A stretch of 64,000 bases of DNA from a bacterium (GTDB taxonomy: Bacteria; UBA8248), in contig OZ241996.1 of the NCBI GenBank assembly GCA_965204535.1, forward strand, positions 896,001 to 960,000, given 5' to 3'. A model generated the notes under the pieces. That model worked only from the letters and a program-made list of their open reading frames with translations. It ran no database searches and had not been told where the DNA came from. This document shows positions 1 through 64,000 of this stretch, in pieces. The first letter of the stretch is position 1. Every line of letters starts with the position of its first letter. The translations under genes were made by a program, and so were the position numbers.

Positions 1-783
1 CCGCAGCGGAATGCACTTTATCAGGCGACCGTGGCGCTCGTCCGTGCCTATGCCAATATCGCCGACGAACTGGAAATGATTGGCTACAGTAATGATGACA
101 TCAACCGCATCAAGCAACAGATTGATCATTCTCTAACTGTTCGGGATATTATCCGCAGAGCCAGTGGCGAGACGCTCGACCTCAAGGCATACGAGGCTGA
201 CATGCGGCATCTCATTGACACCTATATTGAGGCAGACGAGCCGCGAAAGATTTCTCCCTTCGATAGCATGAGCCTAATAGAGTTAATCGTGAAAATCGGG
301 GTCGATAATGCGATCGAAACGCAACTCGGGGGGTTGAAGATAAACAAGAACGCGGTTGCTGAGACAATAGAGAACAACGTTCGCAGCACAATCCTGAAGG
401 CGCATCTAACCGACCCGGCCTATTACAACAAGATGTCGACTCTACTCGACGAAATTATCGCGGCCCGAAAAGCAAAGGCCGTCGAGTATGAAGAATATTT
501 GCGGCGTATCGCGGAACTGGCGAAGAAGGTCGATAAAGGCAAAGATGCTGACACACCCAGGGTTCTGGATACACCAGGCAAGCGAGCTCTTTGGAACAAC
601 TTCGAGCGAAACGAAACACTGGCGCTCAAAGTCGATGCGGCCGTAAAAGAAGTACGCTCCGATGACTGGCGTGGCATTCAGGCTCGTGAGCAAATTATCA
701 AATCAGCTTTGTACGGTATCTTGCAGGATGAGGTGGAAGTTGAGCGAATTTTCTTGGTCATCAAGGCGCAAAGAGAGTACTGA
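1..783 (+). CDS. hsdR: Type I restriction enzyme subunit R, C-terminal part (5' end lies outside the window)
   Basis: Frame open from base 1. Contains 'DLKAYEADMRHLIDTYIEA...AVAETIENNVR...DPAYYNKMSTLLDEII...DDWRG', typical of HsdR C-termini, and is followed by the usual M48/DUF45 gene. Confidence 0.85.
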   Translation, partial: PQRNALYQATVALVRAYANIADELEMIGYSNDDINRIKQQIDHSLTVRDIIRRASGETLDLKAYEADMRHLIDTYIEADEPRKISPFDSMSLIELIVKIGVDNAIETQLGGLKINKNAVAETIENNVRSTILKAHLTDPAYYNKMSTLLDEIIAARKAKAVEYEEYLRRIAELAKKVDKGKDADTPRVLDTPGKRALWNNFERNETLALKVDAAVKEVRSDDWRGIQAREQIIKSALYGILQDEVEVERIFLVIKAQREY

Positions 784-1514
784 TGAACGCCCAACTCGAT
801 CTTAGTGGGGTAGAAGTGGATGTCATCTTCAAAGACATCAAGAATGTTCATCTCAGTGTTTATCCTCCCACTGGCCGGGTACATATCTCCGCCCCTAAAC
901 ATATGAGCCTTGACACCGTTCGCGTGTTCGCTGTTTCCAAACTTGCCTGGATCAAAAAACAACAGAAAAAACTCCAGGAACAAGAACGCGAAACAGCGCG
1001 CGACTATATCGACCGGGAAAGTCACTATGTTTGGGGCAAGCGCTATTTACTCAAGATTGTCGAAGTGAATGATGCGCCGTCGGTTGAATTGAAGGCCAGC
1101 AACATGATTCTGCGGGTTCGTCCTGGCACCAGCGCCGAGGCTAGAGCAGCCATTATTTCTAAGTGGTACCGTAAGCAGATAAAGGCGATTATTCCGGATC
1201 TTCTCGCGAAGTGGGAGCCGATCATAGGCGTAAACGTTGAGCGTGTTTTTGTGCAAAAAATGAAGACGAAATGGGGAAGTTGCAATCCCGATGGGCATAG
1301 TCTTCGCCTCAATACCGATTTGGCCAAGAGACCGTTAAATTACCTTGAGTACATCCTCGTGCACGAGCTAACACACCTACTTGAAAAGACACACAACGAC
1401 CGCTTTACTACACTGATGGACCGATTCATGCCGCAGTGGCGAGAGTATCGAGAAATTCTCAATACAGGCCTGCTCACGCACGAGGATTGGGCTACAAAAC
1501 CTAACCAACGATAG
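783..1514 (+). CDS. M48/DUF45 (YgjP-like) zinc metallohydrolase associated with type I RM
   Basis: 'MKTKWGSCN', 'LRLNTDL', 'YILVHELTHL..THNDRF' (HExxH). TGATG overlap with the hsdR stop. Confidence 0.9.
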   Translation: MNAQLDLSGVEVDVIFKDIKNVHLSVYPPTGRVHISAPKHMSLDTVRVFAVSKLAWIKKQQKKLQEQERETARDYIDRESHYVWGKRYLLKIVEVNDAPSVELKASNMILRVRPGTSAEARAAIISKWYRKQIKAIIPDLLAKWEPIIGVNVERVFVQKMKTKWGSCNPDGHSLRLNTDLAKRPLNYLEYILVHELTHLLEKTHNDRFTTLMDRFMPQWREYREILNTGLLTHEDWATKPNQR

Positions 1515-1713
1515 CTCTGACTGTCGGCACGAACTGAGTAGTACGCGTGACACAACAATCATAGTCAATCTGGGGATCACTGTAGACAAGCCGTCACGAG
1601 CCGAACTTTGGGGGGCGGCCGACAGAAACCCGCCAGGGCACGCAGTCTGGAATTGCCGCAGGCGGAGTTTGCACCGTCTTTATGGATTGCACAAAGTCAA
1701 GTCAGCATGACCA

Positions 1714-2973
1714 TTATAGATTCATCAAAAGCCAATTAGTAATTTTATGGACAGCAGAAAACGATTCGTAAAATCCGCCATGCCATATGGCCACACGATT
1801 CATCCTATCCGTTTCGAAGCTCTCTTGCTCAATAAAGTCGCTGACTGTGCGACTATCCTCTGATGGCCATCCAGAGCCATCATGAAAAGTCGTATTTAAA
1901 GTATGTTTTAGCTCCCATGACCAGAATTCATGAATCTCGAGACGTGCAGTCCTGTATCTCTGCGGGCATGATTTTTCCAAAATAACAACCTGTGGGAGAG
2001 ATCTGTCATGATGATCAGGTCCTTCAAACCTGTTCCGAAGCACTCGGTTGACGTGCAGGTCGCCAAATCCGTATCCGGCAATCAGGATCGCATCGGCTTC
2101 ATGCACGTGTCTGACAAGGGTCGAATAGAATGTTTGATATGGCTCGGCCAGGAGCTGATCCAGTTTGAATCCACCTGCGATCAATGTTGTCAGAGGTATT
2201 GATCTGAAATCCTGCGCCATATCGACTTCCGGAATGCCGGAATCCGTAAATGCTTCTCCAAGTTCTTCTTTCCAGACAATCCACGGCCTGCTTATTTCGT
2301 CGCTGATGCAATGATGAACAGAGCCGTGAATGTGGTAGATGAATCCCCACTCTCGGCGCTGGCTAACGCATAACGGATCAAAGAATCCAGAACAATCAAA
2401 TCCTTTGAATGCCTCAGGCCATGCAGTATGGGCGGCAGTATCGTAGTTCAGGTTGTATATGCCGAGTTTAAAGCGCTCTTGGAGTTTGTGAAAGAAATTC
2501 ATATAGTCGGAAAATGCTGGCTTACGAGTATCAAGCGCTTTGCTTAGTTTCCGCATGTGGTCGGCCAGCTTCTCAAAAAGAAAAGTATGTTGATCCAGCA
2601 CTCGTTTCCTGGCGGCGTACTGGTCAGAACAGTCATGCAGCCAATCGAGCTCGCAAACCGGTCTACCGTCCCTTACCGCATCAGTGAAAGGGGTTCCGAA
2701 GGGAGGAGGCGACAGCCAACTCGCCAGTATATTCATCTCACCCAGCACGCGCTCGTAATTCGGGCGAATGCCGTAATGGTTTGTTCCGTAATAGCGCTCG
2801 AGCGCATCCCAAAGTACGTTGAACACATCGCGCCCTGCATCATTGGGTGGTTCCCGTTCCCATTTTCGACTCCAGCGCTTCATCTGTTTATCGATGTTTT
2901 CAACGCTCGGCATACCGCAGGGGATGGAGCTTCCTGCTCCCAAGATGACGAGGAGTTTCGGCTTTCTGTCCAT
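1714..2973 (-). CDS. SIR2-family (SIR2_2-like) protein, putative anti-phage NADase
   Basis: Sirtuin motifs 'VILGAGSS..GMP', 'YNLNYD', 'YHIHGSV', 'IAGYGFGDLHVN'. Confidence 0.8.
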   Translation of the reverse strand: MDRKPKLLVILGAGSSIPCGMPSVENIDKQMKRWSRKWEREPPNDAGRDVFNVLWDALERYYGTNHYGIRPNYERVLGEMNILASWLSPPPFGTPFTDAVRDGRPVCELDWLHDCSDQYAARKRVLDQHTFLFEKLADHMRKLSKALDTRKPAFSDYMNFFHKLQERFKLGIYNLNYDTAAHTAWPEAFKGFDCSGFFDPLCVSQRREWGFIYHIHGSVHHCISDEISRPWIVWKEELGEAFTDSGIPEVDMAQDFRSIPLTTLIAGGFKLDQLLAEPYQTFYSTLVRHVHEADAILIAGYGFGDLHVNRVLRNRFEGPDHHDRSLPQVVILEKSCPQRYRTARLEIHEFWSWELKHTLNTTFHDGSGWPSEDSRTVSDFIEQESFETDRMNRVAIWHGGFYESFSAVHKITNWLLMNL

Positions 2974-3707
2974 TCAAAGGTCACTCGCATTTAATGGCTT
3001 CGTCAATTCGTTCATTGAACTGCGAAAGTGCGCAAGTAGCATCATCCTGTTCTTCACGAATGTATTTTTTCTACACATTACCCAATATTCAAGAGCACTA
3101 ATATAGGAATATTCTGGTGTGTACAAAAATATTGACATACTTATGTGCAGATGTGAGGAGCGGTGCTCCCGAAACAGGAAGGGAAAATCTTGAATGGGCA
3201 CCTCAAGAATCTTGCTTTAGCCATAATGCTAGTCTCACCGATGCAAAAAGTAATTTCAGTTCTGAATACGGGGAAATATGGAACTGTCGCCTGGTCCTTG
3301 ACGCTCGTTCTGGTTTGTTTCTAGTGTTGACGTTTCCTGTGGATTCGAATTGATTTGCAAATCATGCTGAAGAGGTAATCTCAAACATATTGAAAGAATC
3401 TATCAAAACGGCGAACTATCAAGAATTCCGTTCTAGGCCGCCAAATTCAATTAATTCAGAATTATTGTGCCATCGATTCAACGCTTGAAATTTACCATCC
3501 CGATGTTGAATAGTTTCCTGATTTAGGAAAAATAAACCCTGCCTACCCACGTATATAATTCCATAATCAACCGCCAATAAGGACATTGAAACATATATAA
3601 ACCCGGGAATAACTGGAAATGCAGCGTCCAAAGTATGATGATTGGATCTGTATGGTCGGCTGAGGAAATGGCTCTATCCAGCATCAACAGACAAGAGAGG
3701 AATCTAA

Positions 3708-4061
3708 ATGAAACGAGATATGGAACTTGTCAGGAAAATTCTCCAGCACGCAGAGGCGGACGAGGATGGAGACATAAGCCTATCGAATATTGATGCTGGG
3801 CACTCGATCGATGAAATTGAATTACACGTTGAACTCATGGCGGAAGCGGGACTTGTGGATGCTACGATAACTCACGGAATGGATGGGCCCGGGCACTCAA
3901 TCATTTTTTGCAAAGTGAACAGGTTGACGTGGGATGGACACGAGTTTCTTGAGGCTTCGCGCAAAGATACTCGTTGGAATCTAGCGAAGAAGATGTGCAT
4001 AGAGCAAACAGGAGGCCTTTCGCTCAGCATCTTGAAAGAAATATTAAAGCAAATTCTTTAG
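3708..4061 (+). CDS. DUF2513 family protein
   Basis: 'MKRDMELVRKIL...LMAEAGLV...RLTWDGHEFLEASR...W'. RBS GAGG upstream. Confidence 0.85.
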   Translation: MKRDMELVRKILQHAEADEDGDISLSNIDAGHSIDEIELHVELMAEAGLVDATITHGMDGPGHSIIFCKVNRLTWDGHEFLEASRKDTRWNLAKKMCIEQTGGLSLSILKEILKQIL

Positions 4062-4395
4062 GCGCGGAAAGGACAGGAACGCAATACATTGGAAGGGAGT
4101 TGATAGGACCGGAACGGGTAGCACCTAGGGGATGCAGAAATCCTTGAGCGCTTTTCGAGGGAAATCAGTCACAGCCTTCCCTTATTATCATTGCGGTGCT
4201 CTCTAGTATTACAGCGATCCCTTACGCTTCGGATTGCAGGCAAGCTATTTTTTCTTTTGTCTCTCAGGGCGTTATTCATTTTACCGATTCCAAGGACCTG
4301 CTCTTCTCTGATCACCTCTGCGCCCTCCCAGTAGCCATGGGCGGGTACTTCTAGGGAGAATATTTTAAACCGCTCACGGTAAGGAGGAAGAAATT

Positions 4396-4599
4396 TTGCT
4401 AAAAAAAGATGCCGAGCGACAAATCAAAAACGCAGCGCGAAATTGGATAAGGGACAATCCCAAAGAGGCAGATAACCCCATGGCGCCACTTACTTTTTAT
4501 ACATACCTAGAGAACGAACATCGTGATTTACTGAAATTCCGTTGCAAGGGAAGTAAGTATCAGACCATTAGTGGATGGTTTAGCAATGCTAAAAAATAA
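4396..4599 (+). CDS. Small hypothetical protein (67 aa)
   Basis: Strong RBS AAGGAGG before a TTG start. Protein-like sequence 'FYTYLENEHRDLLKFRCKGSKYQTISGW'. Confidence 0.6.
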   Translation: MLKKDAERQIKNAARNWIRDNPKEADNPMAPLTFYTYLENEHRDLLKFRCKGSKYQTISGWFSNAKK

Positions 4600-4639
4600 C
4601 TAGTTCCTCTAGCTAGAGATATAGTTGCCCATGAACCTC

Positions 4640-4800
4640 GTATGTGGACGCGCCAGTTGATGCAAACATGTCGCCTGAAATTTCGGGGCAGTGAATAGTC
4701 GCAGTCGTATAATGGTCCGATGTGAATTAAACAGTGGGGTGAGCGCGGCTTAAAAAGCATCAGCTCAAACCGACTAAGCCACACAAAATCAATAAATGCC
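4640..4800 (-). mobile_element. Possible remnant of an IS110/IS1111-family 3' non-coding end, no transposase
   Basis: Minus strand reads CACATCGGACC..TATACGACTGCGAC...TTGCATC...GGCGCGTCCACATA, resembling the motif order I recall for IS1111-type right ends. Not verified by search. Confidence 0.35.
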
Positions 4801-4816
4801 TCCGGCATTAGGGACA

Positions 4817-4842
4817 ATATCACCACGTGACCGAATGATTAC
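4817..4842. repeat. Degenerate IS66-type terminal inverted repeat in the flank of the IS dimer
   Basis: atatcaccacgtgaccgaatgattac matches the element's TIR ccatcacggcccgcccgaacgcttac at 17/26 positions without gaps, including the terminal TTAC. Confidence 0.6.
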
Positions 4843-4850
4843 CGACAGTC
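4843..4850. repeat. 8-bp target site duplication CGACAGTC (copies at 4843-4850, 8264-8271, 11685-11692)
   Basis: The same octamer abuts every TIR. 8-bp TSDs are typical of IS66. Confidence 0.95.
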
Positions 4851-4919
4851 GTAAGCGTTCGGGCGGGCCGTGATGGTAGTGCCTTGAAGCAGTAGTTCGG
4901 GCCGGAATGGGGGATGATT

Positions 4920-5792
4920 TTACCGGTTGAGGACTTGCTTCCAGTTTCTGCGCAACGGTCGTAGCCAGATGTCCTTTTTCGGTTGGTCTCGTTTCGTGTA
5001 TCTGTCGTAGCGTCCACGCCCCTGGGTCATACCGACGTGAATCCACCCCGATGCCCTGTAGACGGCGCCGGTGTAGCGCGGCGTCTCGACGAAGGTCTCG
5101 ACGAGGACGGGTGTCGTGCCATAGCGCTCGGTCCAGTCCTCGGGCAGGCGCCTGCGGATGATGGCGAGGAGGTGTGAGCCGAGGTTGAGGATCCTGATCC
5201 ATGGCAGGATGAGGAACCTCGGGTTGTCGACCACGAGGGGGAGGTTCTTCTCGCGCAGCTGCGGCGTCCAGCCGATGAAGCTGTCGCGCGGGGCGAGCTT
5301 CCACGCGGCGGTGGAGAAGCCGAGCATGGCGAGGGGCCTGCCGCCCCGGTCGTGGACGGCGTAGCGCATCTGCGCGCCGACGAGGGTCTTGTAGCCGAGG
5401 TAGTGGTAGCGGGCGACGAACTCGTTCCAGAGCCTGCCCTCGCGGGTTCCGCGCACGGCGACGCGCATATCGAGGGGGCGGACTTCGTCGAGGGTCTCAG
5501 GCGCCGGGATGAGGGGAGGTTCGGTGTCGGGTCCGAAGACGATCGGCCCGGGCCGGTTCTGGCGCCACTTCGGTGGGGGCAGCGTGATCAGGCCGTCCTT
5601 GTGCATGGCCAGCATAGTCACCCGGGCCATCATGTCCTTGAGTCCGCCGTCGGGCTTGTACCAGCCGATTCGGCGGCAGAACTCCTTCGATAGCGCATGG
5701 CGGTTGAGCGCAGGTGGACCTGCGATCAGTTCGCGCAGCAGCGCCATCTCTTCCGTCGTGAAGTCGCGTCCGTGGTAGCGGCACTCGGTCAC
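4920..5792 (-). CDS. DUF4338 (Druantia DruA-like) protein carried inside the IS
   Basis: 'HYLGYK..VGAQMRY', 'GFSTAAW..RDSFIGW', 'NPRFLILPW', 'DWTERYG..PVLVETFV', 'YRASGW..VG.TQGRGR'. Probable N-terminal wHTH. Starts 4 nt after the transposase stop. Confidence 0.85.
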   Translation of the reverse strand: MTECRYHGRDFTTEEMALLRELIAGPPALNRHALSKEFCRRIGWYKPDGGLKDMMARVTMLAMHKDGLITLPPPKWRQNRPGPIVFGPDTEPPLIPAPETLDEVRPLDMRVAVRGTREGRLWNEFVARYHYLGYKTLVGAQMRYAVHDRGGRPLAMLGFSTAAWKLAPRDSFIGWTPQLREKNLPLVVDNPRFLILPWIRILNLGSHLLAIIRRRLPEDWTERYGTTPVLVETFVETPRYTGAVYRASGWIHVGMTQGRGRYDRYTKRDQPKKDIWLRPLRRNWKQVLNR

Positions 5793-5796
5793 GGCG

Positions 5797-8151
5797 TCAT
5801 CCCGGCGCCGTGAGGGCGCGCCTGCGCTCCGTGCTCATCGACCAGGGCAGCCACGCGGAGAGGTCCCCGGGCGCCCGGCCGCCGTTCTCCGCGCAGGCCG
5901 TGAGCCATGCCTCCAGCCAGCGGAGCGGGTCGACCCCGTTCGACGCGAGGGTTCCGAGGACCGAGTACATCATCGCCGTAAACCTGGCGCCGGCCTCGCT
6001 GTCGGAGCCGAACGAGAGCCGCCTGCCGATCACAGGGCCCCGAAGCGCACGTTCGCTGGCGTTGTTATCCATCGGCACCGAGGGGCGTTCGATGAAGACG
6101 CTCAGCCCCTCGCGGTGGTTCAGCAGCGAGCGAAGCGCCTTGCCCTCGCGCGCCTGCGCGGGCAGAGCGGCCATCTCCCGTCGGGCCTGCGCGAACAGGT
6201 CCTTGAGCGCCTTCTTCAATTCGTCGTGCGCCGCGTCGAACGCCGCATCCTGGCGTTCGACGCCCGGGTCGTAACTGGCCAGGCGCGCCTCGTTCAGGCG
6301 GTAAAGCAAGGCAATCCGCTCGATCCATCTCTCGCACCACGGCGTCAGCCGCTCATCGCCGGCGGCGCAGTGGATATAATCGCGCCGGACGTGACTCCAG
6401 CACCATGCGAGAGTCACCAGACCCCCGGGAATGCGCGCCAGCTTCTTGTAGGCGCTGTAGCGGTCGCAGACGATGACCGTATGGGAGCCGGCCGCGCCGA
6501 ACAGCTTCATCGCGACCTCAGCACTCCGCGAGGGGTCGACGTGGAAGTAGACGGAGTCTGCGCTGACCGAGGTCCACAGCCAGGCGCGGCTCGAGCGTCC
6601 TTGTTCGCGAAGCGACTGAACGCGCCACGTCGTCTCGTCCCCGTGACGCACCGCCGCTTCGTTCTGGCGGTCGAGGATCGCCGCAGCCAGCGGCTCGAAG
6701 AGCGGCGTGAAGCGGTGCGTGCTGTCGCCCAGTGTGCCTGCAGAGACCGGAAGCCCCTGGTCGGAGAGCCACGCGGCGACCCGGCGCAGCGGGCGGAAGC
6801 AGGCGTAGCGCTCGAACAGGAAGCGCGCCCACACGCTCGTCCCGTAAGGCGTGCCCGCGAACAGGCGCGGCGCGGCGGGCGCCGACACTTCCACCGGAGA
6901 CGACGCGCACGCGCATCTCCTGCGCCATCTCGGACGGCGGATGACGCGCTTGTGGGCCGAGACTTCGATCTCGAAGATGGAGGAGACCTCGGCGCCATTG
7001 GCCACGTAGGGCTTCCCGCAACCGGCGCAGACGCGCGCACCGGCCGGCGGGTTGCGAACTTCGGTCCTCTCATCGAGCGCGGGCCGCGGGGTGCGGCCAT
7101 GACCGGCGGCGCCGGGTTGCCGGCCGCGCCTGCGCTCCGAGCGCGGCCTCTCCTGCCGTTCGCTCTTGCGCCCGAACAGTCTTCTCGCCAGCACCGCTCC
7201 GGTGGCGCGAAGCTTCGCGAGATCGGCCTCCAGCCGCGCCCGGATGGTCTCTGACTTGCGGAGCGCCCTGCGAAGACGCCCGTTCTCCCTCGACAGCGAC
7301 CTGAGCGCCGTCTTCTGGCGCCGCGACCTCCCCAGGGCCTTGCGCAGTTCCTCATCTGCACGAGACGGCGACTTCGAGCGCGCCGCCTCGAGAGCGCGCA
7401 GCAACCGCGCCTTCAGCCGTTCGGTCGCAATGCCTACGGCCCCCAGGGAGACTTCAAGACGGTAGACCTCCGCAGACAGCGACTCGACCACCTCCGCCTG
7501 GTCGCGCAATCGCCTCAACTTCCTGTAGAGCCCGATGGCCTCCTCGTCCAGGCTCCGAATGGTCTCCTTGTCGGTCGCCGACTTCTGCTTCTCCAGGGCC
7601 AGACGATCTTCGAGCCGGGCAACTTCCTTCTCCCGCCGGCCGACCTCCTTGCGCAGGGCATGAATCGTCTCCTTGCGCTCCTCCAGGGCCTTGCGCAGCC
7701 GCCCCGCCTCCCCCGGCGACGGCACGCCCGAGAGCTCCTTGCGAAGCCGGACGACCTCCATGCGCAGCGACATGAGCGGGCTGCGCTTGCGCGGATCGAC
7801 CCCCGCCTCCGCAAGCAGCTTCTCCAGCCGCGCCACTTCCGCCTTGAGCGACAGCGCGTCCTTCGCCGCGCGGCGGGCTTCCTTCGCCTCCCCGGCGGCC
7901 GCCTCGAGCTTCTTCCGGCTGGCGTCGAGATGCCGCTTCAGCTTGCCCGCACGGGAGCGGGAATCCACTTCCGCCCAACGCAACTCCTCGCAGCGCGCCT
8001 CCGCCGCCTCCGCGCGCGCACGCTCGCGCTCGTACAGCGAACGCCAGTACGCCTCTGCGGTTGTGGACAACCCGGGGGAATGAGGCCATGGCTCATCCGG
8101 CCTCTCGGCCAACGCCAACTCCGTCTCGACAGCTTCTGCGCGAATCTTCAT
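5797..8151 (-). CDS. IS66-family transposase (TnpC-like) with ~320-aa N-terminal coiled coil
   Basis: 'LFGRKSE', zinc finger 'CAGCG...CAC', 'HGDETTW', 'VCDRYSAY', 'CWSHVRR', 'MDNNASERALR'. Confidence 0.93.
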   Translation of the reverse strand: MKIRAEAVETELALAERPDEPWPHSPGLSTTAEAYWRSLYERERARAEAAEARCEELRWAEVDSRSRAGKLKRHLDASRKKLEAAAGEAKEARRAAKDALSLKAEVARLEKLLAEAGVDPRKRSPLMSLRMEVVRLRKELSGVPSPGEAGRLRKALEERKETIHALRKEVGRREKEVARLEDRLALEKQKSATDKETIRSLDEEAIGLYRKLRRLRDQAEVVESLSAEVYRLEVSLGAVGIATERLKARLLRALEAARSKSPSRADEELRKALGRSRRQKTALRSLSRENGRLRRALRKSETIRARLEADLAKLRATGAVLARRLFGRKSERQERPRSERRRGRQPGAAGHGRTPRPALDERTEVRNPPAGARVCAGCGKPYVANGAEVSSIFEIEVSAHKRVIRRPRWRRRCACASSPVEVSAPAAPRLFAGTPYGTSVWARFLFERYACFRPLRRVAAWLSDQGLPVSAGTLGDSTHRFTPLFEPLAAAILDRQNEAAVRHGDETTWRVQSLREQGRSSRAWLWTSVSADSVYFHVDPSRSAEVAMKLFGAAGSHTVIVCDRYSAYKKLARIPGGLVTLAWCWSHVRRDYIHCAAGDERLTPWCERWIERIALLYRLNEARLASYDPGVERQDAAFDAAHDELKKALKDLFAQARREMAALPAQAREGKALRSLLNHREGLSVFIERPSVPMDNNASERALRGPVIGRRLSFGSDSEAGARFTAMMYSVLGTLASNGVDPLRWLEAWLTACAENGGRAPGDLSAWLPWSMSTERRRALTAPG

Positions 8152-8340
8152 GCCGACATCATTAGCACATGTCGAATCGCGTTACCAGTCGCCCGGGAAA
8201 ATTCTATCCGATGGAGGCGATGCGCCCGGCGCCGGGTCCATCACGGCCCGCCCGAACGCTTACCGACAGTCGTAAGCGTTCGGGCGGGCCGTGATGGTAG
8301 TGCCTTGAAGCAGTAGTTCGGGCCGGAATGGGGGATGATT

Positions 8341-9213
8341 TTACCGGTTGAGGACTTGCTTCCAGTTTCTGCGCAACGGTCGTAGCCAGATGTCCTTTTT
8401 CGGTTGGTCTCGTTTCGTGTATCTGTCGTAGCGTCCACGCCCCTGGGTCATACCGACGTGAATCCACCCCGATGCCCTGTAGACGGCGCCGGTGTAGCGC
8501 GGCGTCTCGACGAAGGTCTCGACGAGGACGGGTGTCGTGCCATAGCGCTCGGTCCAGTCCTCGGGCAGGCGCCTGCGGATGATGGCGAGGAGGTGTGAGC
8601 CGAGGTTGAGGATCCTGATCCATGGCAGGATGAGGAACCTCGGGTTGTCGACCACGAGGGGGAGGTTCTTCTCGCGCAGCTGCGGCGTCCAGCCGATGAA
8701 GCTGTCGCGCGGGGCGAGCTTCCACGCGGCGGTGGAGAAGCCGAGCATGGCGAGGGGCCTGCCGCCCCGGTCGTGGACGGCGTAGCGCATCTGCGCGCCG
8801 ACGAGGGTCTTGTAGCCGAGGTAGTGGTAGCGGGCGACGAACTCGTTCCAGAGCCTGCCCTCGCGGGTTCCGCGCACGGCGACGCGCATATCGAGGGGGC
8901 GGACTTCGTCGAGGGTCTCAGGCGCCGGGATGAGGGGAGGTTCGGTGTCGGGTCCGAAGACGATCGGCCCGGGCCGGTTCTGGCGCCACTTCGGTGGGGG
9001 CAGCGTGATCAGGCCGTCCTTGTGCATGGCCAGCATAGTCACCCGGGCCATCATGTCCTTGAGTCCGCCGTCGGGCTTGTACCAGCCGATTCGGCGGCAG
9101 AACTCCTTCGATAGCGCATGGCGGTTGAGCGCAGGTGGACCTGCGATCAGTTCGCGCAGCAGCGCCATCTCTTCCGTCGTGAAGTCGCGTCCGTGGTAGC
9201 GGCACTCGGTCAC
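8341..9213 (-). CDS. DUF4338 (DruA-like) protein, copy 2
   Basis: Translation identical to 4920-5792. Confidence 0.85.
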   Translation of the reverse strand: MTECRYHGRDFTTEEMALLRELIAGPPALNRHALSKEFCRRIGWYKPDGGLKDMMARVTMLAMHKDGLITLPPPKWRQNRPGPIVFGPDTEPPLIPAPETLDEVRPLDMRVAVRGTREGRLWNEFVARYHYLGYKTLVGAQMRYAVHDRGGRPLAMLGFSTAAWKLAPRDSFIGWTPQLREKNLPLVVDNPRFLILPWIRILNLGSHLLAIIRRRLPEDWTERYGTTPVLVETFVETPRYTGAVYRASGWIHVGMTQGRGRYDRYTKRDQPKKDIWLRPLRRNWKQVLNR

Positions 9214-9217
9214 GGCG

Positions 9218-11572
9218 TCATCCCGGCGCCGTGAGGGCGCGCCTGCGCTCCGTGCTCATCGACCAGGGCAGCCACGCGGAGAGGTCCCCGGGCGCCCGGC
9301 CGCCGTTCTCCGCGCAGGCCGTGAGCCATGCCTCCAGCCAGCGGAGCGGGTCGACCCCGTTCGACGCGAGGGTTCCGAGGACCGAGTACATCATCGCCGT
9401 AAACCTGGCGCCGGCCTCGCTGTCGGAGCCGAACGAGAGCCGCCTGCCGATCACAGGGCCCCGAAGCGCACGTTCGCTGGCGTTGTTATCCATCGGCACC
9501 GAGGGGCGTTCGATGAAGACGCTCAGCCCCTCGCGGTGGTTCAGCAGCGAGCGAAGCGCCTTGCCCTCGCGCGCCTGCGCGGGCAGAGCGGCCATCTCCC
9601 GTCGGGCCTGCGCGAACAGGTCCTTGAGCGCCTTCTTCAATTCGTCGTGCGCCGCGTCGAACGCCGCATCCTGGCGTTCGACGCCCGGGTCGTAACTGGC
9701 CAGGCGCGCCTCGTTCAGGCGGTAAAGCAAGGCAATCCGCTCGATCCATCTCTCGCACCACGGCGTCAGCCGCTCATCGCCGGCGGCGCAGTGGATATAA
9801 TCGCGCCGGACGTGACTCCAGCACCATGCGAGAGTCACCAGACCCCCGGGAATGCGCGCCAGCTTCTTGTAGGCGCTGTAGCGGTCGCAGACGATGACCG
9901 TATGGGAGCCGGCCGCGCCGAACAGCTTCATCGCGACCTCAGCACTCCGCGAGGGGTCGACGTGGAAGTAGACGGAGTCTGCGCTGACCGAGGTCCACAG
10001 CCAGGCGCGGCTCGAGCGTCCTTGTTCGCGAAGCGACTGAACGCGCCACGTCGTCTCGTCCCCGTGACGCACCGCCGCTTCGTTCTGGCGGTCGAGGATC
10101 GCCGCAGCCAGCGGCTCGAAGAGCGGCGTGAAGCGGTGCGTGCTGTCGCCCAGTGTGCCTGCAGAGACCGGAAGCCCCTGGTCGGAGAGCCACGCGGCGA
10201 CCCGGCGCAGCGGGCGGAAGCAGGCGTAGCGCTCGAACAGGAAGCGCGCCCACACGCTCGTCCCGTAAGGCGTGCCCGCGAACAGGCGCGGCGCGGCGGG
10301 CGCCGACACTTCCACCGGAGACGACGCGCACGCGCATCTCCTGCGCCATCTCGGACGGCGGATGACGCGCTTGTGGGCCGAGACTTCGATCTCGAAGATG
10401 GAGGAGACCTCGGCGCCATTGGCCACGTAGGGCTTCCCGCAACCGGCGCAGACGCGCGCACCGGCCGGCGGGTTGCGAACTTCGGTCCTCTCATCGAGCG
10501 CGGGCCGCGGGGTGCGGCCATGACCGGCGGCGCCGGGTTGCCGGCCGCGCCTGCGCTCCGAGCGCGGCCTCTCCTGCCGTTCGCTCTTGCGCCCGAACAG
10601 TCTTCTCGCCAGCACCGCTCCGGTGGCGCGAAGCTTCGCGAGATCGGCCTCCAGCCGCGCCCGGATGGTCTCTGACTTGCGGAGCGCCCTGCGAAGACGC
10701 CCGTTCTCCCTCGACAGCGACCTGAGCGCCGTCTTCTGGCGCCGCGACCTCCCCAGGGCCTTGCGCAGTTCCTCATCTGCACGAGACGGCGACTTCGAGC
10801 GCGCCGCCTCGAGAGCGCGCAGCAACCGCGCCTTCAGCCGTTCGGTCGCAATGCCTACGGCCCCCAGGGAGACTTCAAGACGGTAGACCTCCGCAGACAG
10901 CGACTCGACCACCTCCGCCTGGTCGCGCAATCGCCTCAACTTCCTGTAGAGCCCGATGGCCTCCTCGTCCAGGCTCCGAATGGTCTCCTTGTCGGTCGCC
11001 GACTTCTGCTTCTCCAGGGCCAGACGATCTTCGAGCCGGGCAACTTCCTTCTCCCGCCGGCCGACCTCCTTGCGCAGGGCATGAATCGTCTCCTTGCGCT
11101 CCTCCAGGGCCTTGCGCAGCCGCCCCGCCTCCCCCGGCGACGGCACGCCCGAGAGCTCCTTGCGAAGCCGGACGACCTCCATGCGCAGCGACATGAGCGG
11201 GCTGCGCTTGCGCGGATCGACCCCCGCCTCCGCAAGCAGCTTCTCCAGCCGCGCCACTTCCGCCTTGAGCGACAGCGCGTCCTTCGCCGCGCGGCGGGCT
11301 TCCTTCGCCTCCCCGGCGGCCGCCTCGAGCTTCTTCCGGCTGGCGTCGAGATGCCGCTTCAGCTTGCCCGCACGGGAGCGGGAATCCACTTCCGCCCAAC
11401 GCAACTCCTCGCAGCGCGCCTCCGCCGCCTCCGCGCGCGCACGCTCGCGCTCGTACAGCGAACGCCAGTACGCCTCTGCGGTTGTGGACAACCCGGGGGA
11501 ATGAGGCCATGGCTCATCCGGCCTCTCGGCCAACGCCAACTCCGTCTCGACAGCTTCTGCGCGAATCTTCAT
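9218..11572 (-). CDS. IS66-family transposase, copy 2
   Basis: Translation identical to 5797-8151. Confidence 0.93.
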   Translation of the reverse strand: MKIRAEAVETELALAERPDEPWPHSPGLSTTAEAYWRSLYERERARAEAAEARCEELRWAEVDSRSRAGKLKRHLDASRKKLEAAAGEAKEARRAAKDALSLKAEVARLEKLLAEAGVDPRKRSPLMSLRMEVVRLRKELSGVPSPGEAGRLRKALEERKETIHALRKEVGRREKEVARLEDRLALEKQKSATDKETIRSLDEEAIGLYRKLRRLRDQAEVVESLSAEVYRLEVSLGAVGIATERLKARLLRALEAARSKSPSRADEELRKALGRSRRQKTALRSLSRENGRLRRALRKSETIRARLEADLAKLRATGAVLARRLFGRKSERQERPRSERRRGRQPGAAGHGRTPRPALDERTEVRNPPAGARVCAGCGKPYVANGAEVSSIFEIEVSAHKRVIRRPRWRRRCACASSPVEVSAPAAPRLFAGTPYGTSVWARFLFERYACFRPLRRVAAWLSDQGLPVSAGTLGDSTHRFTPLFEPLAAAILDRQNEAAVRHGDETTWRVQSLREQGRSSRAWLWTSVSADSVYFHVDPSRSAEVAMKLFGAAGSHTVIVCDRYSAYKKLARIPGGLVTLAWCWSHVRRDYIHCAAGDERLTPWCERWIERIALLYRLNEARLASYDPGVERQDAAFDAAHDELKKALKDLFAQARREMAALPAQAREGKALRSLLNHREGLSVFIERPSVPMDNNASERALRGPVIGRRLSFGSDSEAGARFTAMMYSVLGTLASNGVDPLRWLEAWLTACAENGGRAPGDLSAWLPWSMSTERRRALTAPG

Positions 11573-12105
11573 GCCGACATCATTAGCACATGTCGAATCG
11601 CGTTACCAGTCGCCCGGGAAAATTCTATCCGATGGAGGCGATGCGCCCGGCGCCGGGTCCATCACGGCCCGCCCGAACGCTTACCGACAGTCACACTCAG
11701 GGATACGCAGACGTTAGATTTTCCTTGTTTCCGTTTTGATTACTTTCTGTAGTAGACGACTTCGAGACGAGATAGAGGATAATGAATCTTTCTCAATGAT
11801 ATCAATACGATAGAAATATTTTACAGCCACCGGAAATCCCCCACTGCCTGAAAACACGCGAAAGACTGGTGAATCAAGGAACTGAGCGTCCGGGCTAGCC
11901 TACACCCGATGTAGAAAACCCATAATCCAAGTACAAACCTAAAAAAGCTAGCAGCAAACCCGTGGCCAAGGCGAATGTGACCTAGACGAAGATGAGCGAC
12001 CTTCCAAAGATAGCAGGGCGCTAGTCTTTAGGAATAGACAGGTTCTGGTTACGTCCTTTAGCGGGCAAGAAAACACAATACAGTCGCTTTTCACATTCAA
12101 GACGT

Positions 12106-12139
12106 AAAAAACGCCCCGACAGCATTTGCGGGGGCGTTT
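12106..12139 (-). terminator. Intrinsic terminator downstream of the secreted-protein cassette
   Basis: Minus strand AAACGCCCC-cgcaaatgctgtc-GGGGCGTTTTTT: GC stem followed by a U tract. Confidence 0.65.
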
Positions 12140-12278
12140 ATTCTTTTGGAGATGTTTGTCTAACTTTGGCTTCCGTCCACGCTTTTGAACTAAACATGTG
12201 TAGTCTTTTTCCACAACGGCGATGTACGCTAATTTCGAGATCCGTTGGCAACAAAGGAGCAACCCCGAAAATTATATC

Positions 12279-13559
12279 TTACCGCTGGCCAGTTCCGCTA
12301 CCACTACGGTATGAGCGGTACGATCTTTCCTTTGGCTCCTTGGTAGAACGCTTTCTTGAAGAATACCCACCTGAATATCCGCCTCTGTAATAAGAGCCTC
12401 CGGAATATGATCTTCTGGAGTTCCGGATCGTCTGGTTGATGCTTTGGATTGCCCGCATCTGGTTCTTGCGAACTGTCTCCGCCTGTCTGCGCGCTGTCTC
12501 TCTTCGTCGTTCTACCTCACGCTGTGCCTCGTAACGCCGTCGCTCCTCGGCGGCTTCATTTTCCACTGCTGCCTGACGCGTCAGCCTCTCGGTGGCTTCA
12601 CGTGCTTGTTTTTCCTTCACTTCGAGATCGTTCAACGCGTCCCGGTAGTCTCCGCTTCCCGAAGTTCCCGTGTTCTCGCCCACGGCGCGCGACAGGGCGG
12701 CCTCGTAGTCCCTGCGGGCCTTGTCCCTCTGATCGTCCCGGTTTTGTGATGGTAAGGGCTTTTCCGGTTTGCGCGCATTCCATTTTCCATCCCATGAATC
12801 CGACTCGCATTCGGCTGCAGCGGCGTCGGAGACTATGCCGTAACAATTCGGCCGGGCGCGTTGTTCCTCTTTCACCCATTCCTCGAACGAAGAGGAATGG
12901 GCAGGTTTTGAGGCGACTCTCGCTCTAGGCGCGTCTTGAGCGCCCCATGCCGCCGCTCCGGGATTACCGTCAGGAATAGCGGGGAGTGTTCTCCGGGAAA
13001 AGCGGATTTTCCGGGGTTTGGGAAGCGGCTTGCGGCCCAGGAGTTCGCGCTCACTTCCGCTCTCCACCGGCGCCAAAGCCAGGCCATGATCGATCTCGCT
13101 ATCCCGACCAAACCATCTCTTTATCCTTCGTTTCGCGTTCTGGAGCTTCTCCGTGACCGCCCGTTTCGCCTTCTGGTACTTCTCATTGACGAAGGTGCCG
13201 ACTTTTAAGAGCGGTAACTGGTCCACCATCAGCCTGCCCGGGATTTTCCTGGACTCATCGGATACGGCATCGAGTTTTCGCTTGTCACCTTTCTCGAAGG
13301 CATCATAGGATCTGTTCAGGATGCCGAACTGTTCCCCTTGTCTATTTTCCAGGTTCTTCTTGAGCAGGAGGGCGCTTCCGGCGCCGGCCGCAACGCCGAC
13401 CGTAACGCGCGACCTGCTCAGCCATGTGCCCTTTGCCGGAGCGGCCGAGATGACGGGCACGGCACATAAGCATAAAAGGAACACGGCGACGATCAATACA
13501 AAAACAACAGCCTTGCGACCATTCGCTCTGTCGGTCATCTGTATGCCCTCCAGCTTCAT
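12279..13559 (-). CDS. Hypothetical exported protein with C-terminal coiled coil and S/G/Y/R-rich tail
   Basis: 426-aa ORF, hydrophobic N-terminus 'AVVFVLIVAVFLLCLCAVPVISA', E/R/A-rich heptads. Confidence 0.7.
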   Translation of the reverse strand: MKLEGIQMTDRANGRKAVVFVLIVAVFLLCLCAVPVISAAPAKGTWLSRSRVTVGVAAGAGSALLLKKNLENRQGEQFGILNRSYDAFEKGDKRKLDAVSDESRKIPGRLMVDQLPLLKVGTFVNEKYQKAKRAVTEKLQNAKRRIKRWFGRDSEIDHGLALAPVESGSERELLGRKPLPKPRKIRFSRRTLPAIPDGNPGAAAWGAQDAPRARVASKPAHSSSFEEWVKEEQRARPNCYGIVSDAAAAECESDSWDGKWNARKPEKPLPSQNRDDQRDKARRDYEAALSRAVGENTGTSGSGDYRDALNDLEVKEKQAREATERLTRQAAVENEAAEERRRYEAQREVERRRETARRQAETVRKNQMRAIQSINQTIRNSRRSYSGGSYYRGGYSGGYSSRKRSTKEPKERSYRSYRSGSGTGQR

Positions 13560-13583
13560 GGTTCGTCAGTGTTTGACTCTCGT

Positions 13584-14513
13584 CTATTCAACCAAGGATA
13601 TTAGTATGAAACGTCGAAGCCCGCAAACACCGCCATTCAGTCGGCAGTGCGCCAGAACGTAGATGTCCCCATCCTCGGGCAGGGAGCCGATGAGCAGGCG
13701 GTCCCCGCCGCCCGTCTCGAGAATCATGTCGAGCGCAAGCCTGGCGGAGAAGGTTGTCGGTAGGTCGGCGAGCGCGGCGGCGGTCTCCTCATCGGTATCG
13801 GGAGCCGCCGCCTTGATGGCGGCCGGTTCGCGTGCGGCGAGCGCTTTCTCGACGGACTCGAGCGTGCGGCCCAGCCACGGCCCCGTCTCTTCGGCCCATC
13901 GGGCGTGCTGGAGCGCTATCCAGGCCAGGCGCGGGAGTACCACCCTCATGTCCGCAGCGGCCGAGGCGAAGGTGGCCGCATCAATTCCCGCCTCGTGTGA
14001 CGCCGCAGGGTGCGCCGAAGTGAATGCGTCGAGTCGCGCCTTCGTCGTCGAGGCAAGGGCCTCAACCAATTCTCCTGACGCAGACATCCACGAGGGTTTG
14101 AGCTTCACTTTCGTATCAGGGGCTGAGAGCCTCTCCCCGGGCAGCGCGCGGGCTGCACTCACGCGGTAACCTCCCGTCTGCTTTTCCCATAGCGTGAAAA
14201 CGGCGATGTCGAGCAACGGGTTATAGTAAAGCGCCGCAGGGGCGGGCGAGCGCAGGCGACCCAGCTTTACTACCGCGTTCGAGAAAAAAGGACTCCAGAG
14301 GGCCGCCGGAGAAACCTCGCGTATCATTCCCGCGCCCGGCATGTCGGCCAAGACTTCCGCCGCCTGTTTTTCACCCGCGACTCCCGCCGCCCGCAGGGCC
14401 AGCGCATGGGCTGCGAAAAGGCGAGCCCCCTCGTCCTCCGCCACTACGGAGGGAGCAGACACAAGCATTGCCGCCAGAGTTATCCCGAGAACGCTGCGGA
14501 TTAACGTCACCAT
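13584..14513 (-). CDS. Hypothetical secreted protein
   Basis: 309-aa ORF with signal peptide 'VLGITLAAMLVSAPSVVA', RBS GAGGAG, co-oriented in the cassette. Confidence 0.75.
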   Translation of the reverse strand: MVTLIRSVLGITLAAMLVSAPSVVAEDEGARLFAAHALALRAAGVAGEKQAAEVLADMPGAGMIREVSPAALWSPFFSNAVVKLGRLRSPAPAALYYNPLLDIAVFTLWEKQTGGYRVSAARALPGERLSAPDTKVKLKPSWMSASGELVEALASTTKARLDAFTSAHPAASHEAGIDAATFASAAADMRVVLPRLAWIALQHARWAEETGPWLGRTLESVEKALAAREPAAIKAAAPDTDEETAAALADLPTTFSARLALDMILETGGGDRLLIGSLPEDGDIYVLAHCRLNGGVCGLRRFILISLVE

Positions 14514-14618
14514 GGATGGAAACTCCTCGTCTGCCCGATTTCTTTCGTCCTGCCGTTCAGTCTTTTTCTGCCGAGTGGGCGCTTGAGCAGCAGTGTTTCA
14601 AGGCGCTCTATTCTACGA

Positions 14619-16415
14619 CTAGTTATCATCGCCGCTCGGCGTATCAGGATCGCCCGATGTTTCAGGTCGGCTTTCTGCCTGATTGGCGCCCCGATCCTGT
14701 AGCATTTTTATGATCGCAGGATCATTATTGTGCTTTGCCGCCCAGTCCAAGGGTGTTTCGCCGTCATCATTCCGCGCTTTGACGTCGGCGCCCCTGTCCA
14801 GAAGTAGCTTTACAACCGCAGAATTCTTATTCCATTTCGCCGCGCTATGCAGAGGCACCCAGCCCCATTTATTATGTGCATTCACATCAGCGCCTCGATC
14901 CAAAAGTAGCTCTACGACTGCAGGATTTCGATTCAATCCCGCCGCGATGTGCAGAGGCGTGCTACCAAATCGAGTCCGAGCATGCACATCGGCACCCTTA
15001 TCTAGAAGTAGTTCCACGACCTCAGGATTTTTATTGCGCGCCACTGCATAATGTATGGGTAACCGTCCTAAGTAACCCTTTTCATTCACGTTAGCTCCCC
15101 GACGGATCAACTCCATGGCGACTGCGGGATTTTCATTGGTACCCGACGCTATATGCAACGCATTCTTATAAGTTGATTCGAACTTTTGTTTGTATCGATA
15201 CGAAATTACATCGTTTAGATTCGCGCCGCGCTCCAACAGCAGAGCAATTACTTCCGGGTATTTGTTGTATCTCGCGGCAATATGCAGTGGCTTATATAAT
15301 TCCATATCACTTGGATGCACCTCATGCGGAATCTCATCTCTTGCATCGATATCGGCGCCAAGATCCAGTAGCGCCTTGATAACGGCGGGGCCTTCGTTCG
15401 CGCGCAAGGCCTTGTGCAGTCCACGGGCGCCGCCGTATTTCTTCCGGGCGACTCTCGCAGCCGTCAGGCCCTCCGCCGTCCTGCCCTTCGGTCCCTTGAT
15501 CGAGGGGTCGGCCCCCGCCTTCGTCAACAAATCGACGACCGCCGAGTGCCCGTGCGCTGCCGCCATGAACAGCGCAGTCGCGCCGTCCGCCGCGCGGGCG
15601 TCGACTTCCGCCTTCGCCTCGATCAGCGACTCGACCATCGGCGCGTAGCCCTTGTTCGCCGCGTGCATCAGCGCCGTCCAGCCGCGAGCGTCGCGCGCGT
15701 TCACGTCCGCACCCGCCTCAAGCGCCGCCTTGAGCGCATTGACATCTCCTGCTAAGACCGCGCGTTGCAGGACATCGGGACGCACCTTAGGGCGGGAAGG
15801 CACTCTCGCGCTGGTTCCCGCACGTCGGCCTTTCGCAGCGGCCCGCATGGCACGCAACCCGCTAGGCGTCAGCGTATCCACGGGCGGCAGTCCCGCATCT
15901 CTCAGAAACCTCCCGTAGGCCTTCGCCGTGCGCTCGTTCCAGCGGCCATCGACCGGTCCCGGCTCGTAGCCGAGCGCCGCCAGCAACTCTTTCGCCTCGC
16001 GGATCGCCCGTGGGGGCGGTGGAGACGAAGCCTTCTTTATCTCCCCACCGCCCGGCCGCCACGAGCGAGCGCGTTCCTGAGCAGACGCAACCTGCTGCGG
16101 CGTCATCTTCGCCGCCAGGGCGTCGCGCTCTTTCGCCGCTTCCATCTCGCCCCGGCCCGCCGCCAGGTTGAACCACATGTGCGCCACAACGTAATCCTGC
16201 GGAGCGCCCACTCCCCGCATAAAAAGACGCCCGAGCGCCAGCATCGCCCGCCTGTCACCCTCATTCGCCGCCGCGCGCCACTCCTTGAGCGCCTCGGCGG
16301 GTTTCCCCGCGTCCCACGCGCGCTTGCCCACTGCGTAGTCCGCCTGTGCGGGCAATGCGCAGATGAGCATCAAGGCCAGCGCCAGCATCAGCACCCGTAG
16401 TGTGTGTCGAGTCAT
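14619..16415 (-). CDS. Secreted Sel1 + peptidoglycan-binding + ankyrin-repeat protein (paralogue A)
   Basis: Signal peptide (..LPAQA), Sel1 'AMLALGRLFMRGVGAPQDYVVAHMWFNLAA', PG-binding-like 'LAALGYEPGPVDG', many ankyrin repeats 'TPLHIAA..N.NPAVVELLLDRGADVNA'. Start placed at the ATG after GGAGAG. Confidence 0.88.
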   Translation of the reverse strand: MTRHTLRVLMLALALMLICALPAQADYAVGKRAWDAGKPAEALKEWRAAANEGDRRAMLALGRLFMRGVGAPQDYVVAHMWFNLAAGRGEMEAAKERDALAAKMTPQQVASAQERARSWRPGGGEIKKASSPPPPRAIREAKELLAALGYEPGPVDGRWNERTAKAYGRFLRDAGLPPVDTLTPSGLRAMRAAAKGRRAGTSARVPSRPKVRPDVLQRAVLAGDVNALKAALEAGADVNARDARGWTALMHAANKGYAPMVESLIEAKAEVDARAADGATALFMAAAHGHSAVVDLLTKAGADPSIKGPKGRTAEGLTAARVARKKYGGARGLHKALRANEGPAVIKALLDLGADIDARDEIPHEVHPSDMELYKPLHIAARYNKYPEVIALLLERGANLNDVISYRYKQKFESTYKNALHIASGTNENPAVAMELIRRGANVNEKGYLGRLPIHYAVARNKNPEVVELLLDKGADVHARTRFGSTPLHIAAGLNRNPAVVELLLDRGADVNAHNKWGWVPLHSAAKWNKNSAVVKLLLDRGADVKARNDDGETPLDWAAKHNNDPAIIKMLQDRGANQAESRPETSGDPDTPSGDDN

Positions 16416-16662
16416 GTTCTCTCCCTCTGCTCTCGTAGAATGAAACTCTTCACAATGCCATCCCACGACGTTTTGAGGTCTTACTCCATATACGGAAGTT
16501 CCTTGTTTCCAAAGAACATAACGAATCTATTCCATGATCCCGCGAGTCACAACTGAACGCATGGTCGTTAATGTCTGATATGGCTATGCGCGCCCAAATC
16601 AAACCGTGGCAAACCGAACTGGGGCTTCGTCCCCTAAACCCCCGAGGTAAAGAGGCGAAGAT

Positions 16663-18573
16663 TCAAGGTCCGAGCGTCCGGGCTACGCGAAACCCGGAAG
16701 TGTTGAAACGGAGTCCGTACCCTAACTTGCCGCGGATAGCAGAGAAGAGGCTCAACGGATCGCTGGACCAGGAACCGCCGCGCAGAACGCGGCGCGAGCA
16801 ATCGCCGTTCGTCCACGCGCGCCCGTCCAACGGCGCGCCCGCGTAGCGTGCGTTCCAACAGTCCACAACCCACTCCCACACGTTGCCCAGCACGTCGTGA
16901 AGACCGAACCCGTTCGTAGAAAACGATCCCGCGGGCGCCGTATGAACGAAACCGTCTCGGCAAGACGCCACTCCGTGTCCACCGCGCCAGTTACTGTACT
17001 GCTTCTTAAGCGTCCCGTCGGCCCCGTTCGCGTGGGTGCACTGTGCCAATGTGTCATCTCCCCAGTAGCGCGACGTGCGCGTCCATCCACGCGCCGCGTA
17101 TTCCCATTCCGCCTCACTCAATAATCGGTATCTTTCCCCCGTTTTGTCCGACAGCCACGCCACGTACGCCTTCGCGTCATCCCAATTTACACACACGACA
17201 GGGTCTAAGTTCGTCTGGGAAAAACCTGGATCGCGCCACGAGCGTGCGGCGTCTTTTTTCCACTTACCATCATAAATATAACACCCGCTATCCATGTCGC
17301 GGCCCGTCATACGAACAAAGGCGCCAAACTCGCGCCTCGTCACCTCGTGTTTGCCAATCGCGAAGGGTTTCGGAATCGTCACGCGGTGGCGGGGGCCTGC
17401 ATACTCCCACGATGAAGAACCCATCATGAAAGAACCGTAGGGCACGACCACCATCTCCGGGCATTCCGGGCAGTCTCGAAATACCTTGCCTTTCGGCCAC
17501 CTACGTTTTAGGTCTTCCGCTGCTTCAACTTGCGCCCACGTCTTTCCCGCCAGCAGAGCGAGAACGCCGGGACCCTCTCCCTTCCCTCTCGCCACCTCCG
17601 CAGTGCCGTATCTCCTGCGCGCCACATCCATAGACGACTTTCCCTTCGGTCCCTTGATCGATGGATCCGCTCTCCCCTTCATCAGCAACTCAATGACTTC
17701 GGAGTACCCGTGCACCGCCGCCATGAAAAGGGCCGTAGCGCCGTCCGCGGCGCGTTCGTCGACCTTCGCCTTCGCTTCGATCAGCGACTCGACCATCGAC
17801 GCGTAGCCTTTGTTCGCCGCGTGCATCAGCGCCGTCCAGCCGCGAGCGTCGCGCGCGTTCACATCCGCACCCGCCGCAAGCGCTGCCTTTAGCCCGTCGA
17901 CATTCCCCGCCAGCACCGCTCGGTGCAAGGCATCGGGACGCACCTTAGGGCGGGATGGCACTCTCGCGCTGTTTCCCGCACGTCGGCCTTTCGCAGCGGC
18001 CCGCATGGCACGCAACCCGCTAGGCGTCAACGTATCCCCCGGCGGCAGGCCCGCATCGCGCAGAAACCCCGCATAGGCCTTCGCCGTGCGCTCGTTCCAG
18101 CGACCATCGAGAGTACCCGGCTTGTAACCCAGCGCCGCCAGCAACTCTTTCGCCTCGCGGATCGCCCGTGGGGGAGGTGAAGCCGAAGCAGATTTTCTCT
18201 TTTCTCCACCCGGCCGCCACGAGCGAGCGCGTTCCTGAGCAGACGCAACCTGCTGCGGCGTCATTTTCGCCGCCAGGGCGTCGCGCTCTTTCACCGCTTC
18301 CATCTCGCCCCGGCCCGCCGCCAAGTTGAACCACATGTGCGCCACAACGTAATCCTGCGGAGCGCCCACTCCCCGCATAAAAAGACGCCCGAGCGCCAGC
18401 ATCGCCCGCCTGTCGCCCGAATTCGCCGCCGCGCGCCACTCTCTGAGCGCCTCGGCGGGCCTTCCCGCGTCCCATGCCCGCTTGCCCGCAGCGTAGTTCG
18501 CCTGTGCGGGCAATGCGCAAATGAGCATAAAAGCTAACGCCGGTATCACCACCCGCAGAGCATGTCGAATCAT
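16663..18573 (-). CDS. Secreted Sel1 + PG-binding + ankyrin + FGE-sulfatase (C-type lectin fold) protein (paralogue B)
   Basis: Same N-terminal module, then 'FRDCPECPEMVVVP.GSFMMGS', 'RLLSEAEWEYAAR', 'NGFGLHDVLGNVWEWV', 'RVLRGGSW...GFRVART'. Confidence 0.92.
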   Translation of the reverse strand: MIRHALRVVIPALAFMLICALPAQANYAAGKRAWDAGRPAEALREWRAAANSGDRRAMLALGRLFMRGVGAPQDYVVAHMWFNLAAGRGEMEAVKERDALAAKMTPQQVASAQERARSWRPGGEKRKSASASPPPRAIREAKELLAALGYKPGTLDGRWNERTAKAYAGFLRDAGLPPGDTLTPSGLRAMRAAAKGRRAGNSARVPSRPKVRPDALHRAVLAGNVDGLKAALAAGADVNARDARGWTALMHAANKGYASMVESLIEAKAKVDERAADGATALFMAAVHGYSEVIELLMKGRADPSIKGPKGKSSMDVARRRYGTAEVARGKGEGPGVLALLAGKTWAQVEAAEDLKRRWPKGKVFRDCPECPEMVVVPYGSFMMGSSSWEYAGPRHRVTIPKPFAIGKHEVTRREFGAFVRMTGRDMDSGCYIYDGKWKKDAARSWRDPGFSQTNLDPVVCVNWDDAKAYVAWLSDKTGERYRLLSEAEWEYAARGWTRTSRYWGDDTLAQCTHANGADGTLKKQYSNWRGGHGVASCRDGFVHTAPAGSFSTNGFGLHDVLGNVWEWVVDCWNARYAGAPLDGRAWTNGDCSRRVLRGGSWSSDPLSLFSAIRGKLGYGLRFNTSGFRVARTLGP

Positions 18574-18624
18574 CTTCTCGTCTCCGATGAAAAGAAAATA
18601 TTCAAGTCATCATGAATTCTGCGG

Positions 18625-20433
18625 CTAGTTCTCATTGTCGCTCGGTGTATCGGGATCGCCCGATGTATCAGATCGGCTCTCTGCCTGATAGGCACCCCGA
18701 TCCTGTAGCATTTTTATGATCGCAGGATCATTATTGTGCTTTGCTGCCCAGTCCAGGGGTATTTCGCCCTTATCATTCCGCGCTTTGACGTCGGCGCCCC
18801 TGTCCAGAAGTAGCTTTACAACCGCAGAATTCTTATTCCATCTCGCCGCGATGTGCAGGGGCGTATCCCCATCTTTACTTCGTGCGTTTACGTCGGTGCC
18901 ACGATCCAGTAGTAGTTTTGAGGCCGCTGGGATTTTATTCCATCTTGCCGCACGGTGCAGGGGAGTATGCCCCCTTTTATTTCGTGCGTTCACGTCCGCG
19001 CCCCGATTGAGTAGCAACCTCGAGACCGCAAGGTTCTTGTTGAAACCCGCTGAATACATCAAAGGAGTATGACGCAATTCAGTACCCCGTACATCTACGT
19101 CGATGCCCCGTTCCAGAAGTATTTTTATGACCGCAGGATTTTCATTGTATGTCGCCGCTATATGCAACGCATTCTTATTAGTTGGGTCGTACACTGCCTT
19201 GTATCGATAAGATCGATAGGGAATTACATCGTTTAGATTCGCGCCGCGCTCCAACAGCAAGGCTATTACTTCCGGGTGTTTGTTGTATCTCGCGGCAATA
19301 TGCAGTGGCGTGTAGAAGTATAGAAAACCTGTAAACACCTCATGCGGAATCTCATCTCTTGCGTCGATGTCGGCGCCAAGATCCAGAAGCGCCTTGATCA
19401 CGGCGGGGCCTTCATTCGCGCGCAAGGCCTTGTGCAGTCCACGGGCGCCGCCGTATTTCTTCCGGGCGACTCTCGCGGCCGTCAGGCCCTCCACCGTCCT
19501 ACCCCTCGGTCCTTCGATAGTAGGGTCGGCTCCCGCCTTTGTTAGCAGCTTGATAACCGCCGAGTGCCCGTGCGCCGCCGCCATGAACAGCGCAGTCGCG
19601 CCGTCCGCCGCGCGAGCGTCGACTTCCGCCTTCGCCTCGATCAGCGACTCGACCATCAGCGCGTAGCCCTTGTTCGCCGCGTGCATCAGCGCCGTCCAGC
19701 TGCGTGCATCGCGCGCATTCACGTCCGCACCCGCCGCAAGCGCCGCCTTGAACCCGTCGATGTTTCCCGCCAACACCGCTCGGTGCAAGGCATCGGGACG
19801 CACCTTCGAACGCGAAGAAGCCCGCGCGCCGGTTTTCGCTCCTTGCCGTTTCGCAGCGGCCCGCATGGCACGCAACCCACTAGGCGTCAACGTATCCCCC
19901 GGCGGAAGGCCCGCATCGCGGAGAAATCTCCCGTAGGCCTTCGCCGTGCGCTCGTTCCAGCGACCATCGACCGGACTCGGCTTGTAACCCAGCGCCGCCA
20001 GCAACTCTTGCGCCTCACGGATCGCCCGTGGGGGCGGCGAAGATGTAGCCTGTTTCCTATCATCTCCGCCCGACCGCCACGAGTGCGCGCGCTCCTGCGC
20101 AGATGCAATCTGCTGCGGCGTCATCTTCTCCGCCAGGGCGTCGCGCTTTTTCGCCGCTTCCATCTCACCCCGGCCCGCCGCCAGGTTGAACCACATATGC
20201 GCCAGGATAAAATTCTGCGGAGCGCCCACTCCCCGCATAAAAAGACGCCCGAGCGCCAGCATCGCCCGCCTGTCGCCGGCATTCGCGGCAGCGCGCCACT
20301 CCTTGAGCGCCTCGGCAGGTCTCCCCGCGTCCCACGCACGCTTGCCAGCAGCGTAGTCCGCCTGTGCGGGCAAGGCGCAAATGATCGTCAAGGCCAACAC
20401 TGGAATTACCGCCCGCAGCGCATGTCGAATCAT
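18625..20433 (-). CDS. Secreted Sel1 + PG-binding + ankyrin-repeat protein (paralogue C)
   Basis: Same architecture and near-identical C-terminal tail as paralogue A. Start 'MIRHALR' as in paralogue B. Confidence 0.88.
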   Translation of the reverse strand: MIRHALRAVIPVLALTIICALPAQADYAAGKRAWDAGRPAEALKEWRAAANAGDRRAMLALGRLFMRGVGAPQNFILAHMWFNLAAGRGEMEAAKKRDALAEKMTPQQIASAQERAHSWRSGGDDRKQATSSPPPRAIREAQELLAALGYKPSPVDGRWNERTAKAYGRFLRDAGLPPGDTLTPSGLRAMRAAAKRQGAKTGARASSRSKVRPDALHRAVLAGNIDGFKAALAAGADVNARDARSWTALMHAANKGYALMVESLIEAKAEVDARAADGATALFMAAAHGHSAVIKLLTKAGADPTIEGPRGRTVEGLTAARVARKKYGGARGLHKALRANEGPAVIKALLDLGADIDARDEIPHEVFTGFLYFYTPLHIAARYNKHPEVIALLLERGANLNDVIPYRSYRYKAVYDPTNKNALHIAATYNENPAVIKILLERGIDVDVRGTELRHTPLMYSAGFNKNLAVSRLLLNRGADVNARNKRGHTPLHRAARWNKIPAASKLLLDRGTDVNARSKDGDTPLHIAARWNKNSAVVKLLLDRGADVKARNDKGEIPLDWAAKHNNDPAIIKMLQDRGAYQAESRSDTSGDPDTPSDNEN

Positions 20434-20947
20434 CTTCTCGTCTCCCGTGGAATGGAACGCAACCAAAAGAATACGGAGATATTCACCAGCTTCTAACCCG
20501 TACACGCATCCCTTTCGACACTCCGCACGAGTCATCAGGGATTCCCCCTACAATGCCCGTTCTTCTGAACCGGCTGCTTCAGGTATTTTTTAATATACAA
20601 TACCAGCACAGCGGTTGTTATTCACTTTCATGTTATGACGATCATGGGTTCCAATAAACGTTGCGGGAGACTGGTTTGCAATCGGAAGTAGTCTGTTGAG
20701 CCTCGGGCTCAGGAGGAGTGTTGCGCAATGCGCCGACCTGGACGCGCAGTGGTGTCACTGCATTGATTCCTGTGAGGAGAGAGCCGTCGCAGAGCCGGGC
20801 CGCACTACGACAACTGCAACAATGCCTGTATACTTGAGCACTTACAATCGCATGTGGATACCGAACTTCCTGACTGGGGCGATTTTTCCAGAAGCGCCTC
20901 AGTTGAAAATGCAATTTCTGGTCGGCGATAATATGGAGCGTAAAAAA

Positions 20948-23281
20948 ATGACTCAACGCGAAAACGGACTCTCAAAAATCACTCTCTTGTCCCTTGCGGT
21001 TTCGTTCATTCTGGTTTGCGCCTTCGTGCTCTACGGCTGCGGCGGAGGTGGTGGTGGCGGCCCGAGAGTGTCACAGCCGCCGATGGTCATGCCGGGCGGG
21101 GGAAACACGACAGGTGGAGGATCACAAACGCCCGGCGGCGTGCAGGCACCTTCAGCAGTGACCTCCCTGCGTGAAGCAGCAAGGGCCATCCCGCGACTCG
21201 GAAGAAGATCCGTTACGCAATCCGGCAACACGGACGGGAACAACATGACAACGGACACGGTCGAAGCCGTGTTCGATTACGGGCAAATGACAATGTCCGT
21301 TACCCGATCCGATGGAACCCGGCTTACGCTGGACAGTATGGCAGATGCATCTTCAACCGCGCTTGGCACGCCGGTTCGGAATAGCCAGATCGCCCGCGAA
21401 TGGCAGCTAGAAAAGCAACTCTCTGGTCACACTGCGACTGTTCGGAGTTTCGGTGAAATTCCCGCCAGTGAATTTCCACTTCGCGCCGTCCGGGCATCAG
21501 GAAATTACGGGACCAACGACACTGTGATAGAGGCATGGGAAGCCAGCGGTCGACGCAATCCCCTTGTACCCCAGGACTATATCGATTGGCTGAAGAAGCT
21601 GCATGTGAACCTGGTCGGTTTTTCCATATCTCTCCACTATGAAGACAGCATGGACAGCACGGTGGAACGCATATATACCGGGCCGAACGTCAGGACATAC
21701 TCTGATGACGCTATCCGGCAATTCATACGGGAATTCAAGCAACATGGCATTGACACTTATCTGACTCTGGCTTTTGAATCTGCGGATGCCGAAACATCGA
21801 GTCGCCCCGTGCTCCGGTGGCAACTTGGAGATTCGGGCGACCCGCAAACAGGTGTTCCACCAGACGATCCGAATGCTTTCGTGAGGATTTTGCCCGAAAA
21901 CTGGCCCTGGAACCCAAACCACCCCGATCATAAAAGATTCGTCGCCGAATTCTGGAAAACTCTTACGGATCAAGCGGTGCATTTTGCCCGAATCGCGGAG
22001 GAAGAAGGCGTTCCAATATTCTCGCTGGGAACGGAAACCGATCGCCTTTTTCTTCGAACCCGTTCAGGGGACTCTTGGCCCAACGATTTCAGGCAGGAAC
22101 TCCAGAATATGGTACGCCGCGTGCGTGAGGTGTACAGTGGTCTATTAACCTATGATATGCACTACAGCTCACTCACATTTAACGAGCCCGGCGCAGGGTA
22201 TGTCTGGGAAGATCTGGGCCTTGATATCGTGGGTGTCAGCGCCTATTTCGAAATGGCGGATTCACCGCCAACATCCGTCATAAGCGTCGAAGATTTTGAA
22301 AAGCGTTACGAAGAGGTATTTAAAAAATATCTCAAGCCCCTGGCTGAAAGAAACCCTGGTCGACCAATCGTGTTCCTGGAGTACGGCACTGTCGATACCC
22401 TCGAAGGTCCTGAGTCTCCGGGCGCGACCGATTTCCGGGCGTTTGTATTTGGAGACAGGGATGGCAATGGACTCGATGACGGCCGGGAAAATCAGGCAAA
22501 CATGTTTCAGGCTTTGATCAACACCATGGCCAGATACCCTGGTTTGGTCAATGGCATTTTGTGGACAGAAAATTGGGTGGCGAGCGATGAACTGTGGGCG
22601 GAATATTGGGCAGGACGCCGCGGATTCAGTGTACGTGACAAGCTGTCGGAAGACGTCGTGCGGTTGGCTCACGAATCGGCGGCGGATTGGTTGACCGGCG
22701 GATATTGGATGCTCGTCGACGGAAACTCGGAAGTAACCGATGTAGGCGCGTTTGTGGACGGGCCGGAGCTGGCCGGCGCCCCGACGCTCCCATCTCTCGG
22801 TACGGCGACCTACCAGGGGTTTGCAACGGGCGGGTATGCCGCCGTATACGGCACCGACTATCCCAACGTAACCGCAGGGTCGCATGAAGTCGGGGAATAC
22901 GAGGGCCAGCTGGAACTAACGGCGGATTTCGGGACGCGCCGTATCAGTGGGCGGGTCCACTCGATATCCCTGAGCGGCATACATACGTCAATGGGAGGGT
23001 CATCCCGCCCGATCGCGGATGTTGCGGCGCCGTATGTGTTCAGCCTTGGTGAAACCAGTTTCGATACCAGTGGGTTCACGGGAAATACGACCGTTTCATC
23101 GACAAACCCTGGAATCAGCGTCGAGAGCTCAGCCGGCTCTTGGGGCGGAAAATTTTCCGTCGTATCTGACGACGATGGCAATCCGCGACTCGTAGCCGGA
23201 ACGCATGGCGAGGAGTTCACAACTGCGGGGGGCACCGAGGCCGGATTTATCGGAGCGTTCGCGGGGGTTACAGGTCGATAA
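20948..23281 (+). CDS. Lipoprotein with a GH113/GTA-TIM-barrel-like glycosidase domain inserted in a TbpB-like beta-barrel scaffold
   Basis: Lipobox 'LYGC' plus poly-Gly linker. Clan GH-A-like motifs 'FSLGTET', 'VYSGLLTY', 'DIVGVSAYF', 'VFLEYG'. C-terminal 'GTATYQG...ELTADFG..ISG...WGGKFS...GAF'. Confidence 0.72.
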   Translation: MTQRENGLSKITLLSLAVSFILVCAFVLYGCGGGGGGGPRVSQPPMVMPGGGNTTGGGSQTPGGVQAPSAVTSLREAARAIPRLGRRSVTQSGNTDGNNMTTDTVEAVFDYGQMTMSVTRSDGTRLTLDSMADASSTALGTPVRNSQIAREWQLEKQLSGHTATVRSFGEIPASEFPLRAVRASGNYGTNDTVIEAWEASGRRNPLVPQDYIDWLKKLHVNLVGFSISLHYEDSMDSTVERIYTGPNVRTYSDDAIRQFIREFKQHGIDTYLTLAFESADAETSSRPVLRWQLGDSGDPQTGVPPDDPNAFVRILPENWPWNPNHPDHKRFVAEFWKTLTDQAVHFARIAEEEGVPIFSLGTETDRLFLRTRSGDSWPNDFRQELQNMVRRVREVYSGLLTYDMHYSSLTFNEPGAGYVWEDLGLDIVGVSAYFEMADSPPTSVISVEDFEKRYEEVFKKYLKPLAERNPGRPIVFLEYGTVDTLEGPESPGATDFRAFVFGDRDGNGLDDGRENQANMFQALINTMARYPGLVNGILWTENWVASDELWAEYWAGRRGFSVRDKLSEDVVRLAHESAADWLTGGYWMLVDGNSEVTDVGAFVDGPELAGAPTLPSLGTATYQGFATGGYAAVYGTDYPNVTAGSHEVGEYEGQLELTADFGTRRISGRVHSISLSGIHTSMGGSSRPIADVAAPYVFSLGETSFDTSGFTGNTTVSSTNPGISVESSAGSWGGKFSVVSDDDGNPRLVAGTHGEEFTTAGGTEAGFIGAFAGVTGR

Positions 23282-23331
23282 ATAGGCGGTGGGTGGGTCG
23301 GTAACGACCCCTCCTACTCAGCTCCTTCGAT

Positions 23332-23567
23332 GTAAACGTTCGCTAGCACCGTGACGGAATAGGTTTCAGCGCTGTTCGAGTCCAGATTCATGTTGACTTA
23401 TATGAGATGAAAGTCGATGTCGGTATGCCGCCCATACAGCACAAGTGCTTGGAGATTCTGCCGATTTGTATAGGGGCGATAGCTTTGGGCTGGTTCAGTT
23501 ATGTTCTGACAAGATACCGGATTCCCGCAGTTCTGGGGCTGCTATCACGGCCCGGATGAACGTTTAC
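23332..23567. mobile_element. 236-bp MITE-like remnant with IS66-type TIRs related to the element at 4851
   Basis: Left gtaaacgttcgctagcaccgtgacgg (19/26) and right ctatcacggcccggatgaacgtttac (21/26) match the IS66 TIR and face inward. No ORF, no intact TSD. Confidence 0.7.
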
Positions 23568-23697
23568 CCGGTAACCCCGACAGAAACCCGCCGAGCTACG
23601 CAGGAGTTTGAATCGGGAGGCGTTGACAGCGCGGCATACGCAACGCCATATAGCCTCTTGGCCGGAGCGTTATTCCAGAGATACGCCGAGGCATCAT

Positions 23698-23785
23698 GCC
23701 CAAGTGGTGGAATTGGTAGACATGCCGGCTTGCGAGGCTGGTGGGGGCAACCCCGTATCGGTTCGAGTCCAGCCTTGGAGCAGCA
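23698..23785 (+). pseudogene. Decayed tRNA-Leu-type gene (long variable arm), anticodon now GCG
   Basis: GCCCAAG-TG-GTGGAATTGGTAGACAT-G-CCGGC-TTGCGAG-GCTGG-TGGGGGCAACCCCGT-ATCGG-TTCGAGT-CCAGC-CTTGGAGC-AGCA. Two T-stem mismatches, a bulged acceptor stem, GCA in place of CCA. Confidence 0.8.
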
Positions 23786-23930
23786 TCACACCTTTTCATA
23801 ACCCCTTAATTGCCAACACGTTCGCCTGAGAACCCCTTGGGATACAGAGGATTTCTGTCATGCTTGCGCTTTTCTTCCTTCACTCGTACATTTCTAAAAA
23901 TATCGCCCTCCCCGAAGTGAGGAACGGCAA

Positions 23931-24833
23931 ATGCGAAATTCCGGCATCGCCCGGCGCAGCTGCGCAATCTACAGCAAAATGGCGATAATTTTCGTAGTCG
24001 CTTTAACCGGCGCGCTCTGGATGTCCGCACCATCCTCTCATGCGTGCAGCTGCAGGTTCCCCTCAGGGGGATTCATCGGCCCGAAAATCGGGCGTCTGCC
24101 CGCAAATGCCGTCGGCGTCCCCTGGTATACGCGATATAAGATAAAAAACGAGCCCATCGAATACATCAAGTCGCGTTCCAGGGTGGAGATATGGGAGAAG
24201 CGCGAGTTCCGAGCCTTGCCGGTGAAGGTTATCCCCCTCGAAGGCTTCCTCGACGACACTTACGTGGTAGCTCCGGAGGGAGAGAAACTCCGGCCCGGCG
24301 CGACCTACCGCTTTACCGTCGACAGAAAACCCGAGTACAGGGATGGTTATGAGCAGGTAATAGTCACGATTGATCGTGAAAACCTGTCGTCGATAACGAA
24401 ACTGGCCCTCGAAGTGGGGCCGGTCACAACCGAAGGCATCTCTGTGGCCGGCAGCCCTTCATGCAGGCGTTGGCTGAAGGTTTCGCAAGCCAGAATCAAG
24501 AGCAAGTTGCCACAGGGCGCGCGACAGTGGGGAGAGCAGTTGCTGTACCGCACCATAGTCGACGGGAAAATCCGTTGGCATGCCCAGAGCCACAATTGTT
24601 CCCCCATTGTGCCGGGCCGGAGTTGGGAGGCGGTCGGTGAGGACAGGATCTACGCTCCCTGCAAAGGAGGGCGCCTTGTCAAATATTTTGATCTGCGGGG
24701 AATGCCACGTGGATATTATGCTTTCAAAGGCATTCCACCGGGTCAACACATACTGTCAATAGAAGCGTACCTGCCGGGCACAGGCATTGTACTGCAGACG
24801 CCCGTCAAGTCCGTGAATCTGCGCTGCCGGTAA
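23931..24833 (+). CDS. Hypothetical secreted Cys-containing protein
   Basis: 300-aa ORF. Signal peptide ends 'SSHA-CSCR' (CxC at the mature N-terminus). Confidence 0.7.
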   Translation: MRNSGIARRSCAIYSKMAIIFVVALTGALWMSAPSSHACSCRFPSGGFIGPKIGRLPANAVGVPWYTRYKIKNEPIEYIKSRSRVEIWEKREFRALPVKVIPLEGFLDDTYVVAPEGEKLRPGATYRFTVDRKPEYRDGYEQVIVTIDRENLSSITKLALEVGPVTTEGISVAGSPSCRRWLKVSQARIKSKLPQGARQWGEQLLYRTIVDGKIRWHAQSHNCSPIVPGRSWEAVGEDRIYAPCKGGRLVKYFDLRGMPRGYYAFKGIPPGQHILSIEAYLPGTGIVLQTPVKSVNLRCR

Positions 24834-25375
24834 ATCCGGTCCGTCGCTCAAAGCGCCATCAAAGACACCGCGCGACCCGCCCGGGTCGTTCACGGACACG
24901 CGCCCGCCGTGATGCGCTGGAGTTGTAACGAATCCGCTTTCGGCTTGATTACGGATTGTGAGAGACGGATTTCAGGTTGAATCGTGAAACAGGTAATTGA
25001 AATGATATCAACAGGTTATGGAACCATGCCGATGACAAAAACGGCTCGCTGTCCCTTTGTTCCTGGATTTATCGAAATACCCCGTGAATTTATCGAATTT
25101 TTCAGTATTTCGTGAGAGGTTTCGAGGCGGGGCATCGTCGGTAAACAATTCTTCGTCGTCAGGCTGTCATCCGCGCTTCGCATCATCATCCATCCTCATC
25201 GAACGGCTCTCGGCGTGAACTCCGTCCTGAAACATTGAGCCCGACTCTATGGCGAGCCTCGGCGGAGGAGGATAGCGAAAACCACCCGATGTGCGGTACG
25301 TGCAATTGCGGGGAATTGCGTGGTCAATCCCGAGAGGAGAGAGTAGTTACTGAGTAGGGAAGCAGGGATTGTTGA

Positions 25376-25867
25376 CTAACTATCTGCTTGCTTCAGGCAC
25401 TGTGGGCAGAGTTCACAGACGTGGACGCCAAGGGAGTCGATGAAGTCGGCGTGTTCCGACCAGTCCGAGTCCGTGGCGTTCACGACCCGCCCGTCTCCGG
25501 CCTCGGCGACGGCCAGGAATTTCCGGTCATCCCGGTCGAAAGTATTCGCGGGAAGGTTGGCGAATCCGCCGTCTTCGTCCGGCGTCTCTTGGATTGATAT
25601 GTGAATGACTTTCTTTGTGGAATGCTGATGGTCATTCAGGTATTTGAAAAACTCATCTCCAACGCCGGGTTCTCCGCTTTGACGGCAATAATCTCTGTAT
25701 TCATCTATGATGAGGTCGAATGTATCGAGAAGGACGAGCTGTTTCCCTGCTTTTGCACTCTGTAACGCCTCGACACACGCGAGTTCGCATTTGAGATCCG
25801 CCGGGGTATCGTCTCTTCCATTCGCCACTATCAAGACGTTTGTATCGACGACTATCCTGTCCCTCAT
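25376..25867 (-). CDS. PIN-domain-like protein coupled to the ATPase
   Basis: 'IVVDTNVLIVANG', 'IIDEY', 'DRDDRKFLAVA', 'NATDSDW'. ATGA overlap with the ATPase stop. Confidence 0.75.
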   Translation of the reverse strand: MRDRIVVDTNVLIVANGRDDTPADLKCELACVEALQSAKAGKQLVLLDTFDLIIDEYRDYCRQSGEPGVGDEFFKYLNDHQHSTKKVIHISIQETPDEDGGFANLPANTFDRDDRKFLAVAEAGDGRVVNATDSDWSEHADFIDSLGVHVCELCPQCLKQADS

Positions 25868-27267
25868 TCCTCGGCTTTCATCTTGCGTTTGATAGCGGCT
25901 TTTCTGGTCTCGGCGATTTCCTCCATCTCATCGCCGAAGAAATGCTCGGGCCAGTTCTTGATCTCTCCATATTCGTTCAGGCCGATGTCCGTCAGATGGG
26001 CCTCACCGCTTTCCTGCGATACGAAGTAGAGCTTCACCAAGTCCGCCGAGATGGCTTCTTCCGCCACGCGCCGCTGGAGGCGACGCAAGAGGTGTTCGCT
26101 GTGGCTTTCGACGATCACCTGCAAATCTCGCGTTTCGGCGATTCTGACGATGGCGTCCGCCAACCTGCTTTGCACCTCAGGATGCAGGTGGATTTCCGGT
26201 TGCTCCAGAACAATTGTGGAACCTTCCGGGACATGGTTCAGGAGGACGATGACCGGAAGAACCTGGGATACACCGAAGCCCACGTCCGTCAAAAGCACTT
26301 TCGGGCTTCCCTTGTCCACAGAAACTTTGGCTTGGTAGATGTTGGAACCCTTGGCGATCTCGGAGACCGAGAAGGAATGAATGAGGCCCATTTCTTGGAG
26401 CCGCATTGCGATCACTTCCTGAAAGGAGCGTTTTCTCGCCCCTTTCTTCATCTGATAGGCGTTTCCCTTTTCCGACGCGGCCAAGATAGCGTTGATTGTT
26501 GATTCGCCGCGCGCCCCTACGTCGTAAGGGCTGCCTCCGGGCCAGTTATATTCCCGTTGCGGATAGTTTCGGAGCGGTCCGAGGTAAAAAATCCCGTCCA
26601 TCAATTTTTCATAATCGGCCTCTAGCTCACTCAGCAGATACTGAGATTCTGATGGTGTGTCGAAGCCAATTTGGAAAGGGAAGCGGTGTGTTTTAATCGG
26701 CCCTAAATTGGTTAAATGGAAGTGAGACATTGCGTCCGATGCAGGATGATTCGGGGATAAAACTATACGAAAATCACTCTCTGGATCGGGACTGGCCTCG
26801 ATTCCAAAAGTCGTTTCTTCGCCGGTCGCGGCGTCTTGTATGGCGTAATGAATGGACTGCGTTTTCAGAGACTTCGACTCCTCGGGATTCGCCATCTCCA
26901 CCACGGATCGTATAGAAACTTCTTTATAATCGAATCGAATTTCATCTTTGCCCGTGTGAGAGTCGAATGCGCTCCAAGGCCGTTCCAGCCCATCCCAGGA
27001 CAATCGCCATTCCAGTTTCTGGCTTTTGTCGTTTCGGTGAATTACGTCGCCGAAGCCGCCCAGGTTGATCACCCCGCCGGATTTTCCGAAATCGAGAACG
27101 ATGTTGCGATCCGAATTGTTCTTCGTTTCCTTCAACATCAGGAGAAACTGGATCAGGCTGCTTTTGCCCGAACTGTTGGTTCCGAACAGACCGGTGACCC
27201 TTCGGCCGAGTTCAATGTCGAGCTCGCGCCACGCCTTGAAATTCTTGAGATTGACGTGCCGGATCAT
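25864..27267 (-). CDS. AAA_15/AAA_21 ABC-type ATPase with DUF3696-like C-terminus
   Basis: 'LKNFKAW', Walker A 'GTNSSGKSS', signature 'DVGFGVSQVL', Walker B 'LEQPEIHLHP', 'ESHSEH', 'YGEIKNWPEHFF'. Confidence 0.88.
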   Translation of the reverse strand: MIRHVNLKNFKAWRELDIELGRRVTGLFGTNSSGKSSLIQFLLMLKETKNNSDRNIVLDFGKSGGVINLGGFGDVIHRNDKSQKLEWRLSWDGLERPWSAFDSHTGKDEIRFDYKEVSIRSVVEMANPEESKSLKTQSIHYAIQDAATGEETTFGIEASPDPESDFRIVLSPNHPASDAMSHFHLTNLGPIKTHRFPFQIGFDTPSESQYLLSELEADYEKLMDGIFYLGPLRNYPQREYNWPGGSPYDVGARGESTINAILAASEKGNAYQMKKGARKRSFQEVIAMRLQEMGLIHSFSVSEIAKGSNIYQAKVSVDKGSPKVLLTDVGFGVSQVLPVIVLLNHVPEGSTIVLEQPEIHLHPEVQSRLADAIVRIAETRDLQVIVESHSEHLLRRLQRRVAEEAISADLVKLYFVSQESGEAHLTDIGLNEYGEIKNWPEHFFGDEMEEIAETRKAAIKRKMKAEE

Positions 27268-27367
27268 CGTACTGTCCCCAAGGCGAACAAGGTGTTTCCA
27301 AGATCGGTAGCCTCTTTACCCGATTCGCCCGGAATTATGCGCTACGCATTAACCCCCGTCAAAATCC

Positions 27368-28480
27368 CTAACCCCCCAACCCGTACAGCTCCATCGCGTT
27401 ATCCCTCATGATGCGCGCGCGGAGGTCTGCGTCCACCTGGCGAGGCAGGGCGTGGACGGGGGAGTCGAAGTCCCAGTGGGGGTAGTCGGTGGCGAAGAGG
27501 AGGATTTTTTCGGCGTGGACCATCTCGAATATCTGCACGAGGTGCTCGTCCTTATCCGGCTCCTCGATGGGCTGGCTCGTCACCCGGAAGTGCTCGTAAA
27601 AATACTCGCTCGGCAGCTTCTTGAGCCAGGGCACCTCGGCGCGCATCCCCCGGTAGTTCTTGTCCAGCCGCCACAGCAGCCCCGGAATCCAGGAGAGGCC
27701 GCCCTCGATCAGCACGACCTTGAGCTTCGGGAAAAACTCGAACACGCCCTCGCAGATGAAGCTCACGACGTGGGTCATGAAGGCCTGGCTCATCGCCGTG
27801 TGCCACTCGATGTAGTAGGTGGGCCAGCCCGAAGCCGTGGGCGGCGGCGCGTTGCCCGCACCCGTACCTCCGAAATGGATGCCGATAGGCAGCCCGCGCT
27901 CTTCCGCCGCCGCGTAGATGGGGTGGTACCGCCTCTGGCCGTAGGGGGCGTGCGAACCCGCCGGGAAGAGCACCTGCGCCATGTCGGCGCGCCCGCCGAC
28001 GCGCTCTATCTCGTCCACGGCGTGCTGGGGGTCCTGATGCGAGACGGTGATGGCGCCGCGCAGGCGCTCGTCTTTTTCGAGCCAGTGCTCGATCGTCCAG
28101 TCGTTGTGCGCGCGGGCCATGGCCGCGCCGAACTCGGGAATCCCCATGAAGGAGACGTTGTAATACGCCCCGTTCAGCACCCCGTAGCTCACCCCGTAGG
28201 CGTCCAGCACCTGCTCTTGCAGCATCGAGAGGCTCGAACCCGCCGGGCCGTCCGGCGGTATGGCGTCCTTGCGGACGCCGCCGCCCGCCGTTTTGGGGTA
28301 GGGGGCGTTCGGCAGTTTCGTGTAGTCGGTCTCTTCCACGTAGTTGCGCCACACGACCGGCAGGTAGGGCAGCAGGGCGTCCAGCGAGGGCGGTACGTGG
28401 TGGATGTCCGCGTCCACCATGCCGATGCTGGATTCTGAGACCGGCAGGGGCGTTTTCGCGGCTTGCGGCGTCGTGCTCAT
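27368..28480 (-). CDS. Amidohydrolase_2 family protein (ACMSD/LigW-like)
   Basis: 'DADIHH', 'IGIHFGG', 'LIEGGLSW', 'FATDYPHWD'. Confidence 0.9.
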
Positions 28481-28550
28481 TGTCGATCCTCCATGCGGTT
28501 TTTCAGGGGATTATATATTTGACCGGCCAACCCCCCAAGCCCCGTTGTCG

Positions 28551-28803
28551 GGGGTGTTGGAAAGTCATGATGAAGGAGGGGTTTGTTCCGTAGGGGCCGT
28601 TCGCGAACGGCCTTTGCCGGAGAAACGGGCGCTTCACGAAGCGCCCCTACGACACCCTTCTGGAGAATCTCACAACGTCCCTCATCCCGAGTAGGCCCGC
28701 AAGGGCCGTATCGAGGGACGCCGGAAAATAGCCCCTGCATGAAAACCAACCCCCCCTACCCCCCCTTGACAGGGGGGTAAAAAAAGAAAACCCCCCGACA
28801 AGG
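28551..28803. repeat. Mixed palindromic repeat cluster 1
   Basis: Degenerate MITE end 28551-28566, GTAG-REP doublet 28590-28650, CCTCATCCCGAGTAG..GTATCGAGGG hairpin 28676-28720, C7-TA-C7-TTGACA-G6 unit 28748-28778. Confidence 0.8.
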
Positions 28804-28910
28804 AAGCAAGGGGTTCAACGCCGAAAGTTGCCCCTCATGAGGAGGCATGGCCAATCGGGCATGGGGTTCCCGTTTTTCACATATCGGTGCGGAAGCGCGG
28901 GGGAGGGGAT

Positions 28911-29660
28911 TCAGACGAGCAGAAGCCGTATCGAACCTCCCAGGGCGATGCTCAGAACGCACAGGTTGAACGTGCGCCCGCTGAGCCTCTCCTGCACCCA
29001 TGCACCGGCCTTGATGCCCAGCCACAGGACGGGCAGGCCGACTACTGTCGCCCAGATGGTGTCCCAGGTGACGACGGATACCTGCCAGAAGGCGACCACC
29101 TTGATGGGGTTGAACACCGCGTAGAGCATCCATATCGTGCTCACCAGGGTGAGTTTTTCGAGTCGCTGGCTGATGAGGACGGGGGTGAGGAAGATCGCCC
29201 CGCTGTTGGCGAGTGCCGAGCAAAGCCCGCTCATGACGCCGAAGCCCCCGCCCTGCCACATCGGCAGGGGAGGGATATCGAAGGGTCTGCCCCTGATTTC
29301 CACGAGTGCCTGGTAGGCGGCGAGGGAGAAGCAGATGGCGCCGATCAGCATTTTCAGCCCCGCTCCCGGGAGCCAGGTGAGCAGCCAGACGCCCAGGCCG
29401 AGCCCGACCACGATGCCGGGTGCTAAGAGGAACACGTAGCGCAGGTTCCATTTTCCCCAGAAATGGGGCGCCGACCCCAGGCCCGACCAGCAGCTGAACA
29501 TCGCGATGAGGCCGAGCGAAAAAGAGGGCGAGAACGCGAAGATGAGGAACGGCGTGATCACCAGGCCCACGCCCGCCCCGAACGTGCGCACCAGAAAGCC
29601 GTTGCAAAACGCCGCTGCGAGGACGAAGCTCCACTCGACCCAGGTGAAATCCGGCATCAC
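28911..29660 (-). CDS. TauE/SafE family (sulfite exporter-like) membrane protein
   Basis: ~8 TM segments, 'GFLVRTFGAGVGLVITP', 'GVMSGLCSALANSG'. Confidence 0.82.
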   Translation of the reverse strand: MMPDFTWVEWSFVLAAAFCNGFLVRTFGAGVGLVITPFLIFAFSPSFSLGLIAMFSCWSGLGSAPHFWGKWNLRYVFLLAPGIVVGLGLGVWLLTWLPGAGLKMLIGAICFSLAAYQALVEIRGRPFDIPPLPMWQGGGFGVMSGLCSALANSGAIFLTPVLISQRLEKLTLVSTIWMLYAVFNPIKVVAFWQVSVVTWDTIWATVVGLPVLWLGIKAGAWVQERLSGRTFNLCVLSIALGGSIRLLLV

Positions 29661-30406
29661 TGGTTCGATTCCAGCAGAAGGCGCAGGGCGGTGATGAGGG
29701 ATAAGAGCAGGAGGATGTAGGTGAATCCTTTCTGGGGGATTTTATGGAGCGTCTGCTTGCCGCACCAGCTTCCGGCCCATGCGAGGGGAAAGGCGAGCGC
29801 GCCCGCCACGAGCATGGGCGTCTGCACGACGCCCCCGTACCACAGCGAAGCGACCTTGAAGGGGTTCACGCAGAACCAGACGACGAGGATGCTCGCCACT
29901 ATCGCCGTTTTCGACATGCCCTGGCTGACGAAGAACAGGCTCAGCACGAGGCCGCCCGAGTGGAACATGGCGCTGATGATGCCGCCGCCTACACCGATGC
30001 CCACCCCCGCCGGGAGGCTGATGGGCGGGGGCTTCATCTCGCCGCGCGCCTCGCGCCAGAAGAGCAGCACGGCGAAGAGGACGCAGGTCAAGCCGATCCC
30101 CTTTCTCAGCCAGAAATCGGGCAGGGTCACCAGCCAGTAGACGCCGATGATGATGCCGATGTAGAAGCCGGGCACCAGGTAGCGCAGGAAGCGGCTCTCC
30201 CACTGCTTCCAGAACATGGGGATGGCGAAGAAATCAGTCACCCACATGATGACGGCCACGATGCCGATGATGAACCGCGTGGGCCAGAACATGATCATGA
30301 TCGGAACGAGAAGGATGCCGATACCGGAACTGAAGGTGGTTTTCAGAAAGCCGACGAAAAAGGCGGTGATCCCGAATGCGAGAAGTTGATGCGCCGTGTA
30401 GTCCAA
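29657..30406 (-). CDS. TauE/SafE family membrane protein
   Basis: 'VGFLKTTFSSGIGILLVP', 'GGIISAMFHSGG'. Overlaps the next gene (GTGA). Confidence 0.82.
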   Translation of the reverse strand: MDYTAHQLLAFGITAFFVGFLKTTFSSGIGILLVPIMIMFWPTRFIIGIVAVIMWVTDFFAIPMFWKQWESRFLRYLVPGFYIGIIIGVYWLVTLPDFWLRKGIGLTCVLFAVLLFWREARGEMKPPPISLPAGVGIGVGGGIISAMFHSGGLVLSLFFVSQGMSKTAIVASILVVWFCVNPFKVASLWYGGVVQTPMLVAGALAFPLAWAGSWCGKQTLHKIPQKGFTYILLLLSLITALRLLLESNQ

Positions 30407-30552
30407 AACGTCCCCTGCAAGCCTTTGACGAAAAGTAGCGCCAGCTTAGCGATTCGGGGGGCCGGGAACAAGGGCGGGGCGGGTTCGCGCGGTTGTTGAG
30501 TAAGGCGTTGTCAAGGGAGCGAACGTTCCCTCTCCGGTCGGGTTCGACGCCC

Positions 30553-30893
30553 ACCCCCCTTGTCTACGGGCATCGCCTTTTTATACTCCCCTGACAAGGG
30601 GGGGTAGGGGGGGTTGGTTTTCAGGGCGAGGAGGGGGTGCCGAATCTGTTTTTGCCGGAATGACGACGGGGTGTGGGGCTGTTGAAAAAGCCCAGTGGAG
30701 CGATTTTGGTTGAGCGCGCGCCTTTGATGTTCACTCCCCCCTTGAGGGGGAGTCGATGAAGCCGAGCGATTTGTGCGAAGGCTGAATCGGTGGGGGGTAA
30801 AATGCGTTTTATCGCCATTCCGAATTATCCCCCCACCGGTTCGCCTGCGGGCTACGCCCTTGGCTCACCGACTCCCCCTCAAGGGGGGAGTGG
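30553..30893. repeat. Mixed palindromic repeat cluster 2
   Basis: G/C-run unit 30553-30616, GCCGGAATGACG half-site, MITE end 30675-30690, ACTCCCCC-TTGA/TCAA-GGGGGAGT doublet 30732-30892 homologous to 49676-49838. Confidence 0.85.
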
Positions 30894-30948
30894 ATGTTGA
30901 GCGCTCTGCAAGAGCGGGGCGGGGCGGTGCCGACCGAAGCGGCCGGAT

Positions 30949-30977
30949 TTGCTCTTTCGGCGTATTATGGGGATAAT
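30949..30977 (+). promoter_or_regulatory. Putative sigma70 promoter of the dctPQM operon
   Basis: TTGCTC-17 nt-GATAAT about 110 nt upstream of dctP. Confidence 0.45.
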
Positions 30978-31089
30978 TTCGATATCCGGCGTATGACAAT
31001 GGTTTTCTCCAGGCCGGGCGTCCCCGATCGTTTCGGAGACGCCCGGGGGAGGATGGGTTGATGACTCGTCATTCAGGAGGAGGTGTTCG

Positions 31090-32076
31090 ATGAAATCGTT
31101 GAGAACCGGTTTTGCGATCGTAGCGCTCTTGGTCGGGATGATGATCCTCGCGACCGCCGCCGAGGCCGCGAAGGTGAAATTCACGCTCGGCACGACGAAC
31201 AGCACCAAGGAGTTCAGCGTGCAGGCCATGCAGCGCTGGGCCGACGCCATGCGGGCGCGCTCCAACGGCGAACTCGACATGCAAATCATCGCGGGCGGCG
31301 CCCTGGGCGGCGACAAGCAGCTGCTCCAGCAGTTGGGGACGAACGAGATTCAGCTGCACGTGGCGGGCCCCGTCGTGGTCCACCACCTCGTGAAGGAATA
31401 CCAGTGCATGGAGGCCGAGTTCGTCTACAAGGACGGCAACCACGGGCTCAAGGTATGGAACGGGCCGCTCGGGAAAGAGGTGAGCGGCGTCCTCCAGAAG
31501 AAGCACAACATCCGGATCGTCGGCGTGGGACACCGGGGCGCGCGGAACCTCACCTCGAAAGTACCCGTCAAGAATCCGTCTGACATGAAGGGCATCAAGG
31601 TGCGCATCACCAACAAGCTGCGCCAGCGCGTGTTCAAGGCGTTCGGGGCGAACCCCGTGCCGATGTCGTTCAAGGAGCTCTACGGCGCGCTCCAGACCGG
31701 AACGGTCGAGGCGCAGGAAAACCCGCTCGGCACCATCTACGGGTCGAACTTCTTTGAAGTGCAAAAATACCTGAACCTCACCGGCCACGTCTGGAGCTAT
31801 TTCGTCGTGTCCGGGAACAACGGGTTCTACAAGGGACTGAGCGCCGGCCACAAGAAAATCTTCGACGAGGAAGCGAAGAAGGCCATCGACTGGATGACGG
31901 ACGCCGTCTGGAAGTCCTTCGCCGACGTCGAAGCCAAGCTCAAGGCCAAGGGGATGACGGTCGTCAAGCCCAACGTCGCGGCCTTCAAGAAGATCGCCGA
32001 GCCGATCGTCCAGAAGTTCGCGAAGGAAAGGTGCCGGCCCGGACTGCTCGAGGACATCGCCAAACAGGGGATGTAG
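31090..32076 (+). CDS. dctP: TRAP transporter substrate-binding protein (DctP family)
   Basis: Signal peptide, 'GGALGGD', 'DMKGIKVR', 'GANPVPMSFKELYGALQTGTVEAQENP'. Confidence 0.93.
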   Translation: MKSLRTGFAIVALLVGMMILATAAEAAKVKFTLGTTNSTKEFSVQAMQRWADAMRARSNGELDMQIIAGGALGGDKQLLQQLGTNEIQLHVAGPVVVHHLVKEYQCMEAEFVYKDGNHGLKVWNGPLGKEVSGVLQKKHNIRIVGVGHRGARNLTSKVPVKNPSDMKGIKVRITNKLRQRVFKAFGANPVPMSFKELYGALQTGTVEAQENPLGTIYGSNFFEVQKYLNLTGHVWSYFVVSGNNGFYKGLSAGHKKIFDEEAKKAIDWMTDAVWKSFADVEAKLKAKGMTVVKPNVAAFKKIAEPIVQKFAKERCRPGLLEDIAKQGM

Positions 32077-32092
32077 CCGCTTTTCCGCTCAA

Positions 32093-32134
32093 CCCCTCCG
32101 GCGCCTCGTGATCGATTTCGCGGGGCGCCGGGGG
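32093..32134 (+). terminator. Stem-loop between dctP and dctQ (attenuating or mRNA-stabilising)
   Basis: CCGGCGCCTCGTGA...TCGCGGGGCGCCGG hairpin followed by a T-rich run. Confidence 0.5.
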
Positions 32135-32184
32135 TTTCTCGAGGGTTTTCTCCTCATTCTATCCATGCGGGGGGTTCGGGGTTC

Positions 32185-32700
32185 GTGACTTCCAGGTCGC
32201 CTAGGCCATTGTTGCGGAACGTGACCTATATTGTCACGGGCGTCGCCCTCGTAGGCTTCTGCGGAATGCTCCTCTCGACATGGGCGCAGATTCTCTTCCG
32301 AAAACTCGCGATATCGGTCGACTGGACCGAAGAGCTGGCAAGAATCCTCTTTATCACGAGCGTGTTCCTGGGCATCGCCATCGGCGTCGCCGAAAAACGC
32401 CACATCGTCGTGGATTTTCTCCTGAACCGGCTTCCGCCGCGCCTCCGCGCCCTCGTCGGGATGCTGTTCAACGCCGTCATCCTCGTTTTCCTGATTTTTC
32501 TGCTGCGGGGTGCTGCGGCGATGGTTTCCGTGACCTGGGAATCCTACATGATAGCCATCTCCTGGCTGCGCACCGGGTATCTCTACTTCATCGAGTGCGT
32601 CGCCATCGTGCTGACCATCCTGTACGTTCTCTACGGATTCGGGGAGAGCTTTAAGGCTTTTCTGTCTGGTTCTGGCGATGCGGAAGAAGGCGCCGAGTGA
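32185..32700 (+). CDS. dctQ: TRAP transporter small permease
   Basis: 4 TM segments, 'WTEELAR', 'HIVVDFLL'. Confidence 0.92.
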   Translation: MTSRSPRPLLRNVTYIVTGVALVGFCGMLLSTWAQILFRKLAISVDWTEELARILFITSVFLGIAIGVAEKRHIVVDFLLNRLPPRLRALVGMLFNAVILVFLIFLLRGAAAMVSVTWESYMIAISWLRTGYLYFIECVAIVLTILYVLYGFGESFKAFLSGSGDAEEGAE

Positions 32701-33998
32701 TGGTCGCCTACGCCTTTCTGGCATTCGCTCTCGTCATCCTGATCATGCTGGGCTTTCCGGTGGGATTCGGGGCGGGCACCGTATCCATGATAGGGGCGGG
32801 TTATTTCTTCGGCGATTTCCTGGACCCGCGCACCTCTTCGATGATCGCCCGCCTCGCGTTCGCCAAGATCAACAACTTTCTCCTGCTGGCCATCCCGTTC
32901 TTCCTCCTGACCGGCCGGCTCATGAACGTGGGCGGAATCACCGAGCGGCTCTTCGGCTTCGTGAGCGTCGTGTCGCGCCCCCTGAAGGGGGGCCTCGGCC
33001 ATGCGAACGTGCTGGCGAGCATGATCTTTGCGGGCATGTCGGGTGCCGCGACGGCGGACGCCGTCGGCCTCGGCACGGTGGAGATGCGCGCCATGCTGCA
33101 GGAGGGCTACGACCGCGAATTCAGCTCAGGCATCACGGCGGCGTCTTCGCTCATCGGCCCCATCATCCCGCCGAGCATCCCGCTCGTGGCCTACGGCGTC
33201 ATCGCGGAGGAATCCATCGGCTCGCTGTTCCTGGGCGGCGTCATCCCCGGCACGCTGATGGCCATCGCCTTCATCATCTACGTGAGCTACCGTGCCCGCA
33301 AGGGCAATTACCCCTCGGGATCGATGGCGGGAATCCGCGAACTCCTCGTTTCCTTCCGGAACGCCTTCTTGCCGCTGATGACGCCCGTCATCATCATCGG
33401 CGGCATTTACGGGGGCATCTTCACCCCGACCGAGGCGGCCGCCGTCGCGGCGTTCTACGCCATGGTGCTGGGGCTGCTCTTCTACAGGGAGTACGGCTGG
33501 CGCCACCTGCTGCGCGAGATCAAGGGCACGATGATCGACACGGCCGTCATCATGCTGGTCATCGCCTTCACCTCGGCCTTCGGCGTGGTGATGATTCGGG
33601 GGCAGGTGCCCGACGCCCTGGCCGCCCTGATCACGCAGATATCCAGCGACCCGACGGTGCTGCTGTTCCTGTTCACGATATTGTGGATGATCGTCGGCTG
33701 CTTCATGGCGGAGACGCCCGCCATCCTCATCCTGACGCCGATTCTGCTGCCCACGGCGGAGAAATTCGGCATCGACCCCATTCATTTTGGCGTCGTCATG
33801 ACGGTCGCCCTGACGATAGGCCTCTTGACGCCGCCCGTCGGCATGGTGCTCTACGCGCTCATCCCCGTCACGGAACTGCCCTTCGAGCGGCTGGCCGTCC
33901 TGGCGATCCCCTACATTCTGCTCTCGCTCATCGTCGTCGCCCTGACGATCGTCTTCCCCGAACTCGTGCTCTGGCTCCCGCGGGTGGTCATGAGCTGA
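32697..33998 (+). CDS. dctM: TRAP transporter large permease
   Basis: 'LLAIPFFLL', 'GPIIPPSIP', 'GIFTPTEAA', 'GLLTPPVG'. Confidence 0.95.
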   Translation: MMVAYAFLAFALVILIMLGFPVGFGAGTVSMIGAGYFFGDFLDPRTSSMIARLAFAKINNFLLLAIPFFLLTGRLMNVGGITERLFGFVSVVSRPLKGGLGHANVLASMIFAGMSGAATADAVGLGTVEMRAMLQEGYDREFSSGITAASSLIGPIIPPSIPLVAYGVIAEESIGSLFLGGVIPGTLMAIAFIIYVSYRARKGNYPSGSMAGIRELLVSFRNAFLPLMTPVIIIGGIYGGIFTPTEAAAVAAFYAMVLGLLFYREYGWRHLLREIKGTMIDTAVIMLVIAFTSAFGVVMIRGQVPDALAALITQISSDPTVLLFLFTILWMIVGCFMAETPAILILTPILLPTAEKFGIDPIHFGVVMTVALTIGLLTPPVGMVLYALIPVTELPFERLAVLAIPYILLSLIVVALTIVFPELVLWLPRVVMS

Positions 33999-34026
33999 GG
34001 TAGGAAGGGTTTGGGTAGGCGAGAGC

Positions 34027-34374
34027 GCGGGATTCCACTGTAGGGGCAGACCTGCGTGTCCGCCCATTTTTCGTTATAGCGGGTGCAGGGCGGATACACG
34101 GGTCCGCCCCTACGGGTTGATGCGGTTTTGACGTGAGAATGGTTGACGTTCGTAGGGACAGGCCCCCGTGCCTGTCCTGTATTGGGGTGAATACGCCCGA
34201 CGGGCGGCCACGGGGGGCCGCCCCTACGATGGTCATTCGAGGGGGTGTGTAGGTCGGACATATATGTCCGACATATTATGCGACCCGCATTGTGAAGGCG
34301 AAAAGGACGGGCCGCATGTATGCGGCCCCTACAGTGGCATCCCGCCAGAGTGGCAAGGGGTTTTCAACAACCCC
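34027..34374. repeat. GTAG-REP cluster 3, ending in a MITE right end
   Basis: GTAG..CTAC units at 34040-34113, 34152-34227 and 34249-34332. Outer extended IR gcgggattccactgtagggg / cccctacagtggcatcccgc. ggggttttcaacaacccc at 34357-34374. Confidence 0.85.
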
Positions 34375-34386
34375 GTACGCCCGGCC

Positions 34387-34644
34387 CTAGAACGTGGTGA
34401 CGCCGCCCTCGATCCCGAACAATCTGGGTATCAGGCCGTGGAAGTAGTAGACGTCGATCAGCACCAGGGCGAAAAACACCGCGATGAAGATGAGGATCAG
34501 GCCCGCGATGAAACACGGTATCTGGGCGATGGCTTTGAAGACGCCCGCGATGCTGCCTTTTCGCAAGGGATAGCCGCAGTGCGGGCATGTCCTGGCTTCG
34601 GTGCTCAGGAGCCCCCCGCATTCGGGGCAGTTGAGAAGCGACAC
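34387..34644 (-). CDS. Zinc-ribbon membrane protein
   Basis: 'LLNCPECGG..STEARTCPHCGYP' plus one TM segment. GTG start directly after the upstream stop. Confidence 0.75.
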   Translation of the reverse strand: MSLLNCPECGGLLSTEARTCPHCGYPLRKGSIAGVFKAIAQIPCFIAGLILIFIAVFFALVLIDVYYFHGLIPRLFGIEGGVTTF

Positions 34645-34645
34645 C

Positions 34646-36592
34646 TCATCGCGCCTCTGTGATCGCGCGTAAAAATTCAGGCACCTCGATGGATGAGGTG
34701 TCGATGTTCGCGGGGTCCTCGCCCATGTAGACCTTCTTGATGGCGGCGCGCACGATCTTGGCCGAGCGCGTCTTTGGGAGCGCATCGACGAACTTGACCT
34801 CATCGGGGCGCAGGCTTTTTCCTAGATATTTCACGGTCTCTTCCTTGAGGTCGTCGCGGAGCGCGTCGCTCGGCTCATGGCCCCCGACCAGGACCACGTA
34901 ACAGCAAAGACCCTCGCCCTTGATGGGGTGCGGCGCGCCGATGACAGCGGCTTCCACCACGGCGGGATGCCGGATGAGGGCGGCCTCCACCTCAGCGGGT
35001 CCCACGCGCTTGCCCGCGACGTTGATGGTGTCGTCAGACCGCCCGAAGAGATACCACTGCCCGTCTTCGTCCAGGCGCGCCCAGTCGCCGTGGTACCAGA
35101 CGTCCGGCCAGCGGGAGAAATAGGTTTCCAGAAAGCGCGCGTCGTCTTTCAGGAAGCCCTTGGTCATCGAGGGGACGGGTTGCTTGAGCACGAGGTGCCC
35201 GATCTCCCCGCGCACGGGCTGCCCCTCTTCGTTGAACACGTCGGCGTCCGAACCCAGGGCCGGGCCGCCCAGGGAGCACGGGGTGAGCGGGACGATGGGG
35301 TAGGGTTGGAGTATGCAGCCGCAAAGCTCGGTGCCGCCCGATATGTTCATGACGGGGCACTGCGAGCCGCCCACCTTTTCAAAATACCACATGTAGGATT
35401 CGGGGTCCCAGGGCTCGCCGGTCGAGCCCAGCACGCGAAGCGAGGAGAGGTCGTGTTTTTCCACCCACTCATCGCCCGCGCTGATGAGCAGCCGCACGGC
35501 GGTGGGCGAGACGCCGAAGATGGAGACCTTGTGATCGCTCAGCATCTTCCAGAGCCTGTCGGGTTCGGGCCAGTTGGGCGCGCCCTCGTAAATCAGATAC
35601 GTCCCGCCCCCGAACTGGACGCCTATCATCTTCCAGGGACCCATCATCCAGCCGATGTCCGTCACCCAGAAGAGGGTGTCCGAATCGCGCAGGTCCATGC
35701 AGTAGCGGATCTCCTTGGCCACGTTGAGCATGCACCCCGCGTGGGTGTGCACCGAGCCTTTCGGCTTTCCCGTCGTGCCCGAGGTGTAGATGATGAGGGA
35801 GAGGGCCTCGGCGGGCAGGCGCTCGGTTTCGGCGGTGTCGGGCTGGCCGCTTGCGAAATCGTCCCAGTCGACGTCCCGTCCGGCCTGCATGGGAACGTCC
35901 GATTCGGTTCTTCTGAAGACCACGACCTTCTCGACCCGGGTTTCGAGGGTCAGGGCCTTGTCCATCAGGGCCTTCACGCCGATCTCCTTGCCCCGGCGCA
36001 TCCCGCCGTTCGAGGTGAAGACGAGCCGCGCGTCTGCGTGGTCGAGACGCTCGGCGACCGCCTCGGGGCCGAAGCCCGAGAAGATGGGGATCGCCACGAC
36101 GCCGATCTTGAGACAAGCGAACATGGCGAAGACCGTCTCGGGGAGCATGGGCATGAAGATGCCCGCGCTGTCGCCGGGGCGCATCCCCATCGCACGCATG
36201 GCGTTCGCCAGGCGGCAGACGTGGGCGTTCATCTCGGCGTAGGTGTAGCGGCGCACTTCGCCGCCGTCCCCCTCCCAGATGAGGGCCGTCATGTCGCGTT
36301 TGGAGGTCGTGAGGTGCCTGTCGATGCAGTTGTGGACGATGTTGAGTTCGCCGCCCAGGAACCACTTCGTCCAGGGCAGGCCGCCCGATGCGTCCATGAT
36401 CTCGTCATACGGCCTGTACCAGGAGACGCCCATGTCCTTCTCGATGGCCGACCAGAAGCGGCCGACGTCTTCTCTGAAATAATCGATCAACGCCTCATAG
36501 CTCGTAAGCCCCTGTTTCTTCATGAAGCGGGCGACGTTCGAGTTCTCGAGAAAATCCTCGTTTGGCCGCCAGATGATTTCGGAATTGCTCAC
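34646..36592 (-). CDS. Acetyl-CoA synthetase-like AMP-binding enzyme (paralogue 2)
   Basis: 'YTSGTTGKPKG', 'STGEPW', 'SGGTE', 'GRSDD', 'LPKTRSAKIVR'. Confidence 0.93.
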   Translation of the reverse strand: MSNSEIIWRPNEDFLENSNVARFMKKQGLTSYEALIDYFREDVGRFWSAIEKDMGVSWYRPYDEIMDASGGLPWTKWFLGGELNIVHNCIDRHLTTSKRDMTALIWEGDGGEVRRYTYAEMNAHVCRLANAMRAMGMRPGDSAGIFMPMLPETVFAMFACLKIGVVAIPIFSGFGPEAVAERLDHADARLVFTSNGGMRRGKEIGVKALMDKALTLETRVEKVVVFRRTESDVPMQAGRDVDWDDFASGQPDTAETERLPAEALSLIIYTSGTTGKPKGSVHTHAGCMLNVAKEIRYCMDLRDSDTLFWVTDIGWMMGPWKMIGVQFGGGTYLIYEGAPNWPEPDRLWKMLSDHKVSIFGVSPTAVRLLISAGDEWVEKHDLSSLRVLGSTGEPWDPESYMWYFEKVGGSQCPVMNISGGTELCGCILQPYPIVPLTPCSLGGPALGSDADVFNEEGQPVRGEIGHLVLKQPVPSMTKGFLKDDARFLETYFSRWPDVWYHGDWARLDEDGQWYLFGRSDDTINVAGKRVGPAEVEAALIRHPAVVEAAVIGAPHPIKGEGLCCYVVLVGGHEPSDALRDDLKEETVKYLGKSLRPDEVKFVDALPKTRSAKIVRAAIKKVYMGEDPANIDTSSIEVPEFLRAITEAR

Positions 36593-36612
36593 GGCTTTTC
36601 CTCGGGTGGTTA

Positions 36613-37473
36613 TTACGTTTTGCGCTTATAAGCCAGGTGCATGAGTTCTTTTAATGCATCGCCTCGTTTTTCGATATCGTCCTTATTGAGATCAATATCA
36701 TAAGCACGTCTGTGTCTGTTATATGCAAAGGCAATATCTGTTTGTTGTTCGAGTCGTTCGTCGGTTTCTTGTGTTCTCTCCCAGAAAATCCTGAGGCGGA
36801 GGCGATTTTTCTGGGGGATGAGGGCAATAAAGTTGTTTACTCGACCATTTTGGGAGAGGCCAATGTAATACTTGTTGTATTTTGGTTCCACATCTGGAGC
36901 GAACCCTCTAATCATTCCTATTAGTTGATCGGCAAGTGAAACAGTGGCTTTAGAACCTCGCTGCTCCCAATATGTACGATCTGCGGGTGTTTGAGGTTCT
37001 TCGTCCTCGTCTCCTCGCACTAGTACATCCATTACAGTAGTAAAAACCAATGAAATGTAATCGCCGATCTTCAAGGCTTGAAACTGAATCGCGATCAGGG
37101 GAATCGCGCCGTTGAACAGTGAAACGACATTCAAGAAACGACTAGTGACGTCCTCAGCGACCAGAACCGCGGAATGCTCGTATTGCGGATAACGCTTCCG
37201 CTCAATGTCCCAATACTCGATGGTGCGGATGATGTGCGATTCGTCGGTTGCCCCAAGCTGGATTTCGACTTCGTATCTGTGGTCTGTTTTCGAATCTTGA
37301 AGCAGTAGGTCTAAACGGCCTGCACTGGGCTGTTTTCGCTCCGTATCCATCAAAACAAGATCGCCCAGCCCTAATATGGATGGGTCTTCGGAGATTCTAT
37401 CCTGCACCCATTTTTCGTTCAGTTCGGGATGAGGATTCTTCAGCCAAATTCTTTCTGGCTTCACGTATTGCAC
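36613..37473 (-). CDS. PD-(D/E)xK (NucS/DUF91-like) nuclease-fold protein with DUF5655-like C-terminus
   Basis: 'LNEKWVQ', 'GRLDLLL', 'YEVEIQLG..DESHIIRTIEYW', 'PKYNKYYIGL'. Lower GC than neighbours. Confidence 0.7.
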   Translation of the reverse strand: MQYVKPERIWLKNPHPELNEKWVQDRISEDPSILGLGDLVLMDTERKQPSAGRLDLLLQDSKTDHRYEVEIQLGATDESHIIRTIEYWDIERKRYPQYEHSAVLVAEDVTSRFLNVVSLFNGAIPLIAIQFQALKIGDYISLVFTTVMDVLVRGDEDEEPQTPADRTYWEQRGSKATVSLADQLIGMIRGFAPDVEPKYNKYYIGLSQNGRVNNFIALIPQKNRLRLRIFWERTQETDERLEQQTDIAFAYNRHRRAYDIDLNKDDIEKRGDALKELMHLAYKRKT

Positions 37474-37510
37474 TGAACCGTCTCCTTAGGGATGTCTATT
37501 GTCCCTTTCC

Positions 37511-39463
37511 TCACACCGCTTCCCGGATGGCGTCCAGGTGCGCGGGGTTTTCGAGCGAGTTCAGGTCCATGTGGTCCACCTGTTCGCCGAGATACACTTT
37601 CTTGATGGCGCCCCGCACGATTTTGGCCGAGCGCGTCTTGGGCAGGGCCTTGACGAACCGGACCTCGTCGGGCCTCAGGCTCTTGCCGAGGTACTCCACC
37701 GCCTGGTCTTTCAACTCCTCGCGCAGGGCGTCGTTAAGCTCAAAGGAATCGTGCATGACGACGAAGCAGGTGAGGCCTTCTCCCTTCACCGGGTGGGGCG
37801 TCCCCACGACGGCGGCCTCGATGACGCCGGGATGCTTGATGAGTTCGGACTCGATTTCGTTCGGCCCCACGCGCTTGCCCGATACCTTGATGGTGTCGTC
37901 CGAGCGCCCGTAGAGATACCAGAGCCCCTGCTCGTCCACCTTGGCCCAGTCGCCGTGGTACCAGACACCCTCCCAGCGCGAGAAATAGGTCTCCAGGTAG
38001 CGGTCCGGCTCCTTCCAGAAGCCGTTGGTGAGCGAGGGGATGGGCTGTTTGAGCACGAGGTGGCCCACCTCGCCGCGGAGCGGCCTGGCGTCCTCGCCGA
38101 ACACGTCGGCGTCCGTGCCCATGGCGGGCGCGCCCAGCGTGCAGGGGGAGAGGTCCATGACGGGCAGGGGTTGCAAGAGACAGGCGCCGATCTCGGTGCC
38201 GCCCGATATGTTCATGATGGGGCACCTGCCGCCGCCCACCTTTTCGAAATACCACATGTAGGATTCCGGGTCCCAGGGTTCGCCCGTGGAGGCGAGCACG
38301 CGCAGGCAGGAGAGATCGTGTTTCTCCACCCACTCATCACCCGCGCTTATCAGCACGCGCACCGCCGTTGGCGAAAGCCCCAGGTGGGTGACCCCGTTCC
38401 GGGAGATGATCTGCCACAGCCTGTCGGGCGCCGGGTGGTTCGGCACGCTCTCATAGAGCTGGCAGGCGTGGCCGTTGAAGTGAGAGCCCACGAGTTCATA
38501 GGGCGCCATCACCCAGCCGAAATCCGTCACCCAGAAGACCGTATCGCCGTCGCGCATGTCGAGGCAGTACTTGAGTTCGCGCCCCGGCCCGCTCATCAGC
38601 CCCGCATGGGTGTAGACGGTGCCCTTGGGCTTTCCGGTCGTGCCCGAGGTGTACATGATCATCGAGACGGCGTCGGCGGGGAGCCGCTCCGTCTCGGCTT
38701 GCGAGGATTGTCCCGCAACGAAATCGTCCCAGGTGACGTCGCGCCCCGCCTTCATGGGGACCTCATCGCCCGAGCGCGTGAGGACGACCACCTTTTCCAC
38801 CTTCGTGCCGCGCTCTAAAGCCGCGTCCGCCGTGCCCTTGAGCGGCACCTTCTTGCCCCGGCGGACGGCGCCGTCCACCGTGAAGAGGATGCGCGCTTCC
38901 GCGTGTATCAACCGCTCGGCCAGACCCTCGGGGCCGAAGCCCGAGAAGACGGGGAGCACGGCCACCCCCGTCTTGAAACACGCGTACATGACGATGGCGG
39001 CTTCTGGCACCATGGGGAGGAACACGCCCGCCACGTCGCCCGGCTTGAGACCCATCTCGCGCATGGCGTTGGCCAAGCGCGAGACTTCCGCCGAGAGTTC
39101 GGCGTAGGTGAACGTCCGCACCTCGCCCCCGTCGCTCTCCCATACGAGGGCGGTCTGATCGCGGCGCCCGCCCTCTACGTGGCGGTCGATGCAGTTCAGG
39201 ACGAGGTTCGTCTCGCCTCCGATGAACCATTTCGCCCACGGGAAGCCGCCGCTCAGGTCGAGCAACTCGTCATAGGGCCTGTACCATTCAAGCCCCATGT
39301 CTTCGAGCACGACCTCCCAGAAGCGCCGGATGTCCTCGATGGACCACTTGAGGAACTCGCGGTAATCGGCGATGCCGAGCTTTTTCATCAGCTTGGCGAC
39401 GTGGCTGTTCGTGAGAAAATCCTCATCCGGCCGCCATATGATGTCAGAAGCGTTCACTTGCAT
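37511..39463 (-). CDS. Acetyl-CoA synthetase-like AMP-binding enzyme (paralogue 1)
   Basis: Same motifs as 34646-36592, colinear paralogue. Confidence 0.93.
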   Translation of the reverse strand: MQVNASDIIWRPDEDFLTNSHVAKLMKKLGIADYREFLKWSIEDIRRFWEVVLEDMGLEWYRPYDELLDLSGGFPWAKWFIGGETNLVLNCIDRHVEGGRRDQTALVWESDGGEVRTFTYAELSAEVSRLANAMREMGLKPGDVAGVFLPMVPEAAIVMYACFKTGVAVLPVFSGFGPEGLAERLIHAEARILFTVDGAVRRGKKVPLKGTADAALERGTKVEKVVVLTRSGDEVPMKAGRDVTWDDFVAGQSSQAETERLPADAVSMIMYTSGTTGKPKGTVYTHAGLMSGPGRELKYCLDMRDGDTVFWVTDFGWVMAPYELVGSHFNGHACQLYESVPNHPAPDRLWQIISRNGVTHLGLSPTAVRVLISAGDEWVEKHDLSCLRVLASTGEPWDPESYMWYFEKVGGGRCPIMNISGGTEIGACLLQPLPVMDLSPCTLGAPAMGTDADVFGEDARPLRGEVGHLVLKQPIPSLTNGFWKEPDRYLETYFSRWEGVWYHGDWAKVDEQGLWYLYGRSDDTIKVSGKRVGPNEIESELIKHPGVIEAAVVGTPHPVKGEGLTCFVVMHDSFELNDALREELKDQAVEYLGKSLRPDEVRFVKALPKTRSAKIVRGAIKKVYLGEQVDHMDLNSLENPAHLDAIREAV

Positions 39464-39473
39464 GTACCCTCCG

Positions 39474-40289
39474 CTATTTTCTCGCGTTATCGTTCGTCCA
39501 TATCTTCATGTCGCCGGAGACGTACTCATCCACGACGCCCCACTTGCCTGCTTCCACCTTGACGGGCGGGTCGTGAGCGCCGGCAGCCACTTCTTCCACG
39601 AACTGCGCCATGCGCCCGATAATGGAAATATCCTCGCACGGGTCGGTGTGGCCCGAGCAGACGAATCGGGCGTCGTTATCTTCCGCGATTCTCTGGAGTC
39701 TCCGCATGGAAGGCCCGTACTGGGACAGGACGGCCGTCGGCACCTGGATGAAGAGCGGCTGGCCGGGCTTCACCAGATCGCCCGAGATCAAGACGCGCTC
39801 TTTCTCGTCATAGAGCGAGATGCTGCACGGCGAGTGACCCGGCGTGTCGTAGACGTGGATTTTCCTGCCGCCGAGGTCTATCGTGTCGCCTTCCTGCACC
39901 GCCCACCCGAACTTTCCGGGCGGTATGGTGAAGGTCTCAGGCTCAAACCCCTCGGGAAAGGGTATTCCGTCCCAGGTCGCAACGAAATCACGGCAGCCCG
40001 CCGTGTAGTCGTTCGCCAGCTTGTCCTTGCCGCTGGGGTGAACGCCCACGGCGTCCCATTCGTGGATCGCGCCCACGTGGTCCCAGTGCGTGTGGGTCAG
40101 GACGTGTTCCACGGGCAGGTCGGTTATCGACTCACACAACCTGCGCACGCTGCCCACGCCGATTCCGCCGTCGAGCGAGAGGGCCTTCTCCTCGCCCACG
40201 AGGAGGAACATGTTCCACCGCCCGGCTTCCGATATCTGATAGGTGTCCGGCGCGAACTCGATGACCTCATACCACCTTTGCGTGTCCAT
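39474..40289 (-). CDS. Metallo-beta-lactamase-fold hydrolase (paralogue 2)
   Basis: 'THTHWDH', 'TPGHSPCS', 'SGD', 'SGH'. Start 'MDTQRWY' by analogy with the paralogue. Confidence 0.9.
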   Translation of the reverse strand: MDTQRWYEVIEFAPDTYQISEAGRWNMFLLVGEEKALSLDGGIGVGSVRRLCESITDLPVEHVLTHTHWDHVGAIHEWDAVGVHPSGKDKLANDYTAGCRDFVATWDGIPFPEGFEPETFTIPPGKFGWAVQEGDTIDLGGRKIHVYDTPGHSPCSISLYDEKERVLISGDLVKPGQPLFIQVPTAVLSQYGPSMRRLQRIAEDNDARFVCSGHTDPCEDISIIGRMAQFVEEVAAGAHDPPVKVEAGKWGVVDEYVSGDMKIWTNDNARK

Positions 40290-40306
40290 GGCGTCTTTTC
40301 CCGGAA

Positions 40307-41128
40307 TTACTTTCTCGCGTGATCCTGAATCCACACCTTGACGCGGGGGAACACGTACTCGTCCACTTCGCCCCACGCGCCGCCGTCCACCTTGGCGGGC
40401 GGGTCGTGCACGCCGGCCTCCAGTTCCTCCATGTTCTGCGCTATCTCGCCGATGATGGAGGGGTCCGGGTAGGGGTCGGTGTGGCCCGAGGTGATCCAGC
40501 GCACCTCGTTCTCCGCGGCGACTTTCTCGAGCTTGCGCAGCGAGGGCGCATATTCGGAGAGCACCGCCGTGGGCACCTGCAGGAAGAGGTATTCCTCGCA
40601 GCGGATCAGGTCGCCCGATACGAGAATCTTCTCGCGCTCGTCATAGAGCGAGATGCTGCAGGGCGAATGACCGGGTGTCTCGTAGACGTGGAACTTCCTG
40701 TTGCCCAGGTCGAAGGTGTCGCCCTCTTCGAGCGTCCAGCCGAACGTGGCGGGCTTGATGCCGTAGGCCTCCTCGTCGAACCAGTCGGGGAAGGTGTTCC
40801 CGTTGTTCTTCCACATGTTCACGAAGGCCTGCTCGAGTTTCGAGAAATCGTTGGCGAGCAAGTCCTTGCCGACGGGGTGCACGCCCACGCTGTCCCACTG
40901 CGAGGCCGCGCCCAGGTGGTCCCAGTGCGTGTGGGTGAGGACGAAGTCGATGGGCTTGTCCGTGATGCTCTCGTAGAGTTTCCGCAAATTCGCGACCCCG
41001 ATGCCGCCGTCGATGGCGACCGCCTTCTCGTCTCCTTCCAAGAGGAGCATGTTGAACCTGCCGCCCTCGGTGATTTGGTAGCTGCCCGGTGCGAAATTGT
41101 TGACGGAATACCAGTCCTGGGTTTCCAT
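40307..41128 (-). CDS. Metallo-beta-lactamase-fold hydrolase (paralogue 1)
   Basis: 'THTHWDH', 'TPGHSPCS', 'SGD', 'SGH'. Confidence 0.9.
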   Translation of the reverse strand: METQDWYSVNNFAPGSYQITEGGRFNMLLLEGDEKAVAIDGGIGVANLRKLYESITDKPIDFVLTHTHWDHLGAASQWDSVGVHPVGKDLLANDFSKLEQAFVNMWKNNGNTFPDWFDEEAYGIKPATFGWTLEEGDTFDLGNRKFHVYETPGHSPCSISLYDEREKILVSGDLIRCEEYLFLQVPTAVLSEYAPSLRKLEKVAAENEVRWITSGHTDPYPDPSIIGEIAQNMEELEAGVHDPPAKVDGGAWGEVDEYVFPRVKVWIQDHARK

Positions 41129-41298
41129 AGAAAAGCCTTTCTGCTTGAGGGATAAGAATTTATTCGCTTTCGGATACAGGACGTTCTCGCCCCTACCATT
41201 TGTACGAATCGATGGCCCTAATCTAGCCCCATTGCCCCGCGCGAATCAAGCGGGGGCGAGATTGGGCGAACCGCCCTCGCGCCCGCCGCCCGGCGGCT

Positions 41299-42210
41299 TC
41301 AGCCCTTGTAAACGGGCGCGGGCTGGCTGAAGAAGCGCTCGATGAGATGAAAGACGATGCCGTGGTTCTTCTCCTGCAGGCTCGCGTGGGCGATGCCCGG
41401 CATCATGACGAACTGCTTGTCGGGGTTCGGCAGCAGCCGGAAGAATTCCACCAGATCGTCGAGATGGGCGATGCCGTCGAACTCGCCGCGCGCTATCATC
41501 ACCGGCGCGGTGATTTTTTTGGGGTTCACGAGCGGCAGCCGCTCGCACATGTCGATGTAGGTGCCGTTCGGGATCGTGTCGTCGAGCGCGCAGATGGCTT
41601 TTGCGTATTCACGGATGACGTCGCGGTACGCCGTGCCGGGATGATCGCGCATGAAGATGCTCTCGATGAACCCGGCGTTCACGGGCCTTCTCGACGTGGA
41701 GGCCACGCCGCGGAATCGCTTGCGCCTCTCCGCGAGCGTCGGGCTTCCTTCGCCCGTCCAGACGAAGGCGTCGAGGATCAGCCGCTTCACGCGCCGGGGG
41801 TTTTTCTGCGCGAACAGGGCGGCGCGCAGGGCACCGGAGGAGATGCCGTAGAGGTGAAGCGCGTTCTTTCTGCTGACTCGCCGGATCACGTTCGCCGCCG
41901 CGAGAACGTCCCTGGCGCCGCGCTCGATGCCGCAGGAGACCCGCCTCGATTTGGTGGACCTCCCGTAACCCTCGCAGTCGACGCACCAGACGTCGTAGCC
42001 GCGCCCGGCGAGATGGTCCATCAGGGAGTATCCGGGCCGCGATTTCACCTGGAGGTCAAACGTGGGGGTGGAGGCCATGGACGAGCCGTGCACGAGGAGC
42101 ACCGCGCCTCGCGGTTTATCCGGCCCCTCTTTTCGCTTCCTCCACAGGAACAGGTCGGCGCCGTCGTGATGCGCATGGTGCTCCTCGCCCGTGATCTTTA
42201 TTTTCGGCAT
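41299..42210 (-). CDS. Alpha/beta hydrolase
   Basis: 'LVHGS', 'DCEGYGRS', nucleophile elbow 'GISSG', 'RGEFD', 'GIAHA'. Confidence 0.88.
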   Translation of the reverse strand: MPKIKITGEEHHAHHDGADLFLWRKRKEGPDKPRGAVLLVHGSSMASTPTFDLQVKSRPGYSLMDHLAGRGYDVWCVDCEGYGRSTKSRRVSCGIERGARDVLAAANVIRRVSRKNALHLYGISSGALRAALFAQKNPRRVKRLILDAFVWTGEGSPTLAERRKRFRGVASTSRRPVNAGFIESIFMRDHPGTAYRDVIREYAKAICALDDTIPNGTYIDMCERLPLVNPKKITAPVMIARGEFDGIAHLDDLVEFFRLLPNPDKQFVMMPGIAHASLQEKNHGIVFHLIERFFSQPAPVYKG

Positions 42211-42229
42211 GGGTATCCTTTCTGAATGT

Positions 42230-42820
42230 GAGTTATTGAAAAATCCCGTGCGGCGTGAGCTAAACCTCTCTCCCTCCTCAGAATCACCCCCCCCTACCCC
42301 CCCTTGTCAGGGGGGCAAGAAAAAACAAAAGCCCTCCTGACAAGGGGGGGTAGGGGGGGGTGCCTTTATCCCCTGACAAGGCGACCGGGGGTTGCTCCCA
42401 AGGAGTTTTCCCGTCCATGGGCCTTTTTCAACAATCCCTTTGCGGGTCGGGCATCCTCCACCGGGGAGAACTCCAAATCACTCCCCCCTTGGGGCTTGTT
42501 GAAAACTCTTCATCGGGCGGATCTCTTGTGTGTAGGGGTCGCATACATGCGACCCGGCCTTTTTGCCTTCCAACGACGGGCCGCATGTATGCGGCCCTAC
42601 ACTCCTTTCGCCAAGGCGGAATCCCGTTGCTGTCATTCCGGCATTGCAGGACTTTTTTAACAGCCCCCCTCAAGGGGGGAGTGGATTTCCCCTACTCCTT
42701 GTTTGGCAAAACCCTTAAGTGGTCAAACCCGATGAAGAAAGAACCCGTAGGGACAGGTCGCGACCTGTCCCTACAAAACCTGCAACCCTCCTTCGTTGTA
42801 TTTTTCCAACAACCCCCTCA
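42230..42820. repeat. Mixed repeat cluster 4: two TIR-bounded MITE units plus a REP and a solo end
   Basis: Unit 42230-42438 (G/C-run cargo), unit 42491-42667 (GTAG-REP cargo, nested in an ACTCCCCC hairpin), perfect 28-bp palindrome 42747-42774, solo right end 42801-42816. Confidence 0.85.
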
Positions 42821-42917
42821 ACCTGAAAATCGTTTGTGCAAACGGCGCTTCCTGTGGGATTCTCGGTTCAGCGTAATATGACCGCGCGAATATGAACAAT
42901 CACGAAAGGAGTTTTTT

Positions 42918-43328
42918 GTGGAATACCGATACGACCACGTGCATTTTCTGACACACGACGTGCGCGCGCTGGCGGATTTCTTCGAGAACGTCTTCGAACT
43001 GGAAATGATCTCCTACGAGGAAAACTTCAAGAGCGCGCCCTACGCCATATTGAAACTGGGCGACGGGGACCTGCGCATCCGGGGATACCGCCCCGGCGAT
43101 AAGCCGGACGCCGTGGCGCCCATGCTGACGCACGGCCTTGACCATCTCGGCGTCGCTGTGGACGACGTGGAAGCGGCGGTCGCCCGCCTCGTGGAGCGCG
43201 GGGCGGAGGTCGACATGGCGCCCTTGCCTGCAGGCGTGGGCGGGCGGATGATCGCCTTCATCAAGGGCCCCGAGAACATCCGCATCGAGATATGCGAGCG
43301 GCCCCGTGTGTCCGGGGAGAGCGATTGA
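42918..43328 (+). CDS. VOC/glyoxalase family protein
   Basis: 'YDHVHF', 'GLDHLGVAVDDV', 'AFIKGPENIRIEI'. Confidence 0.88.
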   Translation: MEYRYDHVHFLTHDVRALADFFENVFELEMISYEENFKSAPYAILKLGDGDLRIRGYRPGDKPDAVAPMLTHGLDHLGVAVDDVEAAVARLVERGAEVDMAPLPAGVGGRMIAFIKGPENIRIEICERPRVSGESD

Positions 43329-43369
43329 CCAGCCGCCCGGTTTCACCGCAATCATCCGCCGGTGCGGGC

Positions 43370-44245
43370 ATGACGCTCGAACTGGTGCTGGGCTCGCTCC
43401 TCCTGACGACGGTGTGGGGCATGGCGCAGCCCGTCATCAAGGGCGCCTACGCGGGCCTGACGCCCTTCGGCCTCTTGTGGCTGCGGTGCGCCGCGGGGGT
43501 GCTGACCCTCACGCTCTACAGGCTCGTGATGCGCATCCCCGAGAGCGTGACCTACCACGACCCCTGGCGGGAGAAGGGCCACCGCATCCTGAACGCCTGC
43601 ATGCACAACGCCTACGTCTGGTTCCTCTACCAGGGGATGTTCGGAACCGCCGCCGCGCGCGCCTCGGTGCTGCTCTACACGCAGCCCGTCTGGGTGATGC
43701 TGCTGAGCGCCCTCTTTCTCACGGGCGAGCGCATCACGCTGGTGCGGGCGCTGGGCTTCGCGACGGCGATGGCGGGCACCGTCACTGTCTTCTCGCACAG
43801 CCTCGACGCGGGCGGCTCCATGCGGGCCGATTTCTACATCCTCATCGCCGCCGCCGGCTGGGCGACGCAGACGATCCACTACCGCCGGTATCTCGGCAAA
43901 TCCGACGTTACCTCGATCGCCAGATGGTCCATGCTCATCGGCGCGCCGACCTATTTCCTCCTCTCTTCCTCCCAGCCCGATTTCGGGATCACCCATATCG
44001 GCGGCCCGCAGATTTTCGCGGTCATCTACATGGGCGTGATAGCGAGCGCGCTGCTCCTGGCCTACTGGGGCCATCTGCTGCTCCGCTACTCGCCCGCCAA
44101 GATATCGGTGTTCTTCTTCATGACGCCCATCGTCGGCGTGGTGGGCAGCGCCCTATACCTCGGCGAGCAACTAGGCTGGCATCTGCTGGTCGGCGCCGCC
44201 CTTACGGCGACGGGCGTGTGGCTCGTGACGGGGGAGAGGAGATAA
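43370..44245 (+). CDS. DMT/EamA family transporter
   Basis: 10 TM segments, 'VWGMAQPVIK', 'LYTQPVWV..LS..FL.GER', 'LGEQL'. An alternative TTG start lies at 43325. Confidence 0.88.
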   Translation: MTLELVLGSLLLTTVWGMAQPVIKGAYAGLTPFGLLWLRCAAGVLTLTLYRLVMRIPESVTYHDPWREKGHRILNACMHNAYVWFLYQGMFGTAAARASVLLYTQPVWVMLLSALFLTGERITLVRALGFATAMAGTVTVFSHSLDAGGSMRADFYILIAAAGWATQTIHYRRYLGKSDVTSIARWSMLIGAPTYFLLSSSQPDFGITHIGGPQIFAVIYMGVIASALLLAYWGHLLLRYSPAKISVFFFMTPIVGVVGSALYLGEQLGWHLLVGAALTATGVWLVTGERR

Positions 44246-44249
44246 CGCT

Positions 44250-45395
44250 TCAAGAACGCGCGGGCACGCAGACCATTCCTTCCATGAGCCTTCGCGCCGT
44301 GCGGTAGACGATGACTTTCTCGGCGACGGGGCCACCGGGCGTCTCCGAGACCACGGCGTTAATCGTCTGCACGCCGGAGGGATGCCCCAGGCGAATGTCG
44401 CCCGCTGCGCCTCGGGCGGCCTCGTGCACGATGGTGCCTGGTATCCGCGCGGCGACGGCGAGGCACATCGCGCCCGTGAGGGCGAAGGCGCGGTGCGTCT
44501 TGCCCATGGAGATGATGCGGGCCGCGATGTCGCAATCCTCCGCCGAGATGATCTCGCCTTTCAAGTCGATGTATTCCAGCGGCGGGGCGACGATCACCAC
44601 CTTCGGCACCGCCTGGACGCTTTCGGAAGCCTCCCGCCTGTCACGCGCGAGCCCCATGCGCACCGCCGCTTCGGCGCGGATCTGCTCCAGATTCACCATC
44701 ACCTCGACGCGGCTGTCGATAAGGCCGGGGCCTTCTCCGCCTGATAGCCCTAAGTCTCCGGCGCGCACGAAGACCATCGGGTTGGTGGCGTCCACCATGC
44801 TCGCCTCGATGGCGCCGATTCCCTCGATCTCGAAGGTATCCACCGCATTCCCCGAGGGCAGGAGTTTCCCGGTAGCCGCGCCGCCCGGGTCCATGAATTC
44901 GAGCGTGATGCGCGCCCCCGCGCCCGAGACGCCGGGCAGTTCGTACGTGCCGCCAACGCCCGCGGCGCCTTCTTCCACCGGAAAGCGCGCGTGATAGGTC
45001 TTGCCCGTGTTCGTGTTGAATATGCGCACGGTGGCGGTTCCCTCATCCACCTCTACCAGGCCCTCATCCACGGCGAACGGCCCGACCGCGCTCGATATGT
45101 TCCCGCAGGTGCCGACGTAGTCCACGGTCTCATCCGTAACGCCCACCTGCGCGAAGGTGAAATCCACGTCCGCATCGGCGCGCGCGGAGGGCGCCACGAC
45201 CGCGATTTTGCTTAAACTGGATACCCCGCCTCCCAGGCCGTCGAGCTGGCGTCCGTTCGGGTCGGGACTGCCGAGGGCTTTCAGGAATATGGCGTCGCGC
45301 TCGAACTGGTCTTCGGGCAGGTCTTTCGCGTGGAAGACGATGGCGCGGCTCGTGCCCCCGCGCATGAAGACGGCCGGATATTTCCTTTGGCCCAT
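44250..45395 (-). CDS. prpF: PrpF family isomerase
   Basis: 'MRGGTSRA', 'GSPDPNGRQLDGLGGG.SSLSK', 'GTCGNIS', 'GHPSG', 'RTARRLMEG'. Confidence 0.93.
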   Translation of the reverse strand: MGQRKYPAVFMRGGTSRAIVFHAKDLPEDQFERDAIFLKALGSPDPNGRQLDGLGGGVSSLSKIAVVAPSARADADVDFTFAQVGVTDETVDYVGTCGNISSAVGPFAVDEGLVEVDEGTATVRIFNTNTGKTYHARFPVEEGAAGVGGTYELPGVSGAGARITLEFMDPGGAATGKLLPSGNAVDTFEIEGIGAIEASMVDATNPMVFVRAGDLGLSGGEGPGLIDSRVEVMVNLEQIRAEAAVRMGLARDRREASESVQAVPKVVIVAPPLEYIDLKGEIISAEDCDIAARIISMGKTHRAFALTGAMCLAVAARIPGTIVHEAARGAAGDIRLGHPSGVQTINAVVSETPGGPVAEKVIVYRTARRLMEGMVCVPARS

Positions 45396-45396
45396 A

Positions 45397-47379
45397 TCAA
45401 GCGCCGTCCCGCGCCGGGGCGGGGTCTGCGGAGCCTGCGCCGCCTCCCTCGATGCGCGCGAGAGCCAGCGCGCCGCCCGCGGCGAGCATCCGGCGCTCGC
45501 GCTCGGTGAGCGCGCACGTCGCGACGAAGGCGTGGCCCGTATCCGTGTTTTCGACTTTGAAATTGCCCGCGGCGATCGAATCCTGGATGTTGGAGATCGC
45601 CAGCTTCTGCCCGGCCTCTATCTCCTCGTAATCGTCCTCGTCAGCGAACGCGAGAGGCAGGATCCCCCAGTTGATGAGGTTCGCCCGGTGGATTCTCGCA
45701 AAGCTCTTGGCGATGACGGCGCGGACGCCGAGTATCATCGGGCAGATGGCCGCCTGCTCGCGGGCGGAACCCTGGCCGTATGTCTTCGCCCCGACGATGA
45801 CCCCGCCGCCCGCCTCTCGCGCGCGGGAGGCGAAGGTCTCATCCACGCGCCTGAAGGTGAAATCGGCGAGTGCGGGCATGTTCGTTCTGTAGGTGATGGC
45901 CTCGACCCCCGCCGGGCTGATGTGGTCGGTCGAGACGTTGTCGCCGAGCTTGATCAGTACCTCTCCCGTGTAGGCATCTCCTAAAGCCTCTCCCACGGGC
46001 ACGGGCTGAATGTTCGGCCCTCTGATGATCTCCACCGCCGCCGGGTCTTCCGCTGGCTCCACGATTCCCGTCTTATCACTCGCGAAGCGGTAGGGGAGCA
46101 GCACGTCGGGCGCCTTGCCCTCGTCCCTAGGGTCTCTTATCTCGCCGTGCAGTGCGGCCACGGCGGCGAGTTCGGGACTCGCGAGATAGACGGCGTCCTC
46201 GCTCAGCCCCGAGCGGCCCTTGAAGTTCCGGTTGAACGCGCGCAGGGAGTTCATGCCGGGCGCCGGGATGTGGGCGTAACCGGGGCAGGAGCCGCAGGTG
46301 GATTCCGAGACGCATACGCCCGCGGCCAGCAGGTCGGCCAGGTGGCCCTCTCTCGCGAGTTCCTCGAAGGCCTGCCTGCTGCCCGGAAAGACGATCGCGT
46401 CGACGCCGTCCGCCACCTTTCGGCCACGCAGCACCTGCGCGAAAGAGGCCACGTCCGTGAACGTGCCGTTCGTGCAGCTTCCGATGATGACCTGGTGGAC
46501 CGGCGTGCCGACGGTCTCCGATACGGGCACCACGTTCTCGGGGTTCGAGGGCAGGGCGACGAGCGGCTGTACGTCCCCGAGGTTCAGTTCGATTCTCTCG
46601 TCATACGTTGCGCCCGATTCCGCTTCCTGCGGCTTCCAGTCGGCCGCGCGGCCGATGCGCTCGTAGAACGTCCTGGTCTGCGCGTCGCTCGGGAAGATGC
46701 TGCCCGTAAGGCCGAGTTCCGTGCCCATGCTGGCGATAGTGAAGCGCTCCGGAACCGTGAGCGCCCGGACGCCGGGGCCCGTGTATTCGAAATACTTGCC
46801 GATTCCCCCGCGCGCGCCGAGGCGGCGCAGGAGTTCCAGGATCACGTCTTTCGCCGTCGCCCAGGGGCCGAGCTTTCCGGTGAGCCGCACCTCGACGATG
46901 GCCGGACGCGGGATGATGGTCGCGCCCGTCGCCATGGCGGTCGCCACGTCCATGCCGCCGGCGCCGATTGCCAGCATTCCCACCGCGCCGCCTTGGGGGG
47001 TGTGGGAGTCCGTGCCTAGGAGGCTCTCGCCCGGAACGGAGAATTCCTCGAGATGAACGTTGTGGCAGATGCCGTTTCCCGGTTTCGAGAAGTGGATGCC
47101 GTGCTTGCGGCAGAAGCCGAGCATGAAGCGGTGCGCGTCGGTGTGGAGGCTGTTGACCTGGATGGTCTGGTGGTCGCCGTACATGACCGCTGTTTTCTGC
47201 TTCACTTGGGCTAAGCCCATGGCCTCGAAATGGAGGAGGGCGGTGGGGCCGGATGCGTCCTGCAGCAGCACCTGGTCGATTCGTATCTCGACTTCCTCAC
47301 CCGGCGTTCTCGCAGCGCCCGAGACCAGATGCGCGTCGATGAGCTTTTGCGTGAGGCTGCGCGAGCCCGACTCAGCCAC
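45397..47379 (-). CDS. Aconitate hydratase family protein (short ~660-aa type)
   Basis: 'IDQVLLQD', 'GNGICH', 'GTDSHT', 'IGSCTN', 'CGSCPG', 'FNRNFKGRSG', 'STDHISP', 'YGQGSAREQA'. Confidence 0.92.
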   Translation of the reverse strand: MAESGSRSLTQKLIDAHLVSGAARTPGEEVEIRIDQVLLQDASGPTALLHFEAMGLAQVKQKTAVMYGDHQTIQVNSLHTDAHRFMLGFCRKHGIHFSKPGNGICHNVHLEEFSVPGESLLGTDSHTPQGGAVGMLAIGAGGMDVATAMATGATIIPRPAIVEVRLTGKLGPWATAKDVILELLRRLGARGGIGKYFEYTGPGVRALTVPERFTIASMGTELGLTGSIFPSDAQTRTFYERIGRAADWKPQEAESGATYDERIELNLGDVQPLVALPSNPENVVPVSETVGTPVHQVIIGSCTNGTFTDVASFAQVLRGRKVADGVDAIVFPGSRQAFEELAREGHLADLLAAGVCVSESTCGSCPGYAHIPAPGMNSLRAFNRNFKGRSGLSEDAVYLASPELAAVAALHGEIRDPRDEGKAPDVLLPYRFASDKTGIVEPAEDPAAVEIIRGPNIQPVPVGEALGDAYTGEVLIKLGDNVSTDHISPAGVEAITYRTNMPALADFTFRRVDETFASRAREAGGGVIVGAKTYGQGSAREQAAICPMILGVRAVIAKSFARIHRANLINWGILPLAFADEDDYEEIEAGQKLAISNIQDSIAAGNFKVENTDTGHAFVATCALTERERRMLAAGGALALARIEGGGAGSADPAPARDGA

Positions 47380-48508
47380 GGCTTCTCATGGTCCTGTAGG
47401 GCCGCTTTCCGGGGCCGGTGTAGCGCGCCCGGGGGCGGATGAGGCGGTTGTCGGCCTGTTGCTCCAGGATGTTGGCCGTCCAGCCCGCGACGCGCGACAT
47501 GGCGATGATGGGGACGAACAGCTCCATGGGGATGCCCAGCCCCTGCCATAGGGGTGCGGAGTAGAAATCCACGTTCGGGATGACGCCCTTTCGGCTCTGC
47601 ACGGCGTGGTCGAGCGCGCGCGCCATATCGAACCACCTGGCGTCGCGGCCGGGCTGGTGGCACACCTCCTCCGCCAGTTCGATGAGCACGCTCGCGCGCG
47701 GGTCGCCGCTCTTCGTATAGACCCGGTGGCCGAAGCCCATGAACAGGCGTTTCTTCGCGAGCGCCGCCTCGACGAAGGGCTCCACGTTCTCGATATCGCC
47801 GATCTCTCTTAAAGTCTCCATCACTGCGAGGCCCGCGCCCCCGTGCAGGGGGCCTTTCAAGGCGCTGATGCCCGCCGTGACGGCGGAGTAGATGTCCGAC
47901 ATGGTGGAGGTGACGACGCGCGTCGCGAAAGTGGACGCATTGAACTCGTGCTCCGCATAGAGGACGAGGGTGGCGTCGAGCGCGCGCGCGTCGAGCTTGT
48001 CGGGCGCCTGGCCCGTGATCATGTAGAGGAAATTCGCCGCATGCCCGAGTCCTCTGCGGGGGTTGAGCGGCTTGAGGCCTGCCGCCAGGCGGTGCTGGGC
48101 GGCGACGATGGTGGGTATTTTCGCGGTGAGCCGAAGCGCCTTTCTGCGGTTCGCCTCCGGCGAGTCGTCCTCAGCTTCTTCGTCGAACAGCCCCTGGATG
48201 CCCACGCCGCCTCTCAGCGCCGCCGTTCTCTGCGAGCCTGTGGGTATCTGCCTCAAGGCGCGCAGCATTCCGGGCGAGAGCGCGCGCTCGGCCTTCATGG
48301 CCCCGTCGAATTCCTTCAAGCGCTCTCGGGTGGGGAGTTCGCCGTGCCACAGGAGATAGACGATCTCCTCGAAGGTGACCTTCTTGCGCACCATCTCGGG
48401 CACGTCGTAGCCGTAATACCCCAGAATCCCGTTCACGCCGTCGAGCGAGCATATCCGCGTGTCGGCCGCGATGACGCCCTCGAGGCCTCGAACCGGTGTA
48501 TCTTCCAT
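47372..48508 (-). CDS. Citrate/2-methylcitrate synthase (PrpC-like)
   Basis: 'GLEGV', 'EHEFNASTF', 'LKGPLHGGA', 'MGFGHRVY', 'PNVDFYS', 'RLIRP'. Confidence 0.92.
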   Translation of the reverse strand: MEDTPVRGLEGVIAADTRICSLDGVNGILGYYGYDVPEMVRKKVTFEEIVYLLWHGELPTRERLKEFDGAMKAERALSPGMLRALRQIPTGSQRTAALRGGVGIQGLFDEEAEDDSPEANRRKALRLTAKIPTIVAAQHRLAAGLKPLNPRRGLGHAANFLYMITGQAPDKLDARALDATLVLYAEHEFNASTFATRVVTSTMSDIYSAVTAGISALKGPLHGGAGLAVMETLREIGDIENVEPFVEAALAKKRLFMGFGHRVYTKSGDPRASVLIELAEEVCHQPGRDARWFDMARALDHAVQSRKGVIPNVDFYSAPLWQGLGIPMELFVPIIAMSRVAGWTANILEQQADNRLIRPRARYTGPGKRPYRTMRSRG

Positions 48509-48532
48509 GACGACTCTCCTCTGCGGCGCGTT

Positions 48533-49489
48533 TTAGTCGTAGATTTCCGGATTGGCGAGCGAGGTGACTTTCTCACCCTCCACCGCCCGCTTGATATTAT
48601 CGCACAAAAGCTTGTAGCTCTCACGCTGGACGCTTTCGGTCTGGGCGGCGTTGTGGGGCGACATGACGACGTTGGGAAAACCGTTCAGCGGATGATCCGC
48701 AGGCAACGGGTCCGGCTCGACCACGTCGAGGCCTGCGCCCGCGATTTTGCCCTCGCGGACCGCGTCGGTGAGCGCATCGGTATCCACGTGGGGGCCGCGC
48801 GATACGTTGACGAGAGAGGCCGTCTCCTTCATCAGGTCGAATTCTTTTTCACCAATCATGCCCGTGTTCTCGGGCGTCAGGGGCAGGGTGAGGACAAGGA
48901 AATCGACGCGCGGGAGGAGTTCGTGGAGCGTCTTCACCTCTTCCACCTCGAAGCCCTCGGGCTGGAACTTCCCCCGCGTGCGCGTGTAGGCGCAGATTTC
49001 CATCTCGAAGGCGGCGGCGCGCTTGGCCAGCGCTTGGCCGATGTTCCCGAGACCCACGATACCCAGCGTCGCGCCCTGAAGCTGGAAGTGGAGTTTGCGT
49101 TCTCCAATCGGCCAGAGCCAGGGCCTTCTGGCCATGATGAGGGTGAGCGCCATGGCGTGCTCCGCCACCGGGATGCAGCGCATCCAGCCGGGCGCGTTGG
49201 CGACGGGGATGCCGAGTTCGGTGGCTCCCGCCAAGTCGATGTTGTCCACGCCGGTGCCCACCTTGCCGACCACCTTGATATCCGGCCCCGCCTCCATCAT
49301 CTCCCGCGTGATGGGGGCGAACCCGGTAGTGAGCGCGCACGCGCTCTCGGCCTCCTTGAGCAGACTCGCGTCGTCGAAGGATTCCGGCTCTACGAACTCA
49401 TAGCCCTCGTGCAGGTATTCCACCATGAAGGCCTTGCGGGCGGGCTGTGTTTTCGTGCGCTCATCCACGCTCAAGACGCGGTGTGTCAT
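48533..49489 (-). CDS. D-isomer-specific 2-hydroxyacid dehydrogenase
   Basis: 'GTGVDNID', 'GIVGLGNIG', 'VNVSRG', 'GAGLDVVEPDP', 'SPHNA'. Confidence 0.92.
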   Translation of the reverse strand: MTHRVLSVDERTKTQPARKAFMVEYLHEGYEFVEPESFDDASLLKEAESACALTTGFAPITREMMEAGPDIKVVGKVGTGVDNIDLAGATELGIPVANAPGWMRCIPVAEHAMALTLIMARRPWLWPIGERKLHFQLQGATLGIVGLGNIGQALAKRAAAFEMEICAYTRTRGKFQPEGFEVEEVKTLHELLPRVDFLVLTLPLTPENTGMIGEKEFDLMKETASLVNVSRGPHVDTDALTDAVREGKIAGAGLDVVEPDPLPADHPLNGFPNVVMSPHNAAQTESVQRESYKLLCDNIKRAVEGEKVTSLANPEIYD

Positions 49490-49621
49490 TTTGATGATTT
49501 CCTCCATTGTGTCGGTGCATCATGGGAATGTGGAAAAAGCTCCCTCAAGCCGGGGATGGATTTATCAATCGACATACGTTTATGAAATGGCTTCCTCTTG
49601 GGGTTCATTGCGCCCCCTGAA

Positions 49622-49873
49622 GGGCCGTTGAAAAGTCGCGCGGAGCGATTTTGGTTGGCGCAAGTTTTTGAATTTCACTCCCCCCTTGAGGGGGAGTCGA
49701 GGAAGCCGAGCGGTTTGTGCGAAGGCTGACTCGGTGGGGGGTGAAATGCGTTTTATCGCCAGTCCGAATTATACCCCCCACCGAATCGCTTTCGGGCTTA
49801 CGCCCTCAGCTCTTCGACTCCCCCTCAAGGGGGGAGTGAAATTCCTCTCTCCTCGGACTTTTTCAACAACCCC
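49622..49873. mobile_element. MITE-like unit carrying an ACTCCCCC-hairpin doublet
   Basis: Ends gggccgttgaaaagtc / ggactttttcaacaacccc. Interior colinear with 30675-30892. Confidence 0.8.
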
Positions 49874-49877
49874 GTCA

Positions 49878-50507
49878 TCATGATGGCTGGCCGAATTTCT
49901 CTTTCGCGTCCGCCATGCTCGAAACGCCGGGCCGCCAGGCGGGGGGCGGGTCGGCCTCGTCGCGCGAGAATCCGTCGCGCTCAAGCCTGTCGCGGAACCA
50001 CGCCTCGTTTATGCGGTTGGTGTCCGCGTCCATTCTGGCCAGGTCGCAGAAAATCTCGATCCCGTTTCCGCACGGGTCGTGAAAATAGAAGGCGCGGTTC
50101 TCGCCCAGGGTGCCGTCGCCCTCGGGGTGCGTGGGGCTGTGGACGAGCGGCCCCGCCGCGACCCTGATTCCCTTCGAGCGGATGTGCGCCGCCCAGGCTT
50201 CGAGTTCTTCCTTGGAGCCGACCTCGAAGGCCACGTGGTGGAGGCCGACTTCGGGTTTTCGCATGCCGCCCTCTTTGGGTGTCAGGCCGGCTTCCTTGGG
50301 ATAGGCGATGAGGGATACCTCGTGATGGCCCTCGCCGCAGCGCATGAAGCATATCCCCCACGGGCTGTGGGGATTGTCGCCCGACTCGTAGCGGTCCGAC
50401 ACCCGGAGCCCCATGACGTCGCGGTAGAAGGCCACCGCCTCGTCCAAGTCGTGGACCTTGAGACCCACGTGCTGGATGCGCCTGAGAGCGGGAGGAGCTT
50501 TGCTCAT
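49878..50507 (-). CDS. VOC family protein (extradiol dioxygenase-like single domain)
   Basis: 'IQHVGLKV', 'HHEVSL', 'GLHHVAFEV', 'FYFHDPCGNGIEIF'. Confidence 0.88.
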   Translation of the reverse strand: MSKAPPALRRIQHVGLKVHDLDEAVAFYRDVMGLRVSDRYESGDNPHSPWGICFMRCGEGHHEVSLIAYPKEAGLTPKEGGMRKPEVGLHHVAFEVGSKEELEAWAAHIRSKGIRVAAGPLVHSPTHPEGDGTLGENRAFYFHDPCGNGIEIFCDLARMDADTNRINEAWFRDRLERDGFSRDEADPPPAWRPGVSSMADAKEKFGQPS

Positions 50508-50535
50508 GGTGCCTCCTTCTCGGGAACTGCTTGAA

Positions 50536-53004
50536 TTAAGCGGGTACCGGGTCTTCGCCGCCGCGCGTGCGCTGTAAGACGAACACCGCTGCGATGGCGA
50601 TGATGCCGGCGGCGTAGGAGAGATACCTCAAGTCTCCTTCCAGCGGGGTGATGAAGGTCACGAAATTCCCCACGGGGAGGAGGAGGCATACCGAACTGAT
50701 GAACATCAGGGCCCGCTCCACGCCGTTCGCATGGCGCGTCATGAAGTTCTCCATCCATCCCGCCCAGCCGACGATGCCGATGAGACACGCCCCGAAGGTA
50801 ATCGCCACCTCTGTCGTCGTGCCGCTCAAGAGGAGCGGGGTGTAGACGAACAGGAACGGCATGATGAACAGCCACGAGGCGAGTTTCAGCGCCTGGAAGC
50901 CGGTCTGCACCGGGTCGGACACGGCGATAGCGCTCGCCGCGTAGGCGGCCAGGGCGACCGGCGGGGTAACGGCGCTCACGACGGCCACCCAGAAGCAGAT
51001 GAGGTGCGCGTGAACGGTCGGCACGCCCAGGTTGGTGAGCGCGATGACGCCGAAGATGACCAGCACCACGTAGCTCGCCGTGATGGGCAGGCCCATGCCG
51101 ACGATGTAGCCCGCGATGATAACCCATATGATGGTGAGCGGCAGGAGGCCGAAGCTGAACTCGGTCAACAAAATGGAGATGCGGCCCGACAGGTCGCTTT
51201 GCGTCGCGCAGGAGAGCAGGATGCCCAGCACGCACGCGATGCAGCCGATGACGAGCGTGTTCCGCGCGCCCGCTTCCAGGGATATCCAGGTGACCTTGAC
51301 GATATCCACCACGAGTTCCCACAGCCGCCTGAAGAGAATCGGCCCCGTCTCGTATTCGGACTCTCCGGTTTCCGCCCGTATCCCGGTCGCGACGATCTCG
51401 GCGAGTTTCAGTACGATGAACGCTGTCACCGTCCAGAACAGGGCGTCTCCCCAGTTCATCCCGCGCAGCGTGTCCGCGAACCAGGAGAACGGAGCCCCGA
51501 TTTGCAGGCCGAAGAAATAGGAGAAGACGCCGAAGGCGATCGAGACGTACAGGAACGGGCGGGCCGTCTGGTCTGCTGTGGGTATATTGATGTTCGAGAG
51601 CAGTTCGCAGGTCTTCAGCATCACGATGAGGCAGATGGTCTTGAAGGCCGCCAGGAACGCGGAATCGCCGATGACGAGGAAGTACACCATGACGGGAATG
51701 GGCAGCAGGAAGTGGAGGCGCGGGATGATCCTGCTCCAGGGGGGCAACTCCGAGGGGTCGACGCCGTGGAGTCCGCGCCGCACGGCGCGGATGTAGACCA
51801 TGTAGCCCACCGAGAGATAGTAGAGAATGGCCGGGAGCGTCGCTATCTTGACGATGTCGAAATAAGAGGTTTCGGTGAGCTGAGCGACGAGAAAGGCCCC
51901 GCCCGCCATGATGGGCGGCATGTAGGCCCCTCCCGTAGAGGCGGCGGCCTCGACCGCGCCTGCAAATTCGGAGCGGTAGCCCACCCGCTTCATGAGGGGG
52001 ATGGTGAACGTGCCCGTCGTCACCACGTTGGCCACGCCGCTGCCCGAGATCATGCCGAACAGCCCGCTCGACATGACGGCCGTAAGGCCGGGGCCGCCTG
52101 TTTTCTGGCCCGTCACCCGGTAGGTGGCGTCGATGAGGAATTCGCCCAGCCCCGTTTTTTCCAGAAAAGCGCCCAGGACGACGAAGATGACGATGTAGGT
52201 GGCGAAGACCTCGACGATGAGGCCGGTGATGCCGTCGGCCTCCAGCATGAGGAACTCGGTCACGCGGTCGAGCCCGAAGCCGTCGTGGTAGAGAAGGCCC
52301 GGCGATATCTGCGCGATGGGCTTGAAACTGTAGATCAGGAAGAAGAAGCCGATGAACGGGATGACGGGGCCGATGACGCGCCTGGCGATGTCGAAACTCA
52401 CCGCCGTCAGGAGCAGCGTGTATATCACCACCGAGGTGGGCACCGGGCCGCCGATGCGCGTGGTGAGTTCGATGTTGTAGATGTTCCACCAGATGATGGG
52501 GGCGACGGCCGAAACGATGAACAGCCAGTCCGAGAGCGTTGGGTATTCCGATACGCGCTCTGTGGTGGCTTCAAACCGGTAGAGGAACGCGCCGAACAGA
52601 CCGCCGAGCAGGGCGACCATGTAGGTTCCCCCGACCATGAATTCGCTCCAGAGCACGTCGCCGAAGAAAGCGCCCCAATACGCCCACAGGGCCAGGGTGG
52701 CGCACATGACGACGATGGCGGAAAACGAGAAGATTTCATCGAGATAGGCGAACCCCTCCCGAACCGGCCTTTGCCTGCCCTTGTAGACGAGGATGCACAA
52801 GCTGGCGGTCGCCAGAATGTAGACGCCCTTGAATATCTCCGAACGCGGGGGGCCGAAGAATGAGATATGAACGAAGAAGTAGGAAAACGCGACGGAAATA
52901 ATCGAGACGATGACGCGCGAATAACCCCGGAGGTCGCGTGGTAGGACCATCTCGTCCGATATGAGGCCGATCTTCATCAAAAAGGGCAGGAGATTTCGGT
53001 ACAT
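50536..53004 (-). CDS. TAXI-TRAP fused permease (4TM/12TM)
   Basis: 'GGPGLTAV', 'SGSGVANVVTTG..TIPLMK', 'EAAASTGG..MPPIM', 'GMGLP', 'TPPVALAAYA'. Confidence 0.93.
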   Translation of the reverse strand: MYRNLLPFLMKIGLISDEMVLPRDLRGYSRVIVSIISVAFSYFFVHISFFGPPRSEIFKGVYILATASLCILVYKGRQRPVREGFAYLDEIFSFSAIVVMCATLALWAYWGAFFGDVLWSEFMVGGTYMVALLGGLFGAFLYRFEATTERVSEYPTLSDWLFIVSAVAPIIWWNIYNIELTTRIGGPVPTSVVIYTLLLTAVSFDIARRVIGPVIPFIGFFFLIYSFKPIAQISPGLLYHDGFGLDRVTEFLMLEADGITGLIVEVFATYIVIFVVLGAFLEKTGLGEFLIDATYRVTGQKTGGPGLTAVMSSGLFGMISGSGVANVVTTGTFTIPLMKRVGYRSEFAGAVEAAASTGGAYMPPIMAGGAFLVAQLTETSYFDIVKIATLPAILYYLSVGYMVYIRAVRRGLHGVDPSELPPWSRIIPRLHFLLPIPVMVYFLVIGDSAFLAAFKTICLIVMLKTCELLSNINIPTADQTARPFLYVSIAFGVFSYFFGLQIGAPFSWFADTLRGMNWGDALFWTVTAFIVLKLAEIVATGIRAETGESEYETGPILFRRLWELVVDIVKVTWISLEAGARNTLVIGCIACVLGILLSCATQSDLSGRISILLTEFSFGLLPLTIIWVIIAGYIVGMGLPITASYVVLVIFGVIALTNLGVPTVHAHLICFWVAVVSAVTPPVALAAYAASAIAVSDPVQTGFQALKLASWLFIMPFLFVYTPLLLSGTTTEVAITFGACLIGIVGWAGWMENFMTRHANGVERALMFISSVCLLLPVGNFVTFITPLEGDLRYLSYAAGIIAIAAVFVLQRTRGGEDPVPA

Positions 53005-53070
53005 GGCGTCCTTACCTCGGCCCGGGCGAGCGGGCCTTGAATGGCGAGAAAAGTCGTGAAGCGAAAGAAT

Positions 53071-53113
53071 CCCGGGGAGAAGGAGGTTTTCCCGGTTTCT
53101 CCTCCTCCCCGGG
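53071..53113 (-). terminator. Stem-loop between the TAXI binding protein and permease genes
   Basis: CCCGGGGAG..GGAG / CTCC..CTCCCCGGG inverted repeat. Confidence 0.5.
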
Positions 53114-53145
53114 CGCGATTTCTCGCCGGATTATCGTTGCGAGAA

Positions 53146-54138
53146 TCAGAAGCCTTTCACGACCTCGTCGGGCACCTTCACGCCGCGTTCTTTCCAGTAA
53201 CGCGCGGCGGCGGGGTGCACCCAGATCTTGTGCACCTTGAGGGCGTTGAAGTTGCCGCTCAGGTCACGCCAGTAGCGCGCCGTCTTGGTCAGCTGCTTGA
53301 GGTTCTCGGGCGAGGCGATGACCTTGAGCATGTTGTAAACGGCGTCGTTGGACATCTGCTTGTGGGCGATCCACCAGACGTCGTAGGCGATGGAGCGCGC
53401 CGGCGCTTTCATTCCGATGACTTCTTTCTGAACGGGAATGGTGATCGGCACGTAAAACTTGTGAGCGCTGGTCACATTCTTCTGCTCGGCCTCGCTCAGG
53501 CTGATGTAGCGCACCGGCTTCTGGATGGAGAGCCGGGTGAGGGCCGGGATGGTGAAGGGCGCGCCGGCGGAGCAGTACACGTCGATCTGGCGGTCGCCCA
53601 GGGCGCGGCCCGAGGCGGAGAAGCCCAGGTAGCGCGGCTGAATCTTGTCGAGGAGCCCGACGGCGGCGAAGATGTTCTTGCAGTTCACGTGGCTGCCCGT
53701 TCCCTGCTTGAGCAGGTTCACCCGCTTGCCGGCCATGTCCTTGTAGGACTTGATGGGGCTGTCCGCCAGCACGGCGATGATCTGCGACTGCGCGCGGACG
53801 TTGGCGACGATGCGGAAGTCCTTGTTGGCGCCGTCTTTCTTGAACAGGCCGGTGCCCGTCCAGGACTGGTAGACCTGGCCGACATGGCCCCACGAGGTGG
53901 CGAACTCGCCCAGGCTCACGCGGCGGACGTTGGCCACCGAACCGGCCGAGGGGGAATACTGGAAGTAGAACTTCCGTCCGACCTTTCGGTTCAGAAGCTG
54001 GGTTCCCGCGCTGATGGAGGGATGCCACGCGCCGCCGGAGGGGCCTCCGCCGAAGCGATAGCGTTCGGCCGCATCGACCGCGCCGAAGGTAAACGCCACG
54101 GCTGCCGCCACTGTTGCCAGGAATGCGAATTTCTTCAT
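53146..54138 (-). CDS. TAXI family TRAP solute-binding protein
   Basis: Signal peptide, 'GGGPSGGAW', 'SAGSVANV', 'GTGS', 'VHPAAARYWKE'. Confidence 0.92.
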   Translation of the reverse strand: MKKFAFLATVAAAVAFTFGAVDAAERYRFGGGPSGGAWHPSISAGTQLLNRKVGRKFYFQYSPSAGSVANVRRVSLGEFATSWGHVGQVYQSWTGTGLFKKDGANKDFRIVANVRAQSQIIAVLADSPIKSYKDMAGKRVNLLKQGTGSHVNCKNIFAAVGLLDKIQPRYLGFSASGRALGDRQIDVYCSAGAPFTIPALTRLSIQKPVRYISLSEAEQKNVTSAHKFYVPITIPVQKEVIGMKAPARSIAYDVWWIAHKQMSNDAVYNMLKVIASPENLKQLTKTARYWRDLSGNFNALKVHKIWVHPAAARYWKERGVKVPDEVVKGF

Positions 54139-54323
54139 TACAAACTCCTTTTGATGGTGAAAACGTGCACACGAAATTTTGATGATGACGACTCATCACC
54201 ACATGAACGCCTGTGTCTTTTCAGAGTTCCCCGTGAACTCAAGTCCTCTATCTTCTCATGCTATCCGTCCCGCCGTCCGCTCGGACAGGGCGTGCGATTT
54301 TGCTTGCCTGATGAGAATGCCTC

Positions 54324-54351
54324 ATTATCTCCGCTGAAAACTCCGTGTCAA
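54324..54351 (-). promoter_or_regulatory. Putative sigma70 promoter of the TAXI operon
   Basis: Minus strand TTGACA-16 nt-GATAAT. Confidence 0.55.
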
Positions 54352-54444
54352 GACCTCCGGCCGCCCGCGCGGCGAACGCGCAGGTCCGCTCCTGTGCGAA
54401 TAATCCCCCACACGCCTCACTTTCAAGGGGACAGTCCCCACATG

Positions 54445-55358
54445 CCTCACCCTGAGTAGCGGCGGAGCCGCGTATCGAAGGGCGCTCCCCTCGCCGCCGG
54501 GAGAGATGGCTCGGCATCCATCCTTCGATACGACCCTCCGGGTCTACTCAGGATGAGGCGGGGGTGGCCCTTCGGGTCTGCTCGGTAATGAGGGTGGCTT
54601 GTTTGACGGGGCCGGGGGATGAGGTTGCATGGAGTTGTTTATAGGGGCCCGCATGGGGCTGTTGAAAAAGTCCGAGAAGAAATGAACCACTCCTCCCTGA
54701 GGGGTTGTTAAAAAAGGCCCGATAAACGAGGGTTCGATGCAACCGACGAGAAGAAAGCCTGTGGGGGCCGTTCGCGAACGGCCCCTACGCCGCCTCGACC
54801 CGTAGATCGTCGTCATTCCGGCGCATGCCGGAATCCAGGGACTTTGTTTTTGAATTTGCTTTTTCGCTTTATCGTTTTTCTTGGTCTTCCTGTGACTCGG
54901 TATCCCCGTCTGCTCTGGATTTCGGCTTTCGCCGGAATGACGGTGGTTTTCCCGCATTGAGGGGCTTTTTCAACAACCCTTGAGGGAACAGCCTCCCATG
55001 CCTCACGCTGAGTAGCGGTCGAAAGTAAAACGCGACTGAGAAGGGGTTGTTGAAAAAGTCCACCGAGGAGGGAGGGAATCCCGATCATCGAATTGTTCAT
55101 CGTAGGGACAGGCCTCCGTGCCTGTCCGAAACCCTGCGCCTGTCCTCATGAAGGACAACCACGGAGGGTTGTCCCTACGGGCTCGATCCCAATGAATGCG
55201 AAATGGTTTCACCCGTAGGGGCGGCCCCCCGTGGCCGCCCGTATCGGAAATATCGGTCCCCGTGGTTGCGCTTCACAGGGACAGGCACAGGGGCCTGTCC
55301 CTACCCTCCGATGGTTCCTTTCGCTAAATCATGATGTCAGGACTTTTTCAACAACCCC
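54445..55358. repeat. Mixed repeat cluster 5 (largest)
   Basis: CCTGAGTAG..TATCGAAGG doublet 54445-54559, solo MITE end 54655, MITE unit 54701-54979 (GTAG-REP plus GTCATTCCGGC..GCCGGAATGAC doublet), MITE unit 55043-55358 (two GTAG-REP doublets) flanked by GAGAA direct repeats. Confidence 0.88.
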
Positions 55359-55535
55359 GAGAAAGGAGCGTTTGTATCGAAGGGCGCGCTACTGGTCGCC
55401 TTGCGGGGAGCGGTCCCGGAAGAAAGAGCATTTTCTGCCGATGTGTGATAAGGAATAGGGGATCGGAACAATCCATTGTCCATTTTTTGAGATAACGACG
55501 AGGCGCACGGCGCCCCAATTCGATGGGAGAAGAAG

Positions 55536-56516
55536 ATGAAGGCGATACACGTGCATGAATTCGGCGGCCCAGAGGTGATGGTGCTCGAAGATGCGGCGGA
55601 CCCGGCGCCCGGGGCGGGCCAGATACTGGTGGACGTGAAGGCGGCGGGTGTGAACCCCGTGGACACCACCTTCCGCTCGGGCGCGCATCCGCTCTCGAAG
55701 AGCCTGGCCCTGCCCTGGACGCCCGGCATCGACGCGGCGGGCGACGTGACGGCCGTGGGCGAGGGGGTGAGCGGCTTCTCCACCGGTGACAGGGTGTTCG
55801 GCGCGGCGGTGAGCGGCGCTTATGCCGAAAAGGCGCTCCTGAATCCCTTCCGCACGGCGAAACTGCCGGACAACCTCTCCTATGAGGAGGGCGCGTCCCT
55901 GCCGGTGGTCCTGTACACGGCGTATTACGCGCTGATTTACAAGGCGCAGATCAAGGCGGGCGAGACGGTGCTCATCCACGCGGGCGCAGGCGGCGTGGGC
56001 TGCATGGGGATTCAGATCGCAAAAGCCGCCGGGGCGCGCGTCATCACGACGGTGAGTTCAGAAGATAAGGCCGCGTTTTGCCGCGGGTTCGGCGCCGACG
56101 TGGTTGTCAACTACCGCGAGGAGGATGTCGCCGAGCGCTGCCTGGCCGAGACCGGCGGCGTCGGTGTGGATTCGGTGATCGAGATGGTGGCGGTGGAGAA
56201 TTTCGACGCCGACTGCCGGGCGGTCAAGAAATACGGCACGATCGTCGTGCTCGGCGCGGGCACCGGCAAGAACCCGGTGGGTTCGGTGAACTATCCGCCG
56301 TTTTATTCAAAAGACATCGACGTGCGCGGATTGAGCCTGTTCAACTCAGACCCCGTATTCCCGGAGATGATTCGCCAGCTGGACCTCATGCTGGCCGACG
56401 GCAGGGTGCGCGCCTCGGTGGGGGAGACGATGCCGCTTGCGGATGCGCCTCGCGCTCACGACGTGCTGATGACCGGGAAAGTCTTCGGGAAAATCGTGCT
56501 GACGATGGGTGGATAG
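55536..56516 (+). CDS. NADPH:quinone reductase (MDR/Qor family)
   Basis: 'FGGPEVM', 'GVNPVD', 'TPGIDAAG', 'HAGAGGVG', 'GKIVL'. Confidence 0.92.
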   Translation: MKAIHVHEFGGPEVMVLEDAADPAPGAGQILVDVKAAGVNPVDTTFRSGAHPLSKSLALPWTPGIDAAGDVTAVGEGVSGFSTGDRVFGAAVSGAYAEKALLNPFRTAKLPDNLSYEEGASLPVVLYTAYYALIYKAQIKAGETVLIHAGAGGVGCMGIQIAKAAGARVITTVSSEDKAAFCRGFGADVVVNYREEDVAERCLAETGGVGVDSVIEMVAVENFDADCRAVKKYGTIVVLGAGTGKNPVGSVNYPPFYSKDIDVRGLSLFNSDPVFPEMIRQLDLMLADGRVRASVGETMPLADAPRAHDVLMTGKVFGKIVLTMGG

Positions 56517-56547
56517 CCGCCGTATCGCGGTCGCCTGGTGAACCCAC

Positions 56548-56973
56548 ATGAATGAAGACGCGATTCAGCCGGGAATCGAGGGGACGTATTCCGTCGTCGT
56601 GGCGGATGAGCACGTGCCCCTGCACCTCCGCGGTACGAACGCAGAGGTGGTGGCGACGCCCGAACTGGTGCGCTTCATGGAAAAGGCCGCCATGGACGCG
56701 CTGGCGGCGCACCTGGGGCCTGATGAGACGAGCGTGGGGACGAAGGTTTCGCTCACCCACATGGCGGGAACGCCCAAGGGGATGCGGGTTAAGGCGCGGG
56801 CGCGGCTGGTCGAGCGTGACCGCAGGCGCTGCACCTTCGAGGTGGAGATACATGACGAGGTCGAACTCGTCGCCCGGGGGACGAACGAGCGCTTCATCGT
56901 GCCCCGTGAGCGCAAGAATGAAAAACTGATGCAGAAGATAGAAAAAGTAAATAAACAAATACAAAACAGTTAA
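56548..56973 (+). CDS. Hot-dog thioesterase (FlK-like)
   Basis: 'VVATPELVRFMEKAA', 'SVGTKVSLTH.AGTPKG', 'RGTNERFIV'. Confidence 0.85.
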   Translation: MNEDAIQPGIEGTYSVVVADEHVPLHLRGTNAEVVATPELVRFMEKAAMDALAAHLGPDETSVGTKVSLTHMAGTPKGMRVKARARLVERDRRRCTFEVEIHDEVELVARGTNERFIVPRERKNEKLMQKIEKVNKQIQNS

Positions 56974-57009
56974 ATAACACATATAATTCATGTGATTTCA
57001 AGGAAAGAC

Positions 57010-58182
57010 ATGGACGGGCTGGAAGGAATTCGGGTGCTGGACCTCACGCATTACGTGGCGGGGCCGTTCTGCACGCTGATGATGGGGGACGCGGGCGCGG
57101 ACGTGGTGAAGCTCGAACCGCCCGAGGGCGACCGCGTGCGGAATTTTCCGTCTTCCTTCGCCGGAGAGAGCAGGCTGTTCCTGGGGCTGAACCGCAGCAA
57201 GCGCAGCCTCGCCCTGAATCTGCGGGCGGAGCAGGGCAGGGAGATCGCCAAAAAACTGGCCGCGCAAGCCGACGTGTTCGTAGAGGGCTACCGCCCCGGC
57301 GCGGTCGAGAAGTTCGGCCTCGGCGCGGACGCCCTGATGCGCGAAAACCCCCGTCTCATCTATCTCTCGGTCTCCGCCTACGGGCAGGGCGGCCCCCTGC
57401 GCGAACGGCGAGGCATCGACCCCATCATCCAGACCACGGCCGGCATTCCCGCCGAGCAGGGCGGGGGCGGCGCGCCCGAACTCGTGCAGGGTTCTTTCGT
57501 GGACTACATGACGGGCGCGCTCGCGTACGGCGCGGTGATGATGGCGCTCTACGTCCGGGAGCGCACGGGCGAGGGCCAGCGGGTCGACGCATCGCTCCTG
57601 GGCGGGGCGACGGCCATGCAGTTCGGACGCCTCATGTGGGCGAGTGATTCAGAGCCCGTCTCGGAGGTGGAAGACGCCCTGAACGACCGCATCGCCCGCG
57701 TGTATGAAGTCTCCGACGGCCATATCTATCTCTACATGGACGTGGACGGCTTCTGGGAGAAATCCTCAGAAATTCTGGGTCTTCCCGAACTGCTCGAAGA
57801 AGAGGCCTGGCGGACCTTCCGGGGAAGGCACGATGCGAGAGGCGTCATCATCCCCCTGGTGCAGGAGGTTCTGCGCACGGCGCCGGGCGAGGAATGGGTG
57901 CGCAAGTTCGAGGGCGAGGGCGTGCCCTGCGCACGCGTGCGAAAGCCCACGGATCTGTATGAGGACCCGCAGATGAAGGCGATGGGCTATCTGGCGCGGG
58001 CCGAGCATCCCGAATACGGGGTGTTGCAGCTCGGCGGCGTGCCCGTGAAGTTCGACAAGACGCCCTCTTCGGTGCGCAGGCCGCCGCCCGTGCTCGGCCA
58101 GCATTCCGATGAGGTGCTGCGCGAACTCGGCTTATCAGTTGAGGAAATTGCCGCTCTCAGGAGGGAGGACGTCGTCCGCTAG
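57010..58182 (+). CDS. CoA-transferase family III (CaiB/BaiF)
   Basis: 'LEGIRVLDL..VAGPFC..MGDAGADVVKLEPP.GD', 'NRSKRSL', 'PPPVLGQH'. Confidence 0.93.
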   Translation: MDGLEGIRVLDLTHYVAGPFCTLMMGDAGADVVKLEPPEGDRVRNFPSSFAGESRLFLGLNRSKRSLALNLRAEQGREIAKKLAAQADVFVEGYRPGAVEKFGLGADALMRENPRLIYLSVSAYGQGGPLRERRGIDPIIQTTAGIPAEQGGGGAPELVQGSFVDYMTGALAYGAVMMALYVRERTGEGQRVDASLLGGATAMQFGRLMWASDSEPVSEVEDALNDRIARVYEVSDGHIYLYMDVDGFWEKSSEILGLPELLEEEAWRTFRGRHDARGVIIPLVQEVLRTAPGEEWVRKFEGEGVPCARVRKPTDLYEDPQMKAMGYLARAEHPEYGVLQLGGVPVKFDKTPSSVRRPPPVLGQHSDEVLRELGLSVEEIAALRREDVVR

Positions 58183-58320
58183 CGGATTTTACTTTCGAGT
58201 CGGGTGGATTGACCGAAGAATGTCGACGCGCTCGGTATTCCGCCCGAATCCAGGACAGATAAATTTCCCGGCGAAACTTCTTTTTGCCATTTTCATCAAA
58301 CATCAAACGTGGAGAGTAAA

Positions 58321-59541
58321 ATGATTCGCAGACTACGCACCGAAAGAGACAACCAGCAGTGGATGCTCGACCTGGCCCTGAACATGAGGGGCCGCGTCCA
58401 GAACTTCGAGCGCGATTACTTGGAAGTCCCCCAGGGCAAGCGCGCCCACAACTACCAGATGCTGCCCAAGGTCTGGCGCGAGTCCGCGGAATTTCACGAG
58501 ACACTCGGCAAGAAGGCCCAGCGAGAGGGGTTCGACGCCACGGCCACGGAGCACTACGACCACGCCATCGAGGCCTACCGCATGGCGCAGCACCCGATCT
58601 TCTACGACGACAACCCGGTGAAGATCTACCTGTGCAACAAGCTGAAGGAAATGGTCGACAGGCGCTCGGAGACGGCGTCTTATCCCATCGAGCGCGTCGA
58701 GGTGCCCTTCGACGACGGCAAGACGATCTCCTGCCTCCTGCACCTGCTTCCCGACCGGAGAAAAGCGCCCTGCATCATCTACGTGCCGGGCATGGATCAG
58801 AGCAAAGAAGTATTCCCCCACGCGCGGCACAACGTGGCGGCGGACAGGGGCTTTCACGTCATTGCGATGGACGGTCCGGGGCAGGGCAACTCCAACATCC
58901 AGAAGATCCGCGCCGTCGGCGACAACTACGAGCGCGCGGGTGCTGCGGTGATGGACTACCTCCTCGGGCGCGAGGAGGTCGAACCCACCAAGATCGGCAT
59001 CTACGGCATCAGCATGGGGAGCTTCTGGTCGCTCCGCCTGGCGAGCTACGACCACCGGGCGGCGGCGGTGGCGAGTGCGGTGGCGTGTTTCAACCCGAAC
59101 AACACCATCTTCACGCAGTCCTCGCCTCGCTTCAAGCAGGTGTTCATGTACATGGCGGGGATGGACGATGAGGACGCGTTCGACGAGATGGCGCGCAACA
59201 TGACCGTCAAGGGCTATATGGACAAGGTGCAGTGCCCCACGCTGCTCGTGACGGGCGAATTCGACCCGCTCTGCCCGCTCGAGGACGCCATCGAGGTGTA
59301 TGAGGATTTGACGTGCAAGAAGGAGATGTGGGTGTTCGAGAACCAGTTCCACCCCCTCGTGAACCTCTCGAACCTGGGCGGCGTGGACAACCACCAGTAC
59401 ATTCTCGACTGGCTGCACCGCGCCCTGATAGGCGAGAGCGTAAGCGACGACCGCATCGCCTACGTCAAGGAGAACGGCGACGGCCCCTTCGGCGAGTGCG
59501 AGTGGACGCCGCCCGTAAGGCCCGGCGAGGTGTATTTCTAG
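58321..59541 (+). CDS. Alpha/beta hydrolase, 2,6-dihydroxypseudooxynicotine hydrolase/FrsA-like
   Basis: 'IERVEVPF', 'PGMDQSKE', 'DGPGQG', 'GISMG', 'GEFDPL'. Confidence 0.85.
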   Translation: MIRRLRTERDNQQWMLDLALNMRGRVQNFERDYLEVPQGKRAHNYQMLPKVWRESAEFHETLGKKAQREGFDATATEHYDHAIEAYRMAQHPIFYDDNPVKIYLCNKLKEMVDRRSETASYPIERVEVPFDDGKTISCLLHLLPDRRKAPCIIYVPGMDQSKEVFPHARHNVAADRGFHVIAMDGPGQGNSNIQKIRAVGDNYERAGAAVMDYLLGREEVEPTKIGIYGISMGSFWSLRLASYDHRAAAVASAVACFNPNNTIFTQSSPRFKQVFMYMAGMDDEDAFDEMARNMTVKGYMDKVQCPTLLVTGEFDPLCPLEDAIEVYEDLTCKKEMWVFENQFHPLVNLSNLGGVDNHQYILDWLHRALIGESVSDDRIAYVKENGDGPFGECEWTPPVRPGEVYF

Positions 59542-59646
59542 GGGGAGCCGAGAGGCGGGGAACTGAGCGTTACTCCGCTGTCTTGATGGGTTTTTGGGGT
59601 TCACTTCCCTCTTGAGGATTGTTGCCGACCGAGGAGAGAAGAAATT

Positions 59647-59981
59647 CACTCCCCCCTTGAGGGGTCTGTTGAAAAACCCCTCGTCGGGGGGGATGTTGCC
59701 TTTGGCGGGAAGGCCGCTTTCGCGCGAACCCCCGACCTCCTTCGTCGAAAACCAACCCCCCCTACCCCCCCTTGACAGGGGGGTATAAAAAGACGATGCG
59801 CCCCCGCTAGGCTGAGGGGTTTGCCTTTTCTTACCCCCCTGTCAAGGGGGGGTAGGGGGGGTTGCTCTTTTAAGGAAGGTTTTTTCTACAACCCTCAAGG
59901 GGGGAGTTTATCTTGCTCCCTTGCGAACATTGCGGGAAGGATTGCGTTTTATAGGTAGCGCTCCCTTCTTGGGAGCGCTAC
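59647..59981. repeat. Mixed repeat cluster 6
   Basis: MITE unit 59661-59894 with G/C-run doublet cargo, nested between cactccccccttga and tcaaggggggagt. GTAG palindrome 59955-59981. Confidence 0.82.
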
Positions 59982-59994
59982 AGACATGCGGCCC

Positions 59995-60042
59995 TTAAAG
60001 ATGGCCGGGAGAGGAAAGGGTGGCCTCAAGAACGACCCGCAC
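59995..60042 (-). pseudogene. Truncated PIN toxin (first five codons only)
   Basis: GTG CGG GTC GTT CTT GAG = 'VRVVLE', overlapping the RHH gene end like MRVVLDTN PIN toxins. Stop after 15 codons. Confidence 0.55.
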
Positions 60043-60262
60043 GCGCGGCGTCCACTTCCTCGTCGATTAGATCGAGGAGGTCCTGCTGGTCAAGTCGGGC
60101 GTTGCGCTCCTTGACCTGGCTGACGGTGAGTTCCAAAACGCGGCGTCGCACGGCTTCATCCACGAAGCGGGAGAGGTCTCCTTTCTTGCCGCCGTTTCGC
60201 GCAAGAAAGGTTCGGACCGCGCGGTCGGTTTCTTCGGGGATGGAAAGGTTCCATCGGGTCAT
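60026..60262 (-). CDS. Ribbon-helix-helix antitoxin-like protein
   Basis: 'TRWNLSIPEETDRAVRTFLA..GGKKGDLSRFVDEAV'. RBS AGGAG. Confidence 0.85.
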   Translation of the reverse strand: MTRWNLSIPEETDRAVRTFLARNGGKKGDLSRFVDEAVRRRVLELTVSQVKERNARLDQQDLLDLIDEEVDAARAGRS

Positions 60263-60408
60263 GGGCCAGTCTCCTGCGCATATGCACATAAGCGCATACA
60301 CACCTATCTTATCGAAACTTGGTTCTCTCCGTCAAATTTCCGCCTGCTGAATGATCTTGGCTTCCCGCGGCCCCGGCGAGGTGTATTTCTAGGGGTGATC
60401 AGAGGCGG

Positions 60409-60798
60409 TTACCGGACTCTCGTAACATATCTGCCCACCCGAACCGTGCGGTCGGGCGTCAGTGTGACTTCGAGAACCTGACCGGCGAGGTCGACCTCCG
60501 CCAATTGAACCAGGGCGTGCTCGAACAGCTTCGTTTGGACGTTCAAGCTCATGAGCCCGTGCGCTACGTTGATGCAGACGAGACCGGGGTGGCCGCGCTC
60601 CCGTTCCATGAGCGACGTGAAATCCACTGCGTCGTTCGTCACGAGCACAAATCCGTCTCGAATGGCACGCCGGACGAGGAGCCAGTTCTTTCGGGACCTC
60701 AATCCGATCCAGTTCACGTGCGTCGATTCCGGAAACCCCCGTTTCCGGGCGATGGCCGCGAGCGCAGGGCTCAGGCATTCGTCGATGAGAAACTTCAC
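60409..60798 (-). CDS. DUF5615 family PIN-like toxin
   Basis: 'KFLIDECLSP', 'VLVTNDAVDF', 'HPGLV'. GTGA overlap with the DUF433 gene. Confidence 0.85.
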   Translation of the reverse strand: MKFLIDECLSPALAAIARKRGFPESTHVNWIGLRSRKNWLLVRRAIRDGFVLVTNDAVDFTSLMERERGHPGLVCINVAHGLMSLNVQTKLFEHALVQLAEVDLAGQVLEVTLTPDRTVRVGRYVTRVR

Positions 60799-61418
60799 CG
60801 GCTCGGAGGCAATTCCCGGAAATCGACCTCGCTCGATATGACCGGTTTTCGGCTGCGCCAGAAGGGTCCTTGACGGGGGCGGCCGCGGCGCGGGTAGGCC
60901 CGGGCATAGAGGGCCGCGGCTTCGATCTGGGCTTCCACGAGGGAGGGGTAAGCCGCGCGGACGGCGTCCACGCCGTCGCCGCCAGCGAGCATTTCGGCGA
61001 TATCGTGAACGGGTATGCGGGTTCCCTTGATGCACGCTGTACCGGAAAGTACGGCCTCATCGGACGCGATCATCTTGCGCGCCCTCGCCAGCCTGGAAAG
61101 CCCTCTGCGCACTTGGCCCTTCATGGGCCGCACGTCGACGGACACGTTGTTCTCACGGGCCGTCCCGGCCTTCGGATTCTCGAGAAGATAGCGCACGAGC
61201 CGACGGCGTCCGTCGAGGGTGAGGGTGTCCGTCGTCTCGTGGGCGAGCTTGAGGCCCACCAGGCCGTCGTAAAGGATGAAGCGGGAGCCCTTTTGGCTTT
61301 CCGCGGCGGCGCCCAGAAGGCCCGAGTCGATGATGCGGTGCACCTGTTTCAGAGGTACGCCGGTGACACAGGCCGCCTCGTTCGCCGACATGGCCCGGTC
61401 CGCAATGCCAGTCGCCAT
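60795..61418 (-). CDS. DUF433 domain antitoxin with N-terminal HTH
   Basis: 'VLSGTACIKGTRIPVHDIAEML..G....V..AYPSL...QIEAA..YA'. Confidence 0.88.
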   Translation of the reverse strand: MATGIADRAMSANEAACVTGVPLKQVHRIIDSGLLGAAAESQKGSRFILYDGLVGLKLAHETTDTLTLDGRRRLVRYLLENPKAGTARENNVSVDVRPMKGQVRRGLSRLARARKMIASDEAVLSGTACIKGTRIPVHDIAEMLAGGDGVDAVRAAYPSLVEAQIEAAALYARAYPRRGRPRQGPFWRSRKPVISSEVDFRELPPSR

Positions 61419-61658
61419 TATCTTTCCTCCATTCTGGAAAGAATATAGCCCATCGTGGATCAAAATGCCAGCCCGCTTACGCCGTGGGCCGGCTCCCTGA
61501 CCCTGGCCAAGACGAAGAGGGATATCGGATCTGCATGAGGCTCCAGAACATATGAAAGGAACTGGCCGTCCCGCCGGACACTTCACGCAACGCGGGCGGC
61601 GCTTTTCGCTCGCCTGGTGTAGAATCCCGCGAAACCGGACGTTTCACGGGAGGCGCGC

Positions 61659-62174
61659 ATGTTTTCTATCGCCCTGATAGCACTGCTTTTGCCGCTCGTT
61701 CCCGCCGGAGGCGCGTCCGCCGCACAGCCCGTCTCCGAGTGCAACCCGGCGATGGTCGGCGAGTGGATTTGCGGGGAGATCCGGTACCTGAAAATATCCT
61801 TTGAGGTGGGTGAAGACGCGATTACGAGAGTGACCTTCGTAGACGCTTCGGTTTCCGGAGAGGGGCGCGGGCGCAAAACGCACACGGAAATCGTGGACGG
61901 GAAGGTCCATGCTCTTGAGAACGGCGCCCGGTACGCCTCTTCGTGCAACCATAGAATCGGCCCGAGGGGCCATAAAATTTATCGACGCGCCGCCCGGGAT
62001 GATACCACCGGAAGGGTTCTCATCGGGGATTACATCGTCCTGGAAGACGGGCGAATGCTCATCGGCCTGTTCGGCGATGGAAAGATGGAAGGCTACGATG
62101 TCAAGAATTCCTCCAGGCCGAACGAGCCGGACCACATCGTCGAGTGCATCAGGTGTAAAAAAACCGGCTGTTGA
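61659..62174 (+). CDS. Hypothetical secreted protein
   Basis: RBS GGAGG, signal peptide 'ALIALLLPLVPAGGASA'. Confidence 0.65.
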   Translation: MFSIALIALLLPLVPAGGASAAQPVSECNPAMVGEWICGEIRYLKISFEVGEDAITRVTFVDASVSGEGRGRKTHTEIVDGKVHALENGARYASSCNHRIGPRGHKIYRRAARDDTTGRVLIGDYIVLEDGRMLIGLFGDGKMEGYDVKNSSRPNEPDHIVECIRCKKTGC

Positions 62175-62287
62175 GGCCTTGCCGGCCGGATCGATTCTGC
62201 CGTTTGGCGGCGCGGCGACTATCGCCCGGGTGAACGCGCAAGCGGCGTGCGCCAAGTGAGTCAGCAAGCCTAACCCTGGAGAATTTC

Positions 62288-63163
62288 TTGAACCCCTTGC
62301 TGGCTTCGTTCTTCGCGCTCGCCTCCTCAGTGCTGTTCGCCGTCTTCAGCGTCATGGCGCGAAGGTACATGCGCTACACGAGCGCCTTCACGGGCAGCCT
62401 CATCACGCTGAGCATCGGCACGGTGGTTCTGGTCGCGATCTCGGCCTTTCTTTCCCCGTGGAGGGAGCTCACGCTGCCGGTCGCCCTGTGGTTTCTGGCG
62501 GGCGGTGCGCTCGCGCCCGGATTGGCGCAGGCGCTCATGTTCCTGAGCATCGGTTATATCGGGGTGGGCCGCGCCATGCCGCTCATCACGGTGACGCCTT
62601 TTTTCTCCACCCTCGTGGCGATGGCCTGGCTCGGCGAGCGGCCGGGCGTCGTGGTCCTGGCGGCGACGCTCTTCGTCGTCGCGGGATGCGTCCTGCTGGC
62701 GCTCAGGAGAGAAGGCGAGAAACCCTGGCGGCGGATTTTCATCCTCATGCCGATGGCGCACGCCGTATCGTTCGCCTTCGCCGCGTCCATCAGAAAACAC
62801 GTGCTCGCCCTCATGCCCGAACCGCTGCTGGGCGCCACGCTTTCCTATGCGATCTCCATCCCCGTGCTGTTCGTGTTCTATCCCTTCCTGCCCGAAGACG
62901 AGCGGCTCTCCTTCAACCGCGCGGGCGTGAAGGGGTTCGCGGTGGCGGGCTCGATTCTCACGCTTTCTTTTTTCTGCCATTTCACGTCGTACCGCTACGG
63001 GGACGTGTCGATCATCGCGCCCATCGTGTATACGGCGCCGCTGTTCTCCCTGCTGCTCGCGCGGATATGGCTCAAGGGGGAAGAAGAGATTACCTGGCAG
63101 AAAACGGTGGGCGCGGTCTTGTTGTTCATCGGGATGGTGGTGATCATCTGGCAGGCGGCGTGA
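62288..63163 (+). CDS. DMT/EamA family transporter
   Basis: 10 TM segments, 'GALAPGL', 'PFFSTLVAMAWLGER', 'GDVSIIAPI..TAPLF'. Confidence 0.88.
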   Translation: MNPLLASFFALASSVLFAVFSVMARRYMRYTSAFTGSLITLSIGTVVLVAISAFLSPWRELTLPVALWFLAGGALAPGLAQALMFLSIGYIGVGRAMPLITVTPFFSTLVAMAWLGERPGVVVLAATLFVVAGCVLLALRREGEKPWRRIFILMPMAHAVSFAFAASIRKHVLALMPEPLLGATLSYAISIPVLFVFYPFLPEDERLSFNRAGVKGFAVAGSILTLSFFCHFTSYRYGDVSIIAPIVYTAPLFSLLLARIWLKGEEEITWQKTVGAVLLFIGMVVIIWQAA

Positions 63164-63201
63164 GGCCTGCGGGCGCGGACGAAAAACGAGGTATGCATAA
63201 T

Positions 63202-63591
63202 CACTCCCCCCTTGAGGGGGTTGTTGAAAAAGCTCCTGAGAGGGGAATGGCAACCCCTTGAAAGGGAAACCACATAAAGGCAACCCCCCCTTGTCAGGGG
63301 GGTAAAAAAGCGACGCCCGCCGCCGGTTCGCCAATCGTCGGTTGAGGGGCTTTTGTTTTTTCTTGCCCCCCTGACAAGGGGGGTAGGGGGGGGTGCTCCT
63401 TTGGCTAAGGTTTTTTCAACAGCCCCTCCCCGGTCGGCATTGATTGCCGGAATGACGAGCAATAGCGGTATCCACATTGTAGGGGCGGTGCGCGAACCGC
63501 CCCTACGGGGCCACGGGGAAGCGTATTCCGGGGTTAAGGTATAAGAACAGGCGCGCTCGCACAGTAGGGACAGGTCGCGACCTGTCCCTAC
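63202..63591. repeat. Mixed repeat cluster 7
   Basis: cactccccccttga followed by MITE unit 63217-63426 (G/C-run doublet cargo), GCCGGAATGACG half-site, GTAG palindromes 63479-63506 and 63564-63591 (identical to 42747-42774). Confidence 0.85.
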
Positions 63592-63600
63592 AATCAAAAC

Positions 63601-64000
63601 CTACTTCGCTTTATCCAGAATCCCCGTCGCCTCCAGGTCCTTGCGGAACGCGTCCTTCTCGCGCTGCGTCAGGGGCACGATGGGCGGGCGCGGCTCGCCC
63701 GCGGGCAGGCCGAGCAGCTTCGTCCATTCCTTGAGATAGGCCGTCGTGCGCCCGTTCGGACCCGTCGTGAAATACTTCTTGCGCACCGCCCGCAGGGGTT
63801 CCAGCGAGTAGTTGATCTGCCAGGCCTTTTCCGTGTCGCCGGCCATCGCGGCTTCGTAGTAGTCGCGGATCGGCGTGTAGCCCGGCACCTGGAAGAGATA
63901 CGGCACGGGCGAGGACATGTGCACCTGCATATCCAGATGCAGGAGGCTGACCAGGAAGTTCTCCTCGTTCGGGTCGCAGACGACGATCTCATCCCCCACG
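63601..64000 (-). CDS. Dihydrodipicolinate synthase (DapA)-like aldolase family, C-terminal part
   Basis: 'AMAGDTEKAWQI..SLEPLR...LKEW..LLGLPAGEPRPPIVPLT'. 5' end lies outside the window. Confidence 0.7.
   Translation of the reverse strand, partial: VGDEIVVCDPNEENFLVSLLHLDMQVHMSSPVPYLFQVPGYTPIRDYYEAAMAGDTEKAWQINYSLEPLRAVRKKYFTTGPNGRTTAYLKEWTKLLGLPAGEPRPPIVPLTQREKDAFRKDLEATGILDKAK

Follow-up and report, generated by a model that had tools for sequence, protein, structure and literature searches.

The window, a 64,000-nucleotide stretch of a bacterial contig, carries two identical copies of an IS66-family element arranged head to tail beside a degenerate TIR, which raises the question of how such an element selects its site and why it comes back to it. 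The original prediction was that the transposase uses an existing IS end, even one from a relative, as a landing pad. Our analysis points instead to a landmark outside the array. The element probably inserts 59 to 61 or 67 to 72 bp from a motif, itself likely one end of an integrase-bearing element, and the 8-bp duplication would restore the target at the same distance from the motif, so that arrays likely stack.

The array and its element

Both copies (4851 to 8263 and 8272 to 11684, minus strand) are 3,413 bp long with perfect 26-bp TIRs (4851 to 4876 and 8238 to 8263 in copy 1), and are flanked and separated by three identical 8-mers, CGACAGTC, starting at 4843, 8264, and 11685 on the plus strand. 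The first of these is the motif-distal copy of the target duplication (4843 to 4850), the second is the spacer between the elements (8264 to 8271), also seen in a junction contig, and the third is the motif-proximal copy (11685 to 11692), which coincides with motif positions 52 to 59 and is the predicted next landing site. The 51-bp core of the motif, designated motif A, follows at 11693 to 11743 on the minus strand, its first base lying 59 bp from the IS end; it is recognized by a profile built without occupied sites (E value of 2e-5). In an alignment of 17 copies, conservation extends over a further ~110 bp with an AT-rich box (11744 to 11860, minus strand), likely representing the terminus of a tyrosine-integrase element, judging from its orientation to a second motif (motif B, see below) and from an empty locus in related genomes.

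On the other side of the array, a 26-mer in the host flank (4817 to 4842) matches the TIR at 17 of 26 positions and ends 8 bp from the IS, as originally noted; the genome background for at least 17 of 26 matches is 7e-5 per position, so this similarity is not due to chance. Alignment to MITEs identifies it as the end of a decayed 123-bp MITE-like relative (4720 to 4842, no strand assigned), which was likely the first element to occupy this site. This relic is identical to an intact MITE of the related genome G012 at 82 of 123 positions without gaps and to a MITE of its own genome at 67 of 123; in the latter comparison, the internal part matches at 36 of 71 positions (mean of 18.8 and maximum of 33 in 10,000 shuffles).

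Two minus-strand genes fill the element, and the list of open reading frames contains no tnpA or tnpB frames within it. TnpC (784 aa; 5797 to 8151 and 9218 to 11572) matches the DDE_Tnp_IS66 domain (Pfam ID PF03050) with an E value of 1.6e-56 at residues 435 to 723, preceded by a long N-terminal extension that is missing from the distant relative to which it was aligned. The second gene (290 aa; 4920 to 5792 and 8341 to 9213) encodes a DruA/DUF4338-like passenger (PF14236; E value of 2e-38) with a predicted GNAT fold: a structure model based on a deeper alignment has a pLDDT of 93 (a first fold with a pLDDT of 50 was discarded), and its Foldseek matches are GNAT acetyltransferases, including Mu Mom (8bv8). 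Thus, the element has the IS66 hallmarks of a PF03050-containing TnpC, perfect 26-bp TIRs starting with GTAA, and an 8-bp duplication, and carries the PF14236 gene but not the tnpA and tnpB genes of the canonical tnpA-tnpB-tnpC group.

Insertion at a set distance from motif A

The genome contains 10 loci of this IS, three of them dimers, with 13 copies in total; 11 of them are identical, and the remaining two depart from these at a terminal base and at 151 bases, respectively. A leave-out profile of motif A built from 10 unoccupied copies finds 35 copies in this genome, and 7 of the 10 IS loci lie 59 bp (n = 5) or 60 bp (n = 2) from the start of one. With a chance of 1e-4 for such an offset per insertion, the probability of 7 such loci out of 10 is about 2e-26. 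The seven occupied motifs share between 27 and 41 of 51 positions with one another, and both the motif sequence and the duplication are particular to each site; because the motifs differ while 11 of the 13 IS copies are identical, these insertions are independent. Either IS end may face the motif (4 and 3 cases), and exact 8-bp duplications flank six of the seven single-copy loci, with none at the seventh. Since the profile search detected no motif A at the other three loci, the targeting is a preference. None of the 15 copies of motif B in this genome is occupied by the IS.

In related genomes, 22 of 26 close loci show offsets of 59 to 61 or 67 to 72 bp, although these are not independent, as 8 of the 22 come from a single genome, several with near-identical motifs. 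Among 21 distinct loci, 8 have an offset of 59 and 2 of 61, none falls at 62 to 66, and 11 fall at 67 to 72. The two peaks are one helical turn apart, which points to a contact along a single face of the helix. One locus (L029) lies 59 bp from motif B rather than motif A, and no motif was seen at four loci from alphaproteobacteria whose TIRs are of another type.

A distant 1.87-kb IS66 lineage follows a comparable rule with a different landmark, 17 of 18 sites being located exactly 4 bp from another palindromic motif; the 18 are the nonredundant elements with both ends and a duplication among 128 metagenomic loci, most of which are too short. As this lineage is site selective with room for TnpC only, the DruA-like protein is not needed in general, and its candidacy as a required selector was rejected. 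We also considered whether the length of the TnpC extension sets the offset, with 784-aa proteins found at 59 to 61 bp and 767- to 772-aa proteins at 67 to 72 bp; against this, frames are broken in the offset-59 clade and the offsets are not cleanly sorted on the tree.

Dimers, stacks, and other routes to them

Two additional dimers in the same genome, at C2:592780 and C2:366268, have shifted duplications. At C2:592780 the shift is 1 bp, so two insertions are needed, and an end-directed second insertion would be compatible as well. At C2:366268 the spacer ends in the first two bases of the TIR, which are absent from the host site; a three-step reading of this locus requires one missing base. 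All three dimers are direct repeats with left-right junctions. Another eight TIR-spacer-TIR junctions were found in 6 of 50 other genomes, seven with spacers of 8 or 9 bp. The related genomes G024 and G026 contain MITE-IS and MITE-MITE stacks with 8-bp spacers that extend outward from the motif (L222, L228, and L230); the two MITEs in L230 are 93.6% identical. Thus, the earlier expectation that the site is reused, is shared among relatives, and lets arrays grow holds true, whereas the proposed role of an IS end as the landing pad is not supported.

According to that proposal, the transposase would act as in IS30 and IS911, binding a resident end, even a relative's, and inserting 8 bp away from it. 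The TIR-like end beside the window array and the TIR-spacer-TIR junctions in other genomes are in line with it, and so is the uniform left-right orientation of the three dimers, described as the exclusive outcome of IS30 IR targeting (PMC9333248). However, when the flanks of all copies were scored for a TIR-like 26-mer at 8 bp, it was present in just 1 of 20 host flanks, the other 19 averaging 6.9 of 26 matches, with a background of 7.0. For two filled sites, empty paralogues that lack a TIR-like end (best matches, 10 and 13 of 26) are present elsewhere in this genome, and the first insertions into these filled sites occurred at offsets of 59 to 60. In two related loci, the new copy has kept its offset from the motif while landing inside an older TIR (L023) or 16 bp away from one (L028), and seven of the eight junction loci in related genomes can be linked to a motif A. 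This explanation is therefore unlikely, while IS ends may make a secondary contribution to site choice.

Slightly more improbable still is the origin of the window dimer by tandem amplification of one insertion, either because an IS circle with 8 bases of flanking DNA recombined into its donor or by unequal crossing-over at the duplication, in which case the motif would explain the first insertion only. The expected product, two copies without differences and the same 8-mer three times over, is what is seen here, and PMC9333248 names homologous recombination among the origins of IS30 dimers. Indeed, the window dimer taken alone is compatible with other routes, this one included, but amplification cannot make the shifted duplications at C2:592780, the spacer at C2:366268, or stacks of nonidentical elements.

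There is little to recommend a scenario with no active targeting, in which insertions merely survive at element ends or hitchhike on a spreading integrative element. Element ends are intergenic, and the related genome with several copies at near-identical motifs would fit; however, base-pair precision with a gap at 62 to 66 bp is beyond the reach of selection, and the sites in the genome under study each have their own motif sequence and duplication.

Finally, the window dimer could be an assembly artefact arising from circle junctions. In run X22, depth is 262 to 278 over the IS body and 20.6 and 23.3 in the flanks; this ~12-fold excess fits 12 identical genomic copies, not 9. Among public contigs, one of 48 bases that crosses the TIR-8-TIR junction has a depth of 17, and two words common to the junction and the flank have depths of 39 and 37, about twice the single-copy value. 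At 48 and 58 bases, the contigs over the junction fall short of the 31+31 bridging rule. Runs X22 and X24 may be the source sample itself; run X1 contains diverged pieces only, and runs X2 to X21 contribute small shares. Even though no single record covers the 6.8-kb dimer from end to end, an artefact is unlikely in the extreme, given the single-copy junction, the double-depth shared words, the ~12-fold IS depth, and the three different spacers in the three dimers of this genome, and the head-to-tail dimer described in the original prediction is real.

The preferred reading is thus insertion guided by motif A. In the window, the MITE would have come first, followed by one IS copy and then by the second on the motif side; direct orientation would prevail because inverted pairs would form long unstable palindromes.

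The landmark and other targeted elements

Motif A likely marks one end of elements with tandem tyrosine integrases. Motif B precedes such integrases, which contain Arm-DNA-bind_3 domains, and has little in common with motif A beyond two short boxes. Of 35 motif A copies, 23 point to a same-strand motif B within 100 kb (strand-shuffle mean of 13.0; 1 of 5,000 shuffles reaches 23), and the other 12 have no matching B. An A-integrases-B module located at C1:554-562 kb is absent from the corresponding position in two of nine related loci (G002 and G016); the other seven join different DNA or are uninformative. A search of 16 A-B pairs for a duplicated att core revealed nothing consistent, the best pair sharing a 5-bp word by eye. 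Given its Arm-DNA-bind_3 domains, the integrase may bind the motif boxes as arm-type sites, and the transpososome would be positioned by a motif-bound protein, most likely either this integrase or the transposase itself reading the boxes. Other identities of motif A were discarded. An attC or tRNA-linked att site was considered by eye; most copies do not adjoin a full tRNA gene, and the inverted repeats at the MITE ends are equal in length and lack offset bases. As to a known RNA, there was no Rfam match in window positions 3000 to 27000 except for a chance match on the TIR-8-TIR hairpin.

In Tn7 (TnsD at attTn7), CAST, and the res-site hunters of the Tn5053 type, a selector protein binds a site and insertion takes place at a defined spacing from it, the res-site hunters using the recombination site of another element. 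In contrast to these, the window element has two genes, neither of which belongs to the TnsC/TniB ATPase or TnsD/TniQ families, and it shows no sign of target immunity, since its sites are reused. Another parallel is found in the p-MULT 3 and 4 DDE transposases (TnGBS, ISLre2, and ISKra4), whose description in PMC3942029 has them inserting at a constant spacing from a DNA site occupied by protein, with perfect-IR elements doing so in both orientations, as here; their landmark is a sigma-A promoter 13 to 17 bp away, versus what is likely an integrative-element end at 59 to 72 bp in two helical phases. IS30 and IS911, as portrayed in PMC9333248, likewise form head-to-tail dimers with short spacers and left-right junctions, whereas here position tracks an outside motif, first insertions occur without an IR, and spacers of 8, 9, and 16 bp follow from the motif offset. 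Within IS66, the element resembles the ISBst12 group (ISBst12 and ISDge4), defined in PMC12898284 by TnpC as the sole transposition gene, in its DDE_Tnp_IS66 domain, GTAA-type TIRs, 8-bp duplication, and lack of tnpA and tnpB, yet it differs by the long extension of its 784-aa TnpC, the conserved DUF4338/GNAT gene, and fixed-distance targeting, which the account of the group in PMC12898284 does not mention. Our literature search found no fixed-distance rule for IS66, although earlier remarks on IS66 targets may exist.

In a broader reading, which we regard as a real possibility and offer tentatively, this branch of IS66 could consist of att-site hunters whose transpososome, tethered by protein bound at the arm sites of tyrosine-integrase elements, directs insertion to a point a defined number of helical turns away and is not subject to target immunity; the element would thus ride on integrative elements, spare host genes, and form stacks. 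As the distant lineage acts likewise at 4 bp from a different palindromic end motif, fixed-distance choice may be a general but overlooked trait of TnpC-only IS66 elements, and may amount to a two-gene targeted integration system. The mechanism of IS66 transposition is termed insufficiently characterized in a 2026 paper (PMC12898284). The natural insertions supply a base-pair-precise rule with a landmark of 51 bp, paralogous sites both with and without an insertion, two helical phases, and a different spacing in a second lineage, so that a two-gene element suffices for a direct test of how IS66 chooses its targets. Such targeting would also explain how IS copies accumulate at integrative-element ends and are carried along by these elements.

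Structure and copy number of the tandem IS66 element

The window contains two identical 3,413-bp copies of an IS66 element with perfect 26-bp terminal inverted repeats (TIRs), at positions 4851-8263 and 8272-11684, and an identical 8-mer in three places (4843, 8264, and 11685). Each copy encodes a TnpC protein of 784 aa and, starting 4 bp past the tnpC stop, a DruA/DUF4338-like protein of 290 aa. IS66 members of the ISBst12 group are described in PMC12898284 as having one ORF and an 8-bp repeat. A model of the 290-aa protein derived from a deep alignment (pLDDT 93) structurally matches GNAT acetyltransferases, including phage Mu Mom (8bv8, E 1.8e-5, TM 0.43), which points to a predicted GNAT-like fold. 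DUF4338 is also classed as a GNAT domain in PMC10853773.

The head-to-tail dimer of the original prediction is borne out by the two identical copies, the three equal 8-mers, and the agreement of junction and copy-number depths. In the public sequencing run X22, the IS body has a depth of 262-278 versus 20.6 and 23.3 for the flanks, a ratio of ~12; the assembly counts 12 identical or near-identical copies, and 9 would be expected if the dimers were single. Junction-crossing contigs of 48 bases (X22, depth 17) and 58 bases (run X24, depth 3.3 versus 4.3-5.2 for the flanks) are shorter than the bridging length and none covers the dimer in full; the runs themselves possibly derive from the source sample. 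Words common to the junction and the flank have depths of 39 and 37 in X22. In total, the genome carries 13 IS copies at 10 loci, of which 3 are dimers, all with different spacers.

Insertion at a set distance from a conserved motif

The proposal that a resident IS end, 8 bp away, serves as a general landing pad did not hold. A TIR-like 26-mer at 8 bp (17/26 match) is found in just 1 of 20 host flanks; the remaining 19 average 6.9 TIR matches of 26, against a genome background of 7.0. The sole TIR-like flank belongs to a 123-bp MITE relic (4720-4842), of which it forms the end; the relic is identical at 82 of 123 positions to an intact MITE in the related genome G012; similar 123-bp and 235-bp MITEs are found elsewhere in the genome. 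Two filled sites have empty paralogues without a TIR-like end (distal flanks 99/100 and 92/100 identical). We consider it fairly probable that the landing-pad reading should be replaced by motif-directed, fixed-distance insertion with regeneration of the site.

At seven loci, one flank of the IS carries a conserved 51-bp motif (motif A). The IS end lies 59 bp from the motif start at five loci and 60 bp at two, with three loci lacking the motif (P ~2e-26); the end facing the motif is one end in four cases and the other in three, so both orientations are used. The occupied motifs share 27-41 of 51 positions pairwise and 6 of the 7 loci have their own target duplication, which marks the insertions as separate and recent. 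An IS copy at C1:554250-557662, at offset 59 with an altered terminal base, lacks a duplication, possibly owing to an adjacent deletion.

The offsets of the IS ends and their P value come from a profile trained solely on 10 motif copies without this IS, which detected 35 copies in the genome; 20 of the 35 have a TIR-like end (at least 16/26) at offsets 58-73. Included in the motif counts are motif copies that, along with their integrases, are identical between C1:183477, 208127, 211487, and 221241 and C2:2956531, 7414, 10774, and 34468, pointing to duplication of a region or an overlap in the assembly (C1:183-221 kb and the C2 ends). Two further copies lie on the minus strand of the window (23332-23636 and 24902-24952); for the partial copy at 23636, offset 69 is taken by a complete 235-bp MITE, and a tRNA-Arg(GCG) called by aragorn (23698-23781) adjoins it. 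One off-motif IS copy (C2:2473032) sits within a G+C-rich palindromic intergenic repeat, several families of which occur at window positions 28741-63445.

At 22 of 26 loci of close relatives (L023-L046, L070, and L084), an element end falls 59-72 bp away from a motif, although these kin loci are not independent, 8 of the 22 share one genome, and the offset in L030 and L031 was read through a TIR interrupted by an IS110-family element. The four misses comprise L024, whose motif lies 870 bp off beyond an intron-like remnant; L036, which is truncated; L042, which meets a contig end; and L043, with its insertion 4 bp ahead of an integrase-like start. The 21 distinct loci fall at offsets 59 (8 loci), 61 (2), and 67-72 (11), with none at 62-66; five additional ends have offsets of 61, 70, 70, 71, and 71. 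Duplications at offset 59 mostly terminate in GTCG-like bases of the motif itself, whereas those at 69-72 have no common sequence, so that the site appears to be set by distance and not by target sequence. Tn7, CAST, and res-site hunters are known comparators for targeted insertion. An alphaproteobacterial lineage with a different TIR contributed four loci, and no motif was found at these.

A more distant set comprises 128 loci with TnpC about 35-40% identical; 18 non-redundant elements with both ends and a duplication were kept. In this TnpC-only lineage (L048-L061, L064, L067, L090, L104, and L166), a six-base motif opening a 27-29-bp imperfect palindrome begins exactly 4 bp past the duplication in 17 of the 18, and no other offset among 80 exceeds 3 sites; this pattern was written after viewing the flanks, 12 of the 18 come from one genome, and the computed P value is inflated. 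The palindrome halves may resemble the IHF consensus. Two of these sites, read by eye, adjoin tRNA 3'-like fragments and short direct repeats.

Formation of arrays

Following insertion, one 8-mer copy would remain at motif positions 52-59, thus regenerating the target site, and the window order toward the motif (relic, IS, IS) would reflect falling age. A less likely alternative is that the second insertion is directed by the resident end (IR-targeting). All three dimers of the genome are direct repeats; we attribute this to the loss of inverted pairs, but IR-targeting would also yield it. The dimer at C2:592780 has a 9-bp spacer and duplications one base out of register, and so requires two insertions; it fits use of offset 60 first and 59 next, though also an end-directed second event. 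At C2:366268, the last two bases of the spacer are those that open the TIR and are absent from the host site, suggesting that an insertion overlapped the motif-side end of the resident element; the three-step history that this calls for misses an exact fit by one base.

Screening 50 other genomes for the TIR-spacer-TIR pattern identified 8 more junctions, spread over 6 of them. The order is motif, MITE, 8 bp, and truncated IS in L222 and L228, and motif, MITE, 8 bp, and a second MITE (93.6% identical), with three equal 8-mers, in L230; the L225 junction is at a contig end with no motif visible there. The IS of L023 has landed within an older MITE's TIR and that of L028 lies 16 bp away from one, with the motif offset kept in both. 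For IS66, no report of fixed-distance targeting, att-end targeting, or dimers appeared in a full-text search of listings and abstract starts, a set apart from the core IS66 papers and ISfinder, and the accessible portion of PMC5001619 holds nothing usable about IS66 circles.

Genomic context of the motif

Judging from sequence context, motif A is likely the arm-site-bearing end of an element. It is often found at the border between host-type genes and mobile cargo (defence genes, relaxase, and integrases), many neighbours having no Pfam match. A different motif, motif B (15 copies), lies immediately ahead of tyrosine integrase genes that occur in tandem and encode Arm-DNA-bind_3 domains. What it has in common with motif A is mainly two boxes, at positions 1-12 and near 26-30, and in L029 offset 59 is counted from motif B. 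The integrase pairs, with mates about 50% identical, are found at C1:183494-185828 and about 11 other places. Of the motif A copies, 23 of 35 are oriented to a same-strand motif B within 100 kb, versus means of 13.0 in strand shuffles (reached in 1 of 5000) and 5.2 in position shuffles (0 of 2000), figures overstated by clustered copies. A 7.7-kb module of motif A, IS, integrases, and motif B (C1:554-562 kb) is absent between the same flanks in the related genomes G002 and G016 (2 of 9 loci compared), with a junction that is not base-exact. A search of 16 A-B pairs for an att core found no clear one.

The low-GC segment at window positions 31-4061, with genes for a YgjP-like peptidase, a SIR2-like protein, and DUF2513, probably represents defence-type cargo carried by the island at whose end the IS sits. 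Elsewhere in the window, three paralogous genes of 615-636 aa (14619-20535) have a common N-terminal part, stretches of 84-91% identical DNA, and different C-terminal repeats.

An IS110-family element (Pfam PF01548 and PF02371) lies six bases into the IS66 TIR in L030 and L031 (about 9230-10610), and remnants at the same spot follow a TIR start at offset 59 at C1:211487 and C1:755997. An RVT_1 frame is found near intron-like sequence on C2. At motif A sites in L024, L035, L042 (about 5830-5895), and C2:1735602, group II intron-like ends were recognized by eye within IS66 TIRs or next to them, which argues that such sites gather several types of mobile elements.

Follow-up and report, generated by a model that had tools for sequence, protein, structure and literature searches.

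Non-autonomous IS1182 elements whose ends probably persist at a site while their hairpin cargo is replaced

Results

Ends and units in the window

The window, the whole 64,000-nucleotide stretch of bacterial DNA analysed here, carries a series of short units that share a terminal inverted repeat (TIR) and enclose hairpin repeats (Table 1). A preliminary description of this DNA counted about 19 end copies; between 28550 and 63426, 18 copies with at most two mismatches to GGGYTGTTGAAAAA were found, and the degenerate ends at 28550, 30489 and 49524, which come on top of these better-matching ones, likewise face cargo repeats. All eight stretches cited there were recovered with the claimed ends and interiors, at coordinates off by 1–2 bp at most, and GAGAA direct repeats are present on both sides of 55043–55358. 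The division into seven separate units held in part: the stretches exist, but several are nested or half-collapsed pieces of larger shells (42229–42816 and 49524–49873). The interior of the second of these, locus A, is a ACTCCCCC doublet with a single right end at 49873. Four more GGGYTGTTGAAAAA matches with three mismatches lie within coding DNA of the window and were taken as chance, and a search for structured RNA gave no Rfam match within 28000–64000.

Table 1 End-bounded features of the window
Feature	Position	Strand	Remarks
Lone degenerate left end	28550..28568	+	Faces GTAG, ATCCCGAGTAG-type and G/C-run repeats
Degenerate left end (older shell)	30489..30507	+	Upstream of the 30675 end
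Left end with ACTCCCCC doublet	30675..30892	+	Right end not found
Lone right end	34356..34374	-	Behind GTAG-REP cluster
Locus C shell	42229..42816	.	Outer ends 42229 and 42816, inner right end 42438; G/C-run doublet cargo
Nested GTAG-REP unit	42492..42667	.	Sits in ACTCCCCC palindrome within locus C shell
Locus A shell	49524..49873	.	Old degenerate left end 49524, nested left end 49621
Additional left end	54655..54673	+	46 bp ahead of the 54701 unit
Unit with GTAG-type REP and CGTCATTCCGGC doublet	54701..54980	.	Sits in degenerate ACTCCCCC palindrome
GTAG-REP unit	55043..55358	.	Perfect GAGAA duplication
G/C-run doublet unit	59662..59895	.	Between two loops of ACTCCCCC doublet; TTGAG left, CTCAA right
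G/C-run doublet unit	63217..63426	.	Left flank is a ACTCCCCC half-site

Short-read contigs of run X2 correspond to 48600–49689 and 49815–50400 with zero differences, so the locus A junctions that they cover are not assembly errors. An assembly artefact is thereby excluded for these two junctions, while the whole unit is spanned by no contig. Contigs of runs X4 and X5 end at 49546, near the inner edge of the old end; such a stop proves nothing.

A resident IS1182 with the same ends

The ends had been described as DDE-type (IS5/IS1182-like), and they are indeed the TIRs of an IS1182. An intact autonomous element with this TIR resides in the genome in 24 full and two interrupted copies. Its transposase scores 344 bits on NF033551 (cut-off 270), and contains DUF772, DDE_Tnp_1 and DDE_Tnp_1_6 domains; its reading frame is open over 460 aa or more in all 24 full copies. 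D145, D260 and E387, which we take to be the catalytic residues of the IS1182 transposase, are at least 95% conserved across 40 homologues. The TIR measures 19 bp, and a 5-bp duplication was detected at 13 of the 24 copies by script and at two further copies by eye; in distant relatives, the same IS end is accompanied by exact duplications in 47 of 59 cases. Within the genus, IS DNA occurs in 15 of 16 end-rich genomes and in none of six end-free genomes.

Full IS copies are inserted in two of the cargo palindromes, at a loop position shared by many short units, indicating that the units carry the IS's own target. A 5-bp duplication accompanies most IS copies, whose flanks are in some cases hybrid and fit either replacement or later recombination. 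The ends of the short units differ from present-day IS ends at positions 5 and 16, and only four short, diverged IS-derived fragments were found elsewhere in the genome. End pairs 1.49–1.53 kb apart number 25, of which 24 are the IS, and 23 of the 25 have an enclosing end within 600 bp. A 1.49-kb pair surrounds a gene (C1:1142486); at this site, the relative G002 has the left end only, with the gene at the same position. The short units do not share the passenger genes of known cassettes, their interiors being repeats.

End pairs and duplications across the genome

Genome-wide, GGGYTGTTGAAAAA is present in 262 exact copies and in 531 copies at up to one mismatch. On contig C1, the corresponding counts are 79 and 187, compared with 0 and 5 in order-5 Markov sequence of equal length. 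Adjacent ends are mostly inward-facing and 150–500 bp apart, and form 168 inward pairs. Exact 5-bp target duplications flank 23 of these (3.0 in shuffled pairs), and 44 of the 168 have a duplication at up to one mismatch. For simple pairs with non-REP flanks, the latter proportion is 22/68, against 4.1. The 168 units fall into 111 interior clusters, the largest with 15, 9, 9 and 8 members and 96 of the units being singletons; left and right linkers recombine, giving 50 combinations across 92 units. One 296-bp unit is present at two different loci with 100% identical interiors, one copy having a perfect duplication.

Solo TIRs inside their own duplication showed no excess over shuffles (184 lone and 336 paired ends). 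Unit lengths exhibited no significant helical phasing at 10.4 bp (Rayleigh p 0.12 for all 155 units, 0.085 for 98 cluster representatives), nor a significant best period over 8–14 bp (p 0.125 and 0.43, respectively). Hairpin targets at non-REP sites are weak at best: mean folding energy was -3.9, compared with -3.35 +/- 0.28 kcal/mol for shuffled partners, and the fraction with a spanning stem was 0.50 versus 0.45 (n = 30).

Ends and interiors in related genomes

Exchange of interiors was assessed mainly in one genome pair, that with G002 (~94% identical; 1.6 of 4.39 Mb). Of 137 G002 ends, 52 were left out for short, repetitive or missing flanks, and 74 of the 85 testable ends are present in both genomes. 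Behind these 74 the interior is different at 32, the same at 37 and partially the same at 5. The idea that cargo is mainly carried away overlooks this dominant process: the ends usually stay, and many of their interiors are replaced. An odd TIR base is common to both genomes at 8 of 18 different-interior ends against a null of 0.80 (0/20000 draws), and this was replicated in a fresh 800 kb, where such a base is kept at 4 of 14 ends against 0.60 (p = 0.0006). For same-interior ends, the odd base is shared at 8/18 in the first set and 6/19 in the fresh 800 kb. Breakpoints lie 15–22 bp from the end in 33 of the 74 cases, and odd bases at TIR positions 11–15 are often kept. Among 18 shells with both ends testable, both ends had changed in seven and one side in five. 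For 27 of the 32 new interiors, a related sequence occurs behind a different end, in 23 cases within 1 bp of register.

Empty sites, a further expectation for mobile units, were seen in G022, G008, G004, G007, G003 and G002, and they are without TIR-like sequence. Locus C is empty in G022, G008 and G004; its outer junctions are the same but enclose other cargo in G011, G013 and G016, and G/C cargo is found in G000, G012 and G020. The distribution of this cargo on the host-gene tree indicates repeated replacement. Locus A is empty in G022 and G007, and the same left end precedes a G/C-run doublet in G002, G012 and G016; G011 retains two right ends in an uncollapsed, nested form, compared with the collapsed form in G000. 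For 55043–55358, G003 has a single-copy empty site, G011 shares both junctions, and the right junction is common to G002 with different cargo behind it. At the locus of 59662–59895, the ACTCCCCC doublet is uninterrupted in G002 and G016, and 63217–63426 is absent from G002 together with its surroundings.

Nested and collapsed forms

End clusters comprise 41 three-end and four fully nested arrangements, versus 113 simple pairs, and six end–end tandems with 5–9 bp in between were found. Where three ends cluster, 8 of the 41 lone ends have the same duplication as the outer end (control 2.6), and 11 of the 41 have the same one as the inner end (control 3.9). Inner junctions are enriched for a C-run/5-nt/G-run hairpin with stems of at least 3 bp (230/448, compared with 144 in the control). 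Inverse transposition is expected to leave a 4–5-bp repeat just inside both ends, and none was found. None of the 24 full IS copies examined has a non-repeat host flank, and only one clear before-and-after collapse was seen.

Origin of the cargo repeats

The cargo hairpins match repeats that flank RAYT-like, GIY-YIG and DUF559 genes in G000 or its relatives: GTAG REPs are found beside RAYT-like genes, CGTCATTCCGGC repeats beside GIY-YIG genes, and two doublets beside DUF559 genes. The Y1_Tnp gene beside GTAG cargo scores 63 on NF047646 (cut-off 80), and Y1_Tnp was detected in 10 of 22 relatives. Shells do not account for all cargo words, between about a quarter and one half of which lie elsewhere. 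Five of the six end-free genomes were examined; all lack both doublets and have few GTAG words, although these genomes are kin and not independent. No shell around a whole nuclease gene was found at the three GIY-YIG loci viewed, which have one-sided ends only.

Discussion

Judged from sequence comparison, the units are probably non-autonomous IS1182 elements whose ends persist at a site while the hairpin cargo is replaced, likely via end-to-end recombination. The most likely route by which shells would persist while cargo turns over is nested insertion followed by TIR-to-TIR recombination. The transposase would move short units in trans, as is indirectly suggested by the joint occurrence of IS and ends within the genus and by their common target and duplication length, and new units would land within old ones, in cargo palindromes or in the inner C-run of an old end, the old and new ends thereby forming short direct repeats. 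Deletion between these repeats, via slippage aided by cargo hairpins or via break repair primed on the TIR, would leave the new interior attached to the outer end of the old unit, and one such event per side would replace the whole cargo. A repeat family may first be captured through rearrangements beside IS copies that have inserted into repeats associated with DUF559, GIY-YIG and RAYT-like genes. The earlier proposal of a MITE family that captures and disperses repeats survives in its IS1182 ends, duplications, empty sites, unit copies and cargo from repeat systems unrelated to the IS, but the dominant process differs.

Several observations count against this explanation. Collapse should sometimes leave an IS with a non-repeat flank, yet none of the 24 copies has one; the copies may be too young to show collapse, as none of nine orthologous sites in G002 is occupied by a full IS. 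That only a single clear before-and-after case was seen also counts against collapse, as does the lone end sharing its duplication equally often with the inner end, i.e. intact nested units. Kept bases at positions 11–15 need crossovers crowded at the inner edge, which exceeds what plain slippage predicts. The duplication in only 44 of 168 pairs and the differences from present-day IS ends at positions 5 and 16 likewise argue against it.

Breakpoint crowding at the inner TIR border, the kept mutations at positions 11–15, the excess of inner-junction hairpins, the change of both ends in 7 of 18 shells and the rarity of end–end tandems would all fit direct cassette exchange, in which the transposase, alone or with repair, nicks the inner border of the TIR and swaps in an interior from a donor with no lasting nested intermediate. 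IS30 targeting of inverted repeats, with conversion products, offers a precedent in the available text of PMC9333248, though at the outer side. Given the missing 4–5-bp repeat inside the ends, the one-sided changes in 5 of 18 shells and the frequency of nested and half-collapsed forms, we regard direct exchange as unlikely. A broader version, natural cassette exchange, is a possibility to which we give slightly more room without favouring it: IS1182 ends would be long-lived landing frames between genes, at whose inner border the transposase swaps DNA, so that hundreds of loci trade hairpin repeats derived from at least four nuclease systems and the element distributes its own target.

It appears improbable that the nucleases belonging to the repeats (RAYT-like, Ssn/GIY-YIG, DUF559) move them into TIR shells that are themselves passive, with ends marking old insertion sites only. 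Every cargo family does flank such a gene in G000 or relatives, many cargo words lie outside shells, and Ssn cleaves single-stranded DNA near such repeats, according to the accessible part of PMC11893778. However, new interiors agree in linker and register with other TIR-linked copies, whatever their family, near-identical whole-unit copies carry duplications, and the nuclease genes are patchy among relatives. Least probable, at a very low level, is that ordinary MITEs repeatedly use the same hot spots for insertion or displace an entire resident element, with no exchange inside the shell. The sections available of PMC5678879 and PMC4923244 do report that IS1272, of the IS1182 family, replaces stem-loop targets and reuses them, and the TTGAG-unit-CTCAA flanks at 59662–59895 resemble a replaced doublet middle. 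Each newly inserted element should come with ends of its own, yet ends with different interiors have private mutations in common (8/18 and 4/14, against 0.8 and 0.6); moreover, empty sites lack TIR-like sequence and non-REP targets are at most weakly hairpin-like. The shared mutations largely refute re-insertion as a general explanation, and it may still be valid for single sites.

The probable persistence of IS1182 ends around changing cargo has parallels in several known systems, each described here as far as the available text of the cited sources extends. IS1272/TnSha1 (PMC5678879, PMC4923244) has a transposase of the same family and inserts in hairpins, some insertions deleting the DNA between hairpin halves; here, in contrast, a 5-bp loop duplication is usual, the targets are repeats that derivatives of the element itself carry, and interiors are exchanged among the short derivatives. 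Like type II MITEs (PMC10969869, PMC3184786), the units are short, non-coding and multicopy, have nothing but the TIR in common with an autonomous IS, and exhibit duplications and empty sites, but their body varies among units, is made of other systems' repeats and changes at a fixed site. REP-targeting IS (Tobes and Pareja, PMC1525189) also enter extragenic palindromes at a fixed position, whereas here palindromes are enclosed by the same ends as well, and the element thereby disseminates its target. Mobile insertion cassettes and TIME composites (PMC4133298) likewise place transposon ends around an unrelated passenger and move it in trans, as is probable here; the present passengers differ in being non-coding hairpin doublets at hundreds of sites, with turnover in place. 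The cargo sequences themselves resemble REPIN/RAYT, Ssn/SRM (CGTC) and TIR-flanked nuclease repeats (PMC3733652, PMC11893778), but these units are bounded by IS1182 DDE-type ends with 5-bp duplications, unrelated to those nucleases. IS30 (PMC9333248) also reacts beside its own inverted repeat with sequence conversion, at the outer side and through IR–IR junctions, whereas in the present units the outer junction stays intact and the switch occurs at the inner side. A literature search, with most subscription papers outside its scope, found neither REP-filled IS1182 MITEs nor in-place interior exchange described.

Through genome comparison, these results support a second way in which REP-like repeats may spread, via a DDE transposase; among these are CGTC repeats, which the available part of PMC3733652 reports without a dedicated transposase. 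Bacterial MITEs do not necessarily descend as lineages of copies, since end and body may have separate histories, and family-based dating, annotation and REP typing would therefore mislead in such genomes. The own-target loop and the sharp switch at the inner TIR edge are directly testable, a single transposase and short substrates being sufficient. Between close species, gene-end hairpins would also change at fixed sites. Relatives 93–94% identical are contained in runs labelled as sponge metagenomes.

Short units and their partner IS1182

The window corresponds to G000:C1:896001-960000. A genome-wide scan of the host genome G000 (4.56 Mb in contigs C1 and C2, 60% GC) for the ~19-bp TIR recovered 531 end copies at ≤1 mismatch; C1 carries 187 ends, versus 5 in a Markov control. 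Ends face inward 40–700 bp apart in 168 pairs, which form 111 interior clusters, and 164 of these pairs carry one or more of seven repeat words (≤1 mismatch). An exact 5-bp duplication flanks 23/168 pairs versus 3.0 expected, with 21 further pairs at one mismatch, and the excess persists at non-REP flanks (10/68 versus 0.6). The pairing, target-site duplications and diverse cargo of the preliminary description are found genome-wide, and the eight stretches that it cited are all present in the window as described.

Pairs ~1.51 kb apart enclose a transposase of 465–481 aa that scores above the curated cut-off for IS1182, one of the two families (with IS5) to which the ends had been likened. The autonomous IS sought for this TIR is present: G000 has 24 full copies, each carrying an open frame and the TIR GGGGCTGTTGAAAAACCCC. 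All 24 lie in C-run/loop/G-run palindrome half-sites of ACTCCCCC or G/C-run type, and two adjoin the end of a short unit. Exact 5-bp duplications were called by script for 13 copies and on inspection for 2 more, where the script had chosen the wrong right end; the remaining copies have hybrid flanks. None of nine testable IS sites is occupied in the related genome G002, suggesting that the IS copies are young. An end encloses 23 of the 25 pairs spaced 1.49–1.53 kb (24 of them IS), which indicates that short units carry the IS target.

Of 22 genus genomes, 16 are rich in the end motif; no other genome searched has more than 2 copies. The IS was found in 15/16 motif-rich and 0/6 motif-free genus genomes, although these are kin and not independent samples. 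Among 80 loci of distant IS homologues, both ends were located in 59; the end is that of the IS in G000, and an exact 5-bp duplication is present at 47 of the 59. A C-run flank was seen at none of these distant loci, so targeting of these palindromes is a property of this lineage. A few flank motifs are common to 31 of the 59 (L147–L226, public genomes). One flank (L164) translates as the C-terminal part of another transposase, which looks like IS256 by its motif, and its homologue P0074 carries PF00872. This suggests that IS1182 relatives outside the genus may insert site-specifically into IS256-type genes.

Empty sites in related genomes, the polymorphism that the preliminary description had looked to, exist for three window loci and elsewhere (see table), and a 296-bp unit occurs at two loci with identical interiors. 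We infer that short units are mobilised by the resident IS1182 transposase.

Positions of short units, IS copies, repeat-flanked genes and other features
Feature	Position	Observation	Empty site
Shell, locus C	window 42229-42816		G022, G008, G004
Shell, locus A	window 49524-49873	both junctions backed by short-read contigs	G022, G007
Short unit	window 55043-55358		G003
Short unit	C2:260778		G002
Short unit	C1:270725	130 bp of diverged IS end joined to G/C doublet	
IS1182 array (L005)	G000:C1:164400-170000	three IS copies and short units in alternation	
Second IS1182, 494 aa, different ends (L003, L004)	G000:C2:2822405-2825708, C2:1234262-1237565	interrupts two first-IS copies at differing positions	
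DUF559 gene (L085)	G000:C2:1233602-1233919	G/C-run repeats on flanks, IS1182 copy in repeats on each side	
Second DUF559 type (L082, L083)	G002 and G011	flanked by ACTCCCCC arrays	
RAYT-like ORF, 198 aa (L006)	G000:C1:983551 region	in-frame GTAG REP copies in coding sequence	
Small GIY-YIG genes (L092, L097)	G011, G014	flanks are CCTGAGTAG/TATCGAAGG hairpin doublets	
Inward ends	G000:C1:1142486-1143980	around 280-aa gene, matching 5-bp flanks	
Apparent ~3.4-kb tandem duplication	window 4789-8316, 8204-11752		
Adjacent ORFs	window 16663-18573, 18625-20535	both 636 aa, preceded by 615-aa ORF	

Interior exchange at orthologous ends

Comparison of 1.6 of the 4.39 Mb of G002 with G000 (flanks ~94% identical) yielded 137 G002 ends with a cargo word behind them. 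Of these, 52 were set aside: 28 where flank homology broke off early, 19 that were repetitive and 5 lacking an orthologue. Among the retained ends, 11 are absent from G000. The 74 common to both genomes have the same interior in 37 cases, a different one in 32 and a partial match in 5. The similarity breakpoint falls 15–22 bp from the end in 33/74 and is otherwise spread over 28–300 bp. New interiors have an in-register counterpart behind other ends in 27/32 cases (23 at ≤1 bp off).

At locus C, both outer junctions are common to six genomes with four kinds of content; on the host-gene tree, the G/C cargo of G000, G012 and G020 indicates separate replacement in G011, G013 and G016. At locus A, the odd left end GGGAATG is common to seven genomes, where it opens onto three or more interiors. 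Two right ends persist in G011, and the segment between them, lost in G000, is also present in G012, G013 and G016.

Origin of the cargo

DUF559 genes are bordered by ACTCCCCC doublets (L082, L083) or G/C-run doublets (L084, L085), a connection for which our literature search returned no paper. GIY-YIG genes are flanked by CGTCATTCCGGC repeats (L093) or CCTGAGTAG repeats (L092, L097); the CCTGAGTAG/TATCGAAGG repeat differs from the CGTCATTCC type. Y1_Tnp genes (L006, L079–L081) have GTAG REPs on either side, and the L006 protein has an HMM score of 63, below the NCBIfam RAYT cut-off of 80, a score lowered by its in-frame REP copies. The CGTC cargo repeat resembles an Ssn-related motif (PMC11893778). 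By eye, TIR-to-cargo linkers resemble native flanks of the repeats beside these genes. Of the exact cargo words, 47–76% are found on the inner side of an end, at most 400 bp from it. Tests of solo TIRs and of inverse transposition as entry routes were both negative; the C1:270725 unit is a possible intermediate of cargo entry. At the counterpart of C1:1142486, G002 has the gene in place with the left end only, so this pair is probably not a moved cassette.

Mechanism of exchange

Repeated or replacing insertion is improbable. If insertions were independent, ends would be sampled at random from the end pool, yet both genomes share non-consensus TIR bases at 8/18 different-interior ends versus 0.80 under this null (4/14 versus 0.60, p=0.0006, in the replicate, the second 800 kb of G002), about as at same-interior ends. 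The best-supported mechanism, and probably the correct one, is nested insertion with recombination: a new unit would insert inside an old one, and old and new ends would then recombine. Candidate intermediates comprise 41 three-end clusters, 4 fully nested clusters and six end-end tandems; interior change is one-sided in 5/18 shells and two-sided in 7/18. Against it, none of the 24 full IS copies has a plain host flank, a single clear collapse was seen, and crossovers crowd the inner edge more than plain slippage suggests. Direct exchange of interiors by the transposase is unlikely, and cargo entry through the repeats' own nucleases somewhat more so.

Relation to known systems

The observation is real, and the system works like a type II IS1182 MITE system. 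Each ingredient is known: IS1182 members targeting palindromes (PMC5678879, PMC4923244), REP-targeting IS (PMC1525189), type II MITEs (PMC10969869, PMC3184786), passenger cassettes (PMC4133298), IS30 IR-targeting (PMC9333248) and REP families (PMC3733652). Two further sources (PMC3281130; bioRxiv 10.1101/2024.06.02.596822) supply a duplication length for IS1182 and a case of insertion accompanied by deletion. Searches of freely accessible papers turned up neither REP-filled IS1182 MITEs nor fixed-site interior exchange. What sets this system apart is the separate histories of shell and cargo, and an element that carries its own target.

Elsewhere in the window, ORF lengths of 290 and 784 aa recur at a 3421-bp offset in the apparent tandem duplication, and the two 636-aa ORFs are possibly tandem paralogues.
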